Part shown: piece after piece, positions 1-64,000 of the stretch
Numbering within the stretch: the first letter of the stretch is position 1
Layout of the letters: the number at the start of each line of letters is the position of its first letter
Virus record (IMG/VR): IMGVR_UViG_3300029953_000013
Direction: 5' to 3' (one strand)
Source of the DNA: a virus
Lineage: Duplodnaviria > Heunggongvirae > Uroviricota > Caudoviricetes
Length of the DNA stretch: 64,000 nt
Made by a program: the position numbers and the translations under genes
The notes under the pieces: model-generated
Told to the model about the DNA's origin: nothing
Seen by the model: only the letters and a program-made list of their open reading frames with translations
Database searches by the model: none

Positions 1-120
1 CGGTGCCCAAACGCGATGCTTGAACACCACCTTGGGTGGTGGAATTGCCGCCGCCTTCTCGGACCTTACAAGTGTCCGAAGGTAGTGATCCGGGGGAAGG
101 TAGTCAATTAGTTGTGCCAT
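1..120 (-). CDS. hypothetical protein, 3' portion cut by the window edge
   Basis: ATG at 118-120 lies 2 nt after the TAG of the upstream gene; reading frame stays open to position 1. Confidence 0.35.
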   Translation of the reverse strand, partial: MAQLIDYLPPDHYLRTLVRSEKAAAIPPPKVVFKHRVWAP

Positions 121-123
121 CAG

Positions 124-1275
124 CTATGCGATTTTATTCTTGAACTCACGGAACCGGACCAGAAGTACGCTGTGGGGATTTCGCGCCATCCAGTCTTCAC
201 CAACCTCATTCATGAACTCAGCCATGTCACGAGCCAGCGCCCTTCCTGCGGCTTCGGGAGACTTACCTTTGAGTCCCACCAGAGTTTCCCCCATGATGCG
301 CCCCCAAAGGACAGAGGAATAGGCATTGAAGACCTTGGTGGAGCGTTCCTTGAGCAATTTTGGAAGCTCGGTGAATGCCGCAGAGAACATCTTGATTCCA
401 GGTTCGGTGAATTTCACCAGGGCATTGAAGTCCTTGAGGGCAGCGTCATCGCAAGCTTCCAACATGGCTTTGAAAAGGTTCTGCGTATTCACCACCGTAA
501 TGCTGTGAATCTCCCGGTTGGTCCGTTCGGTGACTACCAGGGAATGCTTGGGGAAATGCTGAAGGTCTTTCTCGATGACCAACTTACCCACAATCCACTG
601 GGCAATGCGTCCTCGCTTTCCGGCGAACTTCTCAAGCTGCTTCGCCGGGTCCAGCGCGGCACTCTTGGACTTGAGCATGGAAACAGCCACGGTTTCCAGC
701 TTGAACGTCTGCCGGGTCATATTCATACGAACCGTGGCATAACACGCCTTGCTGTAGGTGGTTGCATCCACCCAAAGGGGAATCTTCGCCTTGAACCCGA
801 ACAAGATGGCAAGCGCCACAATCCGATGCCGACCATCAAAGATTTGGTAGAACCCTTCAACGTTCTTCTTGGAGGCGGGGAAGTCGCTGATGGTGAATGC
901 CTTCACCGGATTATAGAGCTTGCGATCCACCAGCAAATCTTCCAACACCTTCTGCACCTGGGCTTCATGAATCTCAGCCTGAAGGTTGAGGACGTTCTGT
1001 GCCCCAAAGCAGCCGGTCACTTCATTGAGAACCTTGCCAGCCGGGGTAGACGCATTCATGAAGGCGGCGTCATTATTGAAGACTGCCATTTCCTCAAGCG
1101 GGACAGCCTTGAGATCGTGCAGGAAGTGGGATTCAAAGATTTCTTCCCAGGTGGGCAGGGAGGTAACGCCCAGCTTCTTCATGATGGAGATCAGTAACTT
1201 TCCTTCGCGGGATTCAGGATTCGGGTGAACCGCATACTTGGAGAGGGATTCGATACGAGCGGGGGTGAAGGGCAT
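124..1275 (-). CDS. ParB/sulfiredoxin-fold nuclease-like protein with a DGRHR motif (ParB- or DndB-like)
   Basis: 383 aa ORF; FDGRHRIVALAILFG motif; GGAG RBS 8 nt before the ATG; palindromic operator in its 5' leader. Confidence 0.55.
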   Translation of the reverse strand: MPFTPARIESLSKYAVHPNPESREGKLLISIMKKLGVTSLPTWEEIFESHFLHDLKAVPLEEMAVFNNDAAFMNASTPAGKVLNEVTGCFGAQNVLNLQAEIHEAQVQKVLEDLLVDRKLYNPVKAFTISDFPASKKNVEGFYQIFDGRHRIVALAILFGFKAKIPLWVDATTYSKACYATVRMNMTRQTFKLETVAVSMLKSKSAALDPAKQLEKFAGKRGRIAQWIVGKLVIEKDLQHFPKHSLVVTERTNREIHSITVVNTQNLFKAMLEACDDAALKDFNALVKFTEPGIKMFSAAFTELPKLLKERSTKVFNAYSSVLWGRIMGETLVGLKGKSPEAAGRALARDMAEFMNEVGEDWMARNPHSVLLVRFREFKNKIA

Positions 1276-1295
1276 GTAAACTCCAGTGGGTTAAT

Positions 1296-1312
1296 TGTGT
1301 GACGATCACACA
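1296..1312. promoter_or_regulatory. palindromic operator-like site TGTGTGACGATCACACA
   Basis: perfect inverted repeat about 23 nt upstream of the 124-1275 start; one of five copies of the TGTGACGATCACA core. Confidence 0.5.
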
Positions 1313-1380
1313 TGATAGTTGAAGAGAAGGGGTTCCGCCCTTCAGTAGACTACCAAAGGACGGAACTTTATAGCAGGAAA

Positions 1381-2913
1381 CTACTCGATCTTGTCCACAT
1401 TGAAGGTGATGCCGGGGAAGCTTGCGTGTTTCCCGCCATAGCCTTTGGTGATGATTGTCCGCAGCTTGGACAGGTGCTTCCACGATTCAAACCGCTTCTT
1501 GCACTCTTCGGAATCTTCGGCATCAGTGATGAGAATGACCGCAGAAGGCTTAATCTTCTCCTTCTCAAATTCATCAATGATGGAGTCGATCCGGGTTCCA
1601 CCGGTCCACACAATGGGTGGAATCTCCTGCTCTGTGACGATCACATCTTCTTCGATCTTGCTGGTGAATACAATGCGCCGGATCTTATGACCCTTCACAT
1701 GCTTGAAAGCATCCAGCACGATCCTGTTTGCCGCCTTCAGTTCTTCAGGACTCATCGACCCCGAAGCGTCAATGCAGATCACCAGTTCCCGAAGGATGTC
1801 AGACTTGGAAGGCGTTGCAGAAGGCATCCGCAAAGACATTCCCATACGAGCCATCCACATATCGTTCCTGCCGATGTTGCGGTAGCTGTATTCCTTCTGA
1901 GGGACGGTATCCCGGATCTTGCGCAGCACTTCGCTGAGACTGATCACCGGTTTCTTGGCGGCTTCGTCCATCTCGCGGGACATCGCGGAACCGTTGCGGC
2001 TGTGAAGCTTCTTGCCGTGACGCTCCATGTAGTCCTTCAGAGCGTTTTCGACCAACTCCCCCATGTCTTCGGGAACATCCGACTTAGGCACACCACCACC
2101 GAAATCTTCACCGAACATGTCGGAAACGTCATCGCCGCCGCCTTCTCCTTCACCACCGGAACCCTCGCCTTCGCCATCCCCGTTTCCTTCGCCGGGTTGG
2201 TCGCCAGAGCCTTCCTGTCCTTCGCCCTGACCTTCCCCCTCTCCTTCGCCTTCCCCCTCTTGTGGGGGCTGCTGGGGCTGTTCCTGGGGCTTCTCGCCGC
2301 TCTGTCCACCTTCGCCCTGTCCCTTCCCCTGTCCTTGCTGGGGCGGTTGGTTGGGGTTCTTGCCCGGTCCTTCCGGGTCATCGGGAAGCAGGGCATAGAC
2401 TTCTTCAGCGGCAAGCCCATGGTACTGCTTGTCATAGGTGCCGCTGGCAGCGATTGCCGCCTCCAGTTTGTCTAACTTATCGCCTTTGAAATGGAAGGGC
2501 GGCAGCTTCAGGATGTCCACTACCATCTCATTGTCCACGATATCGCACGCCGTGATCCACTTCTTCTCGATCCTGTGACCGATCCGATCAGGATGCTTGG
2601 AGATGATGTGAATCAGTTCGTGCAGAATGAGGACCGCACGACCGCAAGCTTCCGAAGGGAACCAAGCCTTGCCTTGCTCGATGGTGTTATTCCTGATCTC
2701 TTCCCACTTGCTGGGGCAGAGCGTAATGGATTTGCCATCGGTCCAGGCAGGGTGCGGGGCGTCTTCAACCGCCAGGATAGGCAGCACGCCCAGCCCTTCG
2801 GTAACGAACGGAACATAGTTCCGCAACATGTCGCAGGTTTCAAGCCAGGGCTGCGGAACCTTGATGTACTTCAGCTTTGGGAACGGCTTCTTGCCGCCCT
2901 GTGCTTTAGGCAT
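1381..2913 (-). CDS. VWA-domain protein with an N-terminal HExxH metallopeptidase-like motif and a Gly/Glu/Gln-rich linker (MoxR partner)
   Basis: LILHELIHII (HExxH); VICIDASGSM (DxSxS MIDAS); GEGEGEG low-complexity tract; RBS GGAGGTTCTTATG. Confidence 0.7.
   Translation of the reverse strand: MPKAQGGKKPFPKLKYIKVPQPWLETCDMLRNYVPFVTEGLGVLPILAVEDAPHPAWTDGKSITLCPSKWEEIRNNTIEQGKAWFPSEACGRAVLILHELIHIISKHPDRIGHRIEKKWITACDIVDNEMVVDILKLPPFHFKGDKLDKLEAAIAASGTYDKQYHGLAAEEVYALLPDDPEGPGKNPNQPPQQGQGKGQGEGGQSGEKPQEQPQQPPQEGEGEGEGEGQGEGQEGSGDQPGEGNGDGEGEGSGGEGEGGGDDVSDMFGEDFGGGVPKSDVPEDMGELVENALKDYMERHGKKLHSRNGSAMSREMDEAAKKPVISLSEVLRKIRDTVPQKEYSYRNIGRNDMWMARMGMSLRMPSATPSKSDILRELVICIDASGSMSPEELKAANRIVLDAFKHVKGHKIRRIVFTSKIEEDVIVTEQEIPPIVWTGGTRIDSIIDEFEKEKIKPSAVILITDAEDSEECKKRFESWKHLSKLRTIITKGYGGKHASFPGITFNVDKIE
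1633..1645. promoter_or_regulatory. intragenic copy of the TGTGACGATCACA palindrome
   Basis: exact 13-mer inside the VWA gene. Confidence 0.3.
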
Positions 2914-2928
2914 AAGAACCTCCGTGGG

Positions 2929-4086
2929 TTACAGGTGAGAAGCTTCGTTCTGTTCCTTGAGCGAACCCAGCAGCAGCTTGGTCCATTCCGCCGCACCCAT
3001 GACCTTCGTGCCCACCGCATTCAGGACCGAATGCTGATAGTCACGGTGGATGGATTCCTTCGCGGTTTCCGTGTAGGTCCGCAAAAGTTCACGACCCACG
3101 ATATCTTTCTTCAACTGCTGGAAGAGCCAAGTCGAAGCGTTCACGAATTGATCATGATCCTCGGCGCTGGAAAGCAGGGAGAAGGCGGTCATCATCTGAA
3201 GCGGACCCATGACCTTCCCCGCCTTGATTGCGGCGTTGGGGAAGACCTCGGCATCGCCCATGAGGATCTTGCTGACCTTCGGAAGATACTTGTAAACCGC
3301 GTAGTAATCCCCGAACGCCTTGCCAGCGACAGGACCGATTGCGGCGTAGGCTTCCTCAAAGACGGTCGTGGGAACGCCGCGCTCCATGCGATACAGACCC
3401 TTGGACAGAAGCTCGAAGGCACGAGCGGAAGGGAAGGGGGTGTTCGGCGCGGGAAGCTCCACGCCATACAGCTTCCGGGGCGTGAACTCCTTGACATGCA
3501 GGTAGTTCTCTTTGGTTTCCTGAATGAAGGCGGCGACCACCGGATGGATCTTCTTGATGCCCTCGTTGAAGGCGTAGTTCAGGAAATCGGTATGCTCGTA
3601 ATCCACGAGGAAGAGATCACCACGATTCAGAATGATCCTGGGCAGGTCTTCCGCCAGTTCGGAGCAGCCCGGAGGGTTGCAAGCGTAGATACGAGCCTGA
3701 TTGTAAACGTGGGGATGCCCCGGAATCACACCTTCCACGAGGAAGTTGCTCAAGCCGGTGAACACCGACCGATCCGGGGAATTGGTCAACTCATCGACCA
3801 TCGAAGGCTGCGTGGGATCGAAGTGAGCCAGCGGCAGCATGACAGTGTGCGTGAACTCCTTGTTCGGCGCGGCACAACCGCTCAACTCGCCAAGCGTCAT
3901 CATACCGGCGTTGAAATAGTTGCCGGAAAAACCGCAGTCCCGCACAACCTGCCGGTAAATCGAAGTCTTGCCCACGCCGGGTTCGCCCATCAAACCCAAG
4001 CAACCCATGTCGCCGGGGTGTTCGATGTAATCCTTGAGGATCGGGGCAACCTTGTTGAAGGCGATGATATTGAGATGGCTGGTCAT
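2929..4086 (-). CDS. MoxR-like AAA+ ATPase
   Basis: Walker A GEPGVGKT; ~385 aa; directly upstream of the VWA partner; GGAG RBS. Confidence 0.7.
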   Translation of the reverse strand: MTSHLNIIAFNKVAPILKDYIEHPGDMGCLGLMGEPGVGKTSIYRQVVRDCGFSGNYFNAGMMTLGELSGCAAPNKEFTHTVMLPLAHFDPTQPSMVDELTNSPDRSVFTGLSNFLVEGVIPGHPHVYNQARIYACNPPGCSELAEDLPRIILNRGDLFLVDYEHTDFLNYAFNEGIKKIHPVVAAFIQETKENYLHVKEFTPRKLYGVELPAPNTPFPSARAFELLSKGLYRMERGVPTTVFEEAYAAIGPVAGKAFGDYYAVYKYLPKVSKILMGDAEVFPNAAIKAGKVMGPLQMMTAFSLLSSAEDHDQFVNASTWLFQQLKKDIVGRELLRTYTETAKESIHRDYQHSVLNAVGTKVMGAAEWTKLLLGSLKEQNEASHL

Positions 4087-4175
4087 TTACTACTCCAGAA
4101 TAGTGTGACAAAGCACACGGTTGGTGAAAGAATGATACCGAAGTTTTTGAAACCTTGTCAAGAACTATTTAAGTG

Positions 4176-4793
4176 CTACTGGAAATGGAGCTTACCGGTG
4201 CGACCGATCCAGACATCACAGCCGCCCCAGGCATGAGCCGACTTGGTGAGCCTGTCTCCCTTTGCTCTATACCCACGATCCCAAAAGCCAGCGCCATGAT
4301 GGTTCCTGGTGAGCCAGAAATCATGTCCGCTCTGCTCTTCATCGAGATTCGCAAGGTCTTCCAGGTTGGCTTCAACGAAGTCCTTGCACTCCTTTTCAGC
4401 CGCCTTCTTATCGTCCACGGTGAAGGAGTCTTCATCGAAGGTGCGCCCCTTCGCCTCATCCTCCATAGGACCGGACCACGCAGCGCAGGACAGGTAGCCT
4501 TGGAAGAAAGCGTAGAAGTCGAATTCCTTGGTGAACATAACGCCGGGTTGAACCTTCAGGACGTATTGCTCCACTTCCTGGCGGGTCTTTGCACGGTGAT
4601 AAGTGCGGAAGTGTCCCGCCACGATGCAGTAGACGTTGTTCGGGGTTCCCCAGTAGGCACCGCCCGAATCATAGCCGCCACTGTCCAAGACAACCTTGAA
4701 GATTGTCACCTTCTCCGTGATCGGAAGGGTCATGTTCGTGTCCCTTCCCATTGGTGCGCCGTAGCGGCTGCTTACATCTGGCATCTTAGGCAT
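4176..4793 (-). CDS. hypothetical protein
   Basis: start refined to MPKMPD with RBS GGGAGAGGCTGAT before the ATG. Confidence 0.5.
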   Translation of the reverse strand: MPKMPDVSSRYGAPMGRDTNMTLPITEKVTIFKVVLDSGGYDSGGAYWGTPNNVYCIVAGHFRTYHRAKTRQEVEQYVLKVQPGVMFTKEFDFYAFFQGYLSCAAWSGPMEDEAKGRTFDEDSFTVDDKKAAEKECKDFVEANLEDLANLDEEQSGHDFWLTRNHHGAGFWDRGYRAKGDRLTKSAHAWGGCDVWIGRTGKLHFQ

Positions 4794-4794
4794 A

Positions 4795-5124
4795 TCAGCC
4801 TCTCCCATAATGAAGTTTGATTCCCTTCGCCACTTCCTGGGCAATGAAGATGTATTCGATTCCGCTATGTGTGAGGTAATAGCAGGGTTCGCCCTTATAC
4901 CGCGACTTATCAAAGCTTACATGCCAGTCACGCCCCAGCCCCAGCCCCGAATCGTCGTACTTGGTGCGAGTGCAGTAACCAAGTTCCTGCTCAAGCCCTT
5001 CCATATCGCAATGCTTGCGCATCGTTTTCAAGGTGATGCTCTTGGAAGCAGCCTTCATTTCATTGATGGCGTCACCATCGCCACATGCTACACAGCTTGT
5101 GAGGTATTTGAATGGCTTCCCCAT
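4795..5124 (-). CDS. hypothetical protein
   Basis: 109 aa ORF in the gene train; weak RBS. Confidence 0.4.
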   Translation of the reverse strand: MGKPFKYLTSCVACGDGDAINEMKAASKSITLKTMRKHCDMEGLEQELGYCTRTKYDDSGLGLGRDWHVSFDKSRYKGEPCYYLTHSGIEYIFIAQEVAKGIKLHYGRG

Positions 5125-5126
5125 GC

Positions 5127-5570
5127 TTACAGCATGAAGGAAAGAAGCGCACTGGTGATGGCGGTATAGACTTGGAGAATTTCACCTTCCACATAGAAGT
5201 CCGTCTGCCCGCCCCGCAGGAAGTCCTTGTAGGTTGGTCCCACGTTGGCATCCTCAAGCTGGCGAACCACGTTGGACTTTACGATCATCCTGGTATCGGT
5301 CATCATCGCGCCCCGATCCGGCGCTTCACCGAAATACACCAGCAGCCAGGGTTCGGTGACGCTCTCGTGCTTCTTGAACTGAAGGCAGATGCCGATCTTG
5401 CCCTCAAACCGCATCGGGGAAGACTGGATGACTTCAGGCGGCTGGCACTCTTCGATCTCACTGCCGCACAGGTAAGCCATCACAGCCATGGCTTGCTTGT
5501 TCACGCCGAAGCTGGGATCACCCATGCGGAAGAAGATCAGGAAGTCGCGGATTTCGTTGTCGTTGGACAT
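5127..5570 (-). CDS. hypothetical protein
   Basis: RBS GAGGCTTTATG. Confidence 0.55.
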   Translation of the reverse strand: MSNDNEIRDFLIFFRMGDPSFGVNKQAMAVMAYLCGSEIEECQPPEVIQSSPMRFEGKIGICLQFKKHESVTEPWLLVYFGEAPDRGAMMTDTRMIVKSNVVRQLEDANVGPTYKDFLRGGQTDFYVEGEILQVYTAITSALLSFML

Positions 5571-5603
5571 AAAGCCTCTTTGGTTGGTTGATGGATGTGA
5601 GAA

Positions 5604-6149
5604 TCACAGCCCGTAAGTTCTGAGAACAGACCCATGATGACATGCGGCATTCAGCACATCCACAGGGATTCCTTCGTTGGGTAGCTTACGCACCCAGCGA
5701 GTGCTGTCAGTGTATTCGTAAATACCAGCGGCAAGCTTCTGCCGACCGCACTGCTTCTTGATGGCTTCCATTGGCACCCCATGCCGGTTGCGCTTGAAAC
5801 AGACTTCAGGGGTTTCAACCAAGATGATCACTTCCACCTTGTAGCCCATGGAACGCGCAGCCACCATGTAGAACTTCCTATCACGGCTACGCAGGTTGGT
5901 GTTATCCACCACGATCTCAGGGATGCCCTTCTTCAAGGCATCCATGAAACGCCGCTGGCACTCACCGTGGGCATAGGGAAGCCGCTCTTCACTTCTCACT
6001 TCCTTGTAGCTCACGCCCTGCTGAAAGGCGATCTTCTCGAAGTAGTGATCCGCCGAAACCACGATGGCTTTGGGGAAATGCTTCTCAATAAAGGTTGTCT
6101 TGCCGGAACCCGAAGGTCCAACCATGACATGTACAGTGCCCTTCGTCAT
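5604..6149 (-). CDS. P-loop kinase (AAA_33 / polynucleotide-kinase-like kinase domain)
   Basis: VMVGPSGSGKTT Walker A near the N-terminus; 181 aa; ATGA overlap with the upstream gene. Confidence 0.55.
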   Translation of the reverse strand: MTKGTVHVMVGPSGSGKTTFIEKHFPKAIVVSADHYFEKIAFQQGVSYKEVRSEERLPYAHGECQRRFMDALKKGIPEIVVDNTNLRSRDRKFYMVAARSMGYKVEVIILVETPEVCFKRNRHGVPMEAIKKQCGRQKLAAGIYEYTDSTRWVRKLPNEGIPVDVLNAACHHGSVLRTYGL

Positions 6150-6796
6150 GCCGCTTCCTCTCCATCTCTTGAATAGCGTTTGTCCTGGTTCGCAAGCTCT
6201 TCCTTGCAGTTGTCTTCAGAGTGATGATAATCAATGATATCATAGCCTTCCCTTTCAAGCAAGCTGGAAGTTTCTTTATAATCTTCGTCAACCAGATCAT
6301 GTAACTTCTCCATGATGGTGACAAGGTGCGATTCCACCAGTTCAAGGAACGCCGTTTCAGGATCGGGGCTTTCATCTTCCCAGTCCAACGTGCAGGAATT
6401 GTAGTGGTAGTAATGGTTGTCGGTGTGCCTGATCTTCGCACTCAGGTTATCAAGCCTGGGTTTGATCGCATCCCATTCAAGCTGGGTGAACTGCTCCTTC
6501 TCGATGAACCGGGGAATGATGATGTCCCAATCGAAGCCGCCTTCCCAGCACATGCCATCACCTTGGCAACAGCCCAGGCTCCAGTAAATGGTTGGGCGTT
6601 TGTCATTCCACCCGCGCTCGGTCCTGGTATCGACTACAAAGCCCAGTTCCTTCAACCTTTCGGGGAAGAAGTCTCTAAGGTCGCATTCGATAGCATCCTC
6701 AAACCAAGACCAGCGATCCTTGTCTAAGAACCGCTTGAGAACCCGCTTCCGGGAATGCTTGGGAAGCTGCTGGAATCTGTAAGCTCTGTCTCCCAT
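6146..6796 (-). CDS. hypothetical acidic protein
   Basis: RBS GGGAGGCAATCATG. Confidence 0.55.
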   Translation of the reverse strand: MGDRAYRFQQLPKHSRKRVLKRFLDKDRWSWFEDAIECDLRDFFPERLKELGFVVDTRTERGWNDKRPTIYWSLGCCQGDGMCWEGGFDWDIIIPRFIEKEQFTQLEWDAIKPRLDNLSAKIRHTDNHYYHYNSCTLDWEDESPDPETAFLELVESHLVTIMEKLHDLVDEDYKETSSLLEREGYDIIDYHHSEDNCKEELANQDKRYSRDGEEAA

Positions 6797-6809
6797 GATT
6801 GCCTCCCGG

Positions 6810-7463
6810 TTACTTGACGTTGGGGTTCTCGATGAAGCCAGCCGCCTTCAGGATCGCAATGCCTTGTGCGGTGGTGCCCTTCTCGTAATTGAAGATGTTT
6901 TCCATGGTTTCCACGAAGTCAGGAATCAACTGCTCCAAGGCATCGTCATACTCGCCGCTCAAGCATTTGTGCTGCTCCCAAAAGCTCTTGCGGATGATGA
7001 CGATGGCAGACTCACCATCCAAATCCGTTTCGCTGAAGTAGAAGTCAGGCGGAAGGATTTGGTTGGGGGAAGCCAGCATGATTTCAGGCTGTATCTGATT
7101 GGTCCTGAGGATGGCTGGCATGAACGCAACGGGAGGTTGCACCGGCTCGGGATCTTTGAAGACTTCTTCATGCTCGGCAGTCACGCATTCCGTTACCGGG
7201 ATGCCCTCACCAAACATGTTCTCCAGGTTGGCGTCTTCAGGCGGCACGATCAAATACTTCACGCCGGAATCCCGCAGCGCCATGAGCGTGAGCTTGTAAC
7301 GGGCATCCTGGGCATTGATGTTCGCATGGTGCAGAAGGTCTTCAACCGGAGCTACCAACCAAGGATCGGAAAGACCCTGGCTTGCAGCGCGCCGCACCAG
7401 CGGAACGAGATCAGCCGCATAGGCTGTGTTGTCTTTACTGAAGGGGAATTCGATGAGTTCCAT
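6810..7463 (-). CDS. hypothetical protein
   Basis: 217 aa; RBS GGTGAGGTAGATATG. Confidence 0.55.
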   Translation of the reverse strand: MELIEFPFSKDNTAYAADLVPLVRRAASQGLSDPWLVAPVEDLLHHANINAQDARYKLTLMALRDSGVKYLIVPPEDANLENMFGEGIPVTECVTAEHEEVFKDPEPVQPPVAFMPAILRTNQIQPEIMLASPNQILPPDFYFSETDLDGESAIVIIRKSFWEQHKCLSGEYDDALEQLIPDFVETMENIFNYEKGTTAQGIAILKAAGFIENPNVK

Positions 7464-7517
7464 ATCTACCTCACCGGCTGTGTGAAAGTCACAAGCATAA
7501 AAGCTCCTTTGACTGCG

Positions 7518-7838
7518 TTACTTGATGAAGGGCTGGTTCAGCATCTTCTCTTCGTTGATGACCCCTGTGTACTGCTTGTTCTGAGGATACATCATGCGCT
7601 TGATCTCGGTCCTCATTTCTTTGGTGGACCCGGCGATGACTTTTGTTGCCGCCACCTCGTTGTTCTTCGCCCAGGAAGGCAGCAGGGAATCCTTCGCATA
7701 GCTGGTCGATTCACCACCAACCACCTTGTGACCGCGCTCGGCACGGCTGGTGGTTATCTTCGGGCTGGTGATGAGGTTGGAACTACTGGCACCGAAGCTC
7801 GGCACCATGACGATTGCCAGGATGAGGATGATACGCAT
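7518..7838 (-). CDS. small secreted protein (signal peptide)
   Basis: hydrophobic N-terminus MRIILILAIVMVPSFGASS; RBS AGGAGCGCTTTATG. Confidence 0.5.
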   Translation of the reverse strand: MRIILILAIVMVPSFGASSSNLITSPKITTSRAERGHKVVGGESTSYAKDSLLPSWAKNNEVAATKVIAGSTKEMRTEIKRMMYPQNKQYTGVINEEKMLNQPFIK

Positions 7839-7929
7839 AAAGCGCTCCTAGTTATGGGTGTGGAAGGACAAACCTTCGATGAAACCGCGCATGAAGGTTT
7901 CCAACTCACGCTTGGTCGTGTGGTCGCTG

Positions 7930-8127
7930 TTAAATCGAATCGAGAATGAATTTCGCTCCGCAGTCGGTGCAGCGGTAAATCAATGCTTCACCTTCCTGCT
8001 TTACCTTCTCCCGTTTCTCGTCCCACCCGATCTCGTAGCAGGCTGCCTTGTCGCCGTGCTTGGTGGATTCCTTGAGCGACCCGTCCTGTCCGCAGGAAGG
8101 GCAGAATTTCACATTCATGCTTTTCAT
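7930..8127 (-). CDS. small zinc-ribbon protein
   Basis: CPSCG...CTDCG; strong RBS AAGGAGGAAAGCCTACATG. Confidence 0.5.
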   Translation of the reverse strand: MKSMNVKFCPSCGQDGSLKESTKHGDKAACYEIGWDEKREKVKQEGEALIYRCTDCGAKFILDSI

Positions 8128-8518
8128 GTAGGCTTTCCTCCTTGGGAATATAGCCGTAAACACGGCATGGAACCATGACATCCACTCCGTTATGCGCAGT
8201 GGCGTAGTTGTGATGGAAGAACCAGAACCGCCCGTCCTTGATCTCAGGCAGCTTGGTAAGGCACTCCTTGGGGATCGCTGGGTCCAAGCCGCCAGAGTAG
8301 CTTGAGCCGCCATTCTCGTGCAGGTAGAAGCTACCTTCACCGAAGCCCTTCATGGTGGTCTGGATCGCATCGTCCCAGTCATAGGTGAACCGCTCAAGCC
8401 TCCCATCAGGGAACCTCACGAAGTCGCCCACCTTTGGACCTTCGATCTCATCTCGCTCCTGGACCCTCTTGAAGAGAATGTCCCGGTCCCGTTCATCCAG
8501 TTCCAAATGCGGCTGCAT
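7988..8518 (-). CDS. hypothetical protein; its 3' ~140 nt overlaps the zinc-ribbon gene
   Basis: 176 aa ORF; the C-terminal tail is Arg/Gly-rich and low complexity. Confidence 0.45.
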   Translation of the reverse strand: MQPHLELDERDRDILFKRVQERDEIEGPKVGDFVRFPDGRLERFTYDWDDAIQTTMKGFGEGSFYLHENGGSSYSGGLDPAIPKECLTKLPEIKDGRFWFFHHNYATAHNGVDVMVPCRVYGYIPKEESLHEKHECEILPFLRTGRVAQGIHQARRQGSLLRDRVGRETGEGKAGR

Positions 8519-8530
8519 GGCGTTCTCCTT

Positions 8531-8995
8531 CTATGCGTTAGCGAGAGCTTGAATGAAAGTGGTGTTGAAGCGTTCCATCATGCCAAACATCTTATCTCGA
8601 TGCGCCTCGATAATCCGGTGCTTGTCCCTGGCTGGCATCTTCTTGTCGATGAGCCACATTGCAACGTTGTCCAAGGTTGGGTCTACTTCTTCGCGGGTCC
8701 ACGCCGAAACCTTGTGGGTTTTCTTGATCCCGCCGCCGAAGTAGAATTCATGAACAATGCCATCACTCTCATTGATGGTGGACTTCCAAATGATCAAGGT
8801 TTGCTTGCGAAAGGCGACCACGCAATAATCCCGGTTGGCAGAGATGAACCCTTGAGCGCTCATGCCGTAAGACTGGCGCGGGGCACCATGAACCGCCATG
8901 AATTTATTGATGAGATCGGTGAAGCTGAAATGCACGCCGAACCCAAGTTCTGGCTGCTCCAGGACCGTGAAGATAATCTGATTGGCAAGGCACAT
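8531..8995 (-). CDS. hypothetical protein
   Basis: RBS GGAGGGTTTATG. Confidence 0.55.
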   Translation of the reverse strand: MCLANQIIFTVLEQPELGFGVHFSFTDLINKFMAVHGAPRQSYGMSAQGFISANRDYCVVAFRKQTLIIWKSTINESDGIVHEFYFGGGIKKTHKVSAWTREEVDPTLDNVAMWLIDKKMPARDKHRIIEAHRDKMFGMMERFNTTFIQALANA

Positions 8996-9062
8996 AAACC
9001 CTCCTGTTCAAACGAAAAGGGCAGGGCACAACGCCCCGCCCCTTGTGATGTTCACACTTGTT

Positions 9063-9395
9063 TTAGTCGAGGGTGATTTGCTCCAACACCCATTCACTGT
9101 ATCCGAATTCGGTTTCACGAGATGCCACCGCTTTCATCCACTTTTCAAAGGGATGTTCAGGATGTGGGCATTCCTCTGTGTAATCGGCATAGGCGGCTGC
9201 TTCAGCCTTCAGAACATCCGCCCAGTCGCAATCCAAGCCCCGCACATCCTTGAGGGTTTTCAGGGCTTCCTTCACTTCGGGACGAGTATACGGATTCTGT
9301 GTGTCGTAGTTACGTCCTTGCATGAAAACCAGCAGCAGCTTTACCAGCGCTGCATCCAACTTCTCGACTCTGTTATGAAGAATCAGGTCGCTCAT
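9063..9395 (-). CDS. hypothetical protein
   Basis: ATG start with an ATGA overlap to the upstream stop. Confidence 0.5.
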   Translation of the reverse strand: MSDLILHNRVEKLDAALVKLLLVFMQGRNYDTQNPYTRPEVKEALKTLKDVRGLDCDWADVLKAEAAAYADYTEECPHPEHPFEKWMKAVASRETEFGYSEWVLEQITLD

Positions 9396-9802
9396 GAATT
9401 GCTGCTCCACTTGATTTCGCGGCAGTCCTGGACTTCCTTCATGCTCCAGAGATCAGCGGCTTTGATCTTGCCTTCCACGTAATCCCGGAACCAGCCGGTG
9501 TGGCAGTTGAACCCCGCAGGACCGAAGTTACGCGAACCGTCCTTGTTCATGAGAACCCAGGTGAAGTCGGTTTTGTTGTAGTTGTCGGGGAACACCAGCA
9601 AGTCCTTGGTTGCCGCTTCGCCTTCACACCCATGACCTTGGGGCGGATAGGCAATGCCGGTGTCGATTACCTCATCCCGCAGAGCATGAGCCAGGATGAG
9701 AAACAGCAGCTTGTGATGGTCTTCATCCCGACCCACGGAATGCAGCTTTACCGCAAGGTTGTTCAAGCGCTCTTGCGCTTCCTTGTGAATGATAAGTGCC
9801 AT
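9392..9802 (-). CDS. hypothetical protein
   Basis: RBS GGGAAGGAGAACTAGCATG. Confidence 0.55.
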   Translation of the reverse strand: MALIIHKEAQERLNNLAVKLHSVGRDEDHHKLLFLILAHALRDEVIDTGIAYPPQGHGCEGEAATKDLLVFPDNYNKTDFTWVLMNKDGSRNFGPAGFNCHTGWFRDYVEGKIKAADLWSMKEVQDCREIKWSSNS

Positions 9803-9803
9803 G

Positions 9804-10031
9804 CTAGTTCTCCTTCCCTAACCGTTCGTCAATGGCTTGCCGCGCACCCCTCGGTCCCGCCATCTGAGTGACGCAGACGCCATCCTTGACAACATCCCAC
9901 ACACTGCCTGAGATGCGTTCATAGATGAGATAGCCGCGATACTCAACCGGCTTAACTTCGGTCGAATACATCACTGGTCCATACTCCGGTTTGCCGGGTT
10001 TGTGCCAGGGATTCTTATACTCACTGGACAT
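9804..10031 (-). CDS. hypothetical protein
   Basis: RBS GAGGCTTTTATG. Confidence 0.5.
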   Translation of the reverse strand: MSSEYKNPWHKPGKPEYGPVMYSTEVKPVEYRGYLIYERISGSVWDVVKDGVCVTQMAGPRGARQAIDERLGKEN

Positions 10032-10046
10032 AAAAGCCTCACGGAA

Positions 10047-10400
10047 TTACTTCTTAGGTGGAGGAATGATTCGTTCTACCAATCGGTCGATGTTGTTGAA
10101 GCCTACCAAGGCTCTTGTTTCCTTGGATAGCGCGGATTGTTTGCGGCACTCCAGATGAATCAACCGCAGGACTTCCAACGCTTCAATTCCCGCCCCATCA
10201 CTAGAATCAGCAACGGGTGCGGGAATTGCTTTAAGCTGGGTTTCCAACGCTTTGATACGCAAGACTAGCGGGTTCTTATCGCATGTTGCTTCATGCTCGT
10301 TTGCGGCTTTCCATGCCAACCTTCGCTGTTCGCAATCATCGGCAGGAAACTCAATCGTGAAATCACAATGAGAGCAAATGAACTTCCGTTTCTCTTGCAT
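10047..10400 (-). CDS. hypothetical Cys-containing protein
   Basis: start refined to MQEKRKFICSHC with RBS AAGGAGTCAACATG. Confidence 0.5.
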   Translation of the reverse strand: MQEKRKFICSHCDFTIEFPADDCEQRRLAWKAANEHEATCDKNPLVLRIKALETQLKAIPAPVADSSDGAGIEALEVLRLIHLECRKQSALSKETRALVGFNNIDRLVERIIPPPKK

Positions 10401-10532
10401 GTTGACTCCTTTGGGGCGGCTCAAGCATACCGCATATCCCATGGAATGTCTTGGTTGAGTTCCCGTTCCATCCGGTTGAAGGCGTCTTCCTCACGGTCAA
10501 CCTGGACTGGAACGGATTCAGGAACGGGAGTG

Positions 10533-10545
10533 TGTGATTGCCACA
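10533..10545. promoter_or_regulatory. variant palindrome TGTGATTGCCACA
   Basis: two centre mismatches relative to TGTGATCGTCACA; intergenic; flanked by the GAGTGTG/CACACTC arms. Confidence 0.3.
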
Positions 10546-10550
10546 CTCCA

Positions 10551-11099
10551 CTAGCTCTTGCCCCAAGCGCGGTTCATCAGCGCCAAGGCTCGGGTGTAGG
10601 ACAGTTCACCGGACTTCACAGCCGCCACACAGGCGTTGTTGAACTTGTCGGCAGGGCTGGTGGTGTGCGCCTCACCGAATTCCCTGGTGCGAATGAGGCT
10701 CCAGGGCTTGCGCCAGGAAGACGCCCCGCTGCTGGCACTGGTCTTGGTTTCCTTGAAGCAGCCCCCGCCGAAGACCTGATCGACGTTCGCCGGGGTGCCG
10801 TAGACCACCAGCATTCCTTCGGACAGGGAAAGCGTCTTCAGCAGTTCCTTGTCACCGCCCAGCCTGATCTTGCAGTCTTCCCACAGGTTGGTCATGTCCT
10901 TGGTGATGTCACCGTGCTTGGCACGAATGGCTTCACCCGCCTTCCTCGCCATCTGAAGCCGCATGGTGAGCTTTTCGTACTCGCCTTCCGGCAGCGGCAC
11001 GAGGTTGTCCAGCTTGAGTTCGCGCTTCGGTTTGCGCTCCCTCGGTGCGGGTTTGTAAGCCGCCGCTCTGTTCGCTGCGATGGACTTTGCTTCGGGCAT
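10551..11099 (-). CDS. hypothetical protein
   Basis: 182 aa ORF in the minus-strand gene train. Confidence 0.55.
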   Translation of the reverse strand: MPEAKSIAANRAAAYKPAPRERKPKRELKLDNLVPLPEGEYEKLTMRLQMARKAGEAIRAKHGDITKDMTNLWEDCKIRLGGDKELLKTLSLSEGMLVVYGTPANVDQVFGGGCFKETKTSASSGASSWRKPWSLIRTREFGEAHTTSPADKFNNACVAAVKSGELSYTRALALMNRAWGKS

Positions 11100-11231
11100 A
11101 TTATCCTCTTGTCGGCATAGCCGATTATGCTCTGTTAAAGGGCAGAGCGGAACCCCTGGATGAAAAGAAATCCTTATAGCCGGTCGTGTGATTTCTCACA
11201 AGATCGGCTATCTGGATTACTTCGCCCCTTT

Positions 11232-11807
11232 CTAGGCTACGTTGGAAAGCTTCTTGGCAGTCTTCAGACGGGCAATCGCCTTGTTGTGCATGGCGAAGGA
11301 ACCTTCCAGGGCTTCCAGGTCGTATTTCGCCTTGCGACTCTTGAGCGAACCGGCTTCCACCAGCTTGCGCAGGTTGTCCATCTTCTTCTTGTGTTCATCG
11401 CTGGGAGCCTCGTAGTCGGCAGCGAACCGGCGACTCACCCAGCCGTATTTGTTGAAGATCCCGGACAGGATGGCGATCTCCTTTTCGGGATCGGCGTCGA
11501 TGAAGACCGCCATGCTCTTCGTGCCGGGGAAATACTCCATGATCAGGCACGAATCGCTCAGTTCCGTCAGGAACGTCTTGAGGTAGAAGTGACCGTCCGC
11601 TTCCAGGTCCATCGGCTGCATGTTCCCGTTCTCCTTGACAATGCGATCCAGCGGCTCTTTCAGCTTCGCCAGGGTCACACCTTCGCGGGGATCGGTGATC
11701 GCCTTGGCGGCATTGATCAGCTTCCCGCTCAAGGACTTGAAAACGTCCACAGCCACGGTGAGCTTCGCGGCTTCGATCACGGTGAGGTTGTTGATGGTGT
11801 AGCGCAT
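11232..11807 (-). CDS. hypothetical protein
   Basis: start refined to MRYTINN. Confidence 0.45.
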   Translation of the reverse strand: MRYTINNLTVIEAAKLTVAVDVFKSLSGKLINAAKAITDPREGVTLAKLKEPLDRIVKENGNMQPMDLEADGHFYLKTFLTELSDSCLIMEYFPGTKSMAVFIDADPEKEIAILSGIFNKYGWVSRRFAADYEAPSDEHKKKMDNLRKLVEAGSLKSRKAKYDLEALEGSFAMHNKAIARLKTAKKLSNVA

Positions 11808-11871
11808 GGGGCACCTATTGAATATGGCGGTAGTCATACCGCAGTGTGTTTTTGTTCCTACCAACGATGGA

Positions 11872-12081
11872 TTACAAACCGCAACGCGCCCCATCAAAGG
11901 AACGCACATTGCGCCGATTGTTGCGCCGACTCCCACCACGCACCGGAACTTCGATCTCCATCAACAGCCCGGCGTATGCGTCAAGCTCTGAGATATCCAG
12001 AGCAACCAGCCCTTCGGAAACCTCATCCGCAGGAGTGCGGTCAAGGAGAGTGCATTTGGTGATTCGTGATTGCATGGTCAT
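11872..12081 (-). CDS. hypothetical protein
   Basis: RBS GAGGGGGAAATATCATG. Confidence 0.45.
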   Translation of the reverse strand: MTMQSRITKCTLLDRTPADEVSEGLVALDISELDAYAGLLMEIEVPVRGGSRRNNRRNVRSFDGARCGL

Positions 12082-12093
12082 GATATTTCCCCC

Positions 12094-12288
12094 TCAACCG
12101 CAGCAGCCGACAGCGCAGCAGGTAACATCCGCATGATAGATGGCATCGTATTCGGTCTGGACTTCCGCCCACGGCGCACCTTGGCGCACCAGAGCATCCG
12201 CAACGCCCTTGGCGGCAACGTGCCCCGCGCTGGTGTCCTGGAACTTGCGGGGGAAGACTCCCACAGCAGAAATGATGGACAGCATCAC
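12094..12288 (-). CDS. small Cys-rich protein
   Basis: RBS AAGGAGATCAAGTGATG. Confidence 0.45.
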   Translation of the reverse strand: MMLSIISAVGVFPRKFQDTSAGHVAAKGVADALVRQGAPWAEVQTEYDAIYHADVTCCAVGCCG

Positions 12289-12581
12289 TTGATCTCCTTG
12301 AACTTGAAGCGGATGGAAACGTAGACGTAAACCTCTTCGTTGTCCCTGGTGCTAGTGCGCAGCTTGGCGTTGATGCCCCTCGGGCGCTTCGGAAGGATCG
12401 AAACGTCATAGATGGAGGACAGTAACTCAACCGCATCATCATACGCCAGCTTGGCATCGGAACTGGCACCAGTGGTGCAATCCTGCCATTCGGTGAAGCT
12501 AACGCCGCACCCCTGGAAATACTGGCTGTGATGCTTGCCGTGGTTGATGATCTCGAATTCAGTCACCTTCTTTTTGGGCAT
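12285..12581 (-). CDS. hypothetical protein
   Basis: RBS GGAGGCTTTATGCCC (Met-Pro start). Confidence 0.5.
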   Translation of the reverse strand: MPKKKVTEFEIINHGKHHSQYFQGCGVSFTEWQDCTTGASSDAKLAYDDAVELLSSIYDVSILPKRPRGINAKLRTSTRDNEEVYVYVSIRFKFKEIK

Positions 12582-12591
12582 AAAGCCTCCG

Positions 12592-12786
12592 TTATGCTGA
12601 AAGTTTCTCAGTGTGAGTAGACACAACCTGCAAACGCCGCAGGGTCATTTTCCGGGGCAAATCCAGCACCCACAGAACACAGCACGCCAGCAGGTAAAGC
12701 GCCCCAATGCAGAGTGTCGGTATGGAACCGTAGAAACATCCCGCAAGGATAAGCATGATGGAAACACAGCACGCCACGCATTTCAT
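12592..12786 (-). CDS. small membrane protein
   Basis: two predicted TM segments; RBS AAGGAGTAACCATG. Confidence 0.45.
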   Translation of the reverse strand: MKCVACCVSIMLILAGCFYGSIPTLCIGALYLLACCVLWVLDLPRKMTLRRLQVVSTHTEKLSA

Positions 12787-12788
12787 GG

Positions 12789-12995
12789 TTACTCCTTAAC
12801 CTTGACAGCGCCGGGATGCGGCTGGTTGTGAAGCTGGCGAACCCAAAACAGCATCGACTCCATATACCAATCCTTTTCAGGAAGACCGATGGATGCCACG
12901 AAGCTTGCCTTGTAGCCTTCCTCATGCTTCGCAAAGTAAGCATCGCGCCGGATGTTGAGCATGTAATCACGGTAAAGCGCCCACAGAAAGTCCAT
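12789..12995 (-). CDS. hypothetical protein
   Basis: RBS TAGGAGCCAGCATG immediately after the upstream stop. Confidence 0.45.
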   Translation of the reverse strand: MDFLWALYRDYMLNIRRDAYFAKHEEGYKASFVASIGLPEKDWYMESMLFWVRQLHNQPHPGAVKVKE

Positions 12996-13007
12996 GCTGG
13001 CTCCTAG

Positions 13008-13259
13008 CTAGGTGTAGTTGAGTTGAAGCAGCGGCATACCCATGGCATCCCGCAACCGATTCCTGACTTCCACGGATTCCGGCTTACTCATGTTCTTGGG
13101 GCGATGCAGAACATAGTCCCAATCCTTCGTCTTGCCCTGAATGGCACGCTGGCGATCAGCAACAGACCGCTAGCCGATATAGATTTCCATCTCATCTTCC
13201 AGGATGTGAGTCACCCCGAAGATCACAACCGGTGCGGGACGTTCAATCCCTTTTGGCAT
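13008..13259 (-). pseudogene. 83-codon gene with an in-frame TAG at codon 30 (pseudogene, sequencing error or amber read-through)
   Basis: canonical GGAGGCTTTATGCCA start; MPKGIERPAPVVIFGVTHILEDEMEIYIG-TAG-RSVADRQRAIQGK...LQLNYT; the frame stays open exactly to the next gene's RBS. Confidence 0.35.
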
Positions 13260-13402
13260 AAAGCCTCCTTGTGCTGAATTCAACACTGGTGATCTACCAC
13301 CAGCGCTCAATTCGGAACAAAGGTTGGGAGCCTAAATAAGCGCTCCCATGATACACGTTGCCTGGACGCACTATACTGCCTACACGGTGCTTGTGCATTA
13401 TC

Positions 13403-13432
13403 GCGGAGTTATCCAGCCTCCCGCTCTTTTTT
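13403..13432 (+). terminator. rho-independent terminator-like hairpin with a T-tract (plus strand)
   Basis: GCGGAGttatccagcCTCCCGC followed by TCTTTTTTCG. Confidence 0.4.
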
Positions 13433-13520
13433 CGTCAGTGGTTTGCGCCCACTGTTGCCAGATACAAGTGTTCGACCGCTGGCACACGGTCTGGATGGTA
13501 GCTACCAAAGCGCCGCGATA

Positions 13521-13537
13521 TGTGACGATCACACACA
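13521..13537. promoter_or_regulatory. palindromic operator-like site TGTGACGATCACACACA
   Basis: intergenic; same core as the copies at 1298, 14245 and 17965. Confidence 0.45.
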
Positions 13538-13562
13538 GCGGCTCTTTAGCGTAGCTATCAGG

Positions 13563-13802
13563 CTAGAAGTCACCCACCACGATCTCAGCGCGGGTTTCAC
13601 GCTGCATCTTCATGTGGTCGATGTTGGCAACGGTGATATGCCACTTATCCTTCACGTTCTGGCGAATCTCCTTCATCTTCCGGTCGATGCGCCGTTGACG
13701 TTCCTTGGGGTTGTGAATCGGGGCGCACAGGGTTGCGAGATCGACCGGCGACAGCATCGGTGAAGACCAGTTGGCAAAGAAGTTGGAAAGCGGGTTGGAC
13801 AT
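13563..13802 (-). CDS. hypothetical protein
   Basis: start refined to MSNPLSNFF. Confidence 0.45.
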   Translation of the reverse strand: MSNPLSNFFANWSSPMLSPVDLATLCAPIHNPKERQRRIDRKMKEIRQNVKDKWHITVANIDHMKMQRETRAEIVVGDF

Positions 13803-13839
13803 GAAAAACCTCATGATAATGCCCAAAGGGCAGGGTTAA

Positions 13840-14118
13840 CTAATCGACCAGCAAACGATCAACATCTTCAGCGGTGAGCGTGTCAAACAAGCCCCAACGA
13901 TCCATGGTTGCCAATGCAGCGGCAGCACGATCAATCAGCGCCTTGTGGTTATGCTCGACAAGCGCCAACGCTTCAGCTTTCCGAAGCATTGCAGCTACTT
14001 CAGCTTCACGCCGGTAATAGAGCATGATCGGTGTGGGAAGCAGGGCAGGGGCAGGATTCAGAACAAGCGGCGGCAGCACCACTTTTTCCCGCGCCGGGAG
14101 TGAAGGCAAGGTGAACAT
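13840..14118 (-). CDS. hypothetical protein
   Basis: TGAGATG stop/start overlap with the upstream peptide gene. Confidence 0.45.
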   Translation of the reverse strand: MFTLPSLPAREKVVLPPLVLNPAPALLPTPIMLYYRREAEVAAMLRKAEALALVEHNHKALIDRAAAALATMDRWGLFDTLTAEDVDRLLVD

Positions 14119-14119
14119 C

Positions 14120-14209
14120 TCAGAACCCTTCCACCAGCACCAGCCTGACCACACGAAGGGCAGACAGCCCCATAACCAGATACAGGAAACCATTCAGCCA
14201 CGGATTCAT
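14120..14209 (-). CDS. 29-aa hydrophobic peptide
   Basis: RBS AAAGGAGAGTGCCATG; MNPWLNGFLYLVMGLSALRVVRLVLVEGF. Confidence 0.35.
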   Translation of the reverse strand: MNPWLNGFLYLVMGLSALRVVRLVLVEGF

Positions 14210-14244
14210 GGCACTCTCCTTTTGATGGCATAAAGCCATGTTGA

Positions 14245-14257
14245 TGTGACGATCACA
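14245..14257. promoter_or_regulatory. palindromic operator-like site TGTGACGATCACA
   Basis: about 35 nt upstream of the 14209 start, at the edge of the 1 kb gene-free region. Confidence 0.45.
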
Positions 14258-15133
14258 GACTGCGCTTAGGTAAACCATGGGCAGAAATACAGCGGCATGG
14301 TTTACCAAAGGACAATCAAACGCCCCAGGGATTTACAGCCCCAGGGCGTTCAATCGCAAATGATACTTCGTAAATAGCCCATAGGGTTTATCGGTGATCC
14401 TTACACCCCATATTTTGGAAGGCATCTTGCATAGTGACGGAGTGCTAGTCCATCAGGAAATGACCACGCACCACATGAGAATCCCTTTCATGATCCCAAG
14501 GCATACGCTCACTTCACCTTCTATGCTTTTCCGTTCCATGGTCCCTAAGTTAAATCCGGCTCTCCCGGCTTCGATCCAGGTCCAGTTAGGTGGTATTGCG
14601 ACTATAGCTCACGCCATATCGTTTTTTGGCAAGGCAACGTATCTTACTAAGCCCATCATTTACCGCGACCACCAGCACATAAAGCTTCACCTACCGCCGA
14701 ATGGACGCGCCAACCTACCAGACCATGAACGTGAGATGACATCCCACTAAATCCATGGTGCTACCGCTAGGCGTCACGCAGCACATGAAAAATCGTGCCC
14801 CATGATGGCAGTCTCCAACAAACCAGACTACCGCATTAGATAAACCTAACGGTATGCATTGAGAACTCCCAAGCTATAGACGCATAGCGGATATGTAACC
14901 ATGAGGCTAACGTGGACCACCAGCACCCAAGGAATGAACCCGGATGAAGGTAAAGCACGCCCCAGCGTATGCTAGGCATACCATATGCGGATATTAACTA
15001 AGTGATCGTTTCCCGGCATCCCATGAGATAGCCGAACATATGACCCCGACTTAGCAGGTAAGGCAAAGCCCCAGCACCATATGGCGCAACATACGCTAAA
15101 CAAGGAAACCTTTTGTTACCCTTGGTTCCTTGA

Positions 15134-15170
15134 TTAACTAGCAAATCCTTATTTGCATCATGCTAGTTAA
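15134..15170. repeat. perfect 10-bp inverted repeat TTAACTAGCA...TGCTAGTTAA
   Basis: read directly from the sequence, downstream of the 15229-15888 gene. Confidence 0.5.
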
Positions 15171-15175
15171 TGAAG

Positions 15176-15219
15176 GAACCCGGAACCCTGACAAGGTTAA
15201 GTATCAGGGTTCCGGGTTC
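15176..15219. repeat. perfect 16-bp inverted repeat GAACCCGGAACCCTGA...TCAGGGTTCCGGGTTC
   Basis: arms separated by 12 nt; contains the CCGGAACC iteron; no U-tract on either side. Confidence 0.55.
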
Positions 15220-15228
15220 AAGCTATCG

Positions 15229-15888
15229 TTACTTTCCGGTTTTCTTGACGCCCGCTAGGGTGTAATTCAGCTTGTAACCAAGCTTTTTCAAGGTTTCCTT
15301 GGCTTTTTCAACCTCGCCTAAGAGATTGTTATAAGCAAGGGTAACGTCCACGGGCAATTGAAGCTTTTCAGCCACGATTCCAGCCGCTTCCTTCTTGCTT
15401 TCATCCTTGCGCCATTCGGAAACGTAAGCTTGTGCCGTGCGCTTGGAAACCTTGTTTTCTTCTCTGTCAAGGAACGCCACAAGCTTGTTACCTGCAATGG
15501 CGCTTTCTTTCATGGCTTCAATACCTTTGGTTTCCGTGGCTTCAATGATGATACTGGAAACCTTGACGCCATACCTTGCGATAATGGCGGAAAGATTACC
15601 CGTCATGTTAATTCCCTGCCCTTTGCAGGAATCAAGGAACCCATAAACGGTAGGCTTCAAAGCGGAAACCTTATCATTGAAAGCTTTTGAGGCTAGTTCA
15701 ATGGCTTGGAAACCCTCATTGATGACGTTGAAACCCTGGAAAGCTTTGAAACCCGGAACCGTGGGAACCGTAGGAAGCATTGCCGGAACCGGGTTAATTT
15801 CAACCTTGTTTTCAGCCGCTTTTCCCTTGGTTTCCTTGACTTCCTTGGAACCGGAAAGGGTAACGATAGCGTTATTAGAGTTAGGCAT
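15229..15888 (-). CDS. lysine-rich hypothetical protein flanked by GGAACC iterons
   Basis: RBS GGGGGGCTTTATGCCT; 219 aa. Confidence 0.5.
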   Translation of the reverse strand: MPNSNNAIVTLSGSKEVKETKGKAAENKVEINPVPAMLPTVPTVPGFKAFQGFNVINEGFQAIELASKAFNDKVSALKPTVYGFLDSCKGQGINMTGNLSAIIARYGVKVSSIIIEATETKGIEAMKESAIAGNKLVAFLDREENKVSKRTAQAYVSEWRKDESKKEAAGIVAEKLQLPVDVTLAYNNLLGEVEKAKETLKKLGYKLNYTLAGVKKTGK

Positions 15889-16646
15889 AAAGCCCCCCAT
15901 TGGGAAAGAGTGAATTGAGAATGGTTCTCAAGAGAACCGGTTTAGGTTAACCTCGATCAACCTTGATTAGAGAATAGCCTATCCTTGGAACCCGTCAAGC
16001 GGAAATGTGAAAGAAATTTAGATTCTTTGAAACCCTGACAATTGCCAAGATTCAGGAACCGAAACCCGGAACCGTGGAAAGAGAAAATAGAACCGTGCAC
16101 GCATAGCATGGAACATGCCAGAATCGTTAATATGAACGAATGAGAATGTATCTCTTGAACATGTAGAAAACCGGCATCTTTTGACGTAATTCGAGAAAAC
16201 CGGAAATAGTCCAGGTTAAGCGAAAGGGTTCCTTGTCATGGTTCCGTATCATCGGAACCGTTCAACCTTTCCTAGACCCTGCTAGACCCCATAGAATCGA
16301 TTTGATTTAGTTGAGATTCGTTGAGACTGTGCCGGTTTAATACAAATTACCTTGGTTTTTATACAATTTCCCTTGAAAAAGCTTACATTTGACGAAAAAA
16401 GATGAAATGTAGCGAAATTGCGATAATCACAATTGACAAGACAAAAAATGTATTGTCGGAAATGAAGCATAATAAACTTATAAAAGAAAAAGCATTGTTA
16501 AACTAAAAAGCATTGGTTACAATGCGAGTAAATGAGATGAAGTCTCAAGATTGAGATTGGAGAAAAAGAAATGTTGACAGGAAGGAAATAGTATTGTAGC
16601 GGCTGGGAATGAGAGTGTGTCGCAAAAAGAGGGTAGGATAGCAGAA

Positions 16647-16865
16647 ATGACCATGCACCTGTCAATAGGCAAGATATGCCTAGCCGTTCATTTCATCGGA
16701 AGTGAACTAACCAGGGCAGGGGTTTTCCTGAGACTCATTCTCAAACCCAGGACCATAGGGGTGGTCCAAATCCTCACGGTATCCCAAAATCCCATTCCAC
16801 CTACCTTCCACGAATTTTTTGAGCAACTTTTTATCCGTAGAATCGACTTTGCACTTCCTCGATAG
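16647..16865 (+). CDS. possible small hydrophobic protein on the plus strand
   Basis: ATG preceded by GAGGGTAGG; followed by the bidirectional terminator at 16899. Confidence 0.25.
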   Translation: MTMHLSIGKICLAVHFIGSELTRAGVFLRLILKPRTIGVVQILTVSQNPIPPTFHEFFEQLFIRRIDFALPR

Positions 16866-16898
16866 GCACCTACCCCTTAGCGCGTGAATCCTATACAG

Positions 16899-16921
16899 AA
16901 AAAGCCCACAACGGGCTTTTG
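16899..16921. terminator. bidirectional rho-independent terminator
   Basis: AAAAAGCCCacaacGGGCTTTTT. Confidence 0.55.
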
Positions 16922-17101
16922 TATTATTTCCATGTACTGACTATGTTCCAAGGGATCTCACTGTATTGCTTATAGCGCCAGTACACCCGTCTGTACTCCC
17001 GCATAGGGCAGGATGTATTCCCGCACCCCTTAGCAGATACAAGAACGCCCCCAGTTAAGAGGGCGGGTGGGGGAAGTGTATTGGGTCATGGACCCATACA
17101 G

Positions 17102-17899
17102 TTAAGAAATCACTCCTGTTCTCCGGGGGCTATGAGAGAACAGCTTGGACCCAGGACGGGCTTTCTTGCGCTTCTTCGGGGCGCAGGACGGGCAGTGGTC
17201 GCTTTGGGCGGTAATCAGACCGGTGGACTTGATCCAGTGCTTCTCATCCCCACAGACGCAGGTTACGATCCACATCTTACCGGCACCAGAGCCTTGCTTT
17301 GCTTCCCTAGCCTTTGCAGCCCTGATGATGATCCAGTGCCCTATACGCTTGCCTGAGAGGTCTTTAGCGGCTTCCTGCTGGCGCTTGAGCTTCATCTTTG
17401 CAGCCTTGATCTGATCTCTTAGCGTCTGCTTCTTCTCTTTCTCTCGTTTGGCTATCATGATGGCATCTTCTTTACCACAACCACAGTCTGTCTCGCCGCC
17501 TCGGTGCATCTCCCTTGACTGAAGGGTCCGTAGGGTAGTGGTTGACTCTTTCTCGCAACGCTCACAGAAGACCTTGACCTTTTGTGTGCCGAAGCTCCAT
17601 ACAAGCTCTTGTTGGATTACCACGGCTCCAAATCGTTTACCTACCAGGGAAGGCTTCTCATCGGGTAAGGGCGGTTTGACTATTATAAGATCCCTTGGGT
17701 CGATAAGCTTCAATGTTGGATCACAAACAGGACATGCCGTGATGGATTCATTATTCGCTTGCCGCCTTGATAAATTCATTGTGTTGCCACACGAACAAAC
17801 AGCCGCATACTTGCCGGTGATAGGTGACATACCTGCAATGCTTAATCGCCCCCTTATCAGGGGAAAGGTATTCACCGGGGCGGGGGTTTGCGTAGTCAT
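17102..17899 (-). CDS. Cys-rich protein with multiple CxxC zinc fingers
   Basis: at least 6 CxxC pairs; 265 aa. Confidence 0.5.
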   Translation of the reverse strand: MTTQTPAPVNTFPLIRGRLSIAGMSPITGKYAAVCSCGNTMNLSRRQANNESITACPVCDPTLKLIDPRDLIIVKPPLPDEKPSLVGKRFGAVVIQQELVWSFGTQKVKVFCERCEKESTTTLRTLQSREMHRGGETDCGCGKEDAIMIAKREKEKKQTLRDQIKAAKMKLKRQQEAAKDLSGKRIGHWIIIRAAKAREAKQGSGAGKMWIVTCVCGDEKHWIKSTGLITAQSDHCPSCAPKKRKKARPGSKLFSHSPRRTGVIS

Positions 17900-17964
17900 G
17901 CCTTAGCATATACACAAATAGCCCCCACTGTCAAGTAGGAGCTATCTGTTTATTCTGGTTGTTA

Positions 17965-17977
17965 TGTGATCGTCACA
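17965..17977. promoter_or_regulatory. palindromic operator-like site TGTGATCGTCACA
   Basis: about 65 nt upstream of the 17899 start. Confidence 0.45.
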
Positions 17978-18313
17978 TTACTTTGCAGTCCGGTTGGTCG
18001 CACGCCGAATGAATTCATCGTGAACCGCATCGACCTTGGCAGTCTGGTATTTGCACCACTTATTGATGGCACCAGCTACCTCACAGCGGTGAAGAATATG
18101 GGTTCGCAGGGTGAGCGTGCGGTGATTCTCATCGTATACGCGAAGGGAATGATTCCAGAAGGAACTTGCATCCAGGATGCAAATCGTCCTGCTGAACAGC
18201 CCTTCGGGCGTGTACTCCAGGCTGTCACACCGGGACTCCCAGCGATCCGGCTCTTCCTTGAGCAGCTTGACGATGTGCTGCACGAGGATTTTGATTTCCG
18301 CGGAAGAACTCAT
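17978..18313 (-). CDS. hypothetical protein
   Basis: 111 aa ORF. Confidence 0.5.
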   Translation of the reverse strand: MSSSAEIKILVQHIVKLLKEEPDRWESRCDSLEYTPEGLFSRTICILDASSFWNHSLRVYDENHRTLTLRTHILHRCEVAGAINKWCKYQTAKVDAVHDEFIRRATNRTAK

Positions 18314-18519
18314 TTGTCGGCTTCCTCTTCGGCAAGGACTTCTTCCAGGACGCTCATGAACTGATCAGCAGAGCGCTCACCTACCACTTCCGGCTCCATG
18401 CCATCAATGGTTGCCCCGTCCTCATAGGCATCCGGGTTCTCGCGTATACCCTTGACCCACTTGGTGAAAGCCTTGGTGACTTGGGCTTTGGTGACGCTGA
18501 AAAGGATGGTGTCGCTCAC
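18310..18519 (-). CDS. hypothetical acidic protein, GTG start coupled to the upstream stop
   Basis: GGAGCGGTCGTGA: GTG overlaps the upstream TGA. Confidence 0.35.
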   Translation of the reverse strand: MSDTILFSVTKAQVTKAFTKWVKGIRENPDAYEDGATIDGMEPEVVGERSADQFMSVLEEVLAEEEADK

Positions 18520-18836
18520 GACCGCTCCAGCATGAAAAGCAGGTTGTTGGCTTGCATCTTGCCTACCTGCTGGACCGACAGGCAAATCTCTTCCTCGCGG
18601 GGAATGCAGATGGAAGGCTTCAGGCGCTTGGTGCGCTCGATCTTGGTGAAAGCCCTGGCAAGCTCTTCCTCAGTGAAGCTGTAGACCCTCACAGGCGGCG
18701 GAAGGGGCTTCCGGCTTACCGAAGGGATGACAGGGCACATGCCGACATCAATGGCGAGGCGGATGAGGGCTTCAGCGAGGTCCGCAGGGCGACCGGTGTT
18801 CACGATGGTGTCCTTCTTGGGGAATCCTTCGCACAT
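18516..18836 (-). CDS. hypothetical protein
   Basis: start refined to MCEGFPKK, 2 nt after the upstream TAG. Confidence 0.45.
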   Translation of the reverse strand: MCEGFPKKDTIVNTGRPADLAEALIRLAIDVGMCPVIPSVSRKPLPPPVRVYSFTEEELARAFTKIERTKRLKPSICIPREEEICLSVQQVGKMQANNLLFMLERS

Positions 18837-18837
18837 G

Positions 18838-19599
18838 CTACTTGCCTTCCAGGATGACTTCGGGAGCGGTGGCTTCCTTCTCATAGGTGCAGTCCTCGCA
18901 CAGATCAGCTTCGCATCCGGCGCAGGGATCAAGCTCTTCCATGCCATCAATGTGAATGGCTTCGCCGTTGGTGGCGTCTTCCTGGGCATACCGCGCCCAA
19001 GCATACTGCCGCGCATTGTCGATCATGATGTGACGCACCACGAGCATGATCTTGCAAACCTGCTCCTTGGTGTAGTCGCCGCCCTCGGTAAGCTGCTGGA
19101 CCAGGGAAACCACGAAGTGGTCATTCAGGGTCACACGCCGCAGGATGAACGTGTCTTCCGGGGTGCCGGGCATCGGGGGCAGGATCAGGTCTGCGGGCTT
19201 GGACAGAACCTCGATGATGTTGCCCTCATCGTCCTTGACTCCCGCATCGTGGGCTTCCTGTGACTTCTCCCACTTGACGGTTTCCCAGGAATGCTCGTTC
19301 TTCAGGATGGTGGTGTACTTCTCCCACTGCTGCTGAAGGTTGGCGACGATGAACTGCTTCTCGCCCTCATCGACCTTTCCGAACTCGATCTCACTGAAGA
19401 CGATCATCGGCTGATCAGCCCCGGTGCATTCGGCGGTGGTGGCATTCAGGGGCAGGATCACGGAATCCCGCATACCGTCCGCGAAGGAAGCGTCCAGGCG
19501 CACCTTGTTTGCCGCGATGAAACCGGCAAGCATGTCGTTGTCGGCTTCCTCAACCAGCGTGTCCTTGGGAACGAACTCAGCGATAGAAATCATAGCCAT
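18838..19599 (-). CDS. hypothetical acidic protein with a Cys-rich C-terminus
   Basis: 253 aa; ...CAGCEADLCEDCTYEKE. Confidence 0.55.
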   Translation of the reverse strand: MAMISIAEFVPKDTLVEEADNDMLAGFIAANKVRLDASFADGMRDSVILPLNATTAECTGADQPMIVFSEIEFGKVDEGEKQFIVANLQQQWEKYTTILKNEHSWETVKWEKSQEAHDAGVKDDEGNIIEVLSKPADLILPPMPGTPEDTFILRRVTLNDHFVVSLVQQLTEGGDYTKEQVCKIMLVVRHIMIDNARQYAWARYAQEDATNGEAIHIDGMEELDPCAGCEADLCEDCTYEKEATAPEVILEGK

Positions 19600-19656
19600 T
19601 GGATGGCTCCTTTGAATTGGGGCGCTGTCAAGCGCCGGGGGTTTGTTAATACTTTC

Positions 19657-19670
19657 TTTGTTACCAACAA
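19657..19670 (-). promoter_or_regulatory. GTTGGTAACAAA promoter-like motif
   Basis: upstream of the 19599 start; leftmost copy of the GGTGGTAA-family motif. Confidence 0.4.
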
Positions 19671-19674
19671 CCGG

Positions 19675-20085
19675 TTACGGCTGCTGTTTCCGCTGCATGT
19701 AGTCCTGGTAAATCCGGTCATGCTTGTGTTCCAGCTTCATTCCCTCAGATTCGAGAGTTTCGGGGAAGGGAACAAGGCAGTTGACAAGATCCTCATCTTC
19801 CAGCTTTCCGGCTTCTTCGCGGGTCATGTCAATGGAGTAGACATGCCAGAAGGTGAGCGGGTTAACTTCCATGTGAATGAACTCGCGCTTGATGCGCTTG
19901 AAGTCAACTTCAACCTCAAGACAATCAGCCAATTCATGATGGAGCATCAGGACCGGAACATCGTGTTCCTCAATCTCCCACATGGGGAAGTTGATGTCTT
20001 GGTTGTTGCGCAGCATTGCCATCTTCCCATCCACGTTGATGAGAAGCACCAGGATCATACGCAGGGCGGGTTCCTTGGTCTTCAT
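19675..20085 (-). CDS. hypothetical protein
   Basis: start refined to MKTKEPAL. Confidence 0.45.
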   Translation of the reverse strand: MKTKEPALRMILVLLINVDGKMAMLRNNQDINFPMWEIEEHDVPVLMLHHELADCLEVEVDFKRIKREFIHMEVNPLTFWHVYSIDMTREEAGKLEDEDLVNCLVPFPETLESEGMKLEHKHDRIYQDYMQRKQQP

Positions 20086-20092
20086 GTCCTGC

Positions 20093-20308
20093 CTACTTCT
20101 TCTTCTTGGGGGCGGGAGGGATGATCTCAATATAGGCAATATCCGCCATGGGGTAGCTACGGATCAGATCGTTGTGCCAAAACGACATGACAGAGCCGTT
20201 GTCACCAAAGGGATTGGAGGTAACGTCCTTCCCAAGAAAGGATTCACCGTTCTTGAGAAAAACATTAACGGTAATAAGGGCTTCGTTGCCTTCGGGGTCG
20301 CGGACCAT
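20093..20308 (-). CDS. hypothetical protein
   Basis: 71 aa, ends in KKKK. Confidence 0.45.
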   Translation of the reverse strand: MVRDPEGNEALITVNVFLKNGESFLGKDVTSNPFGDNGSVMSFWHNDLIRSYPMADIAYIEIIPPAPKKKK

Positions 20309-20320
20309 TGCAGGTTCCTT

Positions 20321-20749
20321 TCAGTTGAAGTTTGAGAAGTGGAAATGCGTATCGATTTCCAGTAGATGAAGAATTAGTTGCGCTCTTACATAGACTTCAA
20401 TCCAGGTCTTACCTAACACTCGAAAGGAAACGGGACCGAATGGTGACTTGTCCGCAGGAACCTCTTTTGTATCTACCAACAGTCCAAGGCGCTTGTCGTT
20501 TGGATCGCTCCATCGTCTTGTCTTGCTGGTGAGGATCTTTCCATCACGAAGCTGGGCGTCTAGGATTGCCACAAGGGTAGGGTGTTCCCGTTGCCCAGGT
20601 GCTACTTCAAGCTCAAGCGGGTCTTGGATCTCCAGGCGTTCCACGATGTTATATCGGGCGTCACACCAGGACTTATATACTTCATCCCAAGGCATTGATT
20701 CCACACTTGAGATAAGGAGCCGCATGATTTCATTATTTTGCTTCGACAT
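20321..20749 (-). CDS. hypothetical protein
   Basis: 142 aa. Confidence 0.5.
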   Translation of the reverse strand: MSKQNNEIMRLLISSVESMPWDEVYKSWCDARYNIVERLEIQDPLELEVAPGQREHPTLVAILDAQLRDGKILTSKTRRWSDPNDKRLGLLVDTKEVPADKSPFGPVSFRVLGKTWIEVYVRAQLILHLLEIDTHFHFSNFN

Positions 20750-21398
20750 TATCCTTACCTACCACCGCAAACTCAGCAATGATGAGAAGCATTCGCGCCA
20801 TCAAATCTTGTGGCTTTTGGTCCCTGACAATGAAGCGATACATTGACTTTTCTGCGTTACCGGCGTAGGGCGAATACTTCATTTGCCGTTCCGGTCCTCG
20901 CGCCTCCAGCGTGATAATGCTTTGGGCTTCCTCACACCGGAACTTCCACTGGTTGAACGAGGGATGCTTGCACCAGTGCTGCTCTGATGGGAGCCAATCG
21001 GTAGCAGGGTAGGGGAGCGCCTTGAAGCGTTCTTCCCAAATTCCCCGGAGGTTACGGCAATGGACATCCGCAATGTATTTCGCCCAAAGCACGAAGGTGC
21101 CGGGGATGCTGCCTTCGCCCTGGATCAGCCTCTCGGGAATGTCGGGGTAGTGCCTTTCCCAAACGCTCACTTCTTGGGCTTCCGCCATTTGGCTAAAATC
21201 AGGACTGAGATTATTGTTGTAAAGGTGAGATTCAAGCTGCTTCATCTTCTCCGCATAGCGCAACTGCTCAAGCTGCTGCCGAAGAGTCTCTGAAGCGCAG
21301 CTACGGGCTTGGGATGCACGCAGGATTCGGTTCTCAAGCATGGCGATTGAAGCATCAACGCCGCTGAAATCGTTGAGTGAATATGGATTGCAGGACAT
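20733..21398 (-). CDS. hypothetical protein
   Basis: 221 aa. Confidence 0.55.
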   Translation of the reverse strand: MSCNPYSLNDFSGVDASIAMLENRILRASQARSCASETLRQQLEQLRYAEKMKQLESHLYNNNLSPDFSQMAEAQEVSVWERHYPDIPERLIQGEGSIPGTFVLWAKYIADVHCRNLRGIWEERFKALPYPATDWLPSEQHWCKHPSFNQWKFRCEEAQSIITLEARGPERQMKYSPYAGNAEKSMYRFIVRDQKPQDLMARMLLIIAEFAVVGKDNVEAK

Positions 21399-21401
21399 GG
21401 C

Positions 21402-21767
21402 TCACCGCTCAAGCGAAGCGGGTTGTTTGTGGGTGTGGAGGATATGTGCGATCAGGTATGCCTTCATCCATCCCCGTTCAAGATTGTGATCACTCACACT
21501 TGCCAGAAGATCAGGCTTGGTCGTGCCACGATAGATGATGAAAGGGTCACAGCGCTTACTCTTGCGCTTGTTCTGCGGACTCAACAGGATCTTGATGTCA
21601 CCGAAGACCGGCGTGCCCCATCCTGGCTTGTTCCGCACGGTGTTGCCGATGGCATGTCCCAGGTTGCTTTCCCGCTGCTTGGGGAATGTTTCCCGCCACA
21701 ATAGCTGCACTTCAGGTTCCTCAAGGTTATTGATGTGTTTGATGAGCATTTCCCGCATTGAGTCCAT
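21402..21767 (-). CDS. hypothetical protein
   Basis: 121 aa. Confidence 0.5.
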   Translation of the reverse strand: MDSMREMLIKHINNLEEPEVQLLWRETFPKQRESNLGHAIGNTVRNKPGWGTPVFGDIKILLSPQNKRKSKRCDPFIIYRGTTKPDLLASVSDHNLERGWMKAYLIAHILHTHKQPASLER

Positions 21768-21776
21768 GTGTTTCCC

Positions 21777-22211
21777 CTAGTTCTGTTTGGTGCCCATTTG
21801 GGCGATCTTGATGAGTAGCAGGGCACGAGTCCAAACCTTCCGATACGTGGTTGCACGCAGCGTGAACGACATGAAGCCGGGGATGTAGAAGTTGCACACA
21901 AACCGGGGCGAACTGCCTTTGGTCTGTTTCACACTTAGGTTGAATTCATTGCCGATTCCGGCATCCCGTCCTTGCCGCCAGTTCTTGCGAATGGCAGTCC
22001 AAGCCGTTGCCCACTCCTTGGGAGTCATAAGCTCTTTCAGCTTCTCGTGGCAGGAGCCATCAGGAATGTCAACCAAGTGATGGATAAGCATTTCAGCTTC
22101 AGAACTCAAGCTCGATTTCGATTTCGGTCCTTGCGCCTTTATAGGTTGTCCAACCCAATCGTTGTAAGTGACCCTCTTCCCGTCATTGGTTGTATAAGTC
22201 CTGAGTGCCAT
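21777..22211 (-). CDS. hypothetical protein
   Basis: RBS AAGGAGATTGTCCATG; GGTGGTAACAAAC motif about 20 nt upstream. Confidence 0.5.
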   Translation of the reverse strand: MALRTYTTNDGKRVTYNDWVGQPIKAQGPKSKSSLSSEAEMLIHHLVDIPDGSCHEKLKELMTPKEWATAWTAIRKNWRQGRDAGIGNEFNLSVKQTKGSSPRFVCNFYIPGFMSFTLRATTYRKVWTRALLLIKIAQMGTKQN

Positions 22212-22230
22212 GGACAATCTCCTTGATTGT

Positions 22231-22242
22231 TTGTTACCACCC
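22231..22242 (-). promoter_or_regulatory. GGGTGGTAACAA promoter-like motif
   Basis: member of the conserved upstream motif family. Confidence 0.4.
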
Positions 22243-22646
22243 TAAAGAGCGGCGAACGCATCCCGGTAGGCAAGCTCCAGGAGAGCCTTCATGAGCGTTG
22301 GTGCTACGCCGATCCCCTTACGAGCTATGTCAAGCTTCGTGAAGTAAATCTTGTCCTTCTTGTTCCCAAGGTCCACCTGAAGCCCTTGGTAGTAGAGATC
22401 ACGAAATTCAGCGAAGCGAACCTTTGTGGTCCTCGGGCTAAGGGTGACTTCGATCAACCCTTCCTTCTTCGATTTCGTGACATCCAATTCAACCTTGATG
22501 GCTGCGTCAAGAGTGAAATTCAGAAGATAATCGGTGTGCGATCCGTTGCTGTAGGGCAGGGGGTCTATGTTGAAAATCGTGGCGAAGACTTCATCAAGTT
22601 GGTCATTGGACATGGCATCTAAGTTACGGAGCAAAAGCCTATGCAT
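22242..22646 (-). CDS. putative GNAT-family acetyltransferase
   Basis: IARKGIGVAPTLMKALLELA resembles GNAT motif A; GAGG RBS. Confidence 0.4.
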   Translation of the reverse strand: MHRLLLRNLDAMSNDQLDEVFATIFNIDPLPYSNGSHTDYLLNFTLDAAIKVELDVTKSKKEGLIEVTLSPRTTKVRFAEFRDLYYQGLQVDLGNKKDKIYFTKLDIARKGIGVAPTLMKALLELAYRDAFAAL

Positions 22647-22667
22647 GATCAACCTCACATGCGGCTA

Positions 22668-22676
22668 TTTACCACC
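22668..22676 (-). promoter_or_regulatory. GGTGGTAAA promoter-like motif
   Basis: about 20 nt upstream of the 22646 start. Confidence 0.35.
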
Positions 22677-22677
22677 T

Positions 22678-22905
22678 TTAGATTCGCTTTCCGCATGTTG
22701 GGCAATTACTGCCCTGTTCCAAGTGCGAGTAGTTGTGGCGCGGGCTTGACGCCATCCGAAGCCGGATTTTCTCTTCCGTAACCATAAGATCGCACTCCAT
22801 CTCGGCGCGAAGATTTCTCACGGAAGGTCTTTCCCCTCTAGCCTTGATGCGCTGGTTGCGATCCCTGGCTGCGGCTGCTTGTTTTTCAAGCTCTTCCAGA
22901 GTCAT
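22678..22905 (-). CDS. small protein with a C-terminal CPTCG motif
   Basis: ATGA start/stop overlap with the upstream gene. Confidence 0.4.
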   Translation of the reverse strand: MTLEELEKQAAAARDRNQRIKARGERPSVRNLRAEMECDLMVTEEKIRLRMASSPRHNYSHLEQGSNCPTCGKRI

Positions 22906-23096
22906 AGCGGCAATGATCCAACGAAAAGTACGATGGATAACACGCCAGACACAAAAGAAGTTATGAAGATGGGGAATTCTGCCCAGCCGTGGGAACTTCC
23001 TACTCCGGTGCCTAGATACCACGCGCCACACCAGATTGTTAGAAGGCACGCCGCCATACTGATTCCAGCTAACCCGCGAACTTGGTTGCGATTCAT
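22902..23096 (-). CDS. small membrane protein
   Basis: two hydrophobic helices; ATGA coupling. Confidence 0.45.
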   Translation of the reverse strand: MNRNQVRGLAGISMAACLLTIWCGAWYLGTGVGSSHGWAEFPIFITSFVSGVLSIVLFVGSLPL

Positions 23097-23470
23097 GACT
23101 TCAGTTCCGCATTAACAAGCGTCATGAGCAAGAGGTAGCGTCCACGCGACTCTTCAGCGGTTGCGCCAACGATTCCCTTGGTGGGAAATTTGCCCTTGTT
23201 CCCGTTGTTGCTCAAGTCGGGTGTGCAGAGGAAGCGCGAAGCCCCAGCCACACCGTGCTCATTGAAGAAGTTTACTCCGGTGATTTCATAAATCTGGCTG
23301 CGGGTCAGCTTCTCCCAATGGGTGTTCTTGAAGCGCTTATTCCATTCGTCCTTGAACTGCCGGTGGGTCCAGTTAGAAACCATCTCATGCAGAAGAAGAA
23401 CCTCGGGTTGAATCTTCTCGCTACTGCGGCTGATGAAGATCGGGCTGTATTTGAGATTTGTGTTGCTCAT
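23093..23470 (-). CDS. hypothetical protein
   Basis: ATGA coupling. Confidence 0.45.
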   Translation of the reverse strand: MSNTNLKYSPIFISRSSEKIQPEVLLLHEMVSNWTHRQFKDEWNKRFKNTHWEKLTRSQIYEITGVNFFNEHGVAGASRFLCTPDLSNNGNKGKFPTKGIVGATAEESRGRYLLLMTLVNAELKS

Positions 23471-24030
23471 TGAACACTCCGTCGTAAATTGGGGCAACCC
23501 TCGCGCCCAAGGCGTTCCCATACTTCAAGGACAATGCGGCTGGCGGCATCATCGTAATGTAGGGGCATGTAGAGCAACCGGTAATCGTCCAGCACTCGCT
23601 TGATGGCTGTGTCGATCACAACCGCTTCGTCTTCGGTCTGGTTGCGCCCCTTGGGGTTGTAGACCTTGCTGCGATGGAGCAGGAAGTTCATGTTGTCGAA
23701 CTGCTCATGAGCTTTCATCACAACATCCGGCAGGTTCATCAGCTTGTTTTCCCCGGCGAGATCGTTGTAGACCACAGACAGGACAAGCGGCGAGTCTGTG
23801 ATTACCACATCGACTTCACCCTTCAGCCGGTAGAGCTTCCAGTGCTGCTTCCCGAAGATGTAACACTGATCGGCAAAAATCTTGTGGTTGCCTTCCCACA
23901 CCTTATCTTTGGCGAACTCGGTTGCCAGTTCACAGTTAACGCCAAGGCGCTTGAGCTCGGCAAACACTTCCGCCGCTGTCGTGCTTTTGCCCGATCCAGG
24001 TCCACCGAAAATGTTTACATAGAGGGTCAT
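23467..24030 (-). CDS. AAA_28-type P-loop kinase (NadR-like ribosylnicotinamide kinase domain?)
   Basis: FGGPGSGKSTTAAEVFAELKRLG...ATEFAKDKVWEG resembles the NadR RNK domain; RBS AGGTGGCTTGATG. Confidence 0.5.
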   Translation of the reverse strand: MTLYVNIFGGPGSGKSTTAAEVFAELKRLGVNCELATEFAKDKVWEGNHKIFADQCYIFGKQHWKLYRLKGEVDVVITDSPLVLSVVYNDLAGENKLMNLPDVVMKAHEQFDNMNFLLHRSKVYNPKGRNQTEDEAVVIDTAIKRVLDDYRLLYMPLHYDDAASRIVLEVWERLGREGCPNLRRSVQ

Positions 24031-24233
24031 CAAGCCACCTGCACTTTCCTGACCCAGCATTCAAGATCCCGCACTCCTGCGCGAATCCAGAGCCACCACC
24101 AGAGCCAGTAGATCCCCCAAAGATCCCAGCGCCGGGGCTCCCAGTCCGGGAATGCCTTTCGCACCCTCCGAAGGGTGATGTAGCCCATGAGGGCGAACAG
24201 AAGCGCGAACACTTCGCTTATAAAGAATTCCAT
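24030..24233 (-). CDS. small Trp-rich membrane protein
   Basis: RBS GGAGGCACCTATG. Confidence 0.4.
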   Translation of the reverse strand: MEFFISEVFALLFALMGYITLRRVRKAFPDWEPRRWDLWGIYWLWWWLWIRAGVRDLECWVRKVQVA

Positions 24234-24318
24234 AGGTGCCTCCAAAGGCGGTTTCATTGGTTCATACCAGCAACGGATTACTGCGCGTAGAAGGCTCTAC
24301 AAGCCCCGGCAATTTGAA

Positions 24319-24354
24319 GGGCAGGGAAGGGCGGCTTAGACCCTTCCACTGCCC
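24319..24354 (-). terminator. GC-rich hairpin downstream of the 24386 gene
   Basis: GGGCAGGGAAGGG...CCCTTCCaCTGCCC. Confidence 0.35.
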
Positions 24355-24385
24355 CTGGACCCCTCCCCGGCTCGGGAATCGGTAG

Positions 24386-24634
24386 TTATTTCGCCTCTGC
24401 TTCCTTGATCAAGGCAGGAGCATTTTCATTCATGTAGTGGGCGATCTTCGCGTATCCCTCAGAATCGGCTTCCCGATGGAATCCCCGGAACTTCACCCGC
24501 TGGGGAGTGGCTTCGATAAGCTGTCCACCTTCGTCATAGGTGAAGACGATTGCCCAGCCGAAGGTATGCAAGAGCATGTTGATCCACCAAAGGAAACCGG
24601 CGGCACGAAATTCTTCCCAGGCAGTTTTATTCAT
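24386..24634 (-). CDS. hypothetical protein
   Basis: RBS AAGGAGCAACAATG. Confidence 0.45.
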   Translation of the reverse strand: MNKTAWEEFRAAGFLWWINMLLHTFGWAIVFTYDEGGQLIEATPQRVKFRGFHREADSEGYAKIAHYMNENAPALIKEAEAK

Positions 24635-25059
24635 TGTTGCTCCTTGTGGTATAACCCGCATGTATGATTGAGAGTATTGACAATGTATATGGGCAAGCCT
24701 TTCGCATGTGCCTTCTCACACATAGACTTGGTGCCAGGGCTTGTCCCGTCCCAAAGAAGGATCACTGCCTCTGCGTAGTTTGCCATTTCCTGGTTGCGGT
24801 AGTGCCCAGCATTAGCATTGAAAGGCTTTCCCATCCAGCTTGTTTTGATCACAGCCCTTGGCTGCTTCAAATCCCACCACTTTGCAGGGAACCGCTTGAT
24901 GGGCACCTTGTTTTGATAAGCCCACCGTTCACCGCTCTTATCAGCCCCGGCAGCTTCACCAGAGATCACTTCGGTGATTTCCCAACCGCAGTGCGCCACA
25001 GCGTATTCGAGCAGCTTGTAGTTTGTGAAGGTGCGGCTACCGGCGATGATGGTCTTCAT
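24631..25059 (-). CDS. SLOG-fold protein (DUF2493-like)
   Basis: N-terminus MKTIIAGSRTFTNY is typical of the family. Confidence 0.45.
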   Translation of the reverse strand: MKTIIAGSRTFTNYKLLEYAVAHCGWEITEVISGEAAGADKSGERWAYQNKVPIKRFPAKWWDLKQPRAVIKTSWMGKPFNANAGHYRNQEMANYAEAVILLWDGTSPGTKSMCEKAHAKGLPIYIVNTLNHTCGLYHKEQQ

Positions 25060-25240
25060 TCCGGCTTCCCATCATTCCAATTGTGGATCGGTAGTTTCTT
25101 GTCCCTGAAGAAATCGTGGTAAGGCTTTGCGAAGCAAAGGCAGCATGGAATGGAATGCTCATGCACTGCCTCGTACCGGCACTTGTGGCACTTGCTGGGT
25201 CCAATCGGGTTCTCTTTGGGCTTGAAGGAAATCTTCAGGT

Positions 25241-25429
25241 CTACCACGTTGAACCGCCGTGGTGGTGAGGGTCCACGATTACTGCCACGACTAAAGCCAG
25301 CCCACAAAGGACGGGGAAGATCATGAATGGGGTCAGGACCAGGGCGGGTGCGAAGTGCAGTGCGCAGAAGGTAATGAGTCCCACGAGCAGAAGGCACCAA
25401 AGCCGTTTGTCTGTGTAGATGGATTGCAT
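25241..25429 (-). CDS. small membrane protein
   Basis: RBS GGAGATTCTATG; hydrophobic. Confidence 0.4.
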   Translation of the reverse strand: MQSIYTDKRLWCLLLVGLITFCALHFAPALVLTPFMIFPVLCGLALVVAVIVDPHHHGGSTW

Positions 25430-25437
25430 AGAATCTC

Positions 25438-25689
25438 CTAGTAGCGATGCGCTAGAGCGAAGGAAATGTATTGGACAGGATCACTATCAATGTAGGTCCA
25501 CTTACCAGTTACCAACTTTGCATCCTTGGTGAGCCGCCCACACGCAGAGCAAACGCCTTTGATTGGAATGCTTGCCTGTAACCGCCAGTTACGGATGAAC
25601 TCGCCACAGGGGCATTCCCAGGCAACGGTGAAGTCGGTAGTTTTGACTTCAGGCGCTTTCTTCGTAAACCAGCCCATAGCATTCTCCAA
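25438..25689 (-). CDS. hypothetical protein with CPCG...CSACG
   Basis: 83 aa. Confidence 0.45.
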   Translation of the reverse strand: MENAMGWFTKKAPEVKTTDFTVAWECPCGEFIRNWRLQASIPIKGVCSACGRLTKDAKLVTGKWTYIDSDPVQYISFALAHRY

Positions 25690-25846
25690 GGTTACATAAT
25701 CGTCATTATCGAAAGCTAGAAATGATTAGGCTTACAGCCAGTATACCATTATCCAGCTTGTGTGATACCGCTCACAAAGGAAATCCTTGGGATACGGAGT
25801 GATAAGGCTTAAACTGTAAGGTGAACGGTTTCTTGAAAGGAACCCT

Positions 25847-26056
25847 ATGGATCGTCAGGCACTCTCAGTGCGAGAGCTTGAAGTCCTACGATGGCTGGGC
25901 GAGGGAAAGAAGTCTTACGATATTGGCATCATTCTTGACATCTCGCACCGAACCGTAGACTTCCATGTAAAAAACATAACCAAGAAGTTGAATGTAGTCA
26001 CTCGTGCGCAAGCTGTAGCAACTGCACTCAAGGCTGGTCTAATTATGCATACATGA
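25847..26056 (+). CDS. LuxR/GerE-type HTH DNA-binding protein (stand-alone)
   Basis: LSVRELEVLRWLGEGKKSYDIGIILDISHRTVDFHVKNITKKL is the LuxR C-terminal HTH; plus strand among minus-strand genes. Confidence 0.65.
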   Translation: MDRQALSVRELEVLRWLGEGKKSYDIGIILDISHRTVDFHVKNITKKLNVVTRAQAVATALKAGLIMHT

Positions 26057-26087
26057 TATGCACTCCCCGTAAAGGGAGCGCTATGAA

Positions 26088-26345
26088 CTACAGCAGCCTA
26101 TATCGGTAAAGCCCGGTGCCAAGATATTCCTTCTCAATCTTGTGGCTTCCGAAGCGAGGTTTCCGCAAGTGCCGAAGCTGGGCACTCACGCTTGCTTCGG
26201 GGGCATCGCACAGGTCCGCGAGGGTATACCAGTTTCCGTCTTTGATCTTGTCATAGATGCGGTCAAGCTGGGATGTCAGGCGCGTAGTATCCCGCACCGG
26301 AACGTAATTGGAGCCATTGAAGTTTGCGTGCATTGGCGCTGGCAT
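26088..26345 (-). CDS. hypothetical protein
   Basis: 85 aa. Confidence 0.45.
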   Translation of the reverse strand: MPAPMHANFNGSNYVPVRDTTRLTSQLDRIYDKIKDGNWYTLADLCDAPEASVSAQLRHLRKPRFGSHKIEKEYLGTGLYRYRLL

Positions 26346-26353
26346 GGTATCTC

Positions 26354-26911
26354 CTACTTCCCGGTCATCTTCCAGGCGAAGTCCAAGAGTCTGTCGAGCT
26401 TCACGTAAAGCTCATCCAGCCCTCGGTTGTTGTTGATCACGAATTGGAACTTCTGCCCTGATGCTGCGTACTCATCAAGGGCGGTTTCGGAATCATTGTT
26501 CATGAATTCAGGATCAGCACCACGAGCAAGCCGAACTTCCGGCTCTGCCTCGATCCGAACCAGGATGAACTTGTTCCGTTCAAGCATGTTGAATTCGTTG
26601 GGGAAGCGCATGTCCGTTACGATCTTGAAGCAGTCGGTCAGCACTTCCGCCTTGATCTCACGCTCGGTGGCATTAACCCACACCAGGGGATCAAGCTTCC
26701 TGGCATACTGCCCGATCATGATCTCAAGCTCCCGGTCCTTTACGACTTCAAAGCCGCACTCTTCCTGGAAGTGCCCACGAATACCTTTCAGGGTGTCCGC
26801 GAACGCCATGCGCTCAACATAGAAGCCGTCTTCACCCAGCTTCTTGATGATGTAGTCGGCAGCGGTGTCCTTCCCTGCCCTCATTTTGCCGCTAAAGGCG
26901 ATTTGAATCAT
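26354..26911 (-). CDS. deoxynucleoside monophosphate kinase (T4 gp1-like)
   Basis: MIQIAFSGKMRAGKDTAADYI matches the gp1 P-loop region; RBS GAAGGAGAATCCCAAATG. Confidence 0.6.
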   Translation of the reverse strand: MIQIAFSGKMRAGKDTAADYIIKKLGEDGFYVERMAFADTLKGIRGHFQEECGFEVVKDRELEIMIGQYARKLDPLVWVNATEREIKAEVLTDCFKIVTDMRFPNEFNMLERNKFILVRIEAEPEVRLARGADPEFMNNDSETALDEYAASGQKFQFVINNNRGLDELYVKLDRLLDFAWKMTGK

Positions 26912-26935
26912 TTGGGATTCTCCTTCTCTCATTGG

Positions 26936-26947
26936 TTAATACCACCC
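26936..26947 (-). promoter_or_regulatory. GGGTGGTATTAA promoter-like motif
   Basis: upstream of the dNMP kinase gene. Confidence 0.35.
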
Positions 26948-26956
26948 TGCCCTGCC

Positions 26957-27592
26957 CTAGACCGTCTTGAACGGGAGCAGGAGCGCCTTGACTTCATCCA
27001 TTGACACTGGCGTGTAGTTCCACACATCCATGCCCACATTGAGCATGTTGCCCTGCTGCTTCCATTCCTGGTGAACATGCCCATGAGCCAGAGGCATGTT
27101 GAAGAAAACTTCGCGGTTGGGGCGCAATCCTGGATAGCGTGCATCCGGCGTGATGGCATCACTGTAGGGAAAATGGTTGAGCAAAATACGCCAAGGCTTC
27201 CCTTCCCTGTCACCGGTTGTGACAATCACAGACAAGCCGTGAACCTCTTTGATTCCAGCGTCCAAGTAAACCTGCTTGAAGGTGTCAGCCTTGCGCTTGT
27301 CCCGAATCCCCGGATGGCAAAGATCATGGTTGCCAGGAACAAGATGAAGTTCCCCGTTCAATTCCTTGCAAATCCCAAGGCGCTTGGTCATGATCTCCAA
27401 TTCTTTTTTGAAATTGGGAGTATCGATTGCAAGATCACCAAGAATCCAAACCCTGTCATGCGGCTGCACAACAAAATTCCAACGCTCGATGATGCCCTCT
27501 TGCATCTCTTCCTTGGTCTTCCAAGGGCGGCTTGCCCACTGGATGATGGATGCATGATGATTGTGCAGGTCCGCAGTCAGGAAATCACTCAT
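26957..27592 (-). CDS. calcineurin-like metallophosphoesterase
   Basis: GDLAID and GNHD motifs. Confidence 0.65.
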   Translation of the reverse strand: MSDFLTADLHNHHASIIQWASRPWKTKEEMQEGIIERWNFVVQPHDRVWILGDLAIDTPNFKKELEIMTKRLGICKELNGELHLVPGNHDLCHPGIRDKRKADTFKQVYLDAGIKEVHGLSVIVTTGDREGKPWRILLNHFPYSDAITPDARYPGLRPNREVFFNMPLAHGHVHQEWKQQGNMLNVGMDVWNYTPVSMDEVKALLLPFKTV

Positions 27593-28106
27593 GGGGTGAA
27601 CTCACGATCTCCCAACCGTCCTTGGTGTAGTCATCCGGCTCGGCATCGGGGTCAAAGGGCAACCCAGCAGCCTTGGAGAGCAGGTAGCTCACACAAGTGG
27701 AGCAGATGAAGCGAGTTTCATTGTTGTGGGAGATGAATGGGCGGAATTTGTAGTCCGCACCCAGTAGCCGACCCATCAGATGGTTGATCAGGGCGTCCAC
27801 GATCTTTTCGTATGCGTAGGAGCTTCCCTTGATCTCCAGCGCAGACAGAAGAAGCTCCTGCTCATCCACATGGATGTCAGTGTTCTCCGCAACAACGAAG
27901 GTTCTTCCCGCCGTAGACACAGAGAGGTTCACCACGCGCAGCTTGAAGGACGTATCGATCTCCACAACCAGTGGATTCTCACCTTTCTGCATCACCAGGG
28001 CACAGTGGATGTACTTGTTCCCCTGAATAAGCCTGATTGCCGAATCCACCGGCTGAAAGCCTTTTGGACTTTCAAAAAGAAGGACATCACCTGGGAAATA
28101 AATCAT
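27585..28106 (-). CDS. putative permuted papain-fold (NlpC/P60- or YiiX-like) peptidase
   Basis: HCALV ... ICSTCVSYLL Cys/His arrangement. Confidence 0.4.
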   Translation of the reverse strand: MIYFPGDVLLFESPKGFQPVDSAIRLIQGNKYIHCALVMQKGENPLVVEIDTSFKLRVVNLSVSTAGRTFVVAENTDIHVDEQELLLSALEIKGSSYAYEKIVDALINHLMGRLLGADYKFRPFISHNNETRFICSTCVSYLLSKAAGLPFDPDAEPDDYTKDGWEIVSSPHE

Positions 28107-28378
28107 TCTTTCACCGGATTATTGGGGTCATACTCGTAAATCCAGCGCTCTTTGACCCAGGCAAGCAAGGATTCTTTGTTATCGAAGCAAATTAGCAGCA
28201 TCAGGTGGGTGTTATCCCAATGAACCGCTGTCACGCCTTCCTTCTTCACTTCAACCTGGAACTCAAGGCTTTTCATGGATTCGAGCCATGTTTGGATGCT
28301 GTGCTGGTTCGTGGCTACCTCAAATTGGTTGAATTGGAGTAGCAGGGTGGGATCTTGCTTATGAACCTTGAGATTCAC
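28103..28378 (-). CDS. hypothetical protein
   Basis: 91 aa. Confidence 0.45.
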   Translation of the reverse strand: MNLKVHKQDPTLLLQFNQFEVATNQHSIQTWLESMKSLEFQVEVKKEGVTAVHWDNTHLMLLICFDNKESLLAWVKERWIYEYDPNNPVKE

Positions 28379-29508
28379 ACAGCCTCCTTGGTTTTGAATA
28401 TGATTTCGGATGTTTTATCAATCAGGTCCAACGCATTGCGACTATTCTTTGCTACCAACCCTGCAAGAATGTAATTCGCACGGATGGCTCCCTTTTTCCG
28501 CATATCGAAGAGGATGCCTGAGAAGGGAAACTTGGTTGCTTGAAGTGCAAACTCCTTCTGGCTTTCTAGGTGGTTGATTCGATTCCAAACGACCGCAACG
28601 TACTCGCAAAGAAAGTGAACATCATCCTTGAGATAGCCGATTGAAACCTGGATATGCTTGGGGAGAAGATGAAACGCATCGTCAAGGTGTCCGCTGAAAA
28701 TCAACTCAAGCTGATTAAGGCGGGAAGCCCCTACCCTGTCGCGGCATTTGTTCGCAAGGCAATACGCTTCAGACTTTATCTTCAGCCGATGCCCCATCCA
28801 GTCCCGCACAACGAAGCCTTCCGCCTCGGACGGGTTGAGTCGATTAGCCGCCGCAATCAACTCATCCGGTGATGCGAATGGACCAACGGTGCTAACCTTT
28901 GGAAATCCCTGTGTCAAGTCCAGATTCACTTCTTCCAGGGTTTCAACGTTGCGTATGTTGATGAGGGTAAGGCTGCGCTCGGCATACGCCACGACTACTT
29001 GGTTCTCGGGGCTTGTCAGTTCAAAGTGGTAGGTGAAGCCAGGGTCCATCTTGGATGTGAATGTCCCAAACGTTTGCTGGTTGTCCCACATGGCTTTGAT
29101 AACCAAGTCACGGAAGGTCATTCCTGTGGCGTCAACGGGTCCAGAAGCATCGGGAACCCCACGAGTGGCAATCTGCCAGCCCAAGGAATCGTGATGCCAA
29201 AAGCTGATCAAACTTCCATCCAGTTTGGGGAAGGCTTTGAAGCTGCGCCAATCAAATTCCTGCCCTACCGACTGCCCAAGATTGAAGAAGCGCCGGAAAG
29301 GCAAGCACTTCAGCTTCCAGGTATTCAGTTCCAGAATCAGTCCACGACAATCCTGCACGATCTCTGAATTCTCAGGAGATTCAATTTGATCGTAATTGAG
29401 GCACACCACACCAAGCCGCTCATCGTGTTTCACTTTGATGGCATAGTCGAAGTAGAGGGTATCCAGCGTATTGCCGGGTTCGTTTAAATAGCGCTGCACA
29501 GCAAGCAT
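28375..29508 (-). CDS. ATP-dependent RNA ligase (T4 Rnl-like)
   Basis: FPKLDGS (KxDG motif I); 377 aa. Confidence 0.6.
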   Translation of the reverse strand: MLAVQRYLNEPGNTLDTLYFDYAIKVKHDERLGVVCLNYDQIESPENSEIVQDCRGLILELNTWKLKCLPFRRFFNLGQSVGQEFDWRSFKAFPKLDGSLISFWHHDSLGWQIATRGVPDASGPVDATGMTFRDLVIKAMWDNQQTFGTFTSKMDPGFTYHFELTSPENQVVVAYAERSLTLINIRNVETLEEVNLDLTQGFPKVSTVGPFASPDELIAAANRLNPSEAEGFVVRDWMGHRLKIKSEAYCLANKCRDRVGASRLNQLELIFSGHLDDAFHLLPKHIQVSIGYLKDDVHFLCEYVAVVWNRINHLESQKEFALQATKFPFSGILFDMRKKGAIRANYILAGLVAKNSRNALDLIDKTSEIIFKTKEAV

Positions 29509-29523
29509 GTTTTCTCCAATTTA

Positions 29524-29536
29524 GGTTGTTACCATC
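29524..29536 (-). promoter_or_regulatory. GATGGTAACAACC promoter-like motif
   Basis: about 17 nt upstream of the RNA ligase ATG. Confidence 0.35.
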
Positions 29537-30126
29537 TATACTTCTTGTGTTTTCTCTTGGTTGCGCATGTCTTCTAATTTCTTCTCGGCTGCCCATAAGG
29601 CATCGCCCCTGTAAGCTTTGATCCCAAGTTTCTTGGCTTCAGCATTAAATACTTTCCTTGCCGCCCTACAAACGGCTGCATCTGCTTTTATTTCTGCGGC
29701 AAGTTTCCTTGCAGCGACCTTAGCAGCCTTTTCAGCAGTTCTCTTTTTTGCAGCAAGTTCAGCAGCTATAACCCTTCTAGCGCTACGTTGCTTAAACAGC
29801 CGATCAGCGCTCCCAGTACTTAGCTTCCGAAGTATTTTCGGAGCATATACTTTTAGTAAAAGTTCCTGTGTATGGGGCAACACATCGATAACTGTTGCAT
29901 GTTTTGATAAATTGATATCCTTACGGCAAAGCACTAAATTAGACGCGCAATGTTCACCGCCACGAGACTTTGGAAGGTAATGGTCTACATGGGCGTCATC
30001 TGGTGAAATAGGAGTCCCTGTGTAAAAGCATCTACCACCGAATGCTTCGTAAATAGCTTCCCTATGTTTCTTAGACAGAGGATAAGGGAGCTGATCGTAG
30101 GCTGAATACTTGTTATTCTTTTTCAT
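29536..30126 (-). CDS. HNH homing endonuclease
   Basis: HVDHYLPKSRGGEHCASNLVLCRKDINLSKH. Confidence 0.65.
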   Translation of the reverse strand: MKKNNKYSAYDQLPYPLSKKHREAIYEAFGGRCFYTGTPISPDDAHVDHYLPKSRGGEHCASNLVLCRKDINLSKHATVIDVLPHTQELLLKVYAPKILRKLSTGSADRLFKQRSARRVIAAELAAKKRTAEKAAKVAARKLAAEIKADAAVCRAARKVFNAEAKKLGIKAYRGDALWAAEKKLEDMRNQEKTQEV

Positions 30127-30132
30127 ATTATT

Positions 30133-30142
30133 TGTTACCAAC
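30133..30142 (-). promoter_or_regulatory. GTTGGTAACA promoter-like motif
   Basis: immediately upstream of the HNH gene. Confidence 0.35.
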
Positions 30143-30310
30143 AAAGGAAGCCCCCAGGCGTGAACCTGAGGGCTTGTGGGAGGGCGAGGGCAGAGTTGCA
30201 CTGCCTTGCAGATGGGTTATCACGGTAGATCCTTGCCGCTTCCCCCAACCACTGAGTGTGCCTAGAACACGACTGCTCCCCCTACGGCGGAACCGCTCAC
30301 CCTTTGGTTA

Positions 30311-31159
30311 CTACTTCTTGGAAGGAAGCTGCATGAGCATCTGGTTGCCAGCGGGAACGATGATCATATTCCCGGAGTGAGCCAGTTCCTTGAAGGCTTC
30401 GATCCGCCGCGCTTCGAGAATGGCGGGGGTCAGTTCGGCGGTGCTGATGCGGTTGAAGTCAGCATCACCCTGCGCGATGATCCGCTTCTGATCGGCTTCC
30501 TGCTTGGACTTGGCGATCTGGTAGACCATGGCATCCGAATCCTGCTGGGCACGCATCTTCTTGTCGATGGACTCCTTCACGGAATCGGGCAGCTTGACAG
30601 CACGGAGAAGCACGTTCTGCGCAGTCACACCGTAGGGCGCAAGCTCCTTGGCAAGCTGAATCTGAGCAGCGTTCACGAAGGCAGTCTTCTTGGTGGAAAA
30701 CAGGTCAGTGGCGGTGTAGTTCGCGCCGTTGTCACGGAGGGCAGCGCGAATGTGAGGACGCACAACGTCTTCGTTGATGTCGCCGCCGATGTTCTGGACG
30801 ATCCAGGGAGCCTTGCCAGCCGCGATGTTGTACTGGACGCTGATGTCCAGCTTGACGGTCATGCCATCACTGGTGAGGACTTCCACGCTGTCATCACCCT
30901 GCTTCTGCCCCTCACTGGACACGGAAGACATGGTGTAGGTCAGGGTCCGGGTGTCCAGGGTAGGAACATCCGCGAAGGGGTTGAGGAAGTGCGCACCGGG
31001 TGCCAGGGTGTAGCCTTCGACCTTGCCGAAGAGCTTGGGCACGCCGACCTTGCCGGTATCGATGCCCTTGTAGGAAGTGATGAGCAGCAGCCCACCAACG
31101 ATGATGGCGGCAACGGTGCCGACGAGAGCGAGAGCAGCAGAACCACGCTGGTTATTCAT
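30311..31159 (-). CDS. SPFH/band 7 (prohibitin/HflK-like) membrane protein
   Basis: N-terminal TM helix followed by an SPFH core and a coiled coil; RBS AAGGAGTTTCACATG. Confidence 0.65.
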   Translation of the reverse strand: MNNQRGSAALALVGTVAAIIVGGLLLITSYKGIDTGKVGVPKLFGKVEGYTLAPGAHFLNPFADVPTLDTRTLTYTMSSVSSEGQKQGDDSVEVLTSDGMTVKLDISVQYNIAAGKAPWIVQNIGGDINEDVVRPHIRAALRDNGANYTATDLFSTKKTAFVNAAQIQLAKELAPYGVTAQNVLLRAVKLPDSVKESIDKKMRAQQDSDAMVYQIAKSKQEADQKRIIAQGDADFNRISTAELTPAILEARRIEAFKELAHSGNMIIVPAGNQMLMQLPSKK

Positions 31160-31212
31160 GTGAAACTCCTTGGATATTCGCTGATCGCAGCGAATTGGGT
31201 TGAAAAACACGG

Positions 31213-31647
31213 TTATTCGTCTTCTTTTTGGGTAATAATGTCGATCTTGACCTTGCTAACACCCTTCATGTCGATCTGCTGTGCGGCTGAATGGCTTAAA
31301 TCAAGGACTCTTCCATGAACAAAAGGTCCGCGATCCATGACTCTTACCACCACTGAAAGCCCGTTTTTTATGTTCGTAACGAGCAATAAGGTGCCGAAAG
31401 GGAGTGTTTTACTAGCTGCATAGAGGCAATTTCGGGTCAAAACGTATCCCGAAGCCATCTTTTTGCCCAAGAAACCGTCCTTTTTCGTGCCGTAAAAGCT
31501 TGCCTTACCGATTTTGAATGGTGTGATGATGCTGAAATCGGGTAAATCGCTTGCATCTTGACTGTGAACCATGCTTGGCGCGGTGAGCGCAATCAGCAGG
31601 AGAGCAATCTTCGATGCATTCTTTAAAAACTTCACAAACCGATTCAT
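31213..31647 (-). CDS. RlpA-like double-psi beta-barrel lytic transglycosylase with a signal peptide
   Basis: GKASFYG...GKKMASG...VVVRVMDRGPF; RBS AAAGGAGTTGCCATG. Confidence 0.6.
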   Translation of the reverse strand: MNRFVKFLKNASKIALLLIALTAPSMVHSQDASDLPDFSIITPFKIGKASFYGTKKDGFLGKKMASGYVLTRNCLYAASKTLPFGTLLLVTNIKNGLSVVVRVMDRGPFVHGRVLDLSHSAAQQIDMKGVSKVKIDIITQKEDE

Positions 31648-31668
31648 GGCAACTCCTTTCTATTAGGG

Positions 31669-31681
31669 AATTACCACCGCC
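31669..31681 (-). promoter_or_regulatory. GGCGGTGGTAATT promoter-like motif
   Basis: about 20 nt upstream of the RlpA-like gene. Confidence 0.4.
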
Positions 31682-31691
31682 CGGTTGGCGA

Positions 31692-31997
31692 TCATTCTCC
31701 TTCGGATTTCTTGGCAATCGTCAACTGCTTCTTTACTTCTTTTTTGATACCAGCAATGGCTTTTTCGAGCAGAGCCAGCTTGTGCAGCGTATTCAGGTGG
31801 TCATCCACGGAATAAATTGCGCCACAATCAATAGAGAGCGAAATAGTGCGGGTGCAGTCGGCAATGTCGAGCGTGCAGTAACCATCATTATCAACGGAAG
31901 CGAGGACGAAGGCGTGACTGTGATGCCCAGGCGTGTTGAGGAAGTCCCTCATGTAGAACCTGTAGCCATCAGGCATGACGTTAACTGTTTCACTCAT
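31692..31997 (-). CDS. hypothetical protein
   Basis: 101 aa. Confidence 0.45.
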   Translation of the reverse strand: MSETVNVMPDGYRFYMRDFLNTPGHHSHAFVLASVDNDGYCTLDIADCTRTISLSIDCGAIYSVDDHLNTLHKLALLEKAIAGIKKEVKKQLTIAKKSEGE

Positions 31998-32176
31998 CAG
32001 GAAAACCTTATGACATTCTCCACGACCATCCCGAAGATGAGCATGAAGAAAAATTCAAAGAACGCATAGCCGATGCACCAAGCGGATGCCGCCCACAAAG
32101 TAAACATCGTCAGTACTACAAACAGAGCCGATAGAACGATGACAAGAAGAACCTTTTGTTCACTGGATAGGCACAT
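31997..32176 (-). CDS. small membrane protein (holin-like?)
   Basis: two TM segments; start uncertain. Confidence 0.3.
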   Translation of the reverse strand: MCLSSEQKVLLVIVLSALFVVLTMFTLWAASAWCIGYAFFEFFFMLIFGMVVENVIRFS

Positions 32177-32342
32177 TTGTTCTTTCAAAACGCTTGGGGT
32201 CAGTGACCTTAGGAACATTCACATTGGGCGAGAACCATGATGGGGTTGCTCGTTCAAACCCTACCCCGATATAGCAGCACATGCGATGGTCTGAACACAT
32301 GTTGCCAATCATTTCCATGTTGCACTTGGGGCAGTAACGCAT
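32160..32342 (-). CDS. small zinc-ribbon protein
   Basis: CPKCN...CSDHRMCC; RBS AAGAGGATTTCATG. Confidence 0.45.
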   Translation of the reverse strand: MRYCPKCNMEMIGNMCSDHRMCCYIGVGFERATPSWFSPNVNVPKVTDPKRFERTNVPIQ

Positions 32343-32351
32343 GAAATCCTC

Positions 32352-32708
32352 TTATTGAATGGTGAACTTTGACGCCACCAGCGCTTCCCAAACCTTCTTG
32401 GGTTCGCTGTCTTCTCCATCGTTGTAATGGAAGTGCTGGAACATCCGTAATGCCTCCCAGGACGTTTCCTCTGGTGCCCACTGATCTTCCAGCCCGTAGC
32501 AGCTACAGTGCGAACCGTGGACCTCAAACAGCAGCCCATTAAGCATGAAGACCACAAAGGCAGAACCGGAATAGTCCTCATAATTGTAGTAGGCGAAAAG
32601 AACGTCATCCCAACTTACGGGGGTGAACTTGTAGATGCAGGGATTGGTGTCCCAAGACTTCAGCATCTCTTCAAGAGAAGTCCAGCTTGAGAAATTGTGC
32701 AGAGCCAT
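32352..32708 (-). CDS. hypothetical protein
   Basis: start refined to MALHNF with RBS AGGAGAGGTTATG; the longer ORF would overlap a tRNA. Confidence 0.45.
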   Translation of the reverse strand: MALHNFSSWTSLEEMLKSWDTNPCIYKFTPVSWDDVLFAYYNYEDYSGSAFVVFMLNGLLFEVHGSHCSCYGLEDQWAPEETSWEALRMFQHFHYNDGEDSEPKKVWEALVASKFTIQ

Positions 32709-32728
32709 AACCTCTCCTAGTGAATAAA

Positions 32729-32818
32729 TGGACCAAAGAACTGGATTTGAACCAGCGGCGCGCCTTTCGACATACGGGGGTTGCAATCCCGCCCCTTCGA
32801 CCACTCGGGCATCTTTGG
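32729..32818 (-). tRNA. 90-nt type II-like tRNA with a Ser/Tyr-like D-arm; anticodon ambiguous (GCA or UGC)
   Basis: acceptor CCAAAGA/TCTTTGG, D-arm CCC-GAGTGGTCGAA-GGG, T-arm GCTGG-TTCAAAT-CCAGT, TCCA end, anticodon loop region TTGCAAC, long variable arm. Confidence 0.45.
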
Positions 32819-32824
32819 AATGAA

Positions 32825-32901
32825 TGGAGCCGGTTCTGAGGATCGAACTCAGGACTTTGCCCTTACAAGGGGCGCCCTCTAGCCAACTGAGGTAAACCGG
32901 C
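32825..32901 (-). tRNA. tRNA-Thr (TGT)
   Basis: cloverleaf folded by hand: acceptor GCCGGTT/AACCGGC, anticodon loop CTTGTAA, T-arm CTGAG-TTCGATC-CTCAG, CCA encoded. Confidence 0.8.
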
Positions 32902-32908
32902 GGGGTGT

Positions 32909-33340
32909 TTAGAAGTCTTTCAGGCGACTCAAGCCGTTGCGCTCAAGAAGCCGCTGGATGGTGCCCCAACCCACGTAGGGGAAGCTTTCCTTGATGCCAT
33001 CGATAGACGCCCGGTGTTCCCGGCGCAGTTTCAGGATGGCTTCCTTGGTTTCCTCAGGGATCTCCCCGAACAAGCGCTTGGGAGGAAAGCCGATGCGGTG
33101 TGCGATGTGTCCCACGGTTTCTAAACCGCAACCAACAACATCGCTGATTTCACGATTGGAGAAACCGTTCACCCACATGTTAGCCACGATGTGGCGGCGG
33201 GACCGGTTGTGAGTATTCCCACTCTTGACCACGATGTGCCGAACCTGCTGGCGGGTGCATCCGGTTGCCAGTGCGATGAACGTAGCGTTACGTCCCAGCT
33301 TGGCGAGTGCGATGATCTGATCTTTCGTTTCCTGTTCCAT
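32909..33340 (-). CDS. putative DNA-binding protein with several HTH-like segments (transposase- or sigma-region-4-like)
   Basis: GRNATFIALATGCTRQQVRHI; GFSNREISDVVGCGLETVGHIAHR; RBS GGAGGTTCCAATG. Confidence 0.45.
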   Translation of the reverse strand: MEQETKDQIIALAKLGRNATFIALATGCTRQQVRHIVVKSGNTHNRSRRHIVANMWVNGFSNREISDVVGCGLETVGHIAHRIGFPPKRLFGEIPEETKEAILKLRREHRASIDGIKESFPYVGWGTIQRLLERNGLSRLKDF

Positions 33341-33355
33341 TGGAACCTCCATAAT

Positions 33356-33368
33356 GTTTGTTACCAAC
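33356..33368 (-). promoter_or_regulatory. GTTGGTAACAAAC promoter-like motif
   Basis: 4-16 nt upstream of the candidate starts. Confidence 0.35.
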
Positions 33369-33448
33369 ACTGAATTGCGCAAGATGACGTTAAAGGCTCG
33401 TTAGGGAACTTCCCGTAGGGACTGCCGCTGTTCTCCCTGCGCATGATA

Positions 33449-33532
33449 TGGTTTCCTGGGTGGGAGTCGAACCCACACGCCTTGCGGCGGCGGATTTTGA
33501 GTCCGCTGCGTCTGCCATTCCGCCACCAGGAA
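33449..33532 (-). tRNA. tRNA-Leu (CAA), type II
   Basis: acceptor TTCCTGG/CCAGGAA, anticodon loop CTCAAAA, variable arm CGCCGCAAGGCGT, T-arm GTGGG-TTCGACT-CCCAC, CCA encoded. Confidence 0.8.
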
Positions 33533-33545
33533 ATACTAGCTAGTC

Positions 33546-33695
33546 TTTCTTGTCATCCTTGGCACGAAGCGTGAAGGTTTCACGATCAATGCTGATGATG
33601 TTCTCAACGGGAACCCCGTCAAGCAGTTCGGTGAATTGGGCATCCGCCGTTTCGTCGGGCACTTCGATGATGATGGTGATTGCTTTCATTACTGC
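33546..33695 (-). CDS. 49-aa acidic peptide
   Basis: RBS CCAAGGAGCAGTAATG. Confidence 0.35.
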
Positions 33696-34102
33696 TCCTT
33701 GGTTGATTGAAGATAGTTGAGGTAATTGCTGTCTCTCAGGAATGCCGCCATTTCGGTGTCTTCACCCTTCATGTGGACAGAAAGCCAATCGAGAACGACT
33801 TGAAGAAGATCCACTGTCAGGTTGTCGCTTGTACGCAGAGCAACGAGGCGCTTCATGATTTCAAAGTGAATAGCCCGGTGCCGTTCATAACCGGGATACT
33901 CGGCTTCACGCATGTATTTCTCTTCGGTTTCAAAGTGCTTCTTGCCGAAGTTGATGAATAGGTCCAGGAGAAGGCTTGAAGCGACCTTGTTTTGTAGCTT
34001 TTCGGCTTCAAGAAGATTGTCCAGATGCCCAAGCCACTCCAAATGCTGGTGATCAATGATGCTTATGTGGGTGAACCATTCGGGTTGCCATGTGATGGTC
34101 AT
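33689..34102 (-). CDS. hemerythrin-like metal-binding protein
   Basis: H..HxxxE ... H...E pattern (HFETEEKYM, YERHRAIHFEIMKRL); RBS GAGGAACAAATG. Confidence 0.5.
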   Translation of the reverse strand: MTITWQPEWFTHISIIDHQHLEWLGHLDNLLEAEKLQNKVASSLLLDLFINFGKKHFETEEKYMREAEYPGYERHRAIHFEIMKRLVALRTSDNLTVDLLQVVLDWLSVHMKGEDTEMAAFLRDSNYLNYLQSTKEQ

Positions 34103-34118
34103 TTGTTCCTCTAAGAGA

Positions 34119-34205
34119 TGGTGTGGGTAACAGGACTCGAACCTGCACGGGCTTTCGCCCACAGCGACCTCAACGCTGCGCGTCTACCAATTCCGCCATA
34201 CCCAC
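34119..34205 (-). tRNA. tRNA-Leu (GAG), type II
   Basis: acceptor GTGGGTA/TACCCAC, anticodon loop TTGAGGT, variable arm TGGGCGAAAGCCCGT, CCA encoded. Confidence 0.8.
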
Positions 34206-34366
34206 TATGGTTTAAAGCAAATCCTTCGGTGCTGCCACGAAATTATCGTGGAAGGTTCGATATAAACACGAAATGCAGGGAACTTCATTGGCGGGCTTTC
34301 TTCCGTGCCAACATGACTCCTTTTTGCTGCACTTAGCTTTTGCTTTATCGTCGCTCACGTTCACTC

Positions 34367-34567
34367 CTATTCCGGCACCAATACGGTAAGCACCTTCGGT
34401 TCACCGATGATTCTCAGCGGCGTATTAGAACCCATTCGCCGGTAAGAGCGAACCTCTTCTACAGCTTCCTCTTTTGCCTTTTTGATCACTTCGCCTAGCG
34501 TGTGATTGTTTCCCCAACGCTCAACGTCAACTTCGACCGTCAATTGGACTCGGGCAACTGCATTCAT
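34367..34567 (-). CDS. small hypothetical protein
   Basis: RBS TAGGAGCATCCATG; the longer ORF would overlap tRNA-Pro. Confidence 0.4.
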   Translation of the reverse strand: MNAVARVQLTVEVDVERWGNNHTLGEVIKKAKEEAVEEVRSYRRMGSNTPLRIIGEPKVLTVLVPE

Positions 34568-34584
34568 GGATGCTCCTAGAAAAT

Positions 34585-34661
34585 TGGTCAGCGTGAGAGG
34601 AATTGAACCTCCGACCCTTCCGCCCCAAACGGGATGCGCTACCAGACTGCGCCACACGCTG
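34585..34661 (-). tRNA. tRNA-Pro (TGG)
   Basis: acceptor CAGCGTG/CACGCTG, anticodon loop TTTGGGG, T-arm GGAGG-TTCAATT-CCTCT, CCA encoded; one C.A mismatch in the anticodon stem. Confidence 0.7.
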
Positions 34662-34669
34662 TTATTTGT

Positions 34670-35107
34670 TCATACCACCAGAGAATGTTTGATTTCGCCC
34701 CGGAGATGCATAAGAAGCATTCCAAGCACGTTGGTCCCTACCCCGTCTACCTTGCCCCAGTAACGATCACCCCAATTGTTACCTTCAACCAGATAGGCAT
34801 TCTCGGTTGCTAAGAGCCATGCACGAAGGTCAAGGTTCTGATTAAACTTCGCCACTAGAACTCGGTACATGATGTCATCCTTGATCTGCTCCCAGTCCTC
34901 CCGCAAGCTCACAGACCTACCCATGCGCTTAGACTCGCTTGCATCAAGGTCCACGAAGAGAACGGCATCGTGAGGGTTCTTACATTTTTGGCTCTGGAAA
35001 GCAGCCTCGGCATTCTTGAATGTGTGCCCAAATACTGTGATGGGGCACGAGAAGAAATTACTCAGGAAGCGGTATTTCCCTGTGAATTCAAGGATTTCTG
35101 TGGTCAT
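34670..35107 (-). CDS. NADAR (YbiA-like) domain protein
   Basis: GKYRFLSNFFSCP...NAEAAFQSQK; RBS GGAGGAAACAATG. Confidence 0.6.
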   Translation of the reverse strand: MTTEILEFTGKYRFLSNFFSCPITVFGHTFKNAEAAFQSQKCKNPHDAVLFVDLDASESKRMGRSVSLREDWEQIKDDIMYRVLVAKFNQNLDLRAWLLATENAYLVEGNNWGDRYWGKVDGVGTNVLGMLLMHLRGEIKHSLVV

Positions 35108-35119
35108 TGTTTCCTCCAA

Positions 35120-35194
35120 TGATAGAGGGGGTGGGTTTTGCAGCCCACATCTACGTTCCATTCGGGAACTGCTCTCCTATTGAGCTACCCCTTC
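35120..35194 (-). tRNA. degenerate tRNA-like element (pseudo-tRNA?)
   Basis: GCTC-AATAGGA-GAGC D-arm and GTTCC/GGAAC stem are present, but the T-loop and acceptor pairing are non-canonical. Confidence 0.2.
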
Positions 35195-35199
35195 TTGTG

Positions 35200-36678
35200 C
35201 TACAGGTTCGACAGCAACCGCTCCCGAATCTCACTCAGCTTCTCTTCCCGAAGCAGCTTGCCATCCTGGAACACCGGCTGAAGGAGATCAGCGGCAATGT
35301 AGTCGGTCGAAGTGAAGCCATCAAAGACCTTCAGTTCCGCGCCGATCTTTAGGACCGCTACCCTGCCCTTCTGACTCTTCTTGACGCCGTTGTCAGTCAC
35401 CGGGTTCTTGTAGATGGCGATCTCTTCCCCGTTGATGGTCACAGCCGTGGACTTCAGGGCGAAGCCGAAGGTATCCCTGGTCGTGTACTGGTAGGTGAAG
35501 GAACCGATGCCGTAGACCATGTTGGTGCTGGCGAAGCCCTTATTCATGAGCCGCACGCTGATCTCACCGCACCGGTCATAGGTGATCGCATCGCCGTAGA
35601 TGCAGCCAATGTGCGAGTCCAGCACCTTGAAGCCCTTCTCGTTCACCGTGCCGCCGAAGATGTCCCACAGAAGCTCGATGACGCCCTTCTTGGCGCGGGG
35701 ATCGGTCGCATCGTCATCACCGCAGATGATCTTGACCGGATCGCCGGAATCGGGGCGGATGACGATCTTGCCATCACGAGCAAGAATCTCAGGCTTGAGG
35801 CTGGGAATGATGACGGAGAGGGTATTCCAAAGATCCCAGGTGTCGGAAACGATGGACAGGAAGCCGGAAGGGTAGACTTCGGTAATCAAGCGCCGGTAGG
35901 TTTCGTACTCGTTCTCAGCACCACCAGCACACATGACGGAATGCTCCGTTGCGGGAATGCTGGTGCCCACCATCTCCCTGGTAACGTCCGCGCCATAGTA
36001 GCGCTCCAGGTAGCAGATGCCGGGAATGGTGTCAGTGCCGAAGAAGGACAGAAGGTGCCCTGCATCGCTCTTGGCGGCGGATTCCAGGCTTGTCATGCCG
36101 CGCATACTGAAGTCGTGTCCCTGGAAAGGAACGAACCCAAGATCCCCACCGGTCAGCTTCGCGTAGGCATTCAGCAGCTTACGGTAGTTCCAGGCAGTCG
36201 TTGCGCTGGTGCTGGGAAGCCACAGTTCGCAGGACATGAGGGTTTCCAGGTAGTTGGTCAGCCAGAAGAACCGGGGATCGGTATTCTCGATGGTGAGCAT
36301 GGGCACACGCACCGGCACGATGGTTCCCTCAGGAACGGCTTTGATCAGGATGGGCAGGAACCCAAGCTCCCAAAGATCGGTGATGTGCGAAGTGTCGGGA
36401 TTCGTCACACCCAGCGTGTGAGTAATCACACGGCTATACTCAGCCAGGACTTCCATCAACGGGCGGCTGAAGAAATTCTCATTGAAGTAATCCATCAAGT
36501 ATTCCTTGATGAAGCCCTGGAAGCCAAATGCAACCACGCTCTGGATGTGCCGGATGCGACTGGTGCGTGGGGTCCAGGTGGAGTAGACAACCTCGGTTCC
36601 GACAGGGTATTGCTGCCGATGAGAACATTTATAAAAATCACACAGGAGTGTGGCTGGATAGGTGGTATGATTGACCAT
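35200..36678 (-). CDS. nadV: nicotinamide phosphoribosyltransferase (NadV/NAMPT family)
   Basis: 492 aa, the typical size of phage NadV; call rests on length, gene context and overall family resemblance, no single diagnostic motif verified; RBS GGAGATATTATG. Confidence 0.7.
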   Translation of the reverse strand: MVNHTTYPATLLCDFYKCSHRQQYPVGTEVVYSTWTPRTSRIRHIQSVVAFGFQGFIKEYLMDYFNENFFSRPLMEVLAEYSRVITHTLGVTNPDTSHITDLWELGFLPILIKAVPEGTIVPVRVPMLTIENTDPRFFWLTNYLETLMSCELWLPSTSATTAWNYRKLLNAYAKLTGGDLGFVPFQGHDFSMRGMTSLESAAKSDAGHLLSFFGTDTIPGICYLERYYGADVTREMVGTSIPATEHSVMCAGGAENEYETYRRLITEVYPSGFLSIVSDTWDLWNTLSVIIPSLKPEILARDGKIVIRPDSGDPVKIICGDDDATDPRAKKGVIELLWDIFGGTVNEKGFKVLDSHIGCIYGDAITYDRCGEISVRLMNKGFASTNMVYGIGSFTYQYTTRDTFGFALKSTAVTINGEEIAIYKNPVTDNGVKKSQKGRVAVLKIGAELKVFDGFTSTDYIAADLLQPVFQDGKLLREEKLSEIRERLLSNL

Positions 36679-36702
36679 AATATCTCCAAGGAGAAGGGTT
36701 GA

Positions 36703-37521
36703 ATGAATATCGGTAAGATTGAATACTTACCATCGGTTCCTGGTGTGTATCTAATCCGAAACACACGTAATGGAAAGGTGTATGTCGGTCAGAGCCAGAT
36801 AGGTTTATACCAACGCTGCTATGGACACTTGGCGAAGCTCCAGGGAGGCGGCGACAATCGCCATCTTCAAGCCGATTGGGACAAGTGCGAAGCTGATTTT
36901 GTCTTTGAAGTCCTTGTGACCTGTGAGCCAGAAGAATGTTCTATGTATGAAACTCACTGCATTGCTCAATATCACTCTTACCACCGGAAGTTTGGCTACA
37001 ACATCGACATAAGAACAAGCGGCGCAGGTAGTAAAAGCCAAGAAACTATCGACAAGATTCAGTCAGATGCTTCAAAGGCTGCGCGTAGTAAGGCAATGAC
37101 AGGTCGTGTGCGTATCACGGATGGAGTGGAAAACCGATCCATTACGCCAGGGCAAGCTGTGCCGGACGGCTGGTGGGAAGGGCTTACCATTCGTAACAAG
37201 CGCAAAACCAATCCAGCAAACAAGGGTTTAACTACGGGTTACGACCCTTTGACGGGTGAAACTATGCAGATCGCTATTGATGATCCTCGTTACCTGAATG
37301 GAGAAATCAAGCACATTGCAAATAAGCGGTGGGAAGGTGTTATAACCAAACGGCAAGAAACAGAGAACAATCGCCTTGGACCTAAAATGGAAACATTGAA
37401 GGGATGCGTTTGGATCAACAACGGTGTAGTCAACAAACGCATCCCTTCCGGTCCAATCCCTAATGGATGGAATGCCGGTAGGCTTCCTAGAAAGCCAAAC
37501 CGAAAAAAGGAAGCCGCCTAA
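36703..37521 (+). CDS. GIY-YIG homing endonuclease (free-standing)
   Basis: GVYLIRNTRNGKVYVGQS...YQRCYGHL; RBS AAGGAGAAGGGTTGAATG; sits between nadV and prs on the opposite strand. Confidence 0.7.
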   Translation: MNIGKIEYLPSVPGVYLIRNTRNGKVYVGQSQIGLYQRCYGHLAKLQGGGDNRHLQADWDKCEADFVFEVLVTCEPEECSMYETHCIAQYHSYHRKFGYNIDIRTSGAGSKSQETIDKIQSDASKAARSKAMTGRVRITDGVENRSITPGQAVPDGWWEGLTIRNKRKTNPANKGLTTGYDPLTGETMQIAIDDPRYLNGEIKHIANKRWEGVITKRQETENNRLGPKMETLKGCVWINNGVVNKRIPSGPIPNGWNAGRLPRKPNRKKEAA

Positions 37522-38405
37522 CCTTCCTGAATAAGAGGAAGGATGTGGACCCGGTTGCTAATTTCGGAAGGTAACTTGTCAACATAAGCCTGGGTAAGAA
37601 TGCTGTTGGTTGTGACAAGGTGATCGATCTTGTTGTATCGGAAGTCTTCCGGCACGCTTGCCCAGTTCGGGTTATCCGGCGTCATGGGAACGCCGAAGAG
37701 CTTGCCATCGAAGATCGACCGCTCACAGTGCGACACGACAAGCACGATTTGCTTGGGATCGAACTTCCTAAGCTCTTCCGAAGCCGCCACGAAAGTTCCA
37801 CCGTAGGAACAAAGATCGTCCACGATCACCACGGTTTTCCCGCGAATGCATTCAGCATTGGAGATGTCGTAACCGGTGATCTTCCCGGTTTCAAAGTCCC
37901 GCTTCTTGAACCCGGCGATCTGAGGGTAGGGCTTGTACATCTCCATGCTTCCGTAGCGCTTCTGTGCCCCGGCATCGGGGAACATGACCACTACCTCTTC
38001 GCCCTCTTCCAGCCCACCAAAGGGCGCTTCGTTGAAGCTGCGGAATGGGTAGTAGGAGCTTGCGTTCTCGCCCAGGTAGGCAAGGGTCAACTCGCTGTGA
38101 GGATCACACACGTAGATGTGCTCAAAGCCCAAGTCCTTGATGAACTCAGCCACGAAACGGAGGGAGCATTGGGAGCCGCCCCTGGAATCCCTGTCCATGC
38201 GCCCGTAGGGCATGTAGAGGATGCGAAGGCTCACATGCTTGTTATGAAGGTGCCGCTTCACCATCATCAGGTGGAAAAGATCCTCATCGCTTTCCCACTT
38301 CAGCACCAACCCATCGGGGTAGAACGGAACGTGGCTCATGTTCAATTCCCCGTTGGGGAACATCGTGCGCGGGATGGGATTGCCGGTTGCATCATAGAGC
38401 ATCAT
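37518..38405 (-). CDS. prs: ribose-phosphate pyrophosphokinase (PRPP synthetase)
   Basis: PYGRMDRD (RQDR-like) and VVIVDDLCSYGGTF PRPP-binding loop. Confidence 0.65.
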   Translation of the reverse strand: MMLYDATGNPIPRTMFPNGELNMSHVPFYPDGLVLKWESDEDLFHLMMVKRHLHNKHVSLRILYMPYGRMDRDSRGGSQCSLRFVAEFIKDLGFEHIYVCDPHSELTLAYLGENASSYYPFRSFNEAPFGGLEEGEEVVVMFPDAGAQKRYGSMEMYKPYPQIAGFKKRDFETGKITGYDISNAECIRGKTVVIVDDLCSYGGTFVAASEELRKFDPKQIVLVVSHCERSIFDGKLFGVPMTPDNPNWASVPEDFRYNKIDHLVTTNSILTQAYVDKLPSEISNRVHILPLIQEG

Positions 38406-38425
38406 TGACTCCTTGTTGTTTAATA

Positions 38426-38438
38426 GGTTGTTACCACC
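38426..38438 (-). promoter_or_regulatory. GGTGGTAACAACC promoter-like motif
   Basis: about 23 nt upstream of the prs ATG. Confidence 0.4.
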
Positions 38439-38440
38439 AG

Positions 38441-38710
38441 CTAGACGATGACGGTCTGCCCACGAACCCCGTCAATAATGGCTGTCACCGATGAAGTGCG
38501 AATGGGTGCATCCGGGAAGTCCGCGAAGAAGATCCAGCACCGCTCATCAACCTTCGGTCCAATGATGTCAGTGTAGGGAATCCACACACCATCCTTGGTG
38601 AAGGGAAAGAGCGGGAAATTGGCACCGCTGATCCGACGAACAAGCTTGGCTTCCGGGTCCACTTCAAAGATGCTGTTGCGGGTTGAAAACTGTTTCGTGG
38701 GCTGTGTCAT
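38441..38710 (-). CDS. hypothetical protein
   Basis: 89 aa. Confidence 0.45.
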   Translation of the reverse strand: MTQPTKQFSTRNSIFEVDPEAKLVRRISGANFPLFPFTKDGVWIPYTDIIGPKVDERCWIFFADFPDAPIRTSSVTAIIDGVRGQTVIV

Positions 38711-38913
38711 TTAGAAATCCCCCAGGTGCCGCGCAGAGCGGTCAGGTTGCTATCCCAAAAGTGCAGCATCAGACGGGACAGCCCACCATGGGAAATGTCC
38801 ATGAGCGAAGCCAGTTCGGCATGGGAGAAACCGGCACGGATACCGTACTCCAGTTCTGCCCTGCGCCCGAAGTGCTGGGAAAGCGTGTTCTTCTGTTTGT
38901 AGATTTTAGCCAT
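38707..38913 (-). CDS. hypothetical protein (possible HTH)
   Basis: 68 aa. Confidence 0.4.
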   Translation of the reverse strand: MAKIYKQKNTLSQHFGRRAELEYGIRAGFSHAELASLMDISHGGLSRLMLHFWDSNLTALRGTWGISK

Positions 38914-38915
38914 GG

Positions 38916-39329
38916 CTAATCCTCGAAAATGTTGTGGATGTTGTGTTGCTTGAGCCGTTTCAGGACCAATTCCCGATTGGCTTTTTCATAGGCAGCGCGA
39001 ACGGTATCAAGGTAGAGATGCTTGAATGACTGGCGAACGTCCTTATCCGCAAGGTTGGCTTCACGCTTCTCAAGCTGATCCCACTCCCTGGTGTTCCGCT
39101 CTGGTAACGGTCCAGGAGAGTTAATGGTCATGAATTTGTGATAGGCAGCGACATAGACCAAGTTCCACTTCTTGGACCCATATAACTCCCTTGAAACCCA
39201 CTCGTAATCAAGGTATTGGCATAGGTCATACATCTGCTCCATCATGAGCAGGATTTGTGTCTCAGAAATGCCCTTAGGAGAAGCGCTTTCGTCTCCCCCG
39301 TTCTTTCTGCTGAATACTGATGGCTGCAT
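38916..39329 (-). CDS. hypothetical protein
   Basis: 137 aa. Confidence 0.45.
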   Translation of the reverse strand: MQPSVFSRKNGGDESASPKGISETQILLMMEQMYDLCQYLDYEWVSRELYGSKKWNLVYVAAYHKFMTINSPGPLPERNTREWDQLEKREANLADKDVRQSFKHLYLDTVRAAYEKANRELVLKRLKQHNIHNIFED

Positions 39330-39344
39330 GGTTGCTCCAAAGAA

Positions 39345-39419
39345 TGGCTGGGGAGGTAGGATTCGGACCCACGAATGACGGGATCAAAACCCGTTGCCTT
39401 ACCACTTGGCTACTCCCCA
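39345..39419 (-). tRNA. tRNA-Gln (TTG)
   Basis: U1-A72 acceptor TGGGGAG/CTCCCCA, anticodon loop TTTTGAT, T-arm GTGGG-TCCGAAT-CCTAC, CCA encoded. Confidence 0.75.
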
Positions 39420-39796
39420 CTGTATGGATCGATCTTGATCTCAAGATCGGGTAGCTCTTGTATATCTATACCAACCAAGGCTTTTGTAATTACTTCTTCA
39501 AGCATCTTCCCTCGCGCCTTTGCATAAAGATCCTGATGCATGTTGACCAAGGCGTTGAATACGTGCTTGTTTGAATAGTCTGGCTTGTCGTATATGTGCT
39601 TTGGATACGACGAATTGAAATCGTGAATGACCGTGACTAAATGGTAATTCCTGGTTTCAAAATCAAGTTCCAGGTGCCTTCGGTCGTATCCTTTGATCTT
39701 TGTTTCATACTTCAGGGTGCCGGTGTTGTATAAAAGATAATCCAGGATCTTGTCAATTTGTCCGGTCAGAAGCAGCACTTCCACATCATTAGCCAT
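39410..39796 (-). CDS. hypothetical protein; last 3 codons overlap the tRNA-Gln 5' end
   Basis: 128 aa ORF ending DPYSGE-TAG inside the tRNA acceptor stem. Confidence 0.4.
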   Translation of the reverse strand: MANDVEVLLLTGQIDKILDYLLYNTGTLKYETKIKGYDRRHLELDFETRNYHLVTVIHDFNSSYPKHIYDKPDYSNKHVFNALVNMHQDLYAKARGKMLEEVITKALVGIDIQELPDLEIKIDPYSGE

Positions 39797-39807
39797 TGGC
39801 TACCTCA

Positions 39808-39841
39808 ATAAAAAAGCCGGGGCACCACCACGGACCCCGGC
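39808..39841 (-). terminator. rho-independent terminator
   Basis: GCCGGGGtccgtggtggtgCCCCGGC followed by TTTTTTATT on the minus strand. Confidence 0.55.
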
Positions 39842-39858
39842 TCCCCCAACATCACGCG

Positions 39859-40059
39859 CTAAGAACACAGCGCAGCAATGCACCCCACCACTACAAAGAA
39901 GACCGCGAAACAAGCCCATGCCGCGAAGCCGAACCAGAGAGGGCACGTAACCCACCACCAGGACCAAGCAATAACATTGGTCAACTTGAGGACCAGAAAA
40001 ATCAGGAAGAGAATCGTCATGACACTCATACCGCCGTTTGCTCCTTGTTGATGGTTCAT
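39859..40059 (-). CDS. small membrane protein
   Basis: RBS GGAGGGTGGTATG; two TM helices. Confidence 0.45.
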   Translation of the reverse strand: MNHQQGANGGMSVMTILFLIFLVLKLTNVIAWSWWWVTCPLWFGFAAWACFAVFFVVVGCIAALCS

Positions 40060-40079
40060 ACCACCCTCCATGCATGATA

Positions 40080-40680
40080 GAACCCGCCCTGCCGTGCGCT
40101 TTGCTACGCTGGTGGCACCCAATCTAAAGGTTGAGGCGGGAGCCTTAAACCCTGTTCTGCGCTGACATGCCTTTGCTTAATTCCGGTGGCACCAGACCCA
40201 CACGCTTTTGCAGGGATATTTGCTTCAGCATTCCACTGAAGCTGCCGGGTTTGTCAACTGCGCTCCGTTGATCGAGCTATTAAGGGGATTGCCCCACCCT
40301 TGCGGGAATTTAGGTAGCCACCGGACGATACACCACAAGTCTTAACCAGACCGGGATACGGGCTTGTGGTGCCAGATGCAGGCTTTGAACGGGTCGCTCC
40401 GTACGTTGTCAAGCCGATTGACTCTCAGCGCTGGCTACTACGGCTTGACCAAGCGCCTCTGTTTATCTGCATAACCAAAGATAAAGCAACCTACCAAAGT
40501 AAGTAAGGCACAGAATGTTTACAATCTCCCGCCCCGAAAGGTGGATGTTGAACCGTGCGGTCCCTGGTTCTGAGGGCGTTTCTGTGACCATCACAGGTTG
40601 GACATGCTGATGCACCACAACCTCTTTGGTAGTCTTGTGCGTGATGATTCTTCGCTTGCTTTGATTGCGCGGCATGTGCG
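40080..40680. other. ~600-nt structured non-coding spacer (candidate ncRNA)
   Basis: no ORF; multiple long-range complementary segments (CCGGTGGC/GCCACCGG, CCACAAG/CTTGTGG); lies between a terminator and the next gene. Confidence 0.25.
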
Positions 40681-40688
40681 CCCCCTCG

Positions 40689-40949
40689 TTAATGAACGGT
40701 AACGATTGATTCCTCAGTTGAAACCTGGACTCCTGGCGGAAGAGTTACCAATGTTTCGCTGAAGTAGTTCCAGAACTGGGTAGTGCCATCTGGCATGATC
40801 CAAGGCTTTGTGCAGCAGCCCCAGGAGTCAATCGAATGCATCTGCCCGTTAGAAGTCGTAAACGCTGTAATTATGCAGCGAGATTCTTTCCTTCCGGGAC
40901 TGCACCCCAACGTCAGGGCAAGGATGATGGCGAGTAGAACTTGTTTCAT
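40689..40949 (-). CDS. small lipoprotein
   Basis: LAIILALTLGCSPG lipobox; GAGG RBS. Confidence 0.5.
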   Translation of the reverse strand: MKQVLLAIILALTLGCSPGRKESRCIITAFTTSNGQMHSIDSWGCCTKPWIMPDGTTQFWNYFSETLVTLPPGVQVSTEESIVTVH

Positions 40950-41180
40950 TGAAACCTCGAAAAATGATCGGCGGGGCGTGATGGCTTTTCACCACCGACA
41001 TACAGGATTCCCGTCAGAATTACCTGATGCTCCTATTTTCGCTTTGCTTGAGCCGTTTTAGCGCTACCGACTCTCCCTCTACGTTTTTCTGAGCTAACGC
41101 CCCATGGATTTGGTAAACCCACAGTCTCCAGGTCAGGTAATCACTCCTTCTGGCAATACTGTGGGGTATTTGGTGGAGCT

Positions 41181-41256
41181 AACAGGGATCGAACCTGCGA
41201 CCTAGTGCTTGCAAAGCACCCGCTCTCCCATCTGAGCTATAGCCCCTGATATTGCC
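41181..41256 (-). tRNA. tRNA-Ala (TGC)
   Basis: acceptor GGGGCTA/TAGCTCC, anticodon loop TTTGCAA, T-arm GCAGG-TTCGATC-CCTGT, CCA encoded. Confidence 0.8.
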
Positions 41257-41372
41257 GCTTAGTCGAATCGCGGTTCACCCCTAATGGACCGGTATCTGTT
41301 TGCTCCTTGCGGAGTTTCTGTGCCGTGGGGTTTGCAGGTCCGGTTATCCTGCCCTCTTCTACTTCATACCAC

Positions 41373-41642
41373 CTAGATTTCCGGGATCGGAAACTCAAAG
41401 AACTCCAGGCAGTCAACGAAGAAGCCGTAGAAGTCGTTCACGAGAGAATGGGGAATGTCCTTCCCGAATTCCTTCTCATCGAACAGCCGAACCATTGCCA
41501 GCTTCAGCCCTTCCCTTTCGCTGAAGGTGTCTTCAGACGAGCACAGGGACCAACCCAGCCTCAGTGCCCCGTCCTCGTGCCTGAATGCCACCAGGACGCC
41601 CTTGCGCTTGCCGTTGCGACCGTTCACATACCGCTTGATCAT
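41373..41642 (-). CDS. hypothetical protein
   Basis: 89 aa. Confidence 0.4.
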   Translation of the reverse strand: MIKRYVNGRNGKRKGVLVAFRHEDGALRLGWSLCSSEDTFSEREGLKLAMVRLFDEKEFGKDIPHSLVNDFYGFFVDCLEFFEFPIPEI

Positions 41643-41814
41643 GACTTCTCCTATGGAAATTTTCTGCTGTGATTATTCACATGATAGGTGTCTACACTCC
41701 GTTGGATTCCCAACGTCCTCCGACCGCAGTAGAGAGGAACTTCCAGCTTCTCAGGCTGGCGTGCGTTAAACCCCGGCAAGGGTTGGGTCATGACTACGGG
41801 ATTGCCGCCCCGAT

Positions 41815-41905
41815 TGGCGATGGGTGAGGGGATCGAACCCCCGGAACCTTTCGGTTCACTTGTTTTCAGGACAAGCGCAATCGACCGCTCTGCCAACCCA
41901 CCATC
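41815..41905 (-). tRNA. tRNA-Ser (TGA)-like, 91 nt, type II with an irregular acceptor/D junction
   Basis: anticodon arm CTTGT-CCTGAAA-ACAAG, variable hairpin GAACCgaaaGGTTC, T-arm GGGGG-TTCGATC-CCCTC, GCCA end; the 5' acceptor has two mismatches and extra nt. Confidence 0.5.
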
Positions 41906-42507
41906 TACTCTTTTACTGTATTACCACCCCCGCGCCAGTCTCCGAATAACCCTAGCTCTCTGGCTTCCCTCATTCCTTTGGCTACAACTAACCACGCTAA
42001 GTAAGGCATGTTCTTTCTTGTCAGATTGCATCTGATACACGCTGGAACAACATTGCTAGTTATATGAGGAAGGCTATTATCCACTCGATCAAGCGTTAGT
42101 TTGCCTGAAGTTTCCCCACAGTAACAACACCCCTTACCAAGTAACTCCATGATCCAGTCAGTGGTTAAATCATTGGTCCAACCGCGCTTTGCATCCCCAC
42201 CATTGGAATCTTGTTTGATAACCAGGGCAATATCATAGGGGTTTTTGGAACTTCGCAGTTGCTTGGCGTATTCTGACCCTTTAACTCTTCGGGCTTGTAG
42301 CTTCTTCGGATCGGTTTCTTTCCTTCTTGGGTAAGTTGCCTTCCTGATAGAATCACAAATGACACAGGTTTTACGGAAAAAGACTAAACCCTTTGACTTT
42401 CTATACGATGGTATCACTTCTGGGAACGCCTTAGCACATGTGTCACACACAAAGCCTTCCTTCGTTCTTTTTGTGGACATGCGCATATACCAACTCAGCG
42501 TGTCCAT
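41905..42507 (-). CDS. HNH homing endonuclease (HNH_3-like)
   Basis: LDRVDNSLPHITSNVVPACIRCNLTRKN plus N-terminal zinc-ribbon cysteines. Confidence 0.55.
   Translation of the reverse strand: MDTLSWYMRMSTKRTKEGFVCDTCAKAFPEVIPSYRKSKGLVFFRKTCVICDSIRKATYPRRKETDPKKLQARRVKGSEYAKQLRSSKNPYDIALVIKQDSNGGDAKRGWTNDLTTDWIMELLGKGCCYCGETSGKLTLDRVDNSLPHITSNVVPACIRCNLTRKNMPYLAWLVVAKGMREARELGLFGDWRGGGNTVKE
41930..41938 (-). promoter_or_regulatory. GGTGGTAAT promoter-like motif about 25 nt upstream of the tRNA-Ser-like 5' end
   Basis: the motif sits before an RNA gene, which argues for a transcriptional role. Confidence 0.4.
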
Positions 42508-42978
42508 AGAACATTGTTAGCCCCCCTATAGGGTTGGTATGATATTGCCCTGCGTTCCGCGAGAACCAGGGCTGGTGTCAGCTTTAACCTAATGACACGT
42601 TGAACTATCCCGACAATGCTACAGTTACGATGTGGGACGGTAAGGGAGGGTCTTATGTGCTGTATCACACAGGCTTCCTCTAGCCTTCGCTGCCGCGATT
42701 TGGAGCAGGGAAGTGTGGTGTTTGATGCCCTAGTCCGCAACAAACCTTCATCCACACCTTAATCCCTGCATGATAGTTCTACGTTTGTGCATACACGCCA
42801 CGTAGAAAGGTGTCGGGTGCGGTCTAAGCGCATTCAGACCTGTATCCAGAGCAGCGCTACCCCAGGTCATGTACCCTACTTCACGCTTTAATTGGACCAT
42901 CATGGGGCACGCTACATCGGCTATCCCTGTGGAGCTTGGACGCTCAATCCACACCGTCACGTTTAATGATGATCCTTA

Positions 42979-43047
42979 GGCGCATCTTGCCGGATTTGAA
43001 CCGACCATGACTATTGCGCGACAGCCATGACAACCAACATAAGATGC
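42979..43047 (-). tRNA. short degenerate tRNA-like element
   Basis: acceptor GCATCTT/AAGATGC and T-arm GTCGG-TTCAAAT-CCGGC are good, but the D and anticodon region is too short and non-canonical. Confidence 0.2.
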
Positions 43048-43212
43048 ATTCATGCGTTGATTCTGATGATGGACGCATCCCCATCAAGAGGTTTCTTTGT
43101 CTATGGAGCAACCTACTCAACAACCGCCAGCTTTTAACAATTAAGAGGGCGCTGGTCCCTACCCTTTTCTCGGTTTTTGCAAGGTTCCGAAAAAGGATGA
43201 ACAACTAACCTT

Positions 43213-43292
43213 TGGCGAGTCTGGCTGGATTTGAACCAGCGGCATCTTCCTTAACAGGGAAGCGCTCTAGGACCGGACTGAGCTACAGACCC
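43213..43292 (-). tRNA. tRNA-Asn (GTT)
   Basis: acceptor GGGTCTG/CAGACTC, anticodon loop CTGTTAA, T-arm GCTGG-TTCAAAT-CCAGC, CCA encoded; 12-nt D-loop. Confidence 0.7.
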
Positions 43293-43297
43293 AAGGG

Positions 43298-43379
43298 AGA
43301 CAGGGGACGGATTTGAACCGCCGTATTACCGGATGCGCTATCCGGTGGCTTTGAATTGACCAGACTTAGCTACCCTGCC
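43298..43379 (-). tRNA. atypical tRNA-like element (expanded D region; anticodon arm CCGGA-TAGCGCA-TCCGG)
   Basis: acceptor GGCAGGG/CCCTGTC and T-arm GGCGG-TTCAAAT-CCGTC; position 33 is not U. Confidence 0.25.
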
Positions 43380-43551
43380 GTGGTGATGGCTTGAGGAACC
43401 ATCGTGAGATTGATTTTGACTGTTGTTTTCAGGAACAGCCCCAGGTTGTCGCCCAGGTTGACCAATACATCCAGCACTTATTTCAGTTCGGTATGCTACA
43501 CGAACCCAGGTTTCACACGCTGTGCGCAGAACGCTTGGAAACGTCTTGATT

Positions 43552-43870
43552 TGGTGGATCTGGCGAGAGTCGAACTCGCGTCCAAGAAGGTGAACCCACA
43601 AGAGTTTTATCAGCATCTTAGCCTCTGAATCGGGAGGCACCGCATGTCAAGGTGCTTGGTTTTCCTAGTTTACTCGCCAGCTAGGAGGCGCATCATTTAG
43701 GCAGCTACAGCAAAAGCTCCTGCGCGGCGGTAACGACGGAAAGCAACAACATTGGACTTCTTGTTGGTGTTGGCAGTTTTGTTTTAGTTGATTTGATGAC
43801 CCAGCCCTTCAACTACCTGGGGATGCCTCTTTGCGAATCAGCACGAACCTGTCGAAACCTTTACAGACCC
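43552..43870 (-). ncRNA. ssrA: tmRNA (ssrA)
   Basis: 5' GGGTCTGTAAAGGTTTCGAC... pairs with the 3' ...GGACGCGAGTTCGACTCTCGCCAGATCCACCA (close to the E. coli tmRNA 3' end); internal tag ORF ends ...GCT GTA GCT GCC TAA (AVAA-stop); candidate resume codon GCC after an in-frame UAA. Confidence 0.7.
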
Positions 43871-44200
43871 ATGATAGGTAGGGTAGTTTAACGTCTTGCC
43901 CCAGGACGTAGGGGTGCCGGTTAAAGCGCCCTCCACCACTCCACAATTATCAGCATGGAGACTGTTTCTTGCGCCCTCTCTTTGATTCCTACCACCGATG
44001 GTTGCTAGTCTCAGCTACTAGCGCGTCACCATTCCTAATGAAGCCGGTGATTCTTGCCCTCCCGTAACTTTAATGGCGCGGGACGTAACCGCCCTTTCGG
44101 GCTACCATGCTCTTTGGCTCTCAGTGCCCTTTAACGGAATTGAACCGCCTCTCGTCTTTACCAAAACTCAGCAACCGAACAGGAATTGAACCTGTATTTT

Positions 44201-44276
44201 TGGTAGGGGAAACCGGGATCGAACCGATGACCTTCACCGTGTAAAGGTGTTGCTCTACCAACTGAGCTATTCCCCT
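44201..44276 (-). tRNA. tRNA-Val (TAC)
   Basis: acceptor AGGGGAA/TTCCCCT, anticodon loop TTTACAC, T-arm ATCGG-TTCGATC-CCGGT, CCA encoded. Confidence 0.75.
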
Positions 44277-44759
44277 GATGACAGGAAGTGTCTGCTCCGA
44301 TTCGCCCCATGAGTGCTTGCTTGATAAGCAGAACCCGCACTCCAGCTTTTTGCGTAGACCGGCATCTTCCTGGCGTTGCAATCGTTCAGTTGCGCGTGTA
44401 CGCTCTCGGGACTGTTCGCTCCGACCCCGTTGCTGTCGTGTGACAGCTTCACGCCGGGGAATTCACCCTGAGTTTCAATCCAAGTCTTCGGGTTCCATCC
44501 TTGGAAGGGTGCGATTGAATGGGAAGACCCATAACCGCTGACAGGCTAGGGACGGACTTGATCCCCGAATACCCTTTGTTACCGTTTACCGTATCCGGGA
44601 CGGTGCTGGACGGGCTGCTTCCAGCTTTAGAGTCCATACCGGGGGAGGCTTTCGCCCACGAGTCCGGTATCCCCTGTCTTGGGCGGGTAAGCTTCCCAAC
44701 TTACCTCGCATCGAGGTTTTACCCTGGATAGGTGCTTTTTACCACCTTCGCGCCCGGTC
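44277..44759. other. ~480-nt structured non-coding spacer (candidate ncRNA)
   Basis: no credible ORF; GC-rich with many complementary segments; a GGTGGTAAAAAG motif at its 5' end on the minus strand. Confidence 0.2.
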
Positions 44760-45074
44760 TTAGTCTTTGGGGATTGCAAGCCGCTGAAGACCTTCCTGTG
44801 ACATCCAGGACGGTAGGTAGGTTTCTACCACCAGCGCTTCACACTCATCAAAGAGATCACTGTAAATCTTCTTCAGGAACCTTGCCAGCCGATCATCCTT
44901 CCAGCTTGGCGTAGCGTGCCCACCACTACTCAGGTTGATCCACCACTTGTTTTCCACCAAGCTATAACAAAGCTGCCCATTCGCTACCAACAGATGCAGA
45001 TTCGGTTTGCCTATGAAGTTCATGAGCTTGGGAATCTCAAGCAGATAAAGCAAAGCAGCTTCGTATTGCATCAT
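44760..45074 (-). CDS. hypothetical protein
   Basis: 104 aa; weak RBS. Confidence 0.35.
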   Translation of the reverse strand: MMQYEAALLYLLEIPKLMNFIGKPNLHLLVANGQLCYSLVENKWWINLSSGGHATPSWKDDRLARFLKKIYSDLFDECEALVVETYLPSWMSQEGLQRLAIPKD

Positions 45075-45258
45075 TGGCTCAAAGAAAAACCAATGTGGTT
45101 AGATTGAAATAGGATGATCAAGCCCCGTCCTCGCCATCACCCAGGGGTCACAAATTATGAGCATAGACCCCGCCCCGCCGATCACTTGTGAAACGTCACA
45201 CTAAGCCAGAGGACCATGTAGTCCCAACACGCCTTGTAGTAACCTAAGCTGAATTCCA

Positions 45259-45507
45259 TCACATCTCACGAGGATGGTAGATAGTGACGCGACCCTGCTT
45301 GATCAGACCAGTCCCAATATGAGTCGGGATGTCGATCTTGAAGCCCTGCTGATGATTGAGGCTCAAGGCACGCCGCACGTATTTCATTGCGTAGGTGTCT
45401 GCCTCATCCGCATTCGGGGCGGCGATATAGAGATCAACATTGACTTTTACCTTGAAGCGCTTGCATTCGTGATGCACTGCTACTTCCGTGGTTGTTGATG
45501 GAATCAT
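45259..45507 (-). CDS. hypothetical protein
   Basis: 82 aa; AAAGGG RBS. Confidence 0.4.
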   Translation of the reverse strand: MIPSTTTEVAVHHECKRFKVKVNVDLYIAAPNADEADTYAMKYVRRALSLNHQQGFKIDIPTHIGTGLIKQGRVTIYHPREM

Positions 45508-45687
45508 TTGAAACCCTTTCTAAACGGCTACCGACAAAATGGAAGGTATGATAGTGGACTTCCCGCACGTATTTTAGGGAAATGTGCTTGCTGCATTCTA
45601 CGACAGAGCCATCACTAGGAGGTTGTAGCAGCATCGCACGATTCTTGCACTCTGGCGCTTCCCTTATGCCAGTCCATCAGAGCACCA

Positions 45688-45717
45688 AAGCGGGAGGGGT
45701 TCGGAAGCCGCTTTTTA
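45688..45717. terminator. bidirectional terminator-like hairpin
   Basis: AAGCGGgaggggttcggaagCCGCTTTTT. Confidence 0.4.
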
Positions 45718-45723
45718 AGTTAT

Positions 45724-46224
45724 TCATGATTCAGTGGGGATGTTTTGCAAATCCCATTCTGCATGAACTTCACGATGACAGTTAGCACAAAGGAGATCAC
45801 ATTTTTCTAACTCTATTGCGATCTTGAACCAAGCTCTACCGAAGGCAGAGGAAATCGCAAATTCTTTTTCACTCGGAATTCGATGGTGAAACTCCAACGC
45901 CGATATGCACTTCTTGTAGCCGCATATCATACATTTACCACCCTTGTGCTGAATGCACTTTGCTTTGAGCCGGAACCTTTTTGTAGTAAGGCTGCAATTA
46001 GCACAGTATTTGCGAAGTCTTTCAAACGGCGACATTACCTTTCCGCAACGTTCGCAATTAGTCCATTCATGTTTCCGATAATCTTGTTTTGAAAAGTTCA
46101 CCGTGTTATGTGTGCCAAACGGAGTGCAAGCTAAACAGTATTTTCGCTTTTGTAGATTCCGCTTTTTACCGCCGATTACGACTGAACCGCTGAACTCTTT
46201 ACCACACTTTCCACAGGTTTTCAT
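45724..46224 (-). CDS. HNH homing endonuclease with N-terminal zinc ribbons
   Basis: CANCHREVH plus multiple CxxC. Confidence 0.6.
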   Translation of the reverse strand: MKTCGKCGKEFSGSVVIGGKKRNLQKRKYCLACTPFGTHNTVNFSKQDYRKHEWTNCERCGKVMSPFERLRKYCANCSLTTKRFRLKAKCIQHKGGKCMICGYKKCISALEFHHRIPSEKEFAISSAFGRAWFKIAIELEKCDLLCANCHREVHAEWDLQNIPTES

Positions 46225-46263
46225 TACCGCACTGGAAGCATTACCACAAGGCAGTAATTTATT

Positions 46264-46367
46264 AGGCAGGGGTAGGACTCGAACCTACGACCCTTTACGG
46301 CATAATTGGTGCGTAGCACGGAATCAGCCTACTGCAAGTAATGCTCTACCAACTGAGCTACCCTGCC
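46264..46367 (-). tRNA. atypical 104-nt tRNA-like gene (possible insertion or intron in the anticodon region)
   Basis: canonical acceptor GGCAGGG/CCCTGCC, D-arm GCTC-AGTTGGTA-GAGC and T-arm GTAGG-TTCGAGT-CCTAC, but 53 nt between the D and T arms; no CCA. Confidence 0.35.
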
Positions 46368-46384
46368 TTTCCCTTTTCAAGGAA

Positions 46385-46654
46385 CTACTTGCACACCAGA
46401 GCGGCGAGGTTTGCCGCAACCTGCACTGCCTTTTCGGCGTGCGCCAGGGAAGCGTCCTTGGCTTTGATCTTGGTGGCGATCTCTTCTTCATGCGCCTTGA
46501 TCTTGGCAGCGATTTCTTCTTCGCTGGTCTGAATCTTCGCCTTCTCCTTGGCGGCAATAGCCTCCAGCCGGTCGATGGCGTCATGGAACTCGATGAGGAT
46601 GTTCTTTACCGAATCCCGGTAGAACAATTTCTTGAAAAGCTTGACCAGAAACAT
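46385..46654 (-). CDS. small coiled-coil protein
   Basis: RBS TGGAGGCAACATG; Lys/Glu/Ala-rich heptads. Confidence 0.45.
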   Translation of the reverse strand: MFLVKLFKKLFYRDSVKNILIEFHDAIDRLEAIAAKEKAKIQTSEEEIAAKIKAHEEEIATKIKAKDASLAHAEKAVQVAANLAALVCK

Positions 46655-46695
46655 GTTGCCTCCATTGTGGGTTGTTTGTTGCGATTGAAAAAGGT

Positions 46696-46771
46696 TGGTT
46701 ACGGAAACTGGATTTGAACCAATATTCGCTGCGTCAGAGGCAGGTGTCCTACCGGGTTGGACGATTCCGCA
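46696..46771 (-). tRNA. tRNA-Gln (CTG)
   Basis: U1-A72 acceptor TGCGGAA/TTCCGTA, anticodon loop CTCTGAC, T-arm ATTGG-TTCAAAT-CCAGT, CCA encoded; one C.C mismatch at the top of the anticodon stem. Confidence 0.65.
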
Positions 46772-46791
46772 TCGGTTGCTCTATGATGTTT

Positions 46792-46800
46792 CTTACCACC
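46792..46800 (-). promoter_or_regulatory. GGTGGTAAG promoter-like motif about 20 nt upstream of the tRNA-Gln(CTG) 5' end
   Basis: the motif precedes an RNA gene. Confidence 0.4.
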
Positions 46801-46915
46801 ACATGATATTGGCTGGCACTGGGTTTGCTGCTTTAGCTGTCTCTTTACCCAGTGCCAACCTTCCCCGGTTGCCCTTATGAGGGCACAGCGTTTTGCTGCA
46901 TCGTTTCTTCGGGGG

Positions 46916-47290
46916 TTATTTGATCAAAATCAGACCGATGTATTGCCCACGCTTCTTGAAGCCGAAGGTTCCTTTGATGGCACCGTTCACCATGTGGGGA
47001 ATCATCGCAATGAAGTCGTCCTGGAACACGTTGTAGGTTGCACCAGTAACGTAGTTCCGCATGGTTACGTGGGCACCTCGGTTGTGGGATTGCATGGATA
47101 CGAATTCGAGAACTTCGGTGAACTCTGCGGCATCAACCATCGTGATTGTGTCGTAAATCGGTTCGTTCCAATTCGCAGTCCCATCAGGGCTCTTCTTGTA
47201 TCCCGCGAAGTATTTGCTGCTGTTGCCTCGATCTCTTCGCGGCACGCTTCCGTCACTCAGTGTCGGTATTTGAAGCACTGTCTTAGCCAT
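46916..47290 (-). CDS. hypothetical protein
   Basis: start refined to MAKTVLQ. Confidence 0.45.
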   Translation of the reverse strand: MAKTVLQIPTLSDGSVPRRDRGNSSKYFAGYKKSPDGTANWNEPIYDTITMVDAAEFTEVLEFVSMQSHNRGAHVTMRNYVTGATYNVFQDDFIAMIPHMVNGAIKGTFGFKKRGQYIGLILIK

Positions 47291-47582
47291 TCTTACCACT
47301 GATCTTTGTTTCATTCGTGATGGGGTCCAGCAGCTTGCGGAACGCTTCAGGAACACATTTGGGATCAAGAACAATGATGCGCGAAGGGTAAGTCAAGGTT
47401 CCCTTTCGAGAAAGAAGCTTGGGTCCGCGCCAGTAATCATCGATCCCGATTACCGTCATTTTGGTGCCGTTGATTGCCAACACCTTTCCGATCCTGAGTC
47501 CTGCGCTGTCGCCCTGCGTGATGGCATAAGCGATCAAGCTACCTACGTTGATGTCCTGCTCGGTTTTGTCCTTCAGAGCCAT
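47283..47582 (-). CDS. hypothetical protein
   Basis: 99 aa; GGGTGGTAGATAATG context. Confidence 0.45.
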   Translation of the reverse strand: MALKDKTEQDINVGSLIAYAITQGDSAGLRIGKVLAINGTKMTVIGIDDYWRGPKLLSRKGTLTYPSRIIVLDPKCVPEAFRKLLDPITNETKISGKNG

Positions 47583-47585
47583 TAT

Positions 47586-47921
47586 CTACCACCCTTCCGG
47601 CATTTCGATGTTCTCAGGGACTATGCAGAACATCGGGGCAATGTCTTGATCGGTGTAGCCAGCCAGCCCACAACCCACCCTCGTAAGCTCAAACTGAAGC
47701 TCGGGATGGCTCTCTGCGAACTTGATGAACTGGTTTACGTGAACCTGAATCTCTTCAAGGCTCAAGGAAACCCAGGGGGTGGCTTTGGTCGGCAGAGCGT
47801 AGGAAGAGCCTTGTAGACCCTCTCCCTGCCCATAAAGCGCCCCTCTCTCATCCATGGCGAACTTGGCAGCACCCCGTCTGTGGATGCCTAACCGGTTTGA
47901 GCCGAAAACAAAAATCTTCAT
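47586..47921 (-). CDS. hypothetical protein with N-terminal MKIFVFGSNRLGIHRRGAA (possible SLOG/macro-like nucleotide-binding fold)
   Basis: RBS GGAGGGAAGGATG. Confidence 0.45.
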   Translation of the reverse strand: MKIFVFGSNRLGIHRRGAAKFAMDERGALYGQGEGLQGSSYALPTKATPWVSLSLEEIQVHVNQFIKFAESHPELQFELTRVGCGLAGYTDQDIAPMFCIVPENIEMPEGW

Positions 47922-47995
47922 CCTTCCCTCCATTGGATAGGTCTTGCATGATAAGTAAGTTTTCAAGGATCTTGGTTGTCGCCTTAACGACTCTT

Positions 47996-48010
47996 GTTTC
48001 TACCACCAAC
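47996..48010 (-). promoter_or_regulatory. GTTGGTGGTAGAAAC promoter-like motif immediately after a terminator
   Basis: the motif directly follows the 48011-48033 terminator and precedes the 47921 gene. Confidence 0.45.
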
Positions 48011-48033
48011 AAAAAACCCGCAGCATGTGCGGG
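48011..48033 (-). terminator. rho-independent terminator after the tail fibre gene
   Basis: CCCGCAcatgcTGCGGG followed by TTTTTT on the minus strand. Confidence 0.6.
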
Positions 48034-48057
48034 TCTTCTGCTGTTGTTGGCTTTGGG

Positions 48058-50085
48058 TTACAGGTAGTTGATCAGAACCCGAACATCACCGGCAGCGCAC
48101 ACAGTGGCGTCAAGATCGGTCGCCGCAGCAGTGATTGCGATTCCGATACCGGTTGAGAAGTAGGAACCAAAAAGACCGAACTCGATTTCCTTTGATCCTG
48201 AAGCGGGAATTGTGATGGTGCTGTATGGGGTGCTGGTGCCGACAGTAGGAGCAACCGCCAAGTTATACAGACGCACGTAACGAGCGCTGGTGGCGTAGTT
48301 GTTCAAGCTGAGGGAGAAAATCTTACCAGGAGTAGCCTTTACCGCAGCCGCGTTGGTTGTCGCCGCCGCCAATACTGAGTACTGTGACAGGGAAGCCACG
48401 TTGGGGCTGATTGTGGCATTCAGAGCAGGATCGGTAGCCAGGGGAGCCGTGGAAGCAGCCTTGACAGCCGCCATGCTCACACCATCAGTGATGCGGTTGT
48501 AGAAGCCAGACGCAATGGCAGGACCGGCAGTGATTGCCGCCACGGTGCCAACGGTGGTGACTGTGCCGCTGGCGATTGTCGCCGTGGTCTGAAGGTTGGC
48601 AGCGGTAGGCTGGTTGACGGTTGCAAGCCTGGGATCAAGGTCAGAGGTTGAGAGCCGGGTGAAAGCCTGGATCGTGCCGCCAGCGAATACCGTTGTGATG
48701 TTGCACTTGAGGTAACGGTACGCGGTCTTACCAGAGAAGAACCGGTAAGTTGACGCCGCGATGCTGATTGCAGCCTGGATGGGTGCGCCAGTGCCCACGG
48801 CATCATCGAACACGGTCAGAGTGACCCAGTTCACGTTGTCGTTACTGCCCTGGAAAGTGACCGCACCGGAAGAGATACCAGCAGAGCCATTCACCTGACA
48901 ATAAAACGAACGGAAAGATGTTGGGTATCCGCCAACTGTGTCAATGCCGGTCGTGCCACCAGCAGCCAACATGATGTTGTTGCCAGCCGCCGACTGGGTA
49001 GCTGCACCAGTAATGCTCAAATCGTTCTGGTCTGAAGCCATGGTGACAGGCAGAGCAGCAGCCGAAGCAGCCACACCAAGAGCGATATTCGCACCGCCCA
49101 CAGCGCTCATGTTGGTCATCAAGCGCCCGGTCGCATCGGTGAGGATGTTGCGTACGTTGGTTCCGTCTGAGCCGCCCATAGGAACGGGGTTTGCAGCAAT
49201 CGGGCTACCAGCCGCAATGGCACCCTGCGCGATCACACTTGGAGCAGGATCGACAGCAAACGCATGAGGATTGATCTGGAAGCTTGCGGTTCCTGAAGTC
49301 CATGCGCTGGCAACAATCTTGAAGTGGGTTGCACCCCCGCAGAGGAAGTCCCATGCCCGTCCAGTGTTTGCCGGAAGCACACCTGACACGAACTCGCTGA
49401 TCCCAGTATCGGTGCGTGAACCAGCCACACCATACCAAGTCGCCCCACCATCTGGCGAAGCAAGGAAGCTCACGTTCACACCAGCATAGGTTCCCTGCAC
49501 TGAAGCCGTGAGCGCACCAGTGTTCGGCACAGCGAAAGGACCGATTACTGAAGCGGCGGTTGTGACGTTGCCAGCGGTTCCAGCAGCCTTGTAACCCTGG
49601 ATGGTTACAACGGCATTTGTGATGTTCACATTGGGCGTGCCGCTTACCGCGACAGTCCATACACCAGCCTGATTCACAGCCCCGATGGTATTTGCGCCGG
49701 TAGGAAGTGCGGGAAGCGCAGCCAGAGAGACAGGCTGAGTAGCTTGCCAGAAGGTGCCTGAAACCGGCTGAGTGGCTTGGTAGAATGAACCTGAAACCGG
49801 AATGGTTCCATTCACGTTTACAGCGCCAATCGTGTTCGCCCCAGTGGGGAGTGCAGGAAGCGCCGACAATGATACGGGCTGTGTTGCTTGCCAGAAAGTC
49901 CCGGTGACAGGCTGTGAACCGGGGAAGAAGGTTCCGCTTACGGGAACAGTTCCAACGATACCTACGTTACCGATGGTATTGGAACCAGCAGGAAGCGCAC
50001 CTGTGAGGGTTGCCGTTCCACTACCGCCCGAACCACCGCTTGAGCTACCGATACCAAGCGCAGCAGTATTTACTTTTGATGGCAT
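48058..50085 (-). CDS. tail fibre protein (Gly/Ala/Thr/Ser-rich with internal tandem repeats)
   Basis: 675 aa; repeated VSG-F-QPV-GTFWQATQPVSL-ALPALPTGANTIGAVN units; RBS AAGGGTGTTGAGTAATATG. Confidence 0.6.
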   Translation of the reverse strand: MPSKVNTAALGIGSSSGGSGGSGTATLTGALPAGSNTIGNVGIVGTVPVSGTFFPGSQPVTGTFWQATQPVSLSALPALPTGANTIGAVNVNGTIPVSGSFYQATQPVSGTFWQATQPVSLAALPALPTGANTIGAVNQAGVWTVAVSGTPNVNITNAVVTIQGYKAAGTAGNVTTAASVIGPFAVPNTGALTASVQGTYAGVNVSFLASPDGGATWYGVAGSRTDTGISEFVSGVLPANTGRAWDFLCGGATHFKIVASAWTSGTASFQINPHAFAVDPAPSVIAQGAIAAGSPIAANPVPMGGSDGTNVRNILTDATGRLMTNMSAVGGANIALGVAASAAALPVTMASDQNDLSITGAATQSAAGNNIMLAAGGTTGIDTVGGYPTSFRSFYCQVNGSAGISSGAVTFQGSNDNVNWVTLTVFDDAVGTGAPIQAAISIAASTYRFFSGKTAYRYLKCNITTVFAGGTIQAFTRLSTSDLDPRLATVNQPTAANLQTTATIASGTVTTVGTVAAITAGPAIASGFYNRITDGVSMAAVKAASTAPLATDPALNATISPNVASLSQYSVLAAATTNAAAVKATPGKIFSLSLNNYATSARYVRLYNLAVAPTVGTSTPYSTITIPASGSKEIEFGLFGSYFSTGIGIAITAAATDLDATVCAAGDVRVLINYL
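49690..49960. repeat. tandem ~126-nt direct repeat inside the tail fibre gene (approximate coordinates)
   Basis: two near-identical 42-aa units seen in the protein and in the DNA. Confidence 0.45.
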
Positions 50086-50086
50086 A

Positions 50087-50407
50087 TTACTCAACACCCT
50101 TAACATGAGCATTGAGGATCGGTGATCCTGTCAATGCGCTTGTAACCATGTAGAAGGAAGTCAAGGAATCCTTCGAGATTGTCAGAAAATCCGTGGGAAG
50201 CGCTACGGTATCCATGGCGAACGTTGCAAGCCAGACGAAGGTATGCCCGTCATCTGCACCGTACAAGTCAACCTGGGCTGTGCCTGATCCGGCGATTGCC
50301 ACCGTAAAAGACTTAACCCCATCGTTGCATACTTCTGTTGGACCGGTAACGGCAGCGCTAACGTTTGTCAGCAACTTCTGGATTCCGCCGTTGAAATCAA
50401 TAGGCAT
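50087..50407 (-). CDS. hypothetical protein (tail-associated?)
   Basis: GGTGGTAATACCCCCAAACAAGGGGGTACTCATG upstream. Confidence 0.45.
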   Translation of the reverse strand: MPIDFNGGIQKLLTNVSAAVTGPTEVCNDGVKSFTVAIAGSGTAQVDLYGADDGHTFVWLATFAMDTVALPTDFLTISKDSLTSFYMVTSALTGSPILNAHVKGVE

Positions 50408-50439
50408 GAGTACCCCCTTGTTTGGGGGTATTACCACCA

Positions 50440-50448
50440 ATCGATTTT
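50440..50448 (-). promoter_or_regulatory. GGTGGTAAT promoter-like motif; a second copy (GGTGGTAG) lies at 50491-50498
   Basis: two tandem copies about 50 nt apart. Confidence 0.4.
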
Positions 50449-50502
50449 GAATTCACGAAAAAAGGAACCACCGATGTGATTCCCTTATATCTACCACCAG
50501 TG

Positions 50503-50700
50503 CTATTCTGGCGGCTTTGCTACCCAGTGTGGGCAGATTCGGCAAGCATCAGTGCATGTAAATAAAAAATATCCTGGGTTGATCAGCTTTGGATTGGTGC
50601 AGCGAAGCTTATGAGTTTGAGCTTGGAGGATGTGTGCCCAATGAACGCAAGTAGTCAGATACTTGCATCCATACACATCCTCCAAAGTTTTTACTTTCAT
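50503..50700 (-). CDS. small Cys/His-rich protein
   Basis: ATGA coupling to the upstream stop. Confidence 0.4.
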   Translation of the reverse strand: MKVKTLEDVYGCKYLTTCVHWAHILQAQTHKLRCTNPKLINPGYFLFTCTDACRICPHWVAKPPE

Positions 50701-51200
50701 TTTAGCAATTCCGCCAAATCGAGGGTGATCACGTTGGGAACTTCCATGAGCCGCTTGTTGGTGCTTTCGGCTACACAAGCCAGCACTACAGCCTTGGGGA
50801 ACCCATTGAGAGGATGAGTCATGGTGCCGCTACCGGAGATCACGACAAACTTTGCCGTTTCCCATGCTGCACTTCCATTCAGCTTGTCGTATGCAGCCCA
50901 CATGTCGTGGACCATCATGACGTAAAGGCTATCCTGGTGCGTGGTAGCGTAGTTGAAGGTTGCACACTTCCAGCCATGATTGCGAAGCCAGGAAAGCACC
51001 GGCTTTGGGTCGGTATCCTGCGGCGGTCGCGTGTAGAAATGTTTCTCTACAATTACCGCCTTATCAGGACCGCCAAACTTGGCAAGAATGTTGTCTTCCA
51101 GCCTACCAAAGTCCTGGTTAAGTCCTGCACTACGTGCGCTGAAGAAGAGATAGTTCCCATCAACGAATAGGGAAATACTGTTTTGTATATCTTGGGACAT
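50697..51200 (-). CDS. putative NYN/LabA-like (PIN-fold) protein
   Basis: N-terminal LFVDGNYLFF. Confidence 0.4.
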   Translation of the reverse strand: MSQDIQNSISLFVDGNYLFFSARSAGLNQDFGRLEDNILAKFGGPDKAVIVEKHFYTRPPQDTDPKPVLSWLRNHGWKCATFNYATTHQDSLYVMMVHDMWAAYDKLNGSAAWETAKFVVISGSGTMTHPLNGFPKAVVLACVAESTNKRLMEVPNVITLDLAELLK

Positions 51201-51529
51201 TACAAATTCTCGTGCGGGGGTGGTCCAAATGCTGGAGAAGGATTGACGGAAGGCTCACCGGCTGGCTCGGGGATTACCTTGGGTGCCACAACGGCAGCAG
51301 GAACCTCGGATGCCTGGACCTCTGAGGAAGTCTCAGTGTCGGGGATGCCCAGCTTTTCATTCAGCCACTTCAACGCACCTTCGGGGGTGCCATTGTAAAC
51401 GACTTCGCTATGCTGGATGCTACGGTCCATGATGGTCAAAAGGATCTTGCCATCGGGATAGTAGCCGTAAGTACCCTCGGCGGTATCAGCGTTGAGAGCA
51501 ACGATTGCAGTATTGATCGGAAGGCTCAT
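51200..51529 (-). CDS. hypothetical protein with a Pro-rich C-terminus
   Basis: RBS TAAGGAGAACTGAATG. Confidence 0.45.
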   Translation of the reverse strand: MSLPINTAIVALNADTAEGTYGYYPDGKILLTIMDRSIQHSEVVYNGTPEGALKWLNEKLGIPDTETSSEVQASEVPAAVVAPKVIPEPAGEPSVNPSPAFGPPPHENL

Positions 51530-51551
51530 TCAGTTCTCCTTAGATTCAGGA

Positions 51552-51560
51552 ATTACCACC
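51552..51560 (-). promoter_or_regulatory. GGTGGTAAT promoter-like motif
   Basis: about 25 nt upstream of the 51529 start. Confidence 0.4.
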
Positions 51561-51622
51561 AATACAAGAAAAGGGAGCCTAAGCCCCCTTCCCTCTCATT
51601 CATGTTTCACGAATTGTGAAAG

Positions 51623-53518
51623 TCACACCAGTTCGCAACCACCGGCAGTGCAAGCCAGTTCATGTGAACCGGTCGTGGTGTCTGACTTCTCGTATTCCGC
51701 CAGGATGCCCCACTTGATGTTCGGCATCTTGTTCACGAATTCGTTGTAGGTGGCTTCATCACATTCCTGATAGGGTGCCTGTTTGTAAACAGCATCCGAC
51801 TCAAAGTGAGGCAGGAACGATACGCCGCCGATCTGGTTGAAGTGCTTGAATACCCAAGCGCCAACCTCCATCCACTCGGCTTCGCGCACGTAAACTGTGA
51901 TGCTCACGTTATGTTCACACCAAGCCTGTTTGTAGACCATGTAAAGTTCCAACTGCTCAATCGCAGTGCGGTCATTACGCAACACAGCGCCCTTTGGAGC
52001 CTTCTGAGGGAAGCTGAAAACGTAGGTGGACTCAGGCTTGTAGGCATCAGGCTCACAAGGAACACCCTGGTAGTACATCATCTGGCTCAAGGGGTCTTTT
52101 ACATCGCCGCGCACGGTGCGGATGTAGTATTCAGAATACCGTGGGTGGATGCCGCTGGCAGAGTCCACAAGCTGTGACACTGTGCCTGAGGGCTTCACGG
52201 TCGTGATTGCCACACTCTGATTGATCCCAAACTTACCGGACCATTCAGCATTGGTATCAATGGCAATCCGCTTCATGTCATCCAGGAACTTACGAAGGAC
52301 AACCTCACCCAGCGAACCATTGGTGAGAGCGTTATCCATGATTCCCGTCATGGAAACGCCAAGCAAACGCTCTTCCTCTGAATTCTTCTTCCAATCCTTG
52401 CGAAGATAGCGGAAGTTTGTCAAGGTTGACTGCATTGTGCCCAAGATCACAGCCAGCCGCACCTTCTCTGCAATGGTTTCCGGCGTGTCGTTCTCGCGGA
52501 TCACCACTTCAGTCAGATTGCAGAAGGACTTGCTGCGCAGGAGAATTTCAGCGCAAGGGTTGGTCCCGAAGTCGAAATTAGGATCGCGCCGACCGGACTT
52601 CACAGCCTGTTTCTTCGCGGCTTCACGGTTGAAGATCCCACGTTCGCCAGATTTGGAGTCATACAGCGACAACCACTCACGCATGAAGACGCCAATTTCC
52701 GGCTTCTCTGTATAGACAGCCGAATTGTTGGCAAGCCGACGATGGGGTTCTGTCACCCACCACTGACCCGACTTGGCGTTGCGCATACGCTCATCAGACA
52801 GGTTGCTCAAGCTGATACAGGCGGAACGGCGAACACCACCCACCACAACGATGTCAGCAATCTTGCAAGCAATGTCGTGACATTCCAGGCTGGTGAGTTT
52901 GCGCCCAGCAGCCTTGTTGAACACCTGGACGGTAAACTTGAACAGGTCTACAAGGGGCGCAGGACCGCTTGCACGCCCTCCAAAGGTTTTGAGCTTGGCA
53001 CCGGACGGGCGAACCTTTGAAACGTCCCAGGAGGGCACCTGACCGCTGTAGAGAAGGCTGATAAGCTCACGGAAGGCAGACGCCCATCCGATCTTGCTAT
53101 CTGCTACGCCGATCACGGTATCTGAAGTGTGGAAATCTTCAGCCACAGTGGGGAGCATATTGACGCTCTGGCGTTCGACACTGAAGCCTACGCCGGTTCC
53201 GCACATGAGGATGTACATGATCTCATCGAAAGCGCGGGGATGATCGATGGCAACATAGCTGCAATTGAACCCAGCTACATTATCCCTTTCAAGTGCGGGT
53301 CCGGCTGTCATGAACGCACGCATTGAGGGCATGATACGCATTGAATGCACGGCATCGCGCAATTCACGCAGAGTAAGATCGTCTACAAATCCTTTCTTCT
53401 GGAAGAAGGCGAAGTATCGATCCACGGTTTCATCCCAGGTTTCCCTGCGATTTAGATCATCCCTCCATCGAGCATATCTGCTCATGTGGATGAACTGCTG
53501 GTATTGTGTGAGACTCAC
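51623..53518 (-). CDS. ribonucleotide reductase, probably class II (B12-dependent, single chain)
   Basis: 631 aa; NPCAEILL active-site motif; no separate small-subunit gene in the window. Confidence 0.6.
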   Translation of the reverse strand: MSLTQYQQFIHMSRYARWRDDLNRRETWDETVDRYFAFFQKKGFVDDLTLRELRDAVHSMRIMPSMRAFMTAGPALERDNVAGFNCSYVAIDHPRAFDEIMYILMCGTGVGFSVERQSVNMLPTVAEDFHTSDTVIGVADSKIGWASAFRELISLLYSGQVPSWDVSKVRPSGAKLKTFGGRASGPAPLVDLFKFTVQVFNKAAGRKLTSLECHDIACKIADIVVVGGVRRSACISLSNLSDERMRNAKSGQWWVTEPHRRLANNSAVYTEKPEIGVFMREWLSLYDSKSGERGIFNREAAKKQAVKSGRRDPNFDFGTNPCAEILLRSKSFCNLTEVVIRENDTPETIAEKVRLAVILGTMQSTLTNFRYLRKDWKKNSEEERLLGVSMTGIMDNALTNGSLGEVVLRKFLDDMKRIAIDTNAEWSGKFGINQSVAITTVKPSGTVSQLVDSASGIHPRYSEYYIRTVRGDVKDPLSQMMYYQGVPCEPDAYKPESTYVFSFPQKAPKGAVLRNDRTAIEQLELYMVYKQAWCEHNVSITVYVREAEWMEVGAWVFKHFNQIGGVSFLPHFESDAVYKQAPYQECDEATYNEFVNKMPNIKWGILAEYEKSDTTTGSHELACTAGGCELV

Positions 53519-53560
53519 AGTATTGCTCCTATAAAACGAAAAGGACGAGCGAGAGGGTGA

Positions 53561-53569
53561 ATTACCACC
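53561..53569 (-). promoter_or_regulatory. GGTGGTAAT promoter-like motif about 45 nt upstream of the RNR gene
   Basis: member of the conserved motif family. Confidence 0.35.
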
Positions 53570-53603
53570 GCTGCACGCCCGTCCTTGGAACCCATCCGCA
53601 GAC

Positions 53604-54326
53604 CTATTCCTTGCCCTTAGCCTTCAAGGGTTTGTTCAAAGCCTGAAGTTCAAAACCCTGAACCGGGTTCAAAGAGATGATGTCAACATGGTCTACAAGC
53701 TTCAGCTTCAGGGCATCTTCCGGCATCAGCCAGAGATCCCGCGCCCCGGAGTCCTTGATAAGCTTCTTCAGCTTGGCGGTAGTGGTCTTGCAGTTCTTGG
53801 CGATCTCATCCAGCAGCATTTCATTGAGCTTCACATCATGCTCAACCTGCGCGGCGATCTCATCAATCCCACTGTAGCCGATACCACCGGACAAGCCGTG
53901 GATCATCGCCGTGGACTTGGGAGACATGAAGCGTGCCTGAGAAGTACCGGCAGACAGCAACAGCGCACCAGCAGAGAATGCATGAGAAGCGTTGTACGTA
54001 ATCCAGTCCATTCCACTTGACCGGATCGTATTCAGCATCTCGAACGCTGCGTAAACTTCCCCGCCAACCGAATTGATTTCCAGCAGAGCCACTTCTGACT
54101 GCCGCTGGTACTTCAACTTGTCAACAGCAGCACGAAAGTTCTGTGCAGTGCGTTCGGTGATCTCGCCACGAATGGTAATGACGGGAGCGTAGTTACTAAG
54201 CATGGATGGACCCTGACCGAGCGCTTCCATCAACTCAAATTCTTCTTCACCAGCGGTGGATGGAATTGTCTTCTTTGAAAGTTTACCGAGGACGTTATTC
54301 AGCACCCGATACTGATTGCCATTCAT
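53604..54326 (-). CDS. clpP: ClpP-family serine protease
   Basis: SHAFSAGALLLSAG (catalytic Ser context) and MIHGLSGG (His); RBS CAAAGGAGTATTAATG. Confidence 0.65.
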   Translation of the reverse strand: MNGNQYRVLNNVLGKLSKKTIPSTAGEEEFELMEALGQGPSMLSNYAPVITIRGEITERTAQNFRAAVDKLKYQRQSEVALLEINSVGGEVYAAFEMLNTIRSSGMDWITYNASHAFSAGALLLSAGTSQARFMSPKSTAMIHGLSGGIGYSGIDEIAAQVEHDVKLNEMLLDEIAKNCKTTTAKLKKLIKDSGARDLWLMPEDALKLKLVDHVDIISLNPVQGFELQALNKPLKAKGKE

Positions 54327-54592
54327 TAATACTCCTTTGGAGACTCAATACCACCATCAAGAATGGTTTGAGTGTCGTTGAATTGCTCGATGACCCTTCG
54401 TGAGTCCTTTACTCCGTTTACTACCAACTCACCCATCACCCGAAGATTCTCCATTTTCTTGATGGTGAGGGTCGCGTACTCGTGATCGTACTTGAAGCCC
54501 AGCACCCTAGATGAATTCGAGGAACCATCAAGCATCCACATCAAAGCCTGGGTGATCGGATTGTATTCGGGTTTTCCTACGGTTTTCGCCAT
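54326..54592 (-). CDS. hypothetical protein
   Basis: 88 aa. Confidence 0.45.
   Translation of the reverse strand: MAKTVGKPEYNPITQALMWMLDGSSNSSRVLGFKYDHEYATLTIKKMENLRVMGELVVNGVKDSRRVIEQFNDTQTILDGGIESPKEY
54347..54358 (-). promoter_or_regulatory. GATGGTGGTATT promoter-like motif
   Basis: about 25 nt upstream of the clpP ATG. Confidence 0.4.
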
Positions 54593-54820
54593 TTCGGCTC
54601 CTGTCGCGTTAATGTACTTAAATTCTTATTGCAGTTATTTAAGTACTTAATTAAGAATTATAATCTATGTACTGTTGTTGTTATAAATATATTGTACTTG
54701 AAAGGTAGGTGTACATGTACTAGCCAAACCCCCTCTTCCCCCTATACCACCACTCCGCACAACACCCATTTTGTGAAAAAGTTTCGATTGGTGGTATTGA
54801 CAAGTGAAAGGCATTAATGT
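54593..54820. promoter_or_regulatory. divergent AT-rich control region between the minus-strand arm and the plus-strand head module
   Basis: palindromes AATTCTTA...TAAGAATT and GTACATGTAC; one GGTGGTATTGACA motif on the plus strand at 54789-54800. Confidence 0.45.
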
Positions 54821-55102
54821 ATGGCACTTAACAGCGGCAGCACACGTAACAAACTCCATGTTTCAGCTTCGATGCGGGGTACTCAGAACCGTGTCAACTC
54901 AAGTTTCGCTGAAGACCTTGCCAAAGATTTCCCGGATGATCCCGAAATGCAAGCCTGGATTGAAGCGAACAAAAAGGGCTTGAACAGCCCTAATGCGGAT
55001 GGCTCCATTCCGTTTGGAGCAGACCGGCTGGATGACTATGAGCGAAACAAAGCCCGTGCAGCAGAACCTACCACCGATCACTGTAGGGACCGCAAGGGAT
55101 GA
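54821..55102 (+). CDS. hypothetical protein (possibly the N-terminal part of the small terminase)
   Basis: 93 aa; preceded by the plus-strand GGTGGTATTGACA motif. Confidence 0.4.
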   Translation: MALNSGSTRNKLHVSASMRGTQNRVNSSFAEDLAKDFPDDPEMQAWIEANKKGLNSPNADGSIPFGADRLDDYERNKARAAEPTTDHCRDRKG

Positions 55103-55628
55103 ACTGAAGACGCTTGGCGAAGCGTATGGGTCCAAGGACATAAAGTTCGATGACCCGAAAGCTGCAAAGCGGCAACGCATGTCAAAAGCCTTCCTTGATG
55201 GCAGAGCCAAGCAGCACGAGGAAAAGCGAATGACGCGCAACCCACCAAAGACAGCCAAAGAGCGCACGCAGGTTGATCGTGCGGATATTTTCATGGAAGC
55301 AGAAGTCAATGCCGATCCCGTACAGACAGTGCGTGCGCGGTTGACAAAGATGTGGATCATGGAATGCAAGGTGAATGACGATCTGTATTTGGCAGAGGTT
55401 ATTGACAACTCTGCTCTATCAGCGTCCAACAAGCGCCTCTTGGAGCTTTCCCAGGGGTTGAAGGCTCTCCCGAGCCAGACAACCGGCGAGAACAAGGGCA
55501 CCCAGCGGAGCACCGCAGAACTCATTGAGGATGCTATTAAGGTCGAGCGGAAAGAATCCGTTGAAGCTCTTGAGCTTGGTAAGAGCATGATTGACAAGGC
55601 TGATACTGCTTTCGGTGAAGGTTCTTGA
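55038..55628 (+). CDS. putative terminase small subunit (Lys/Arg-rich)
   Basis: sits immediately upstream of the large terminase; overlaps the previous ORF in another frame. Confidence 0.35.
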   Translation: MSETKPVQQNLPPITVGTARDELKTLGEAYGSKDIKFDDPKAAKRQRMSKAFLDGRAKQHEEKRMTRNPPKTAKERTQVDRADIFMEAEVNADPVQTVRARLTKMWIMECKVNDDLYLAEVIDNSALSASNKRLLELSQGLKALPSQTTGENKGTQRSTAELIEDAIKVERKESVEALELGKSMIDKADTAFGEGS

Positions 55629-57193
55629 TGGCTGCCCTTCCCGCTAACAGTGCGCTTAGACTAAAGGAAGACCCTTTTCTAGCGCTTGATGTTCTGATGC
55701 AGGGAATCAGTCTTCCTCCGCATCAGCAATACCAGTTGCGCGAAATGTGGCGTGCAACATATATCTATAGCTCTTCGGGACGTTCTACTGGCAAAACAGT
55801 ATTTACAGCCATCTTTCTTCTTCTGTGGTGTGCTACTCATCCAGGGACCAAGGCTCTTTGCTTGGGGTTGAAGTTCACTACACCCAAACTCCTATTAGAA
55901 GCAGCAGAAGGCTTCCTGAAGAAATTTCCAGAAATCGCCAAATGCATCCAACTAACCGCATCAAATGACTTCATCCTCCATGGTTCCGACCGCTGGACCA
56001 TGAAGTTCAAAAATGGATCGGTTATCACAGCCCTGCCCTCTGACATCAACAAAAAGGGTGCGCGTGTTCGTGGTTTCCGTTGCTCAATTCTTGTCATTGA
56101 CGAAATTGCCGCTATTCCAAGCGAGATTGTGCGGCAGGTATTCATGCCCTGTTGTTCAATCACCGATGATGAGGGATACCGGAAGGTAATCAAGCTCACT
56201 ACCGGTGGCTTCCGTCCGTCCGCTGCTTGGGATGATTGCCGTGAACATTACCGGCAAGTTAGGGCTGGCAATACTGATTACGCCTTCTTCAACTTCACCT
56301 ATCTCGATGTTCCGCCCGAATTCAATTTCATTATTGATAGGGAAGCCATCGAAAATATGATTGCCAATTCTTCCCCGGATGAAGTAGCGCGGGAAGTAAA
56401 CGGAGCGTGGAGCGAGGCGGGTGGTAATTATTACTCAGGCGGGATGCTTGAGCGTAATCGGCTTGCCGCCATCAACAACGAAATCTATCCCGAGACTACC
56501 GGCGAACGTGGCGCGGTTTACGTCATTGGGATTGACCCTGCTGCGCGGGGAACCGATCATACCGCAATGGCAGTCCTCAAGCGACTGGCACCCCGTAGAT
56601 GGGCTGTAGTTGAGAGCGTTTCTCTCAATTTCAGAAAAGCCTCCATGGAAGAGAACGCCAAACTCTTGATGGAATACATTGAGCGTTACGACCCTGAATA
56701 CATTGGGCTTGACCGCAATGGTGGTGAGCAGCTTATTCAGGAAATGAAGATTTACTTTAAAGACCGTCCTGATAACTGCCCAATCAACATGGATGCAGAA
56801 TCATGGGAAAGAGGGCGCAGAATTTGTCGCCAGTTCGTCCCAACGGGCACCGGCAAGGATAACAACACCAGACTCAATGCGCGGCTCCTGAGGGCACTGG
56901 ACGGCAACGGCACACCTGAATTGCTGCTCCCTGGAAGCACTCCTGAGGATTCCGATTTCGAGCGGTTGGACTCCATCGACAAATTGCAAGTCCAGCTTTT
57001 GAGCATCCAAGCAACACCAATGGAAGCCCAAGCTGGTTTGTTCAAATTCTCTAGCACTATCAAAAAGGACCGATATTCGGCACTCCTGTACGCCTTTAAC
57101 GCCGCTGAAGAGCTTGTGGAAGGTGAAGAGGACTTTTACGGCAATGCCAACGGGGCAGAGGAAGAACAATCCTGGGTAGCCGGAAGGTTGTAA
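55625..57193 (+). CDS. terL: terminase large subunit
   Basis: Walker A SSGRSTGKT, Walker B ILVIDEIAAIP; 522 aa. Confidence 0.8.
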   Translation: MMAALPANSALRLKEDPFLALDVLMQGISLPPHQQYQLREMWRATYIYSSSGRSTGKTVFTAIFLLLWCATHPGTKALCLGLKFTTPKLLLEAAEGFLKKFPEIAKCIQLTASNDFILHGSDRWTMKFKNGSVITALPSDINKKGARVRGFRCSILVIDEIAAIPSEIVRQVFMPCCSITDDEGYRKVIKLTTGGFRPSAAWDDCREHYRQVRAGNTDYAFFNFTYLDVPPEFNFIIDREAIENMIANSSPDEVAREVNGAWSEAGGNYYSGGMLERNRLAAINNEIYPETTGERGAVYVIGIDPAARGTDHTAMAVLKRLAPRRWAVVESVSLNFRKASMEENAKLLMEYIERYDPEYIGLDRNGGEQLIQEMKIYFKDRPDNCPINMDAESWERGRRICRQFVPTGTGKDNNTRLNARLLRALDGNGTPELLLPGSTPEDSDFERLDSIDKLQVQLLSIQATPMEAQAGLFKFSSTIKKDRYSALLYAFNAAEELVEGEEDFYGNANGAEEEQSWVAGRL

Positions 57194-57227
57194 CTCTCAC
57201 TAAACACAGAATAGGTTAGGGGCATAC

Positions 57228-58904
57228 ATGGGCAATCGTCTACAAAATTGGATTATCGAAAAATTGGACTTGGTTAGCTTCCTCAAGGATGCTAACACGG
57301 CTCGTGAACAGGCAGACATTCCCGCCGTAGGCATACCCAACCAGACCCTCCCCGCGAACCAGGGCGACACAACCGTAGCTGGCGATCTCACTTCCAACGT
57401 TGGACCGGCAGCAAACAAGCTCACATTCGCCCGTAAGGAAATTCCGAAGCCTTCTGATACTGACAACCTCATCCAATACATTAAGCAGTGGCGTGCGCAG
57501 CTTCGCATTCGTCCGGTGCTTACAGAGCTTGGTGAGGCTATCTGTGATGGCTTCCGTCTTCGTGGTACACCTGAAGTAGAGCTTTGGGCGGCAAAGTCCC
57601 GTCTGACAGCCAAGCTTGTCCGTATCGTCCTGGAATTGGCTACGGTGGGCTGGTGTGTCGTGTACGTGAGCGAAGACCCCAAGATGCCCCCTACCCTCAC
57701 CGTTCTCAACAACGTGGGCGTGAAGCGGGATGTCTACGGCAACGAGATCATTTACCTTCAGCTTACCGATGACGTAAAGACCATCATCAAGGCAAACAGC
57801 ACCGCTTACCCTGCCTATTGGAGCCAGCAGCTTGACATGGCTGGTGGTGTGAATATCACACGTATCTATGGACAGCCCGGTCAAGCTCCCAAGCCCGGTG
57901 GCAAGCTTGTCCAGGGTGGAGCGTATTTCATTACCGTAGAAGGTGATGCGGAAGACACACTGCCCGTTCCTCCTTGCTATCCCTTCCTGGGTGAAGCATC
58001 TGATGCAGAGCGCATTTCGGATTCCATGGGTGGATTCGTGGATGCTGTGAAGTATTACATGATCCATGCGAAGGTTGGTAATAAAGAAGGAGCAGACAAA
58101 CGAGATGGGCGCGAGAAGCCACCTAGCAATGCACGCCTCAAGGATGTTTTCAATAGTTTGTCTGTGGGCTTTAGGGCTGGTGCCCTTGTCACACCAAGTG
58201 ACGTAGAAGTTGAATATAACGTCCTGAAGGATGATCCCTTCGCCATTGCGAAGAAGAACCAGAAGGAAACCGCGCAGAATCTTCGTAAAAATATCGGCGT
58301 GCCCGATTACGAAGGCGCAAATTCAGACGGTGCCGTTGCGTTCATGGCGCGGGGTTTCTTGCCCTCCATGCATTTCATTCGGCACGCTTGTCTTGTCGAT
58401 CAGTTCTTGAAGCAGTTGATTGCTGACCTTGCAGCAGCGAACCGGATTCCTGGAATTGGGGATGCGCGGATTCTCTGGTCTGAGGCGGCTGTCCAGGATA
58501 TGGGCACGCTCATCAATCTGGCGAAGCAGAAGCAGTCAACCGGTGCATACAGCCTACAGTCTCTTTGCGAATCGCTTGACCCGGATTTCGATCTTCAGCG
58601 TGAACTTACCCTGAAGAAAGTTGAACTGGAAAACATCGATCTCATCGGCAACATTTACGAGATGGCACAGGGCGTGTGTGACAAAGCGCTCGAAAATGCC
58701 GCTCAGAACCCGCCAACCGCACCAAAGGGGGGAAAGCCAGCAGGAGATGGAACGGGCGCTCCTGAAGCCACTGATACGCCAGCAAACGATGCTCCAGCGG
58801 CTTCCAAGACTCCAAAGAAGGGTGGACCGAAACAGCCGGTAACGCCAGATAACGTGCAACCAAGCAAACCAACTGGAAATACCGGCGGTAGACCATCAAA
58901 GTAA
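57228..58904 (+). CDS. putative portal protein
   Basis: 558 aa directly after terL; assignment by position and size only. Confidence 0.5.
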   Translation: MGNRLQNWIIEKLDLVSFLKDANTAREQADIPAVGIPNQTLPANQGDTTVAGDLTSNVGPAANKLTFARKEIPKPSDTDNLIQYIKQWRAQLRIRPVLTELGEAICDGFRLRGTPEVELWAAKSRLTAKLVRIVLELATVGWCVVYVSEDPKMPPTLTVLNNVGVKRDVYGNEIIYLQLTDDVKTIIKANSTAYPAYWSQQLDMAGGVNITRIYGQPGQAPKPGGKLVQGGAYFITVEGDAEDTLPVPPCYPFLGEASDAERISDSMGGFVDAVKYYMIHAKVGNKEGADKRDGREKPPSNARLKDVFNSLSVGFRAGALVTPSDVEVEYNVLKDDPFAIAKKNQKETAQNLRKNIGVPDYEGANSDGAVAFMARGFLPSMHFIRHACLVDQFLKQLIADLAAANRIPGIGDARILWSEAAVQDMGTLINLAKQKQSTGAYSLQSLCESLDPDFDLQRELTLKKVELENIDLIGNIYEMAQGVCDKALENAAQNPPTAPKGGKPAGDGTGAPEATDTPANDAPAASKTPKKGGPKQPVTPDNVQPSKPTGNTGGRPSK

Positions 58905-58915
58905 AGGAGTCAGAA

Positions 58916-60199
58916 ATGGACGAAGTTCTCCATGAAGTTTCTGAACTGGAAATTGCCGGTACTTACAATTCCAACGTGCTGCTGGATGATATCGTCCGCA
59001 TGAGCGTGAAGGCATTGGGGTTCGCCCCCAATCGCAACAACTTCATGTTCAAGCGCAAGCCGCTGGAAAAGTTGCATCAGACGAAGTTTGGCAAGGTGAT
59101 CCCTGCCTTCAAATCGTTTGAATCAAAGCAGGTAAACCGCAACCACAAGAGCGTTGATAACGGCGCTCGTTCCAATGAGCCTATCGGCTACGTTGAGAAT
59201 GCTTGGCTGCGTGAGGATGGAATTTATTTGGATTTGGTTTTGTGGAAGCGTGCGATCTCTGATAACGAGCTTGCGCAAATTCGGCTCGATCAGACTCACG
59301 TAAGCATGGAAGTCGAATACACGGAGCCGAAGAAGGAAAATGGCGTCCGCACGATGTCGGAAAATTCCACCATAAGCTTTGTGGGTATTGCCGTTCTCTT
59401 TGATGGCATTCAACCCGGCGACCAAAACTCAGGCATTATCAGCGTTGAGAATGCCCTTTATAGGGAGACTTCCGAAGAGCCAATTCTCACTAAACACAAT
59501 ATAGGTATAGAGGATGAAAGTTCCTCGACCTCAACTCCCCAAGGAGAACAAATGGAAAATCTTACACCCGAGCAGTTTGCGGAACTGACTGCGGAACTGG
59601 CAGCAGCCAAGGAGCAGAAGGCTCTTCTGGAAGCTGAGAAGGCTGATCTCCTGGCAAAGCAGGAATTGGCTGCGGTTTCCCAGGCTGATCTTGAAGGTAA
59701 GCTGGCGGAACGTGATGCCAAGCTTGATGAACTGCTTGCGAAGGAGAGCGAATACATCTCCCTCCAGACTCAGGTAGCGGCAATGCGTGACACTGCTTTC
59801 CAGGACAATCTTGGCAAGTGCTTCTCGATGGATACCCTGTCGGATGAGCAGAAGTGTTTCGTGCGTAGCCTCTTCTCTGACTGCTACGGTAACGCCGACA
59901 ACGCACCCTTCATGGCGAAGGCTGCAATGCTTGTCGGGATTTGCAATGCTGCATCTGATGACGTTGTGACAATCACAAAGTCCTCAGCATCAACCGAAGA
60001 CTCTACCGTTGCCGGTGGTGATCTTGGCACTGCTACCTCAAACGAGGCTGCTGTTGTCGCTGATGGCACCGTGGCGACTGTGGCTGAAACCGCAGTGGTC
60101 GAAAACGAGACAGTCACCGCGCCTATCGAGGCACCCTCCATCGCTGCAAGCCAGAGCAACGAAGCGGAGTTCAACTACCGGCACCTTCGTTCACGTTAA
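58916..60199 (+). CDS. putative prohead protease / scaffolding protein
   Basis: central coiled coil (LTAELAAAKEQKALLEAEKADLLAK...); position between portal and capsid genes; RBS AAGGAGTCAGAAATG. Confidence 0.45.
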   Translation: MDEVLHEVSELEIAGTYNSNVLLDDIVRMSVKALGFAPNRNNFMFKRKPLEKLHQTKFGKVIPAFKSFESKQVNRNHKSVDNGARSNEPIGYVENAWLREDGIYLDLVLWKRAISDNELAQIRLDQTHVSMEVEYTEPKKENGVRTMSENSTISFVGIAVLFDGIQPGDQNSGIISVENALYRETSEEPILTKHNIGIEDESSSTSTPQGEQMENLTPEQFAELTAELAAAKEQKALLEAEKADLLAKQELAAVSQADLEGKLAERDAKLDELLAKESEYISLQTQVAAMRDTAFQDNLGKCFSMDTLSDEQKCFVRSLFSDCYGNADNAPFMAKAAMLVGICNAASDDVVTITKSSASTEDSTVAGGDLGTATSNEAAVVADGTVATVAETAVVENETVTAPIEAPSIAASQSNEAEFNYRHLRSR

Positions 60200-60233
60200 C
60201 CCGTAACACCAACCTTCTCAAAGGAGAAAACAA

Positions 60234-60665
60234 ATGGCAGTCGTAATCAACGGCACCTACGCAACCGAAGTTCAGCCGACCACAATCGCCGCTGCACAGC
60301 TTCCCGGTCTGGTCCTTCAGTACAACGCCAGCGGTATTCTGGCACCCGCAACCACTCGCGTGGACGCGCTTCTGATGTCTGAGGTAGTATCTCAGGCTGA
60401 CTACATCAACAGGTACTTCATCTACCAGGATGTTGATTTCGGTCCCTACACTCAGATTGGCGAAGCAAGCACCGTCGCCAAGGGTTTCCGTGGGTACACC
60501 GCTATTGGCATTCTCGTGAACGCCCCTACCCTGATCGCTGCTGGCACGGAGCTTCAGCTTAACAGTGGCGTCCTGGGCGCTTACGTTGCTGGCACCAAGT
60601 TCGGCGCTGCGGTTGACGCAATCGCTGCTGGTTCACAGTACACCGGTCAGGTTCACATTTACTAA
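60234..60665 (+). CDS. putative head decoration / minor head protein
   Basis: 143 aa just before the major capsid gene; RBS AAAGGAGAAAACAAATG. Confidence 0.35.
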   Translation: MAVVINGTYATEVQPTTIAAAQLPGLVLQYNASGILAPATTRVDALLMSEVVSQADYINRYFIYQDVDFGPYTQIGEASTVAKGFRGYTAIGILVNAPTLIAAGTELQLNSGVLGAYVAGTKFGAAVDAIAAGSQYTGQVHIY

Positions 60666-60710
60666 TCCTGACTTAAACAAGTCACCTTCAATCAAACAAG
60701 GAGAACAAAG

Positions 60711-61823
60711 ATGGAAATTTCCCGCAACATCGACCTGACCGGCAAGAGTGCCAAGGATCAGGAAAAGCAGGAGATGTTCAAGAAGTGCATTGATCCTTCG
60801 GAGAATGCACGCCAGATTGCCTCAATTGGCAAGATGCTGGAAGAGGACATTTTCAACGCTTACGAGACTGCAAAGCTCGATAAGGGCGATGTCCTGAATA
60901 CCCCTGAGGGCAAGGAACTGGCGGCTGCTGTCGGTCCCACCGTCATGCTGACCCAGCGTGATACGTTCTTCGTTGAACAGCTTGCCGACCGGTATGCCTG
61001 TAACTTCGGTGAGCCGATCTACTTCCTGCGTAGCACTGACGTACCGATGGGCGTTGTGACAGCTTCCATGACCGATTCCGGTCCCATGTCTGTCAACATG
61101 CTCCAGACCATGAACGGCTACGACATTCCCGTTCCTGTCGCCGGTCAGCGTCTTGTCATGACTTTTGAATACGATGACCCACAGCTTGCAGAATCAATGT
61201 GGTCCTCGCGGTCAAAAGCCATCGATATGGCTAGGTATCGTATTCGGAAATCTCTTCAGGATATGGTTTTGGCTGCTTGGCAGGGCGCTTTCGTGGCTAC
61301 CTTCCCCGCTGGCGTGAACCACACTCTGGCTGGTGGCAACGTGCCCCCGACCGGCAACATCATCAGCAACAAGGTTTCCGATGGTTTCACCGGCAAGCTT
61401 GATATGGTGGCTGTGTCTGGTTTCGGCAACTACATTGACACCTACGGCTTCAGCGGACAGAAGATCATGTTCGTTTCACCCCGGCGCTTTAATGATGTGA
61501 AGACCTGGGTTTCAACCAGCACCATCACTGACGCTGGTATGATCTACGCGAAGCAGATTTTCGCTTCTGGCGCTTCCGTGGATAGCATCCCTCTTTACGA
61601 CACTCTGATCGTGAAGAAGAACGTTGTTCCTGACAACGTTGCATGGTGCCTGTGCGTGGATGACGGTGTTTCCAAGACCCTGGGCGTCTACCAGTGGGGC
61701 AAGATTCAGACCGTGCCCTCAATGGCTCACAAGCCCCTGCGTGCCGCCTTCGACGTATTCGTACCGGGTGTGGCTGGCGTCTGCCATGACATGGTTCGTG
61801 TTGCCGTGGTTCAGTTCTCATAA
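60711..61823 (+). CDS. putative major capsid protein
   Basis: 370 aa, strong RBS CAAGGAGAACAAAGATG, followed by a strong terminator; assigned by position. Confidence 0.55.
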   Translation: MEISRNIDLTGKSAKDQEKQEMFKKCIDPSENARQIASIGKMLEEDIFNAYETAKLDKGDVLNTPEGKELAAAVGPTVMLTQRDTFFVEQLADRYACNFGEPIYFLRSTDVPMGVVTASMTDSGPMSVNMLQTMNGYDIPVPVAGQRLVMTFEYDDPQLAESMWSSRSKAIDMARYRIRKSLQDMVLAAWQGAFVATFPAGVNHTLAGGNVPPTGNIISNKVSDGFTGKLDMVAVSGFGNYIDTYGFSGQKIMFVSPRRFNDVKTWVSTSTITDAGMIYAKQIFASGASVDSIPLYDTLIVKKNVVPDNVAWCLCVDDGVSKTLGVYQWGKIQTVPSMAHKPLRAAFDVFVPGVAGVCHDMVRVAVVQFS

Positions 61824-61833
61824 ACAAAGAGTT

Positions 61834-61859
61834 GGGGAAGGGAATAAACCCCCTTCCCC
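61834..61859 (+). terminator. rho-independent terminator after the capsid gene
   Basis: GGGGAAGGGaataaaCCCCCTTCCCC. Confidence 0.55.
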
Positions 61860-61877
61860 ACTTCTTCGGGAGCCATA

Positions 61878-62339
61878 ATGGCAGGAACACTCTTCTCAGA
61901 CCTCTATGATTTGGTGCGCGTTGCCACAGGTAACGATGATCCAACCATCGGTCCTGAGATTCTTCCTGACACGCGGATTGATGTTCTTCTCACGAGCGCT
62001 GCTCTTACCATCACATCTTACAGCCTCGACTTTCCGCCGCTGGCTGTAGACGTTACAACCGCATCACCAACGATTTTTGTCAGTGGCGATGCGACAGAAT
62101 CAGCGCTCGACCCGCACCTTGTTACCGCTCTGGCGCATATTGTAGCCCACAAGTATTTCGTGGGCATCAACAACCAAAGTGGCATCTCAGTGTCATCAGG
62201 AATCATCAATCTTGCTGCTGAAGGCTTTGTAGGTTCTGGTGCAACAACCATCCAGGCAAATGAAGGCGATCTTTCTTCCGCCATCATCTACATGACCCGT
62301 AAGCGCAACGAAGCTTTGGCGCAGAAGAACCTACGCTAA
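61878..62339 (+). CDS. hypothetical structural protein
   Basis: 153 aa. Confidence 0.45.
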   Translation: MAGTLFSDLYDLVRVATGNDDPTIGPEILPDTRIDVLLTSAALTITSYSLDFPPLAVDVTTASPTIFVSGDATESALDPHLVTALAHIVAHKYFVGINNQSGISVSSGIINLAAEGFVGSGATTIQANEGDLSSAIIYMTRKRNEALAQKNLR

Positions 62340-62369
62340 TCAATCAACCAATAGGAAAGGAACCCTCAA

Positions 62370-63419
62370 ATGGGAAAAATTCTTACCGCTATTACGGGGA
62401 TGCACGAGCATTACCTGACTGCGTGCTTTGCCAACATTCAGATGGCTTGCCTCGCACAGATGCTCGTAACGGCATCCGGCACTGTGACCGCCCAGTCGCT
62501 TTCCAACGTGGCGTCCAGCTTCCCCGTCTACAACGCCAACACTCAGATTTTCCTGTCTGTTGACGGTTTCAGCCACATCCTGGCTCCTGTGACCTTCACA
62601 CTGATGGCTCCACCCGTCACTGCGATTGCCAACGTGCCTGTGACTGCTGGCGGCACTGGCTACACTCAGGGCGCGGCTGTTACTGCCACTGCTGGCACCG
62701 GCTCTGGCTTCGCTGGCTTCGCCAACGTCTCCAACGGCGTCATCACTTCAGTGTCAATCACCAACCCCGGCTCCTACACCGTGGTTCCTACCGGCTTCAC
62801 TTGCGCTGGCGGCACTGGTGCGACCTTCGGCGCTGCTGTCCTGGGCACCGGGTTGTCACTTGGAACTGTCACGGTTCCCACTGGCGCACCAATGGATACA
62901 ATCATCCCATTCGCTCTGGCGGGTTCGATTGCGACTGCGGCTCCTTACGGCTTTACCGTGAACATCACTGGTGCGCAGTCAGGGACCAACTTCTCCATCT
63001 TCGCCCTCGATAATACCGCTTCTCTTTGGTATGATATGGGCATGAACTACGCAGAAGGCTTGGACTTCGCTGATGGTCCGATTGCCTCTCCTGTGGCTCG
63101 TGGCTGGTCAAACACTGACCACAGCAAGCGCATCCCCACAACCAATAACTGGCATGTAAACCAGCTTTATTGCAGCCAGTATGAAGGTATCGCTTCGCTT
63201 CGCGGAAAAACCTTCATGATTCAGGATCAGGTCCATACCGATGGTGGCGCGACCATCAAGGAAATCACCTACGTCCTGAAGGCTACTGTTGAGAATTCCT
63301 CACGGAATATCGGCGGCGGCGGCGGGAACCACAACGCAGACTCAGTGAACTGCACCGGCTACTACATGCGGAAGCTGGTCTATACGCTGGACGCGACTGC
63401 GATTACCGCGACCAACTAA
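62370..63419 (+). CDS. hypothetical structural protein (Gly/Thr-rich)
   Basis: 349 aa; RBS GGAAAGGAACCCTCAAATG. Confidence 0.45.
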   Translation: MGKILTAITGMHEHYLTACFANIQMACLAQMLVTASGTVTAQSLSNVASSFPVYNANTQIFLSVDGFSHILAPVTFTLMAPPVTAIANVPVTAGGTGYTQGAAVTATAGTGSGFAGFANVSNGVITSVSITNPGSYTVVPTGFTCAGGTGATFGAAVLGTGLSLGTVTVPTGAPMDTIIPFALAGSIATAAPYGFTVNITGAQSGTNFSIFALDNTASLWYDMGMNYAEGLDFADGPIASPVARGWSNTDHSKRIPTTNNWHVNQLYCSQYEGIASLRGKTFMIQDQVHTDGGATIKEITYVLKATVENSSRNIGGGGGNHNADSVNCTGYYMRKLVYTLDATAITATN

Positions 63420-63499
63420 AGCGGAATGGCACGACAGAATTAGGGGGAGGCTTCGGTCTTCCCCTTTTTCATTGGTGGTAGTGAATAGTAGGAGATTCT

Positions 63500-64000
63500 A
63501 TGTCGATTTACACTCCAAGCGCGATTGAAGCCAACCAGAAGAACTTGACTTCCTTTCGTGGTGAAGAGGGGCTTATCTCGTTCTATCGTGAAGCGGATTT
63601 TGCCGCACTCACGAATCAGGCTAATGCGCGTTCTCAAATGACGCCCGTTGGGGAATATCTCTACTACACAGGGATTGCCATCAACGATAGCTCGGTAGAG
63701 CTTCCTTCGTTCCAGAGCTTCAATTCGGCAAGCAAGAACATCTTTGCTCCAGGCTACAGCGAATGCACGATGAACATCACGGCGCTGTTCACCCAGGAAT
63801 GCTCTGACTTGAACTGGATCGCTCCTGGGCATCCCCCGTTGCTTGCCTACATCGATTACATCGACTCTGACAATTCCGGCAAGAAATCGACCGGCGACAT
63901 TCTGGATGCCAACGGGAACTATGCTCAAACCATCGTGGTTCGCCAGCTTCGCCGCACCACCCGCAAGATCACCGGCAGTCGTGGCGCAAGCGTAACCTAC
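63500..64000 (+). CDS. hypothetical structural protein, 3' truncated by the window end
   Basis: RBS TAGGAGATTCTATG; open to position 64000. Confidence 0.45.
   Translation, partial: MSIYTPSAIEANQKNLTSFRGEEGLISFYREADFAALTNQANARSQMTPVGEYLYYTGIAINDSSVELPSFQSFNSASKNIFAPGYSECTMNITALFTQECSDLNWIAPGHPPLLAYIDYIDSDNSGKKSTGDILDANGNYAQTIVVRQLRRTTRKITGSRGASVTY

Follow-up and report, generated by a model that had tools for sequence, protein, structure and literature searches.

A tRNA and tmRNA island with two unusual tRNA designs in a large, uncultured peat/bog phage

Clusters of tRNA genes in large lytic phages (T4-, T5- and rV5-like) consist of many tRNAs on one strand packed with small ORFs, and free-standing homing endonucleases (HNH and GIY-YIG genes) are interspersed among them. 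For example, the cultured phage GAP31 carries about 20 tRNAs, one of them a pseudo-tRNA and another a tRNA-Asn of 89 nt with a class II shape. The Rfam families GOLLD, ROOL and HEARO are large structured RNAs that adjoin tRNAs in phages. tmRNAs are known in huge phages (PMC7162821) and have been found in 2.3% of sequenced phage genomes (PMC9004378). Irregular tRNAs have also been described, i.e., the selC* tRNA-Cys and the allo-tRNAs, with a long variable arm and an anticodon other than those for Ser, Leu or Tyr, and the E-loop tRNAs in peat and forest soil transcripts, one of which combines U73 with the anticodon GCU (Mukai et al. 2017, PMC5389517).

The island studied here lies in a window of 64,000 nt, the whole stretch of DNA analysed. 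Its 11 tRNA genes share a strand with one tmRNA gene, and among them lie small ORFs, genes of NAD salvage and four genes for homing endonucleases. The layout is that of the T4-, T5- and rV5-like clusters, but the island adds the tmRNA and 1.7 kb of non-coding sequence without a gene call. The matches to NAMPT, PRS, RNR, HNH and GIY-YIG (PHROGs, Pfam) are those of a phage, and near-identical contigs were present in peat/bog metagenomes. No DNA similarity to deposited phages was detected among 50,697 phage genomes, nor did any diverged relative of the phage turn up. A first-pass annotation had described a tRNA island with aberrant tRNA-like genes and structured spacers; the island is real, but most of the odd elements proved normal or look like decayed copies, and the structure of the spacers was not supported.

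Canonical tRNAs, tmRNA and gene context

All nine tRNAs named earlier were recovered on the minus strand by ARAGORN and by Rfam RF00005 (gathering threshold 29 bits), and Cys and Ser brought the total to 11, with Rfam scores of 45.6-67 bits:

32729..32818, minus strand, tRNA-Cys(GCA), class II build, 45.7 bits
32825..32901, minus strand, tRNA-Thr(UGU), 57.5 bits
33449..33532, minus strand, tRNA-Leu(CAA), 54.9 bits
34119..34205, minus strand, tRNA-Leu(GAG), 53.9 bits
34585..34661, minus strand, tRNA-Pro(UGG), 51.5 bits
39345..39419, minus strand, tRNA-Gln(UUG), 62.1 bits
41171..41246, minus strand, tRNA-Ala(UGC), 65.9 bits
41815..41902, minus strand, tRNA-Ser(UGA), canonical class II, 45.6 bits
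43213..43292, minus strand, tRNA-Asn(GUU), 67 bits
44201..44276, minus strand, tRNA-Val(UAC), 66.2 bits
46696..46771, minus strand, tRNA-Gln(CUG), 51.2 bits
43552..43870, minus strand, one-piece tmRNA (ARAGORN; Rfam RF00023, 84.5 bits, E 2e-31, full length 1-374)

The 3' CCA, previously credited to most of the tRNAs, was encoded by all 11 and by the tmRNA (12/12 canonical RNAs) and by none of the four aberrant elements, two of which end in CCC or CCU where CCA is expected. The Ser(UGA) gene, which had been taken for a 91-nt Ser(TGA)-like gene with a mismatched acceptor (41815-41905), is an ordinary 88-nt tRNA-Ser; its start had been placed 3 nt too early and the "mismatch" is a G2.U71 wobble.

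The tmRNA had been overlooked between the pseudo-tRNA at 43298 and the spacer at 43871-44200. As in phage-encoded tmRNA (ssrA), this complete gene combines a domain like tRNA-Ala with a reading frame for the tag; the acceptor has G3.U70, A73 and CCA, and the tag, ANTNKKSNVVAFRRYRRAGAFAVAA followed by a stop codon, ends in AVAA. It differs from the known phage tmRNAs in its long, basic tag of 25 residues, in its flanks of tRNA fragments and putative tRNA-like relics, and in that no SmpB gene was present within the window, so that its function would depend on the host protein. No riboswitch or other element attached to it was detected in Rfam.

The protein genes in and near the island were identified by Pfam and gene calls (the first four), by Pfam, PHROGs and gene calls (the next four) or by PHROGs (the last two):

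26354-26932, minus strand, P-loop kinase-like gene
26957-27592, minus strand, metallophosphoesterase
28375-29508, minus strand, T4 Rnl1-type RNA ligase
29536-30201, minus strand, HNH_4 endonuclease
34670-35107, minus strand, NADAR
35200-36678, minus strand, NAMPT
36703-37521, plus strand, GIY-YIG homing endonuclease
37518-38405, minus strand, ribose-phosphate pyrophosphokinase
41905..42507, minus strand, HNH/endonuclease VII-like homing endonuclease (PHROG 1035 and 2118)
45724..46224, minus strand, HNH homing endonuclease (PHROG 2255, E 2e-39)

The genes at 26354..30201, all on the minus strand, form an RNA-repair-like neighbourhood of the island. The four homing endonucleases lie within 17 kb (Pfam, PHROGs), and the HNH gene at 45724..46224 starts about 40 nt downstream of a 104-nt tRNA-like gene. 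Stop codons and Shine-Dalgarno sequences of the ORFs directly abut tRNAs, which would fit the transcription of the island as long transcripts from which the RNAs may be excised by host RNase P and RNase Z.

Class II tRNA-Cys

The 90-nt gene at 32729..32818 had been regarded as an aberrant type II scaffold carrying GCA. Its long-arm build was confirmed, with 7/5 acceptor/T stems, a 3-bp D stem and an 18-nt variable region, but the gene is a tRNA-Cys by ARAGORN and belongs to a recurrent family. It has the discriminator U73, C1-G72 and an A31.C39 mismatch. Pattern scans of viral contigs, using the same pattern throughout and leaving position 73 free, gave 42 viral loci with 25 distinct sequences including that of the window, all called tRNA-Cys, and U73 was present in 24 of the 25. 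Stem pairs were kept in the acceptor (174/175), anticodon (118/125) and T stems (124/125), and the acceptor positions showed three to six pair types each, i.e., they covary. A conserved class II tRNA-Cys was also present in about 80 Phycisphaerae genomes. The long-variable-arm tRNA-Cys is a recurrent design in phages and Phycisphaerae.

U73 and GCA are the major determinants of CysRS (PMC9976931), and with both of them the gene in the window is probably not aberrant in function. The near-constant presence of the cognate U73 in the family points to correct charging with Cys; given the long variable arm, SerRS might charge it as well. The nematode V-arm tRNAs (nev-tRNAs) reportedly retain leucine identity and mistranslate, whereas in the class II tRNA-Cys the discriminator has switched to the cognate base. 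Nev-tRNAs combine a class II scaffold with a class I amino-acid anticodon, as does the tRNA-Cys of the window (PMC3333845). The selC* tRNA-Cys likewise has U73 and GCA, but in selC* and allo-tRNAs the acceptor/T stems are 8/4 or 9/3 and the D arm is like that of tRNA-Sec (PMC5389517), and the 7/5 stems and tRNA-Tyr/Ser-like D arm place the gene studied here outside both groups. One family member matched an Acinetobacter phage tRNA-Tyr at 81%. The family being nearest to phage tRNA-Tyr genes, the design probably goes back to two changes, GUA to GCA in the anticodon and A73 to U73.

Other tRNA-like elements and spacers

Besides these genes, the following elements were located:

35123..35195, minus strand, degenerate tRNA-like element, Phe GAA-like (relaxed ARAGORN alone, fold z -2.18)
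42979..43047, minus strand, probable tRNA-like relic (relaxed ARAGORN; tRNA-Sec 16.8 bits, E 1.5)
43298..43379, minus strand, aberrant tRNA-like gene (Rfam tRNA 36.5 bits, fold z -3.02)
44133-44149 and 44179-44195, minus strand, two tRNA 3'-half fragments (T arm and 3' acceptor strand) within spacer 43871..44200
46264..46367, minus strand, 104-nt tRNA-like gene (Rfam tRNA 51.8 bits; ARAGORN intron mode)

The short pseudo-tRNAs reported at 35120, 42979 and 43298 were present, the last passing the Rfam threshold and the other two found by relaxed ARAGORN only, as were the two T-arm fragments in 44130-44200. In the window, the minus strand has 11 occurrences of the T-loop motif GGTTCNANTCC and the plus strand has none, and this bias indicates that the fragments are tRNA-derived and not due to chance. 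The element at 43298..43379 has the acceptor GGCAGGG, as in 46264-46367, an enlarged D loop, an anticodon stem of 7 bp closed by the 5-nt loop AGCGC with A at the U33 position, and U73 followed by CCC. The element at 42979..43047 lacks a D arm and has a good acceptor and T arm, a long stem with a CGCGCA loop and a 3' end of G-CCU; its 3' end and trailer are like those of tRNA-Asn (repeat D11, 83%). The element at 35123..35195, with no Rfam match at E<=1, lacks CCA and has an A.C mismatch in the acceptor and a T loop of 8 nt that departs from the consensus.

Suppressors had been proposed among the aberrant elements, but no suppressor anticodon was found. Decay of copies, also proposed, was the best fit for the elements at 43298, 42979 and 35123 and for the T-arm fragments, which have no CCA, non-canonical anticodon loops and weak scores; judged by their sequences, the three elements look like decayed tRNA copies. 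Together with 46264-46367, they and both fragments would be relics of tRNA genes that were disrupted or duplicated in part, possibly by endonuclease-driven recombination. Against the relic reading, the GCGC-containing loops at 43298 and 42979 could be functional. It also speaks against relic status that the 43298 element scores above the Rfam tRNA threshold and has a good fold (z -3.0).

It is unlikely, though conceivable, that the aberrant elements are functional non-decoding RNAs, i.e., decoys or sponges for host tRNA-targeting nucleases or tRNA-modifying toxins, or "punctuation" recruiting RNase P and RNase Z and thereby freeing mRNAs and spacer RNAs from the polycistronic transcript. All of them have good acceptor and T arms, which RNase P and RNase Z recognise, as do many tRNA-binding proteins; the element at 35123-35195 is bounded exactly by the NAMPT stop codon and the ribosome-binding site of NADAR, and the T-arm fragments directly follow tRNA-Val, upstream of the tmRNA. 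T4 Pnk/Rnl1 and PrrC are the established precedent for anticodon-nuclease pressure, and by analogy the nearby Rnl1-type ligase, phosphoesterase and kinase-like gene suggest such selection here. One study documents phage tRNAs that evade tRNA-targeting defences (PMC10264068). However, no conserved relatives of the aberrant elements were found, the absence of CCA, with ends in CCC or CCU, resembles neutral decay, and an anticodon-nuclease decoy would be expected to keep a target-like loop, whereas the loops here are of 5, 6 or 8 nt or missing.

Four spacers were delimited:

40076..40462, no strand assigned, non-coding stretch, no gene called, no Rfam match, z -1.60
42508..42978, no strand assigned, non-coding spacer, no gene called, no Rfam, PHROG or nhmmer match, z -1.72
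43871..44200, minus strand, spacer holding the two T-arm fragments, z +0.44
44277..44759, no strand assigned, non-coding spacer, no gene called, no Rfam, PHROG or nhmmer match, z -1.6 to -1.7

The first had been given as 40080-40680, but a probable small gene (40463-40675) lies inside and about 390 nt are left. A 2.3-kb block without a called gene is unusual for a phage. The extensive self-complementarity attributed to the spacers was not above chance. Their fold z-scores (-1.69 for the last) were within the range of ten coding controls (-2.07 to +2.38), which leaves structure unsupported rather than excluded; the test is insensitive, since the true tmRNA scored only +0.48. The spacer sequence, about 1.7 kb, is non-coding DNA with no demonstrated structure. 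ARAGORN and Rfam, among the checks proposed earlier, gave standard identities to part of the odd elements, and Rfam gave no match in the spacers.

Even less probable is that the spacers are new structured ncRNAs released from a tRNA/tmRNA precursor in the manner of GOLLD or ROOL. Like GOLLD, ROOL and HEARO, they are several hundred nt of non-coding sequence beside phage tRNA genes, with no called gene or PHROG match; z was near -1.7 in three of the four, low yet inside the control range, several GNRA-type hairpins are visible, and high expression of large intergenic regions has been reported in megaphages (PMC6784885). However, no Rfam family matched them at E<=1, no similar DNA was found in 50,697 phage genomes or 3.9 Mb of fetched loci, the plus strand gave similar z-scores, one spacer (43871-44200) scored above zero, and internal repeats and mutual paralogy were absent.

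The 104-nt gene was borne out as reported, with 53-54 nt separating the D arm from the T arm and 39 nt in place of 9 in the Rfam tRNA model. Its acceptor, D and T arms are canonical, with U73 and no CCA; the anticodon hairpin is absent, and in place of the anticodon arm a UUAC/GUAA stem encloses UU, a hairpin and ACCAAUUAUGCC. In many phage loci, tRNAs of 114-127 nt stand in tandem and share a conserved inserted module. The acceptor, the D arm and GCUAC(A)GCA(A)CCAA are common to the 104-nt gene and to its relatives L333 and L308b, and L333, L308b, L317 and L254c have a separate canonical 7-nt anticodon hairpin beside the inserted arm; the 104-nt gene is 11 nt shorter than L333, whose anticodon hairpin is 11 nt. 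L308b, a close relative, matches the published description of the E-loop tRNA with U73 and GCU (Mukai 2017, PMC5389517). An extra structured insertion is also found in E-loop tRNAs and in the Lak megaphage tRNAs with "enigmatic introns" (Devoto 2019, PMC6784885), but the 104-nt gene has no separate anticodon hairpin, no CCA, and ACGCACCAA instead of the ACAGCAA motif. Two collection scans turned up no diverged copy, and the sole other copy found in them is from the same phage. The proposal that the gene contains an intron held in its likeness to phage tRNAs with a structured insertion but not for the anticodon hairpin, which its relatives have and it has lost.

That it is a working tRNA-Ile(UAU) or other isotype from which about 30 nt are removed after transcription, comparable to the introns reported for Lak megaphages, is very doubtful: ARAGORN in intron mode called Ile(UAU) with a 30-nt intron, the body scores well in Rfam, introns in phage tRNAs have been reported (PMC6784885), the tandem tRNAs carry a module and an RNA ligase gene lies near, but splicing as predicted would give the loop UUUAUGC, with G37 and a mismatch U31.C39, the intron would sit at 32/33 and not 37/38, falls short of group I intron length and matches no Rfam intron, and the gene has neither the CCA of every canonical tRNA here, nor the separate hairpin of its relatives, nor a second diverged copy. 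The gene would instead be derived from an "extra-arm" tRNA whose anticodon hairpin was since lost.

The island in phage translation

Based on the results of this study, canonical tRNAs and a tmRNA accompanied by a recurrent class II tRNA-Cys, relic tRNA-like pieces and spacers without demonstrated structure are probably the best joint description of the island. The phage tRNAs may supplement or replace those of the host, and the tmRNA would rescue stalled ribosomes during infection. The island is probably a translation-support region of a large, uncultured peat/bog phage, largely ordinary apart from two unusual tRNA designs.

tRNA and tmRNA genes of the island

The island is a fresh example of an ordinary phage kind, and its interest lies in a class II tRNA-Cys and in what is probably the relic of an extra-arm tRNA. 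In the window, which is phage DNA, ARAGORN placed 11 tRNAs and one tmRNA, all on the minus strand within 32729-46771. This set was matched by Rfam at curated thresholds, the tRNA family RF00005 giving 13 matches of 45.6-67 bits (gathering threshold 29 bits), including 32732-32818, 41818-41902 and, in addition to the ARAGORN set, 46264-46367. A permissive Rfam scan added 43298-43379 (36.5 bits) and otherwise nothing notable. The nine tRNAs that had been folded by hand in the first-pass annotation were all borne out by both programs with identical anticodons, and the gene described there as Ser-like with a mismatched acceptor proved to be a standard 88-nt tRNA-Ser(UGA) at 41815-41902 with a G2.U71 wobble. 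All 11 canonical tRNAs have a decoding-competent anticodon arm, in which a stem of 5 bp carries a 7-nt loop with U33 and an anticodon that can be read. These tRNAs and the tmRNA also encode the 3' CCA, which is present in none of the four aberrant elements (46264-46367, 43298-43379, 42979-43047 and 35123-35195). All 11 copies of the T-loop motif GGTTCNANTCC in the 64-kb window are on the minus strand. Between 32700 and 39420, the tRNAs are immediately preceded by ORF stop codons and followed, 10-20 nt downstream, by a Shine-Dalgarno sequence with ATG (e.g., Pro, Leu-GAG, Cys, Gln-UUG and the pseudo-tRNA at 35123), which suggests tRNA-punctuated polycistronic transcripts.

The tmRNA was an important omission of the first-pass annotation:

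43552-43870, minus strand, one-piece tmRNA (Rfam RF00023, 84.5 bits, E 2e-31, model positions 1-374; also called by ARAGORN)

The gathering threshold of RF00023 is 47 bits. The sequence and the Rfam alignment give the acceptor GGGUCUG/CAGAUCC, including G3.U70, followed by A73 and CCA; a G3.U70 pair specifies alanine charging. ARAGORN calls the tag as ANTNKKSNVVAFRRYRRAGAFAVAA, with a stop codon next to it. A permuted two-piece tmRNA at 43606-44214, proposed by relaxed ARAGORN, was dismissed as an artefact because it borrows the 3' end of tRNA-Val and because the one-piece gene fits the Rfam model end to end. The other relaxed plus-strand calls, with 'introns' of 81-1454 nt, were likewise dismissed as artefacts. 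A tblastn search of the window with an E. coli SmpB sequence gave no credible SmpB gene (best E 0.027). Phage tmRNAs have been documented in huge phages (PMC7162821), and a tmRNA was found in 2.3% of sequenced phage genomes (PMC9004378).

A class II tRNA-Cys in phages and Phycisphaerae

The 90-nt gene at the beginning of the island had been regarded as an aberrant type II scaffold carrying a GCA anticodon:

32729-32818, minus strand, class II tRNA-Cys(GCA) with a 7/5 cloverleaf, an 18-nt variable region, U73 and an encoded CCA

Class II was taken to mean a variable region of more than 10 nt folded as a stem-loop, a 3-bp D stem and a D loop of the Tyr/Ser type, all of which this gene has. Its D arm, CCCGAGUGGUCGAAGGG, is tRNA-Tyr/Ser-like with a 3-bp stem, and its variable region of 18 nt falls among the 11-20 nt seen across its viral family. 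The major CysRS determinants are the GCA anticodon and U73 (PMC9976931), and both are carried by 32729-32818.

Viral contigs were scanned with a pattern that fixed only the D loop, the UGCAA of the anticodon loop and the T loop, the discriminator being left free. All 42 loci recovered (81-91 nt) were called tRNA-Cys by ARAGORN. Among the 25 distinct viral sequences compared, the window's own included, pairing was maintained at 174/175 positions of the acceptor stem, 118/125 of the anticodon stem and 124/125 of the T stem, with three to six pair types at each acceptor position, and the discriminator was U in 24. When the same pattern was applied to bacterial contigs (one genome per species), nearly all of the matches listed were from Phycisphaerae (Planctomycetota), with a few from Actinomycetota, Gemmatimonadota and Armatimonadota. 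The class II tRNA-Cys was present in at least about 80 genomes of Phycisphaerae/Planctomycetota, with a length of 81-89 nt, U73 and a highly conserved sequence (GGCCGYGUGCCCGAGUGGAC...), and Phycisphaerae seem to have it as their conserved tRNA-Cys. The bacterial genes are found in the fetched loci L131-L248 (e.g., L133 6209-6270 and L148 2725-2792). The conserved pairing, the U73 and the conserved version in Phycisphaerae argue for an established, selected architecture, and the view of the gene as aberrant can be abandoned. The 5' strand of the T stem is common to the window's tRNA-Cys and that of a member of Tepidisphaeraceae (L148), which may be a weak hint to the phage host.

One member of the family matched an Acinetobacter phage tRNA-Tyr at 81%. 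We infer that the class II tRNA-Cys probably descended from tRNA-Tyr through changes at positions 35 and 73. Its Cys identity is itself predicted, and the long arm of the 90-nt tRNA could allow cross-charging by SerRS. An allo-tRNA or selC* tRNA is ruled out by geometry, since allo-tRNAs and selC* tRNA-Cys require acceptor/T stems of 8/4 or 9/3 (PMC5389517) whereas the window's tRNA-Cys has 7/5.

tRNA-Cys has been described as class I (PMC4810241), and no description of a class II form was found in the literature searched. In cultured phages, class II-shaped tRNAs with class I anticodons are annotated as Asn or Lys. Cronobacter phage GAP31 has an 89-nt class II-shaped tRNA-Asn(GUU) with G73 (L129 1492-1580), and genes annotated as tRNA-Lys in Rhodobacter and Ruegeria phages (H74, H76) match a class II query at 75-76%.

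The 104-nt gene, extra-arm tRNAs and short tRNA-like elements

The 104-nt gene at 46264-46367 has canonical acceptor, D and T arms. Between them, 39 nt enclosed by a UUAC/GUAA stem replace 9 nt and occupy the place of the loop, so that no decoding-competent anticodon arm is formed. When genes were sought that combine this D arm with too long a gap before the T loop, at least 120 viral loci were recovered, among which three groups were prominent. The first consisted of giant-virus tRNA-Tyr genes bearing introns of eukaryote type. The second consisted of phage genes with the insert CUCAUGGUGAAGGRCCAAA. The conserved consensus of this insert is CYUCAYGGYNAAGGRCCAAA, and it replaces the anticodon arm (L289, L314, L338, L364, L261, L306, L329, L334, L342, L347, L358, L301, L291 and L343). 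The third was formed by phage tRNAs of several isotypes, 114-127 nt long and often in tandem, in which a stem encloses a hairpin and the motif (A)ACAGCAA. In several of these extra-arm tRNAs the insert precedes a short hairpin whose 7-nt loop is canonical (AUUACAA, AUGCUAA, CUUAUAA or CUGUUAA). Minimum-energy folds gave five arms in L317 and L254c and kept the anticodon hairpin in L308b, and in an RNAalifold consensus of the family the middle region was unaligned. Tandem arrays occur at L254 6304-6877, L308 3833-4185 and L270 3717-4287. In some members the module separates the D arm from the anticodon stem, and in others it apparently lies in the anticodon loop. Extra-arm tRNAs are also found in human-gut metagenome contigs (L373, L378, L381 and L386).

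With the extra-arm tRNAs L333 and L308b, the 104-nt gene has in common an acceptor of the form G[GC]CAGGG/CCCUG[GC]C, the same D arm and the string GCUAC(A)GCA(A)CCAA. The stem and the hairpin it encloses are present, as is a strand (ACGCACCAA) related to (A)ACAGCAA; the exact motif and the anticodon hairpin are absent. L333 is longer by 11 nt, which is the size of its anticodon hairpin. On this sequence comparison we read the 104-nt gene as a probable degenerate extra-arm tRNA. It could conceivably be a functional RNA without an anticodon; two scans of the collections for diverged copies gave only an identical copy from the same phage. An intron is a less satisfactory explanation. 'Enigmatic introns' in phage tRNAs have been reported (PMC6784885), and ARAGORN in intron mode returned Ile(UAU) with a 30-nt intron. 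However, the predicted spliced loop is poor (G37, U31.C39 and an intron at 32/33). No bulge-helix-bulge, the mark of archaeal/eukaryal-type tRNA introns, was evident when the sequence was read by eye, the ARAGORN intron lying at 32/33 as opposed to the usual 37/38. A group I intron was rejected, as the insert has 30-39 nt against the at least 200 needed and no Rfam intron matched at E<=1. The extra-arm inserts as mini-tmRNAs were also rejected, the stop codon being inconsistent.

The element at 43298-43379, whose 5' acceptor strand is identical to that of the 104-nt gene, carries U73, has a D loop larger than normal and ends in CCC. Its anticodon arm consists of a 7-bp stem and a 5-nt AGCGC loop (A33 if opened), and the arm GGA-UAGCGCA-UCC resembles GGA-AUGCUAA-UCC of L308b. 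The other two short elements fall below the RF00005 threshold. That at 42979-43047 lacks a D arm and has a long stem capped by a CGCGCA loop (6 or 8 nt) and a CCU end; over the 3' end and trailer it resembles the corresponding part of tRNA-Asn at 83%. That at 35123-35195 has an A.C acceptor mismatch, a non-consensus T loop and C33, and occupies the gap from the NAMPT stop codon to the NADAR ribosome-binding site. Two fragments consisting of a T arm and a 3' strand follow tRNA-Val. With four homing endonucleases encoded close by, these elements are most simply explained as tRNA genes that were duplicated in part and decayed; they could also possibly be processing signals or decoys. A GCGC palindrome is present in the loops of both 43298-43379 (AGCGC) and 42979-43047 (CGCGCA), each capping a long stem. 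The shared palindrome may be due to chance, or it may serve both elements in some way, for example as a recognition site or in a loop-loop contact.

Spacers, relatives and significance of the island

Gene callers placed no genes in the 2.3 kb of 42451-44759, and the spacer ORFs were rejected as genes because none matched a PHROG (E<=0.05) and their codon scores were about 0. Of the long structured spacers proposed in the first-pass annotation, 40080-40680 held up as non-coding only in part, since it probably contains a small gene, which comes after a membrane-protein gene and its terminator and before a lipoprotein-like gene. The small membrane-protein ORF lies in 39810-40059, and the terminator that follows it consists of a strong hairpin and a T-run. 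At 40689-40949 is an ORF of 86 aa that has the lipoprotein signal LALTLGC. The extensive self-complementarity claimed for the spacers was not exceptional. Folding z scores of -1.60, -1.72, +0.44 and -1.69 were obtained for 40076-40462, 42508-42978, 43871-44200 and 44277-44759, within the range of ten coding controls (-2.07 to +2.38), in a test that is insensitive, as the real tmRNA scores just +0.48. The plus strands gave similar values. The scan of the spacers with all Rfam 15 families returned only unrelated matches at chance level (E 0.4-0.7), no repeats were found in them, and ACAGCAA occurred in 44277-44759 at chance rate only. Neither the spacers nor the tmRNA had an nhmmer match in 3.9 Mb of fetched loci.

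The protein-coding genes within the island include NAMPT, ribose-phosphate pyrophosphokinase, NADAR and homing endonucleases (two HNH and one GIY-YIG), and a ribonucleotide reductase is encoded downstream. The NAD salvage genes (34670-38405) are interrupted by the GIY-YIG homing endonuclease, which is encoded on the other strand. Genes for NAD salvage can counteract host defences that deplete NAD. Just upstream of the island, at 26354-30201, a T4 Rnl1-type RNA ligase, a metallophosphoesterase, a P-loop kinase-like gene and an HNH_4 endonuclease form a row that looks like a possible tRNA-repair set, by analogy with T4 Pnk/Rnl1.

No diverged relative of the phage was found by searches based on DNA, NAMPT, small ORFs, exact proteins, the 684-aa protein or the tmRNA. 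Exact-protein look-up yielded only contigs at least 99.94% identical, from peat and bog metagenomes (the longest 99,931 bp; 9 SNPs overall), and none more diverged. When the island was compared with 50,697 deposited phage genomes by megablast and blastn, only generic tRNA matches were obtained. The closest non-identical NAMPT among 5.8 billion proteins was 71% identical, on a 305-kb contig that is not syntenic, and 80 NAMPT-anchored IMG/VR loci had no spacer DNA in common with the island and no tmRNA. IMG/VR relatives of the small island ORFs 44760-45074 and 39410-39796 were not found, and the 684-aa protein, a mosaic and apparently tail-fibre-like, was of no use as a search anchor. A tmRNA-anchored pattern had no match in metagenome contigs, its own phage included. 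The tmRNA region is unmatched in JGI metagenome contigs, in which other parts of the phage are present (L083, L085, L086 and L376).

A bolder reading, which we consider improbable, takes 42451-44759 and the 104-nt gene as a tRNA-punctuated non-coding RNA operon. Host tRNA-processing enzymes could free several RNAs from it, those of the spacers included. Mimics of tRNA without anticodons (the extra-arm RNA at 46264-46367, together with the two elements at 43298 and 42979 that have a GCGC loop) could then bind or distract host enzymes of tRNA-directed defence or modification, and the class II tRNA-Cys could be a deliberate structural disguise that sustains Cys decoding while the host class I tRNA-Cys is attacked.

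Islands of tRNAs, occasionally with a tmRNA, that sustain translation in large phages are familiar, and this one adds an example and no new principle. The extra-arm tRNAs that many phages carry in arrays, with a conserved arm made up of a hairpin and ACAGCAA, are barely described. Dozens of phage contigs encode the class II tRNA-Cys with both U73 and GCA, which bears on how CysRS, SerRS and TyrRS discriminate among class II tRNAs and on identity change in tRNA genes.

Follow-up and report, generated by a model that had tools for sequence, protein, structure and literature searches.

A one-piece tmRNA gene inside the tRNA island of an uncultivated phage

A survey of 18,146 phage genomes found tmRNA genes in 402 of them (2.3%), representing 133 distinct tmRNA structures (PMC9004378). 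Described examples include the tmRNAs of Bacillus phage G and of Bxz1-like mycobacteriophages, whose function has had no dedicated study (PMC4131195, PMC4472892, PMC13014143), as well as those of huge phages that carry tmRNA and SmpB (PMC7162821). The tmRNA of OM43 phage Melnitz is thought to serve either the upkeep of the hijacked translation machinery or the tagging of host proteins (PMC9004378). A role in ribosome rescue, the same as that considered below, has been proposed for phage tmRNAs (PMC9004378, PMC7162821), and our search of the literature found no experimental proof of function for any of them.

Here we describe a tmRNA gene carried by an uncultivated phage, found in a stretch of 64,000 nucleotides that is called the window below. 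Its novelty is lower than the first-pass annotation of this DNA had implied, given how well such phage genes are documented (PMC9004378, PMC7162821, PMC4131195). It opens no new category, phage tmRNAs having been known for years and occurring in about 2% of sequenced phages; it does add a well-supported tmRNA to the phage translation-factor catalogue, from a lineage that has no cultured or deposited relative.

The gene, its replicon and its tRNA island

ARAGORN and the Rfam model RF00023 agree on the exact coordinates of a one-piece tmRNA (ssrA) of 319 nt at positions 43552-43870 on the minus strand. The RF00023 match scores 84.5 bits against a gathering score of 47, with an E value of 2.4e-31 for the 64-kb window that places it far beyond chance; it spans model positions 1-374 of 374 and is not truncated. 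RF00023, the standard one-piece model, is also the top model in its Rfam clan for this interval. A phage tmRNA in a tRNA island had been proposed from the letters of the DNA together with the test that should decide it, and both the structure-aware model match and the ARAGORN call bear it out. The 5′ end GGGTCTGTAAAGGTTTCGAC and the 3′ end GGACGCGAGTTCGACTCTCGCCAGATCCACCA lie on the minus strand as claimed. Two other architectures were considered and rejected: a two-piece (permuted) tmRNA, for which the score under RF04321 (tmRNA_permuted) is no more than 20.3 bits, the threshold being 47, and whose description does not suit an RNA with directly pairing 5′ and 3′ ends, and a TLD-only ssrA of the mycobacteriophage DS6A type, as 43552-43870 contains PK1 and the resume codon as well as a frame of 25 codons. 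All testable defining features of the one-piece family are found here, the variable PK2-PK4 region excepted, and the identification of a phage-encoded one-piece tmRNA inside a tRNA island is supported.

Several JGI, ENA and SRA samples yielded independent assemblies of the same phage, at an identity of at least 99.98%. The assemblies that reach the tmRNA region (two loci, L007 and L009) come from other samples and carry an identical tmRNA gene, so that a chimera or another assembly artefact can be dismissed.

The replicon is a phage, as seen from its large terminase, portal-capsid module, ribonucleotide reductase (RNR) and T4-type RNA ligase. The large terminase gene (55625-57193) is followed by 558-aa portal-position, 427-aa and 370-aa capsid-position genes. 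The RNR is of class II, and further genes in the window encode a NYN-domain protein, NAMPT, a NADAR protein and a ClpP-family protease (53604-54326). The RNA ligase, of T4 Rnl1 type, is found with a calcineurin-like phosphoesterase in the neighbourhood of the tmRNA. The longest contig bearing genes of this phage measures 99,931 bp, and its genome is thus at least about 100 kb long.

The window holds 13-14 tRNA genes overall. Those of the island are interleaved with small ORFs and auxiliary genes; two of them, at 46264-46367 and 43298-43379, were added by Rfam. CCA is encoded in all 11 of the island tRNAs called by ARAGORN, as it is in the tmRNA. No riboswitch was matched in the island, and a search for a sigma-70-type promoter or an intrinsic terminator flanking the tmRNA gave nothing above chance. 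Since the gene callers also leave a stretch free of CDS around the tmRNA (approximately 42.45-44.76 kb), co-transcription with tRNA-type processing is the simplest inference. Together, the RNA ligase/phosphoesterase pair and the large tRNA set would fit a phage that invests in the protection of translation.

Two batches of Pfam searches over the ORFs matched 15 families each, and both family lists are complete. SmpB (PF01668) is absent among all 148 ORFs of at least 95 aa in the 64-kb window, and phmmer, run with an approximate E. coli SmpB query, likewise gave no match in the window; the function of the tmRNA would thus depend on its compatibility with the host. Integrase and recombinase families are also absent among all ORFs of at least 95 aa in the window.

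Architecture, tag and size of the RNA

The elements of the RNA and its surroundings are collected in Table 1, in which a window coordinate equals 43871 minus the RNA position. The structure is a model built by alignment to the family model and by pairing the bases of this one sequence by hand; because no close homolog was found, it has no covariation support specific to this RNA.

Table 1. Features of the predicted tmRNA and of the tRNA island around it
Feature	Window coordinates	Strand	RNA positions and details	Basis
Acceptor stem, 5′ strand GGGUCUG	43864..43870	-	1-7; pairs with 309-315	
D-loop analogue UAAAGGUUUCGA with conserved GGUUUCGAC	43852..43863	-	8-19	Rfam alignment
Helix 2, 5′ strand (H2a-H2d)	43822..43851	-	20-49	Pair check
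Pseudoknot PK1	43785..43821	-	50-86; stem 1 = 50-54/67-71, stem 2 = 56-62/80-86	
A-rich single-stranded spacer AAACAAAACU, PK1 to resume codon	43775..43784	-	87-96; 10 nt	
Tag frame ANTNKKSNVVAFRRYRRAGAFAVAA: GCC resume codon, 25 codons, UAA	43697..43774	-	97-174	ARAGORN and translation
Helix 5, enclosing last tag codons and stop	43688..43725	-	146-183	MFE hairpin, 46-nt sub-sequence
Reduced 3′ domain in place of PK2-PK4	43618..43687	-	184-253; ~70 nt	Stem search and pair check
Helix 2, 3′ strand	43583..43617	-	254-288	Pair check
T-arm: stem GCGAG/CUCGC, 7-nt loop UUCGACU	43563..43579	-	292-308	Rfam, 5/5
Acceptor 3′ strand CAGAUCC, discriminator A316, encoded CCA	43552..43562	-	309-319	
tRNA island with tmRNA	32729..46771	-	11 ARAGORN tRNAs and 2 Rfam tRNA matches, one strand	
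Neighbour: tRNA-Val	44201-44276	-		ARAGORN/Rfam
Neighbour: tRNA-like	43298-43379	-		ARAGORN/Rfam
Neighbour: tRNA-Asn	43213-43292	-		ARAGORN/Rfam

As the first-pass annotation had read them, 5′ GGGTCTG and 3′ CAGATCC form an acceptor, with seven standard pairs (GC, GC, GU, UA, CG, UA and GC) followed by ACCA; the third of them, a G-U pair, is the alanine identity element. In the T-arm, a stem of 5 bp (292-296 with 304-308) closes a 7-nt loop that fits UUCNANU. GGUUUCGAC, at RNA positions 12-20, corresponds to the form GGNUUCGAC expected of a D-loop analogue and is aligned with top posterior probability to the Rfam consensus GGaUUCGAC. This region of tmRNAs is the SmpB-binding region. At the base of helix 2, the Rfam model alignment opposes G18 to A290 and A19 to G289. 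The two strands of this helix form 22 standard pairs, which are spread over five segments (H2a outer, H2a inner, H2b, H2c and H2d, corresponding to 20-23/285-288, 27-29/279-281, 34-38/272-276, 40-44/267-271 and 45-49/254-258). Between the segments lie a 3x3 internal loop, a short asymmetric loop and two bulges, one of a single base and one of 8 nt; in the Rfam alignment, six of the 30 modelled helix-2 pairs are non-standard.

PK1 has an H-type topology and the canonical position upstream of the resume codon. All seven pairs of its stem 2 are matched by the Rfam model, and stem 1 (CCCAG/CUGGG), in which every pair is standard, comes from a stem search and is read from one sequence. An in-register compensatory change in stem 1 with respect to the Rfam consensus was considered and given up, the loop alignment being ambiguous there (posterior probabilities 4-5). 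The spacer AAACAAAACU is aligned at high posterior probability with the consensus AAAAAAUAAuU, and the GCC resume codon (RNA position 97) with the consensus GCa. An in-frame UAA ahead of this GCC, noticed at the outset, occupies RNA positions 85-87, 12 nt upstream of the resume codon, and the upstream sequence reads UAAAACAAAACU.

ARAGORN reads the tag as ANTNKKSNVVAFRRYRRAGAFAVAA followed by a stop, and direct translation confirms the ending GCT GTA GCT GCC TAA that had been pointed out earlier. The stop UAA (RNA 172-174) lies inside the 146-183 hairpin, predicted as helix 5, which has 11 standard pairs and is a poor match to the Rfam helix-5 columns. Beyond it, where the Rfam consensus places three pseudoknots, the alignment contains non-standard pairs and has long stretches deleted in the PK2 and PK4 columns. 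The 70 nt available there can be drawn as no more than two or three short hairpins (185-208, 216-234 and 235-248) or as small pseudoknots of alternative form. The PK2-PK4 region is variable among tmRNAs and is not required to define the family.

By minimum free energy (MFE), the complete RNA folds no more stably than shuffled sequence (z = +0.31), the folds of sub-domains are likewise indistinguishable from shuffles, and the canonical nested structure has -65.7 kcal/mol compared with -90.7 kcal/mol for the MFE fold. Since pseudoknots lie outside the folding model, folding energy was discarded as evidence either way, and a weak MFE signal is not surprising for a pseudoknotted RNA that acts protein-bound. 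The internal accuracy of the Rfam alignment is low (0.65).

For comparison of size and tag, 100 bacterial tmRNAs were extracted via the shared T-arm motif, a sample that is biased but phylogenetically wide. At 319 nt, the phage RNA is shorter than every one of them (342-417 nt, median 370). Its tag has 25 aa and a net charge of +6; among the bacterial tags (n = 100) the median length is 10 aa, charges range from -3 to +4, and eight tags are at least 20 aa long. Long basic tags do exist in bacteria; an Omnitrophota MAG has GNTNGNVVSLSAYRASRANQTQRLAA, for example, and a Blackallbacteria MAG has ANKKNLFAVPSLKATPARVAVAA. Like cellular degradation tags, the phage tag begins with AN and ends in a hydrophobic AVAA tail. 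This ending had been taken as a sign of alpha-proteobacterial affinity, a reading that is not upheld: AVAA also ends two of the 100 bacterial tags, of which one belongs to a Ruminococcus MAG, and is therefore no pointer to alpha-proteobacteria, whose tmRNAs are moreover two-piece (PMC9004378). What stands out in this RNA is only that its architecture is shortened and its tag strongly basic.

Syntenic relatives, donor searches and other tRNA arrays

Three loci (L013, L014 and L015) are syntenic relatives of the window, with 56-63% identity in the terminase and 67-68% in the RNR. In two of the three, ClpP-like and NYN genes are arranged as in the window. L014 has five tRNAs within 10 kb of the RNR, and the RNA ligase and phosphoesterase pair is present in it too. 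No tmRNA was found within 10 kb of the RNR in any of the three, and the gene is thus dispensable for the phage family. Its occurrence in this family is sporadic, as in the Melnitz group, where a tmRNA is present in 17 of 47 contigs (PMC9004378). Three further loci (L140-L142) were not retained as relatives, as they have only the RNR in common with the window and are not syntenic, and a neighbouring 675-aa protein was rejected as a synteny anchor, being modular and tail-fibre-like with many partial matches.

Neither a bacterial donor nor a host was found by comparison of the 3′ end, the T-arm or the 100 bacterial tmRNAs. Distant-mode blastn of the tmRNA gene against 50,697 deposited phage records gave no match, and megablast of 16 kb against deposited phages returned nothing relevant. 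Searches of IMG/VR with the exact 5′ and 3′ end patterns and with the terminase gave no matches, and a search of 185,579 species genomes for the exact 32-nt 3′ end found no match. The 3′ end had been described as nearly identical to that of E. coli tmRNA. It is similar, but "nearly identical" overstates the case: BLAST of the tmRNA against 5,426 E. coli genomes gives only 3′-end matches of 32-38 nt, with 89-91% identity, at unannotated sites in eight genomes. A looser T-arm pattern retrieved 120 loci from many phyla, the source of the 100 extracted tmRNAs. These match the phage RNA at approximately 65-73% of its positions, and beyond the universally conserved ends none has significant similarity to its core (best E = 0.007 over 19 nt), which argues against a fresh capture that has not yet had time to decay. 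The closest resemblance to the tag, in the Omnitrophota MAG, is too weak to name that organism as donor or host.

Pattern scans recovered two other viral or metagenomic tRNA arrays that contain a tmRNA. In L137 (SDBV01005317.1), a tmRNA of 284 nt (96 bits) lies co-oriented among 27 tRNAs; in L139 (IMGVR_UViG_3300033120_000337), a 72-kb IMG/VR contig, a tmRNA of 409 nt (133 bits) is accompanied by 25 tRNAs, again in the same orientation. Both have in common with the window tmRNA the 5′ motif GGGUCUGU...GGUUUCGACAGG, and the tmRNA of L137 is also shortened and has the same acceptor 3′ strand CAGAUCC. Differently from these ends, the tmRNA cores cannot be aligned (in L137, 196 of 319 positions are identical, mostly in the tRNA-like domain), and the two elements are unrelated to the window at the protein level and differ from it in GC content (38% and 52%, respectively). 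As the scans looked for patterns that included these end motifs, the motifs are no independent evidence or proof of common descent. A rather unlikely possibility is that shortened tmRNAs form a virus-adapted lineage that moves among unrelated phages inside tRNA arrays. We also note a viral tRNA-Ala(CGC), in L136, whose acceptor stem and T-arm are identical to those of the window tmRNA.

Proposed role and comparison with described tmRNAs

The reading that we favour, with a probability of roughly 0.6, is that of a functional phage tmRNA that rescues stalled ribosomes during infection with the help of the host SmpB, alanyl-tRNA synthetase and EF-Tu. The tmRNA would probably be co-transcribed with the adjoining tRNA genes and cut to size by the tRNA-processing enzymes of the host; CCA addition would be unnecessary because CCA is encoded in the genome. 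The host alanyl-tRNA synthetase could then charge the RNA by means of its G3-U pair and A discriminator, and the charged tmRNA, helped by host SmpB and EF-Tu, would move into ribosomes that have stalled on mRNAs that are broken or have no stop. Translation would switch to the tmRNA frame at GCC, ANTNKKSNVVAFRRYRRAGAFAVAA would be added, and UAA would end the process and free the ribosome. The benefit to the phage may lie in keeping ribosomes available while nucleases of host or phage, or defences that cut mRNA or tRNA, generate stalled complexes. In favour of this reading we count that the determinants for trans-translation are all present with standard pairs, from the acceptor through to the stop in helix 5, and that tmRNAs are embedded in viral tRNA arrays elsewhere (L137, L139); against it we count the charge (+6) and length of the tag, the PK2-PK4 region of only about 70 nt, the MFE z score of +0.31, the absence of SmpB among the window ORFs and the absence of a tmRNA near the RNR of the syntenic relatives.

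These same oddities are what other explanations would draw upon. Loss of selection is one of them: an ssrA captured from the host or from another phage could be eroding slowly, and this would account for an odd tag and a pseudoknot domain that is shortened. The absence of a tmRNA from the corresponding region of the three syntenic relatives, the reduced PK2-PK4, the alignment accuracy of 0.65 and the lack of a thermodynamic signal speak for this reading. We nevertheless consider such a decaying passenger unlikely, since the G3-U pair, CCA, T-loop, PK1, resume codon and a 25-codon frame running to an AA-stop ending are all intact together. A core that has diverged beyond recognition while short critical elements are kept is the pattern expected under selection. 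In E. coli tmRNA, PK2-PK4 can be replaced without loss of tagging. The integration history of phages offers another source of ssrA sequence, because ssrA is a common integration site and fragments of it occur in prophages (PMC9004378), and the short 3′-end matches at unannotated sites in eight E. coli genomes recall such fragments. For the gene described here, an origin as the attP-side copy of a host ssrA 3′ part is nonetheless highly improbable: the model match is full-length (1-374) and takes in PK1 and the tag frame as well as the 5′ half, no integrase or recombinase is encoded among the ORFs of at least 95 aa in the window, and the gene is co-oriented inside a tRNA array. The full-length match and the missing integrase exclude an attachment-site remnant.

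A tmRNA that works may still work to another end, mainly by outcompeting the host tmRNA for SmpB and stalled ribosomes. Its basic tag may let tagged proteins escape host adaptors, route them to a phage protease or recycle host proteins; at the extreme, the RNA may titrate SmpB. Consistent with this are a tag (25 aa, +6) outside the range of the 100 bacterial tags, an RNA shortened to 319 nt against 342-417 nt, and the ClpP-family protease encoded by the phage at 53604-54326; there are also precedents among proposals for other phages, as the TLD-only ssrA of mycobacteriophage DS6A has been proposed to titrate SmpB and so inhibit tmRNA (PMC4131195), and tagging selective for host proteins has been proposed for Melnitz (PMC9004378). 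On the other hand, the ordinary features of a degradation tag, the AN start and AVAA end, are retained, and long basic tags such as GNTNGNVVSLSAYRASRANQTQRLAA and ANKKNLFAVPSLKATPARVAVAA are found in bacteria too. The ClpP-like gene is moreover conserved in relatives without a tmRNA near the RNR, and the two are therefore not co-inherited. We regard retargeting or competition as the main role as being about as doubtful as decay. Its most pointed form, a takeover device in which the shortened tmRNA displaces the host tmRNA from SmpB and the +6 tag redirects rescued polypeptides, seems less likely again; their fate could be escape from recognition by host adaptors and proteases, or delivery to the ClpP-family protease of the phage.

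The anatomy of the RNA amounts to a natural minimisation experiment for trans-translation: the tRNA-like domain, helix 2, PK1 and the tag frame are what the virus has retained, and most of PK2-PK4 is what it has shed. Should the phage or its host be cultured, the basic tag ANTNKKSNVVAFRRYRRAGAFAVAA provides a concrete peptide target for mass spectrometry.

How, then, does this tmRNA compare with those already described? Similarly to the phage of the window, the huge phages known from metagenomes (Al-Shayeb et al. 2020, PMC7162821) are uncultivated and carry tmRNA along with tRNAs and translation genes. Their tmRNAs occur with or without SmpB, and the window phage has no SmpB in 64 kb; as its longest contig is of about 100 kb, it stands outside the huge class of more than 200 kb. 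OM43 phage Melnitz and the pelagimyophages (Buchholz et al. 2022, PMC9004378) resemble it in that a lytic phage carries a complete viral ssrA. Differently from the window tmRNA, which is one-piece and has no riboswitch match in its island, the Melnitz gene is circularly permuted, of the two-piece type, and accompanied by a glutamine riboswitch.

Also comparable are the subcluster C1 mycobacteriophages (Bxz1, Cali, Catera, Rizal, ScottMcG, Spud, LordLeafolot and Momo) and Bacillus phage G, large lytic phages that, like the window, combine a complete one-piece ssrA with a large tRNA set (about 30 in their case). Compared with theirs, the window RNA is shorter (319 nt), has an unrelated tag and no nucleotide similarity, and belongs to an unrelated, uncultivated phage. 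With the bacterial one-piece tmRNA (RF00023; E. coli SsrA) it has in common the tRNA-like domain, helix 2, PK1, the Ala resume codon, the tag frame and the stop in helix 5. It differs from this bacterial form in being about 50 nt under the median length, in its PK2-PK4 region of approximately 70 nt, in being viral and lying in a tRNA array, and in a tag of 25 aa and +6 where bacterial tags typically have 10 aa and are roughly neutral.

Atypical tRNA genes and tRNA-like repeats of the island

Two matches to the tRNA model in the tRNA island, one at each of the positions given in the table below, have GGCAGGG in common as their acceptor 5′ strand and lack an encoded CCA, which is present in the 11 island tRNAs called by ARAGORN. 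Both genes are over-long, and their extra length may reflect an insertion or an intron within the anticodon or variable region. The tmRNA is in addition bordered by T-arm-like direct repeats, whose tRNA-model scores are non-significant (16.8 bits, E about 4) and which may be degenerate tRNA remnants.

Features in the window and in other sequences (window coordinates unless an accession is given)
Feature	Location	Strand	Remarks
tRNA-model match	46264-46367	-	51.8 bits; 104 nt; not called by ARAGORN
tRNA-model match	43298-43379	-	36.5 bits; 82 nt; not called by ARAGORN
T-arm-like repeats, GGTTCAAATCC-type motifs	42981-43048, 44134-44193	-	direct-repeat families, on both sides of the tmRNA
NADAR protein	34670-35161		NAD-related, among tRNA genes
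NAMPT	35200-36678		NAD-related, among tRNA genes
Phosphoribosyltransferase-domain protein	37518-38405		NAD-related, among tRNA genes
GIY-YIG endonuclease ORF	36703-37521	+	interrupts the NAD-related set (34670-38405)
ClpP-family protease, NfeD-like N-terminal region	53604-54326	-	flanks RNR
NYN-domain putative RNase	50697-51200	-	flanks RNR
SPFH/Band 7 (stomatin/prohibitin-like) protein	30311-31210	-	phage-encoded; E 2.8e-31
HNH endonuclease ORF	29536-30201		adjoins SPFH/Band 7 gene
DUF2201 metallopeptidase/VWA-like protein	1381-2913	-	paired with ATPase gene
ATPase	2929-4086	-	paired with DUF2201 gene
RNA ligase, T4 Rnl1-type	28375-29508	-	near phosphoesterase
Calcineurin-like phosphoesterase	26957-27592	-	near RNA ligase
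tRNA, anticodon UUA	L139 (IMGVR_UViG_3300033120_000337) 4230-4306	+	would decode UAA stop
tmRNA	L137 (SDBV01005317.1) 5812-6095	+	284 nt; 96 bits; within 27-tRNA array, 38% GC
tRNA-Ala(CGC), viral	L136 (IMGVR_UViG_3300036766_001793) 1163-1237	-	37 bits; odd D-arm
E. coli match to tmRNA 3′ end (example)	NZ_CP126345.1 1164751-1164788

tmRNA-bearing arrays and tmRNA-like sequences elsewhere

In the L137 array, the candidate tag that ARAGORN proposes for the tmRNA (ANKNFSLLNL, at 198-230) conflicts with the resume position derived from the Rfam alignment, which places GUA, not a GCN codon, at that site. The other array, L139, combines 25 tRNAs, among them the one with the UUA anticodon, with a 409-nt tmRNA, and may come from a phage that suppresses or recodes stop codons. 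The tRNA-Ala(CGC) of the viral locus L136 is identical to the window's tmRNA in its acceptor stem and T-arm, and the adjoining tRNA-Ser(UGA) call also passes the tRNA-Sec model threshold (50 vs 47 bits). Matches of 32-38 nt to the 3′ end of the window's tmRNA, with 89-91% identity, were found at unannotated sites of eight E. coli chromosomes; these are probably ssrA 3′-end duplicates remaining at prophage or island junctions.

Protein-coding genes of the window and its relatives

The NADAR, NAMPT and phosphoribosyltransferase genes interspersed with the tRNAs may form an NAD-regeneration counter-defence set into which a homing endonuclease has been inserted. The ClpP-family protease and NYN-domain genes are not part of the head module and are kept in the syntenic relatives L013 and L014. 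In related phages (L015 and the contig of another relative), genes whose predicted proteins match the AcrVA2-like and Acb2/Tad1-hairpin anti-defence families, and likewise QueC, lie beside the RNR gene. Note also that in region 1381-4086 the opposite strand has spurious ORFs longer than the DUF2201 and ATPase genes themselves.

The pair formed by the RNA ligase and the calcineurin-like phosphoesterase is also found in L014, and an AAA_33-type kinase ORF is located within the first 32 kb of the window. Taken together, ligase, phosphoesterase and kinase resemble a module for repairing RNA or tRNA.
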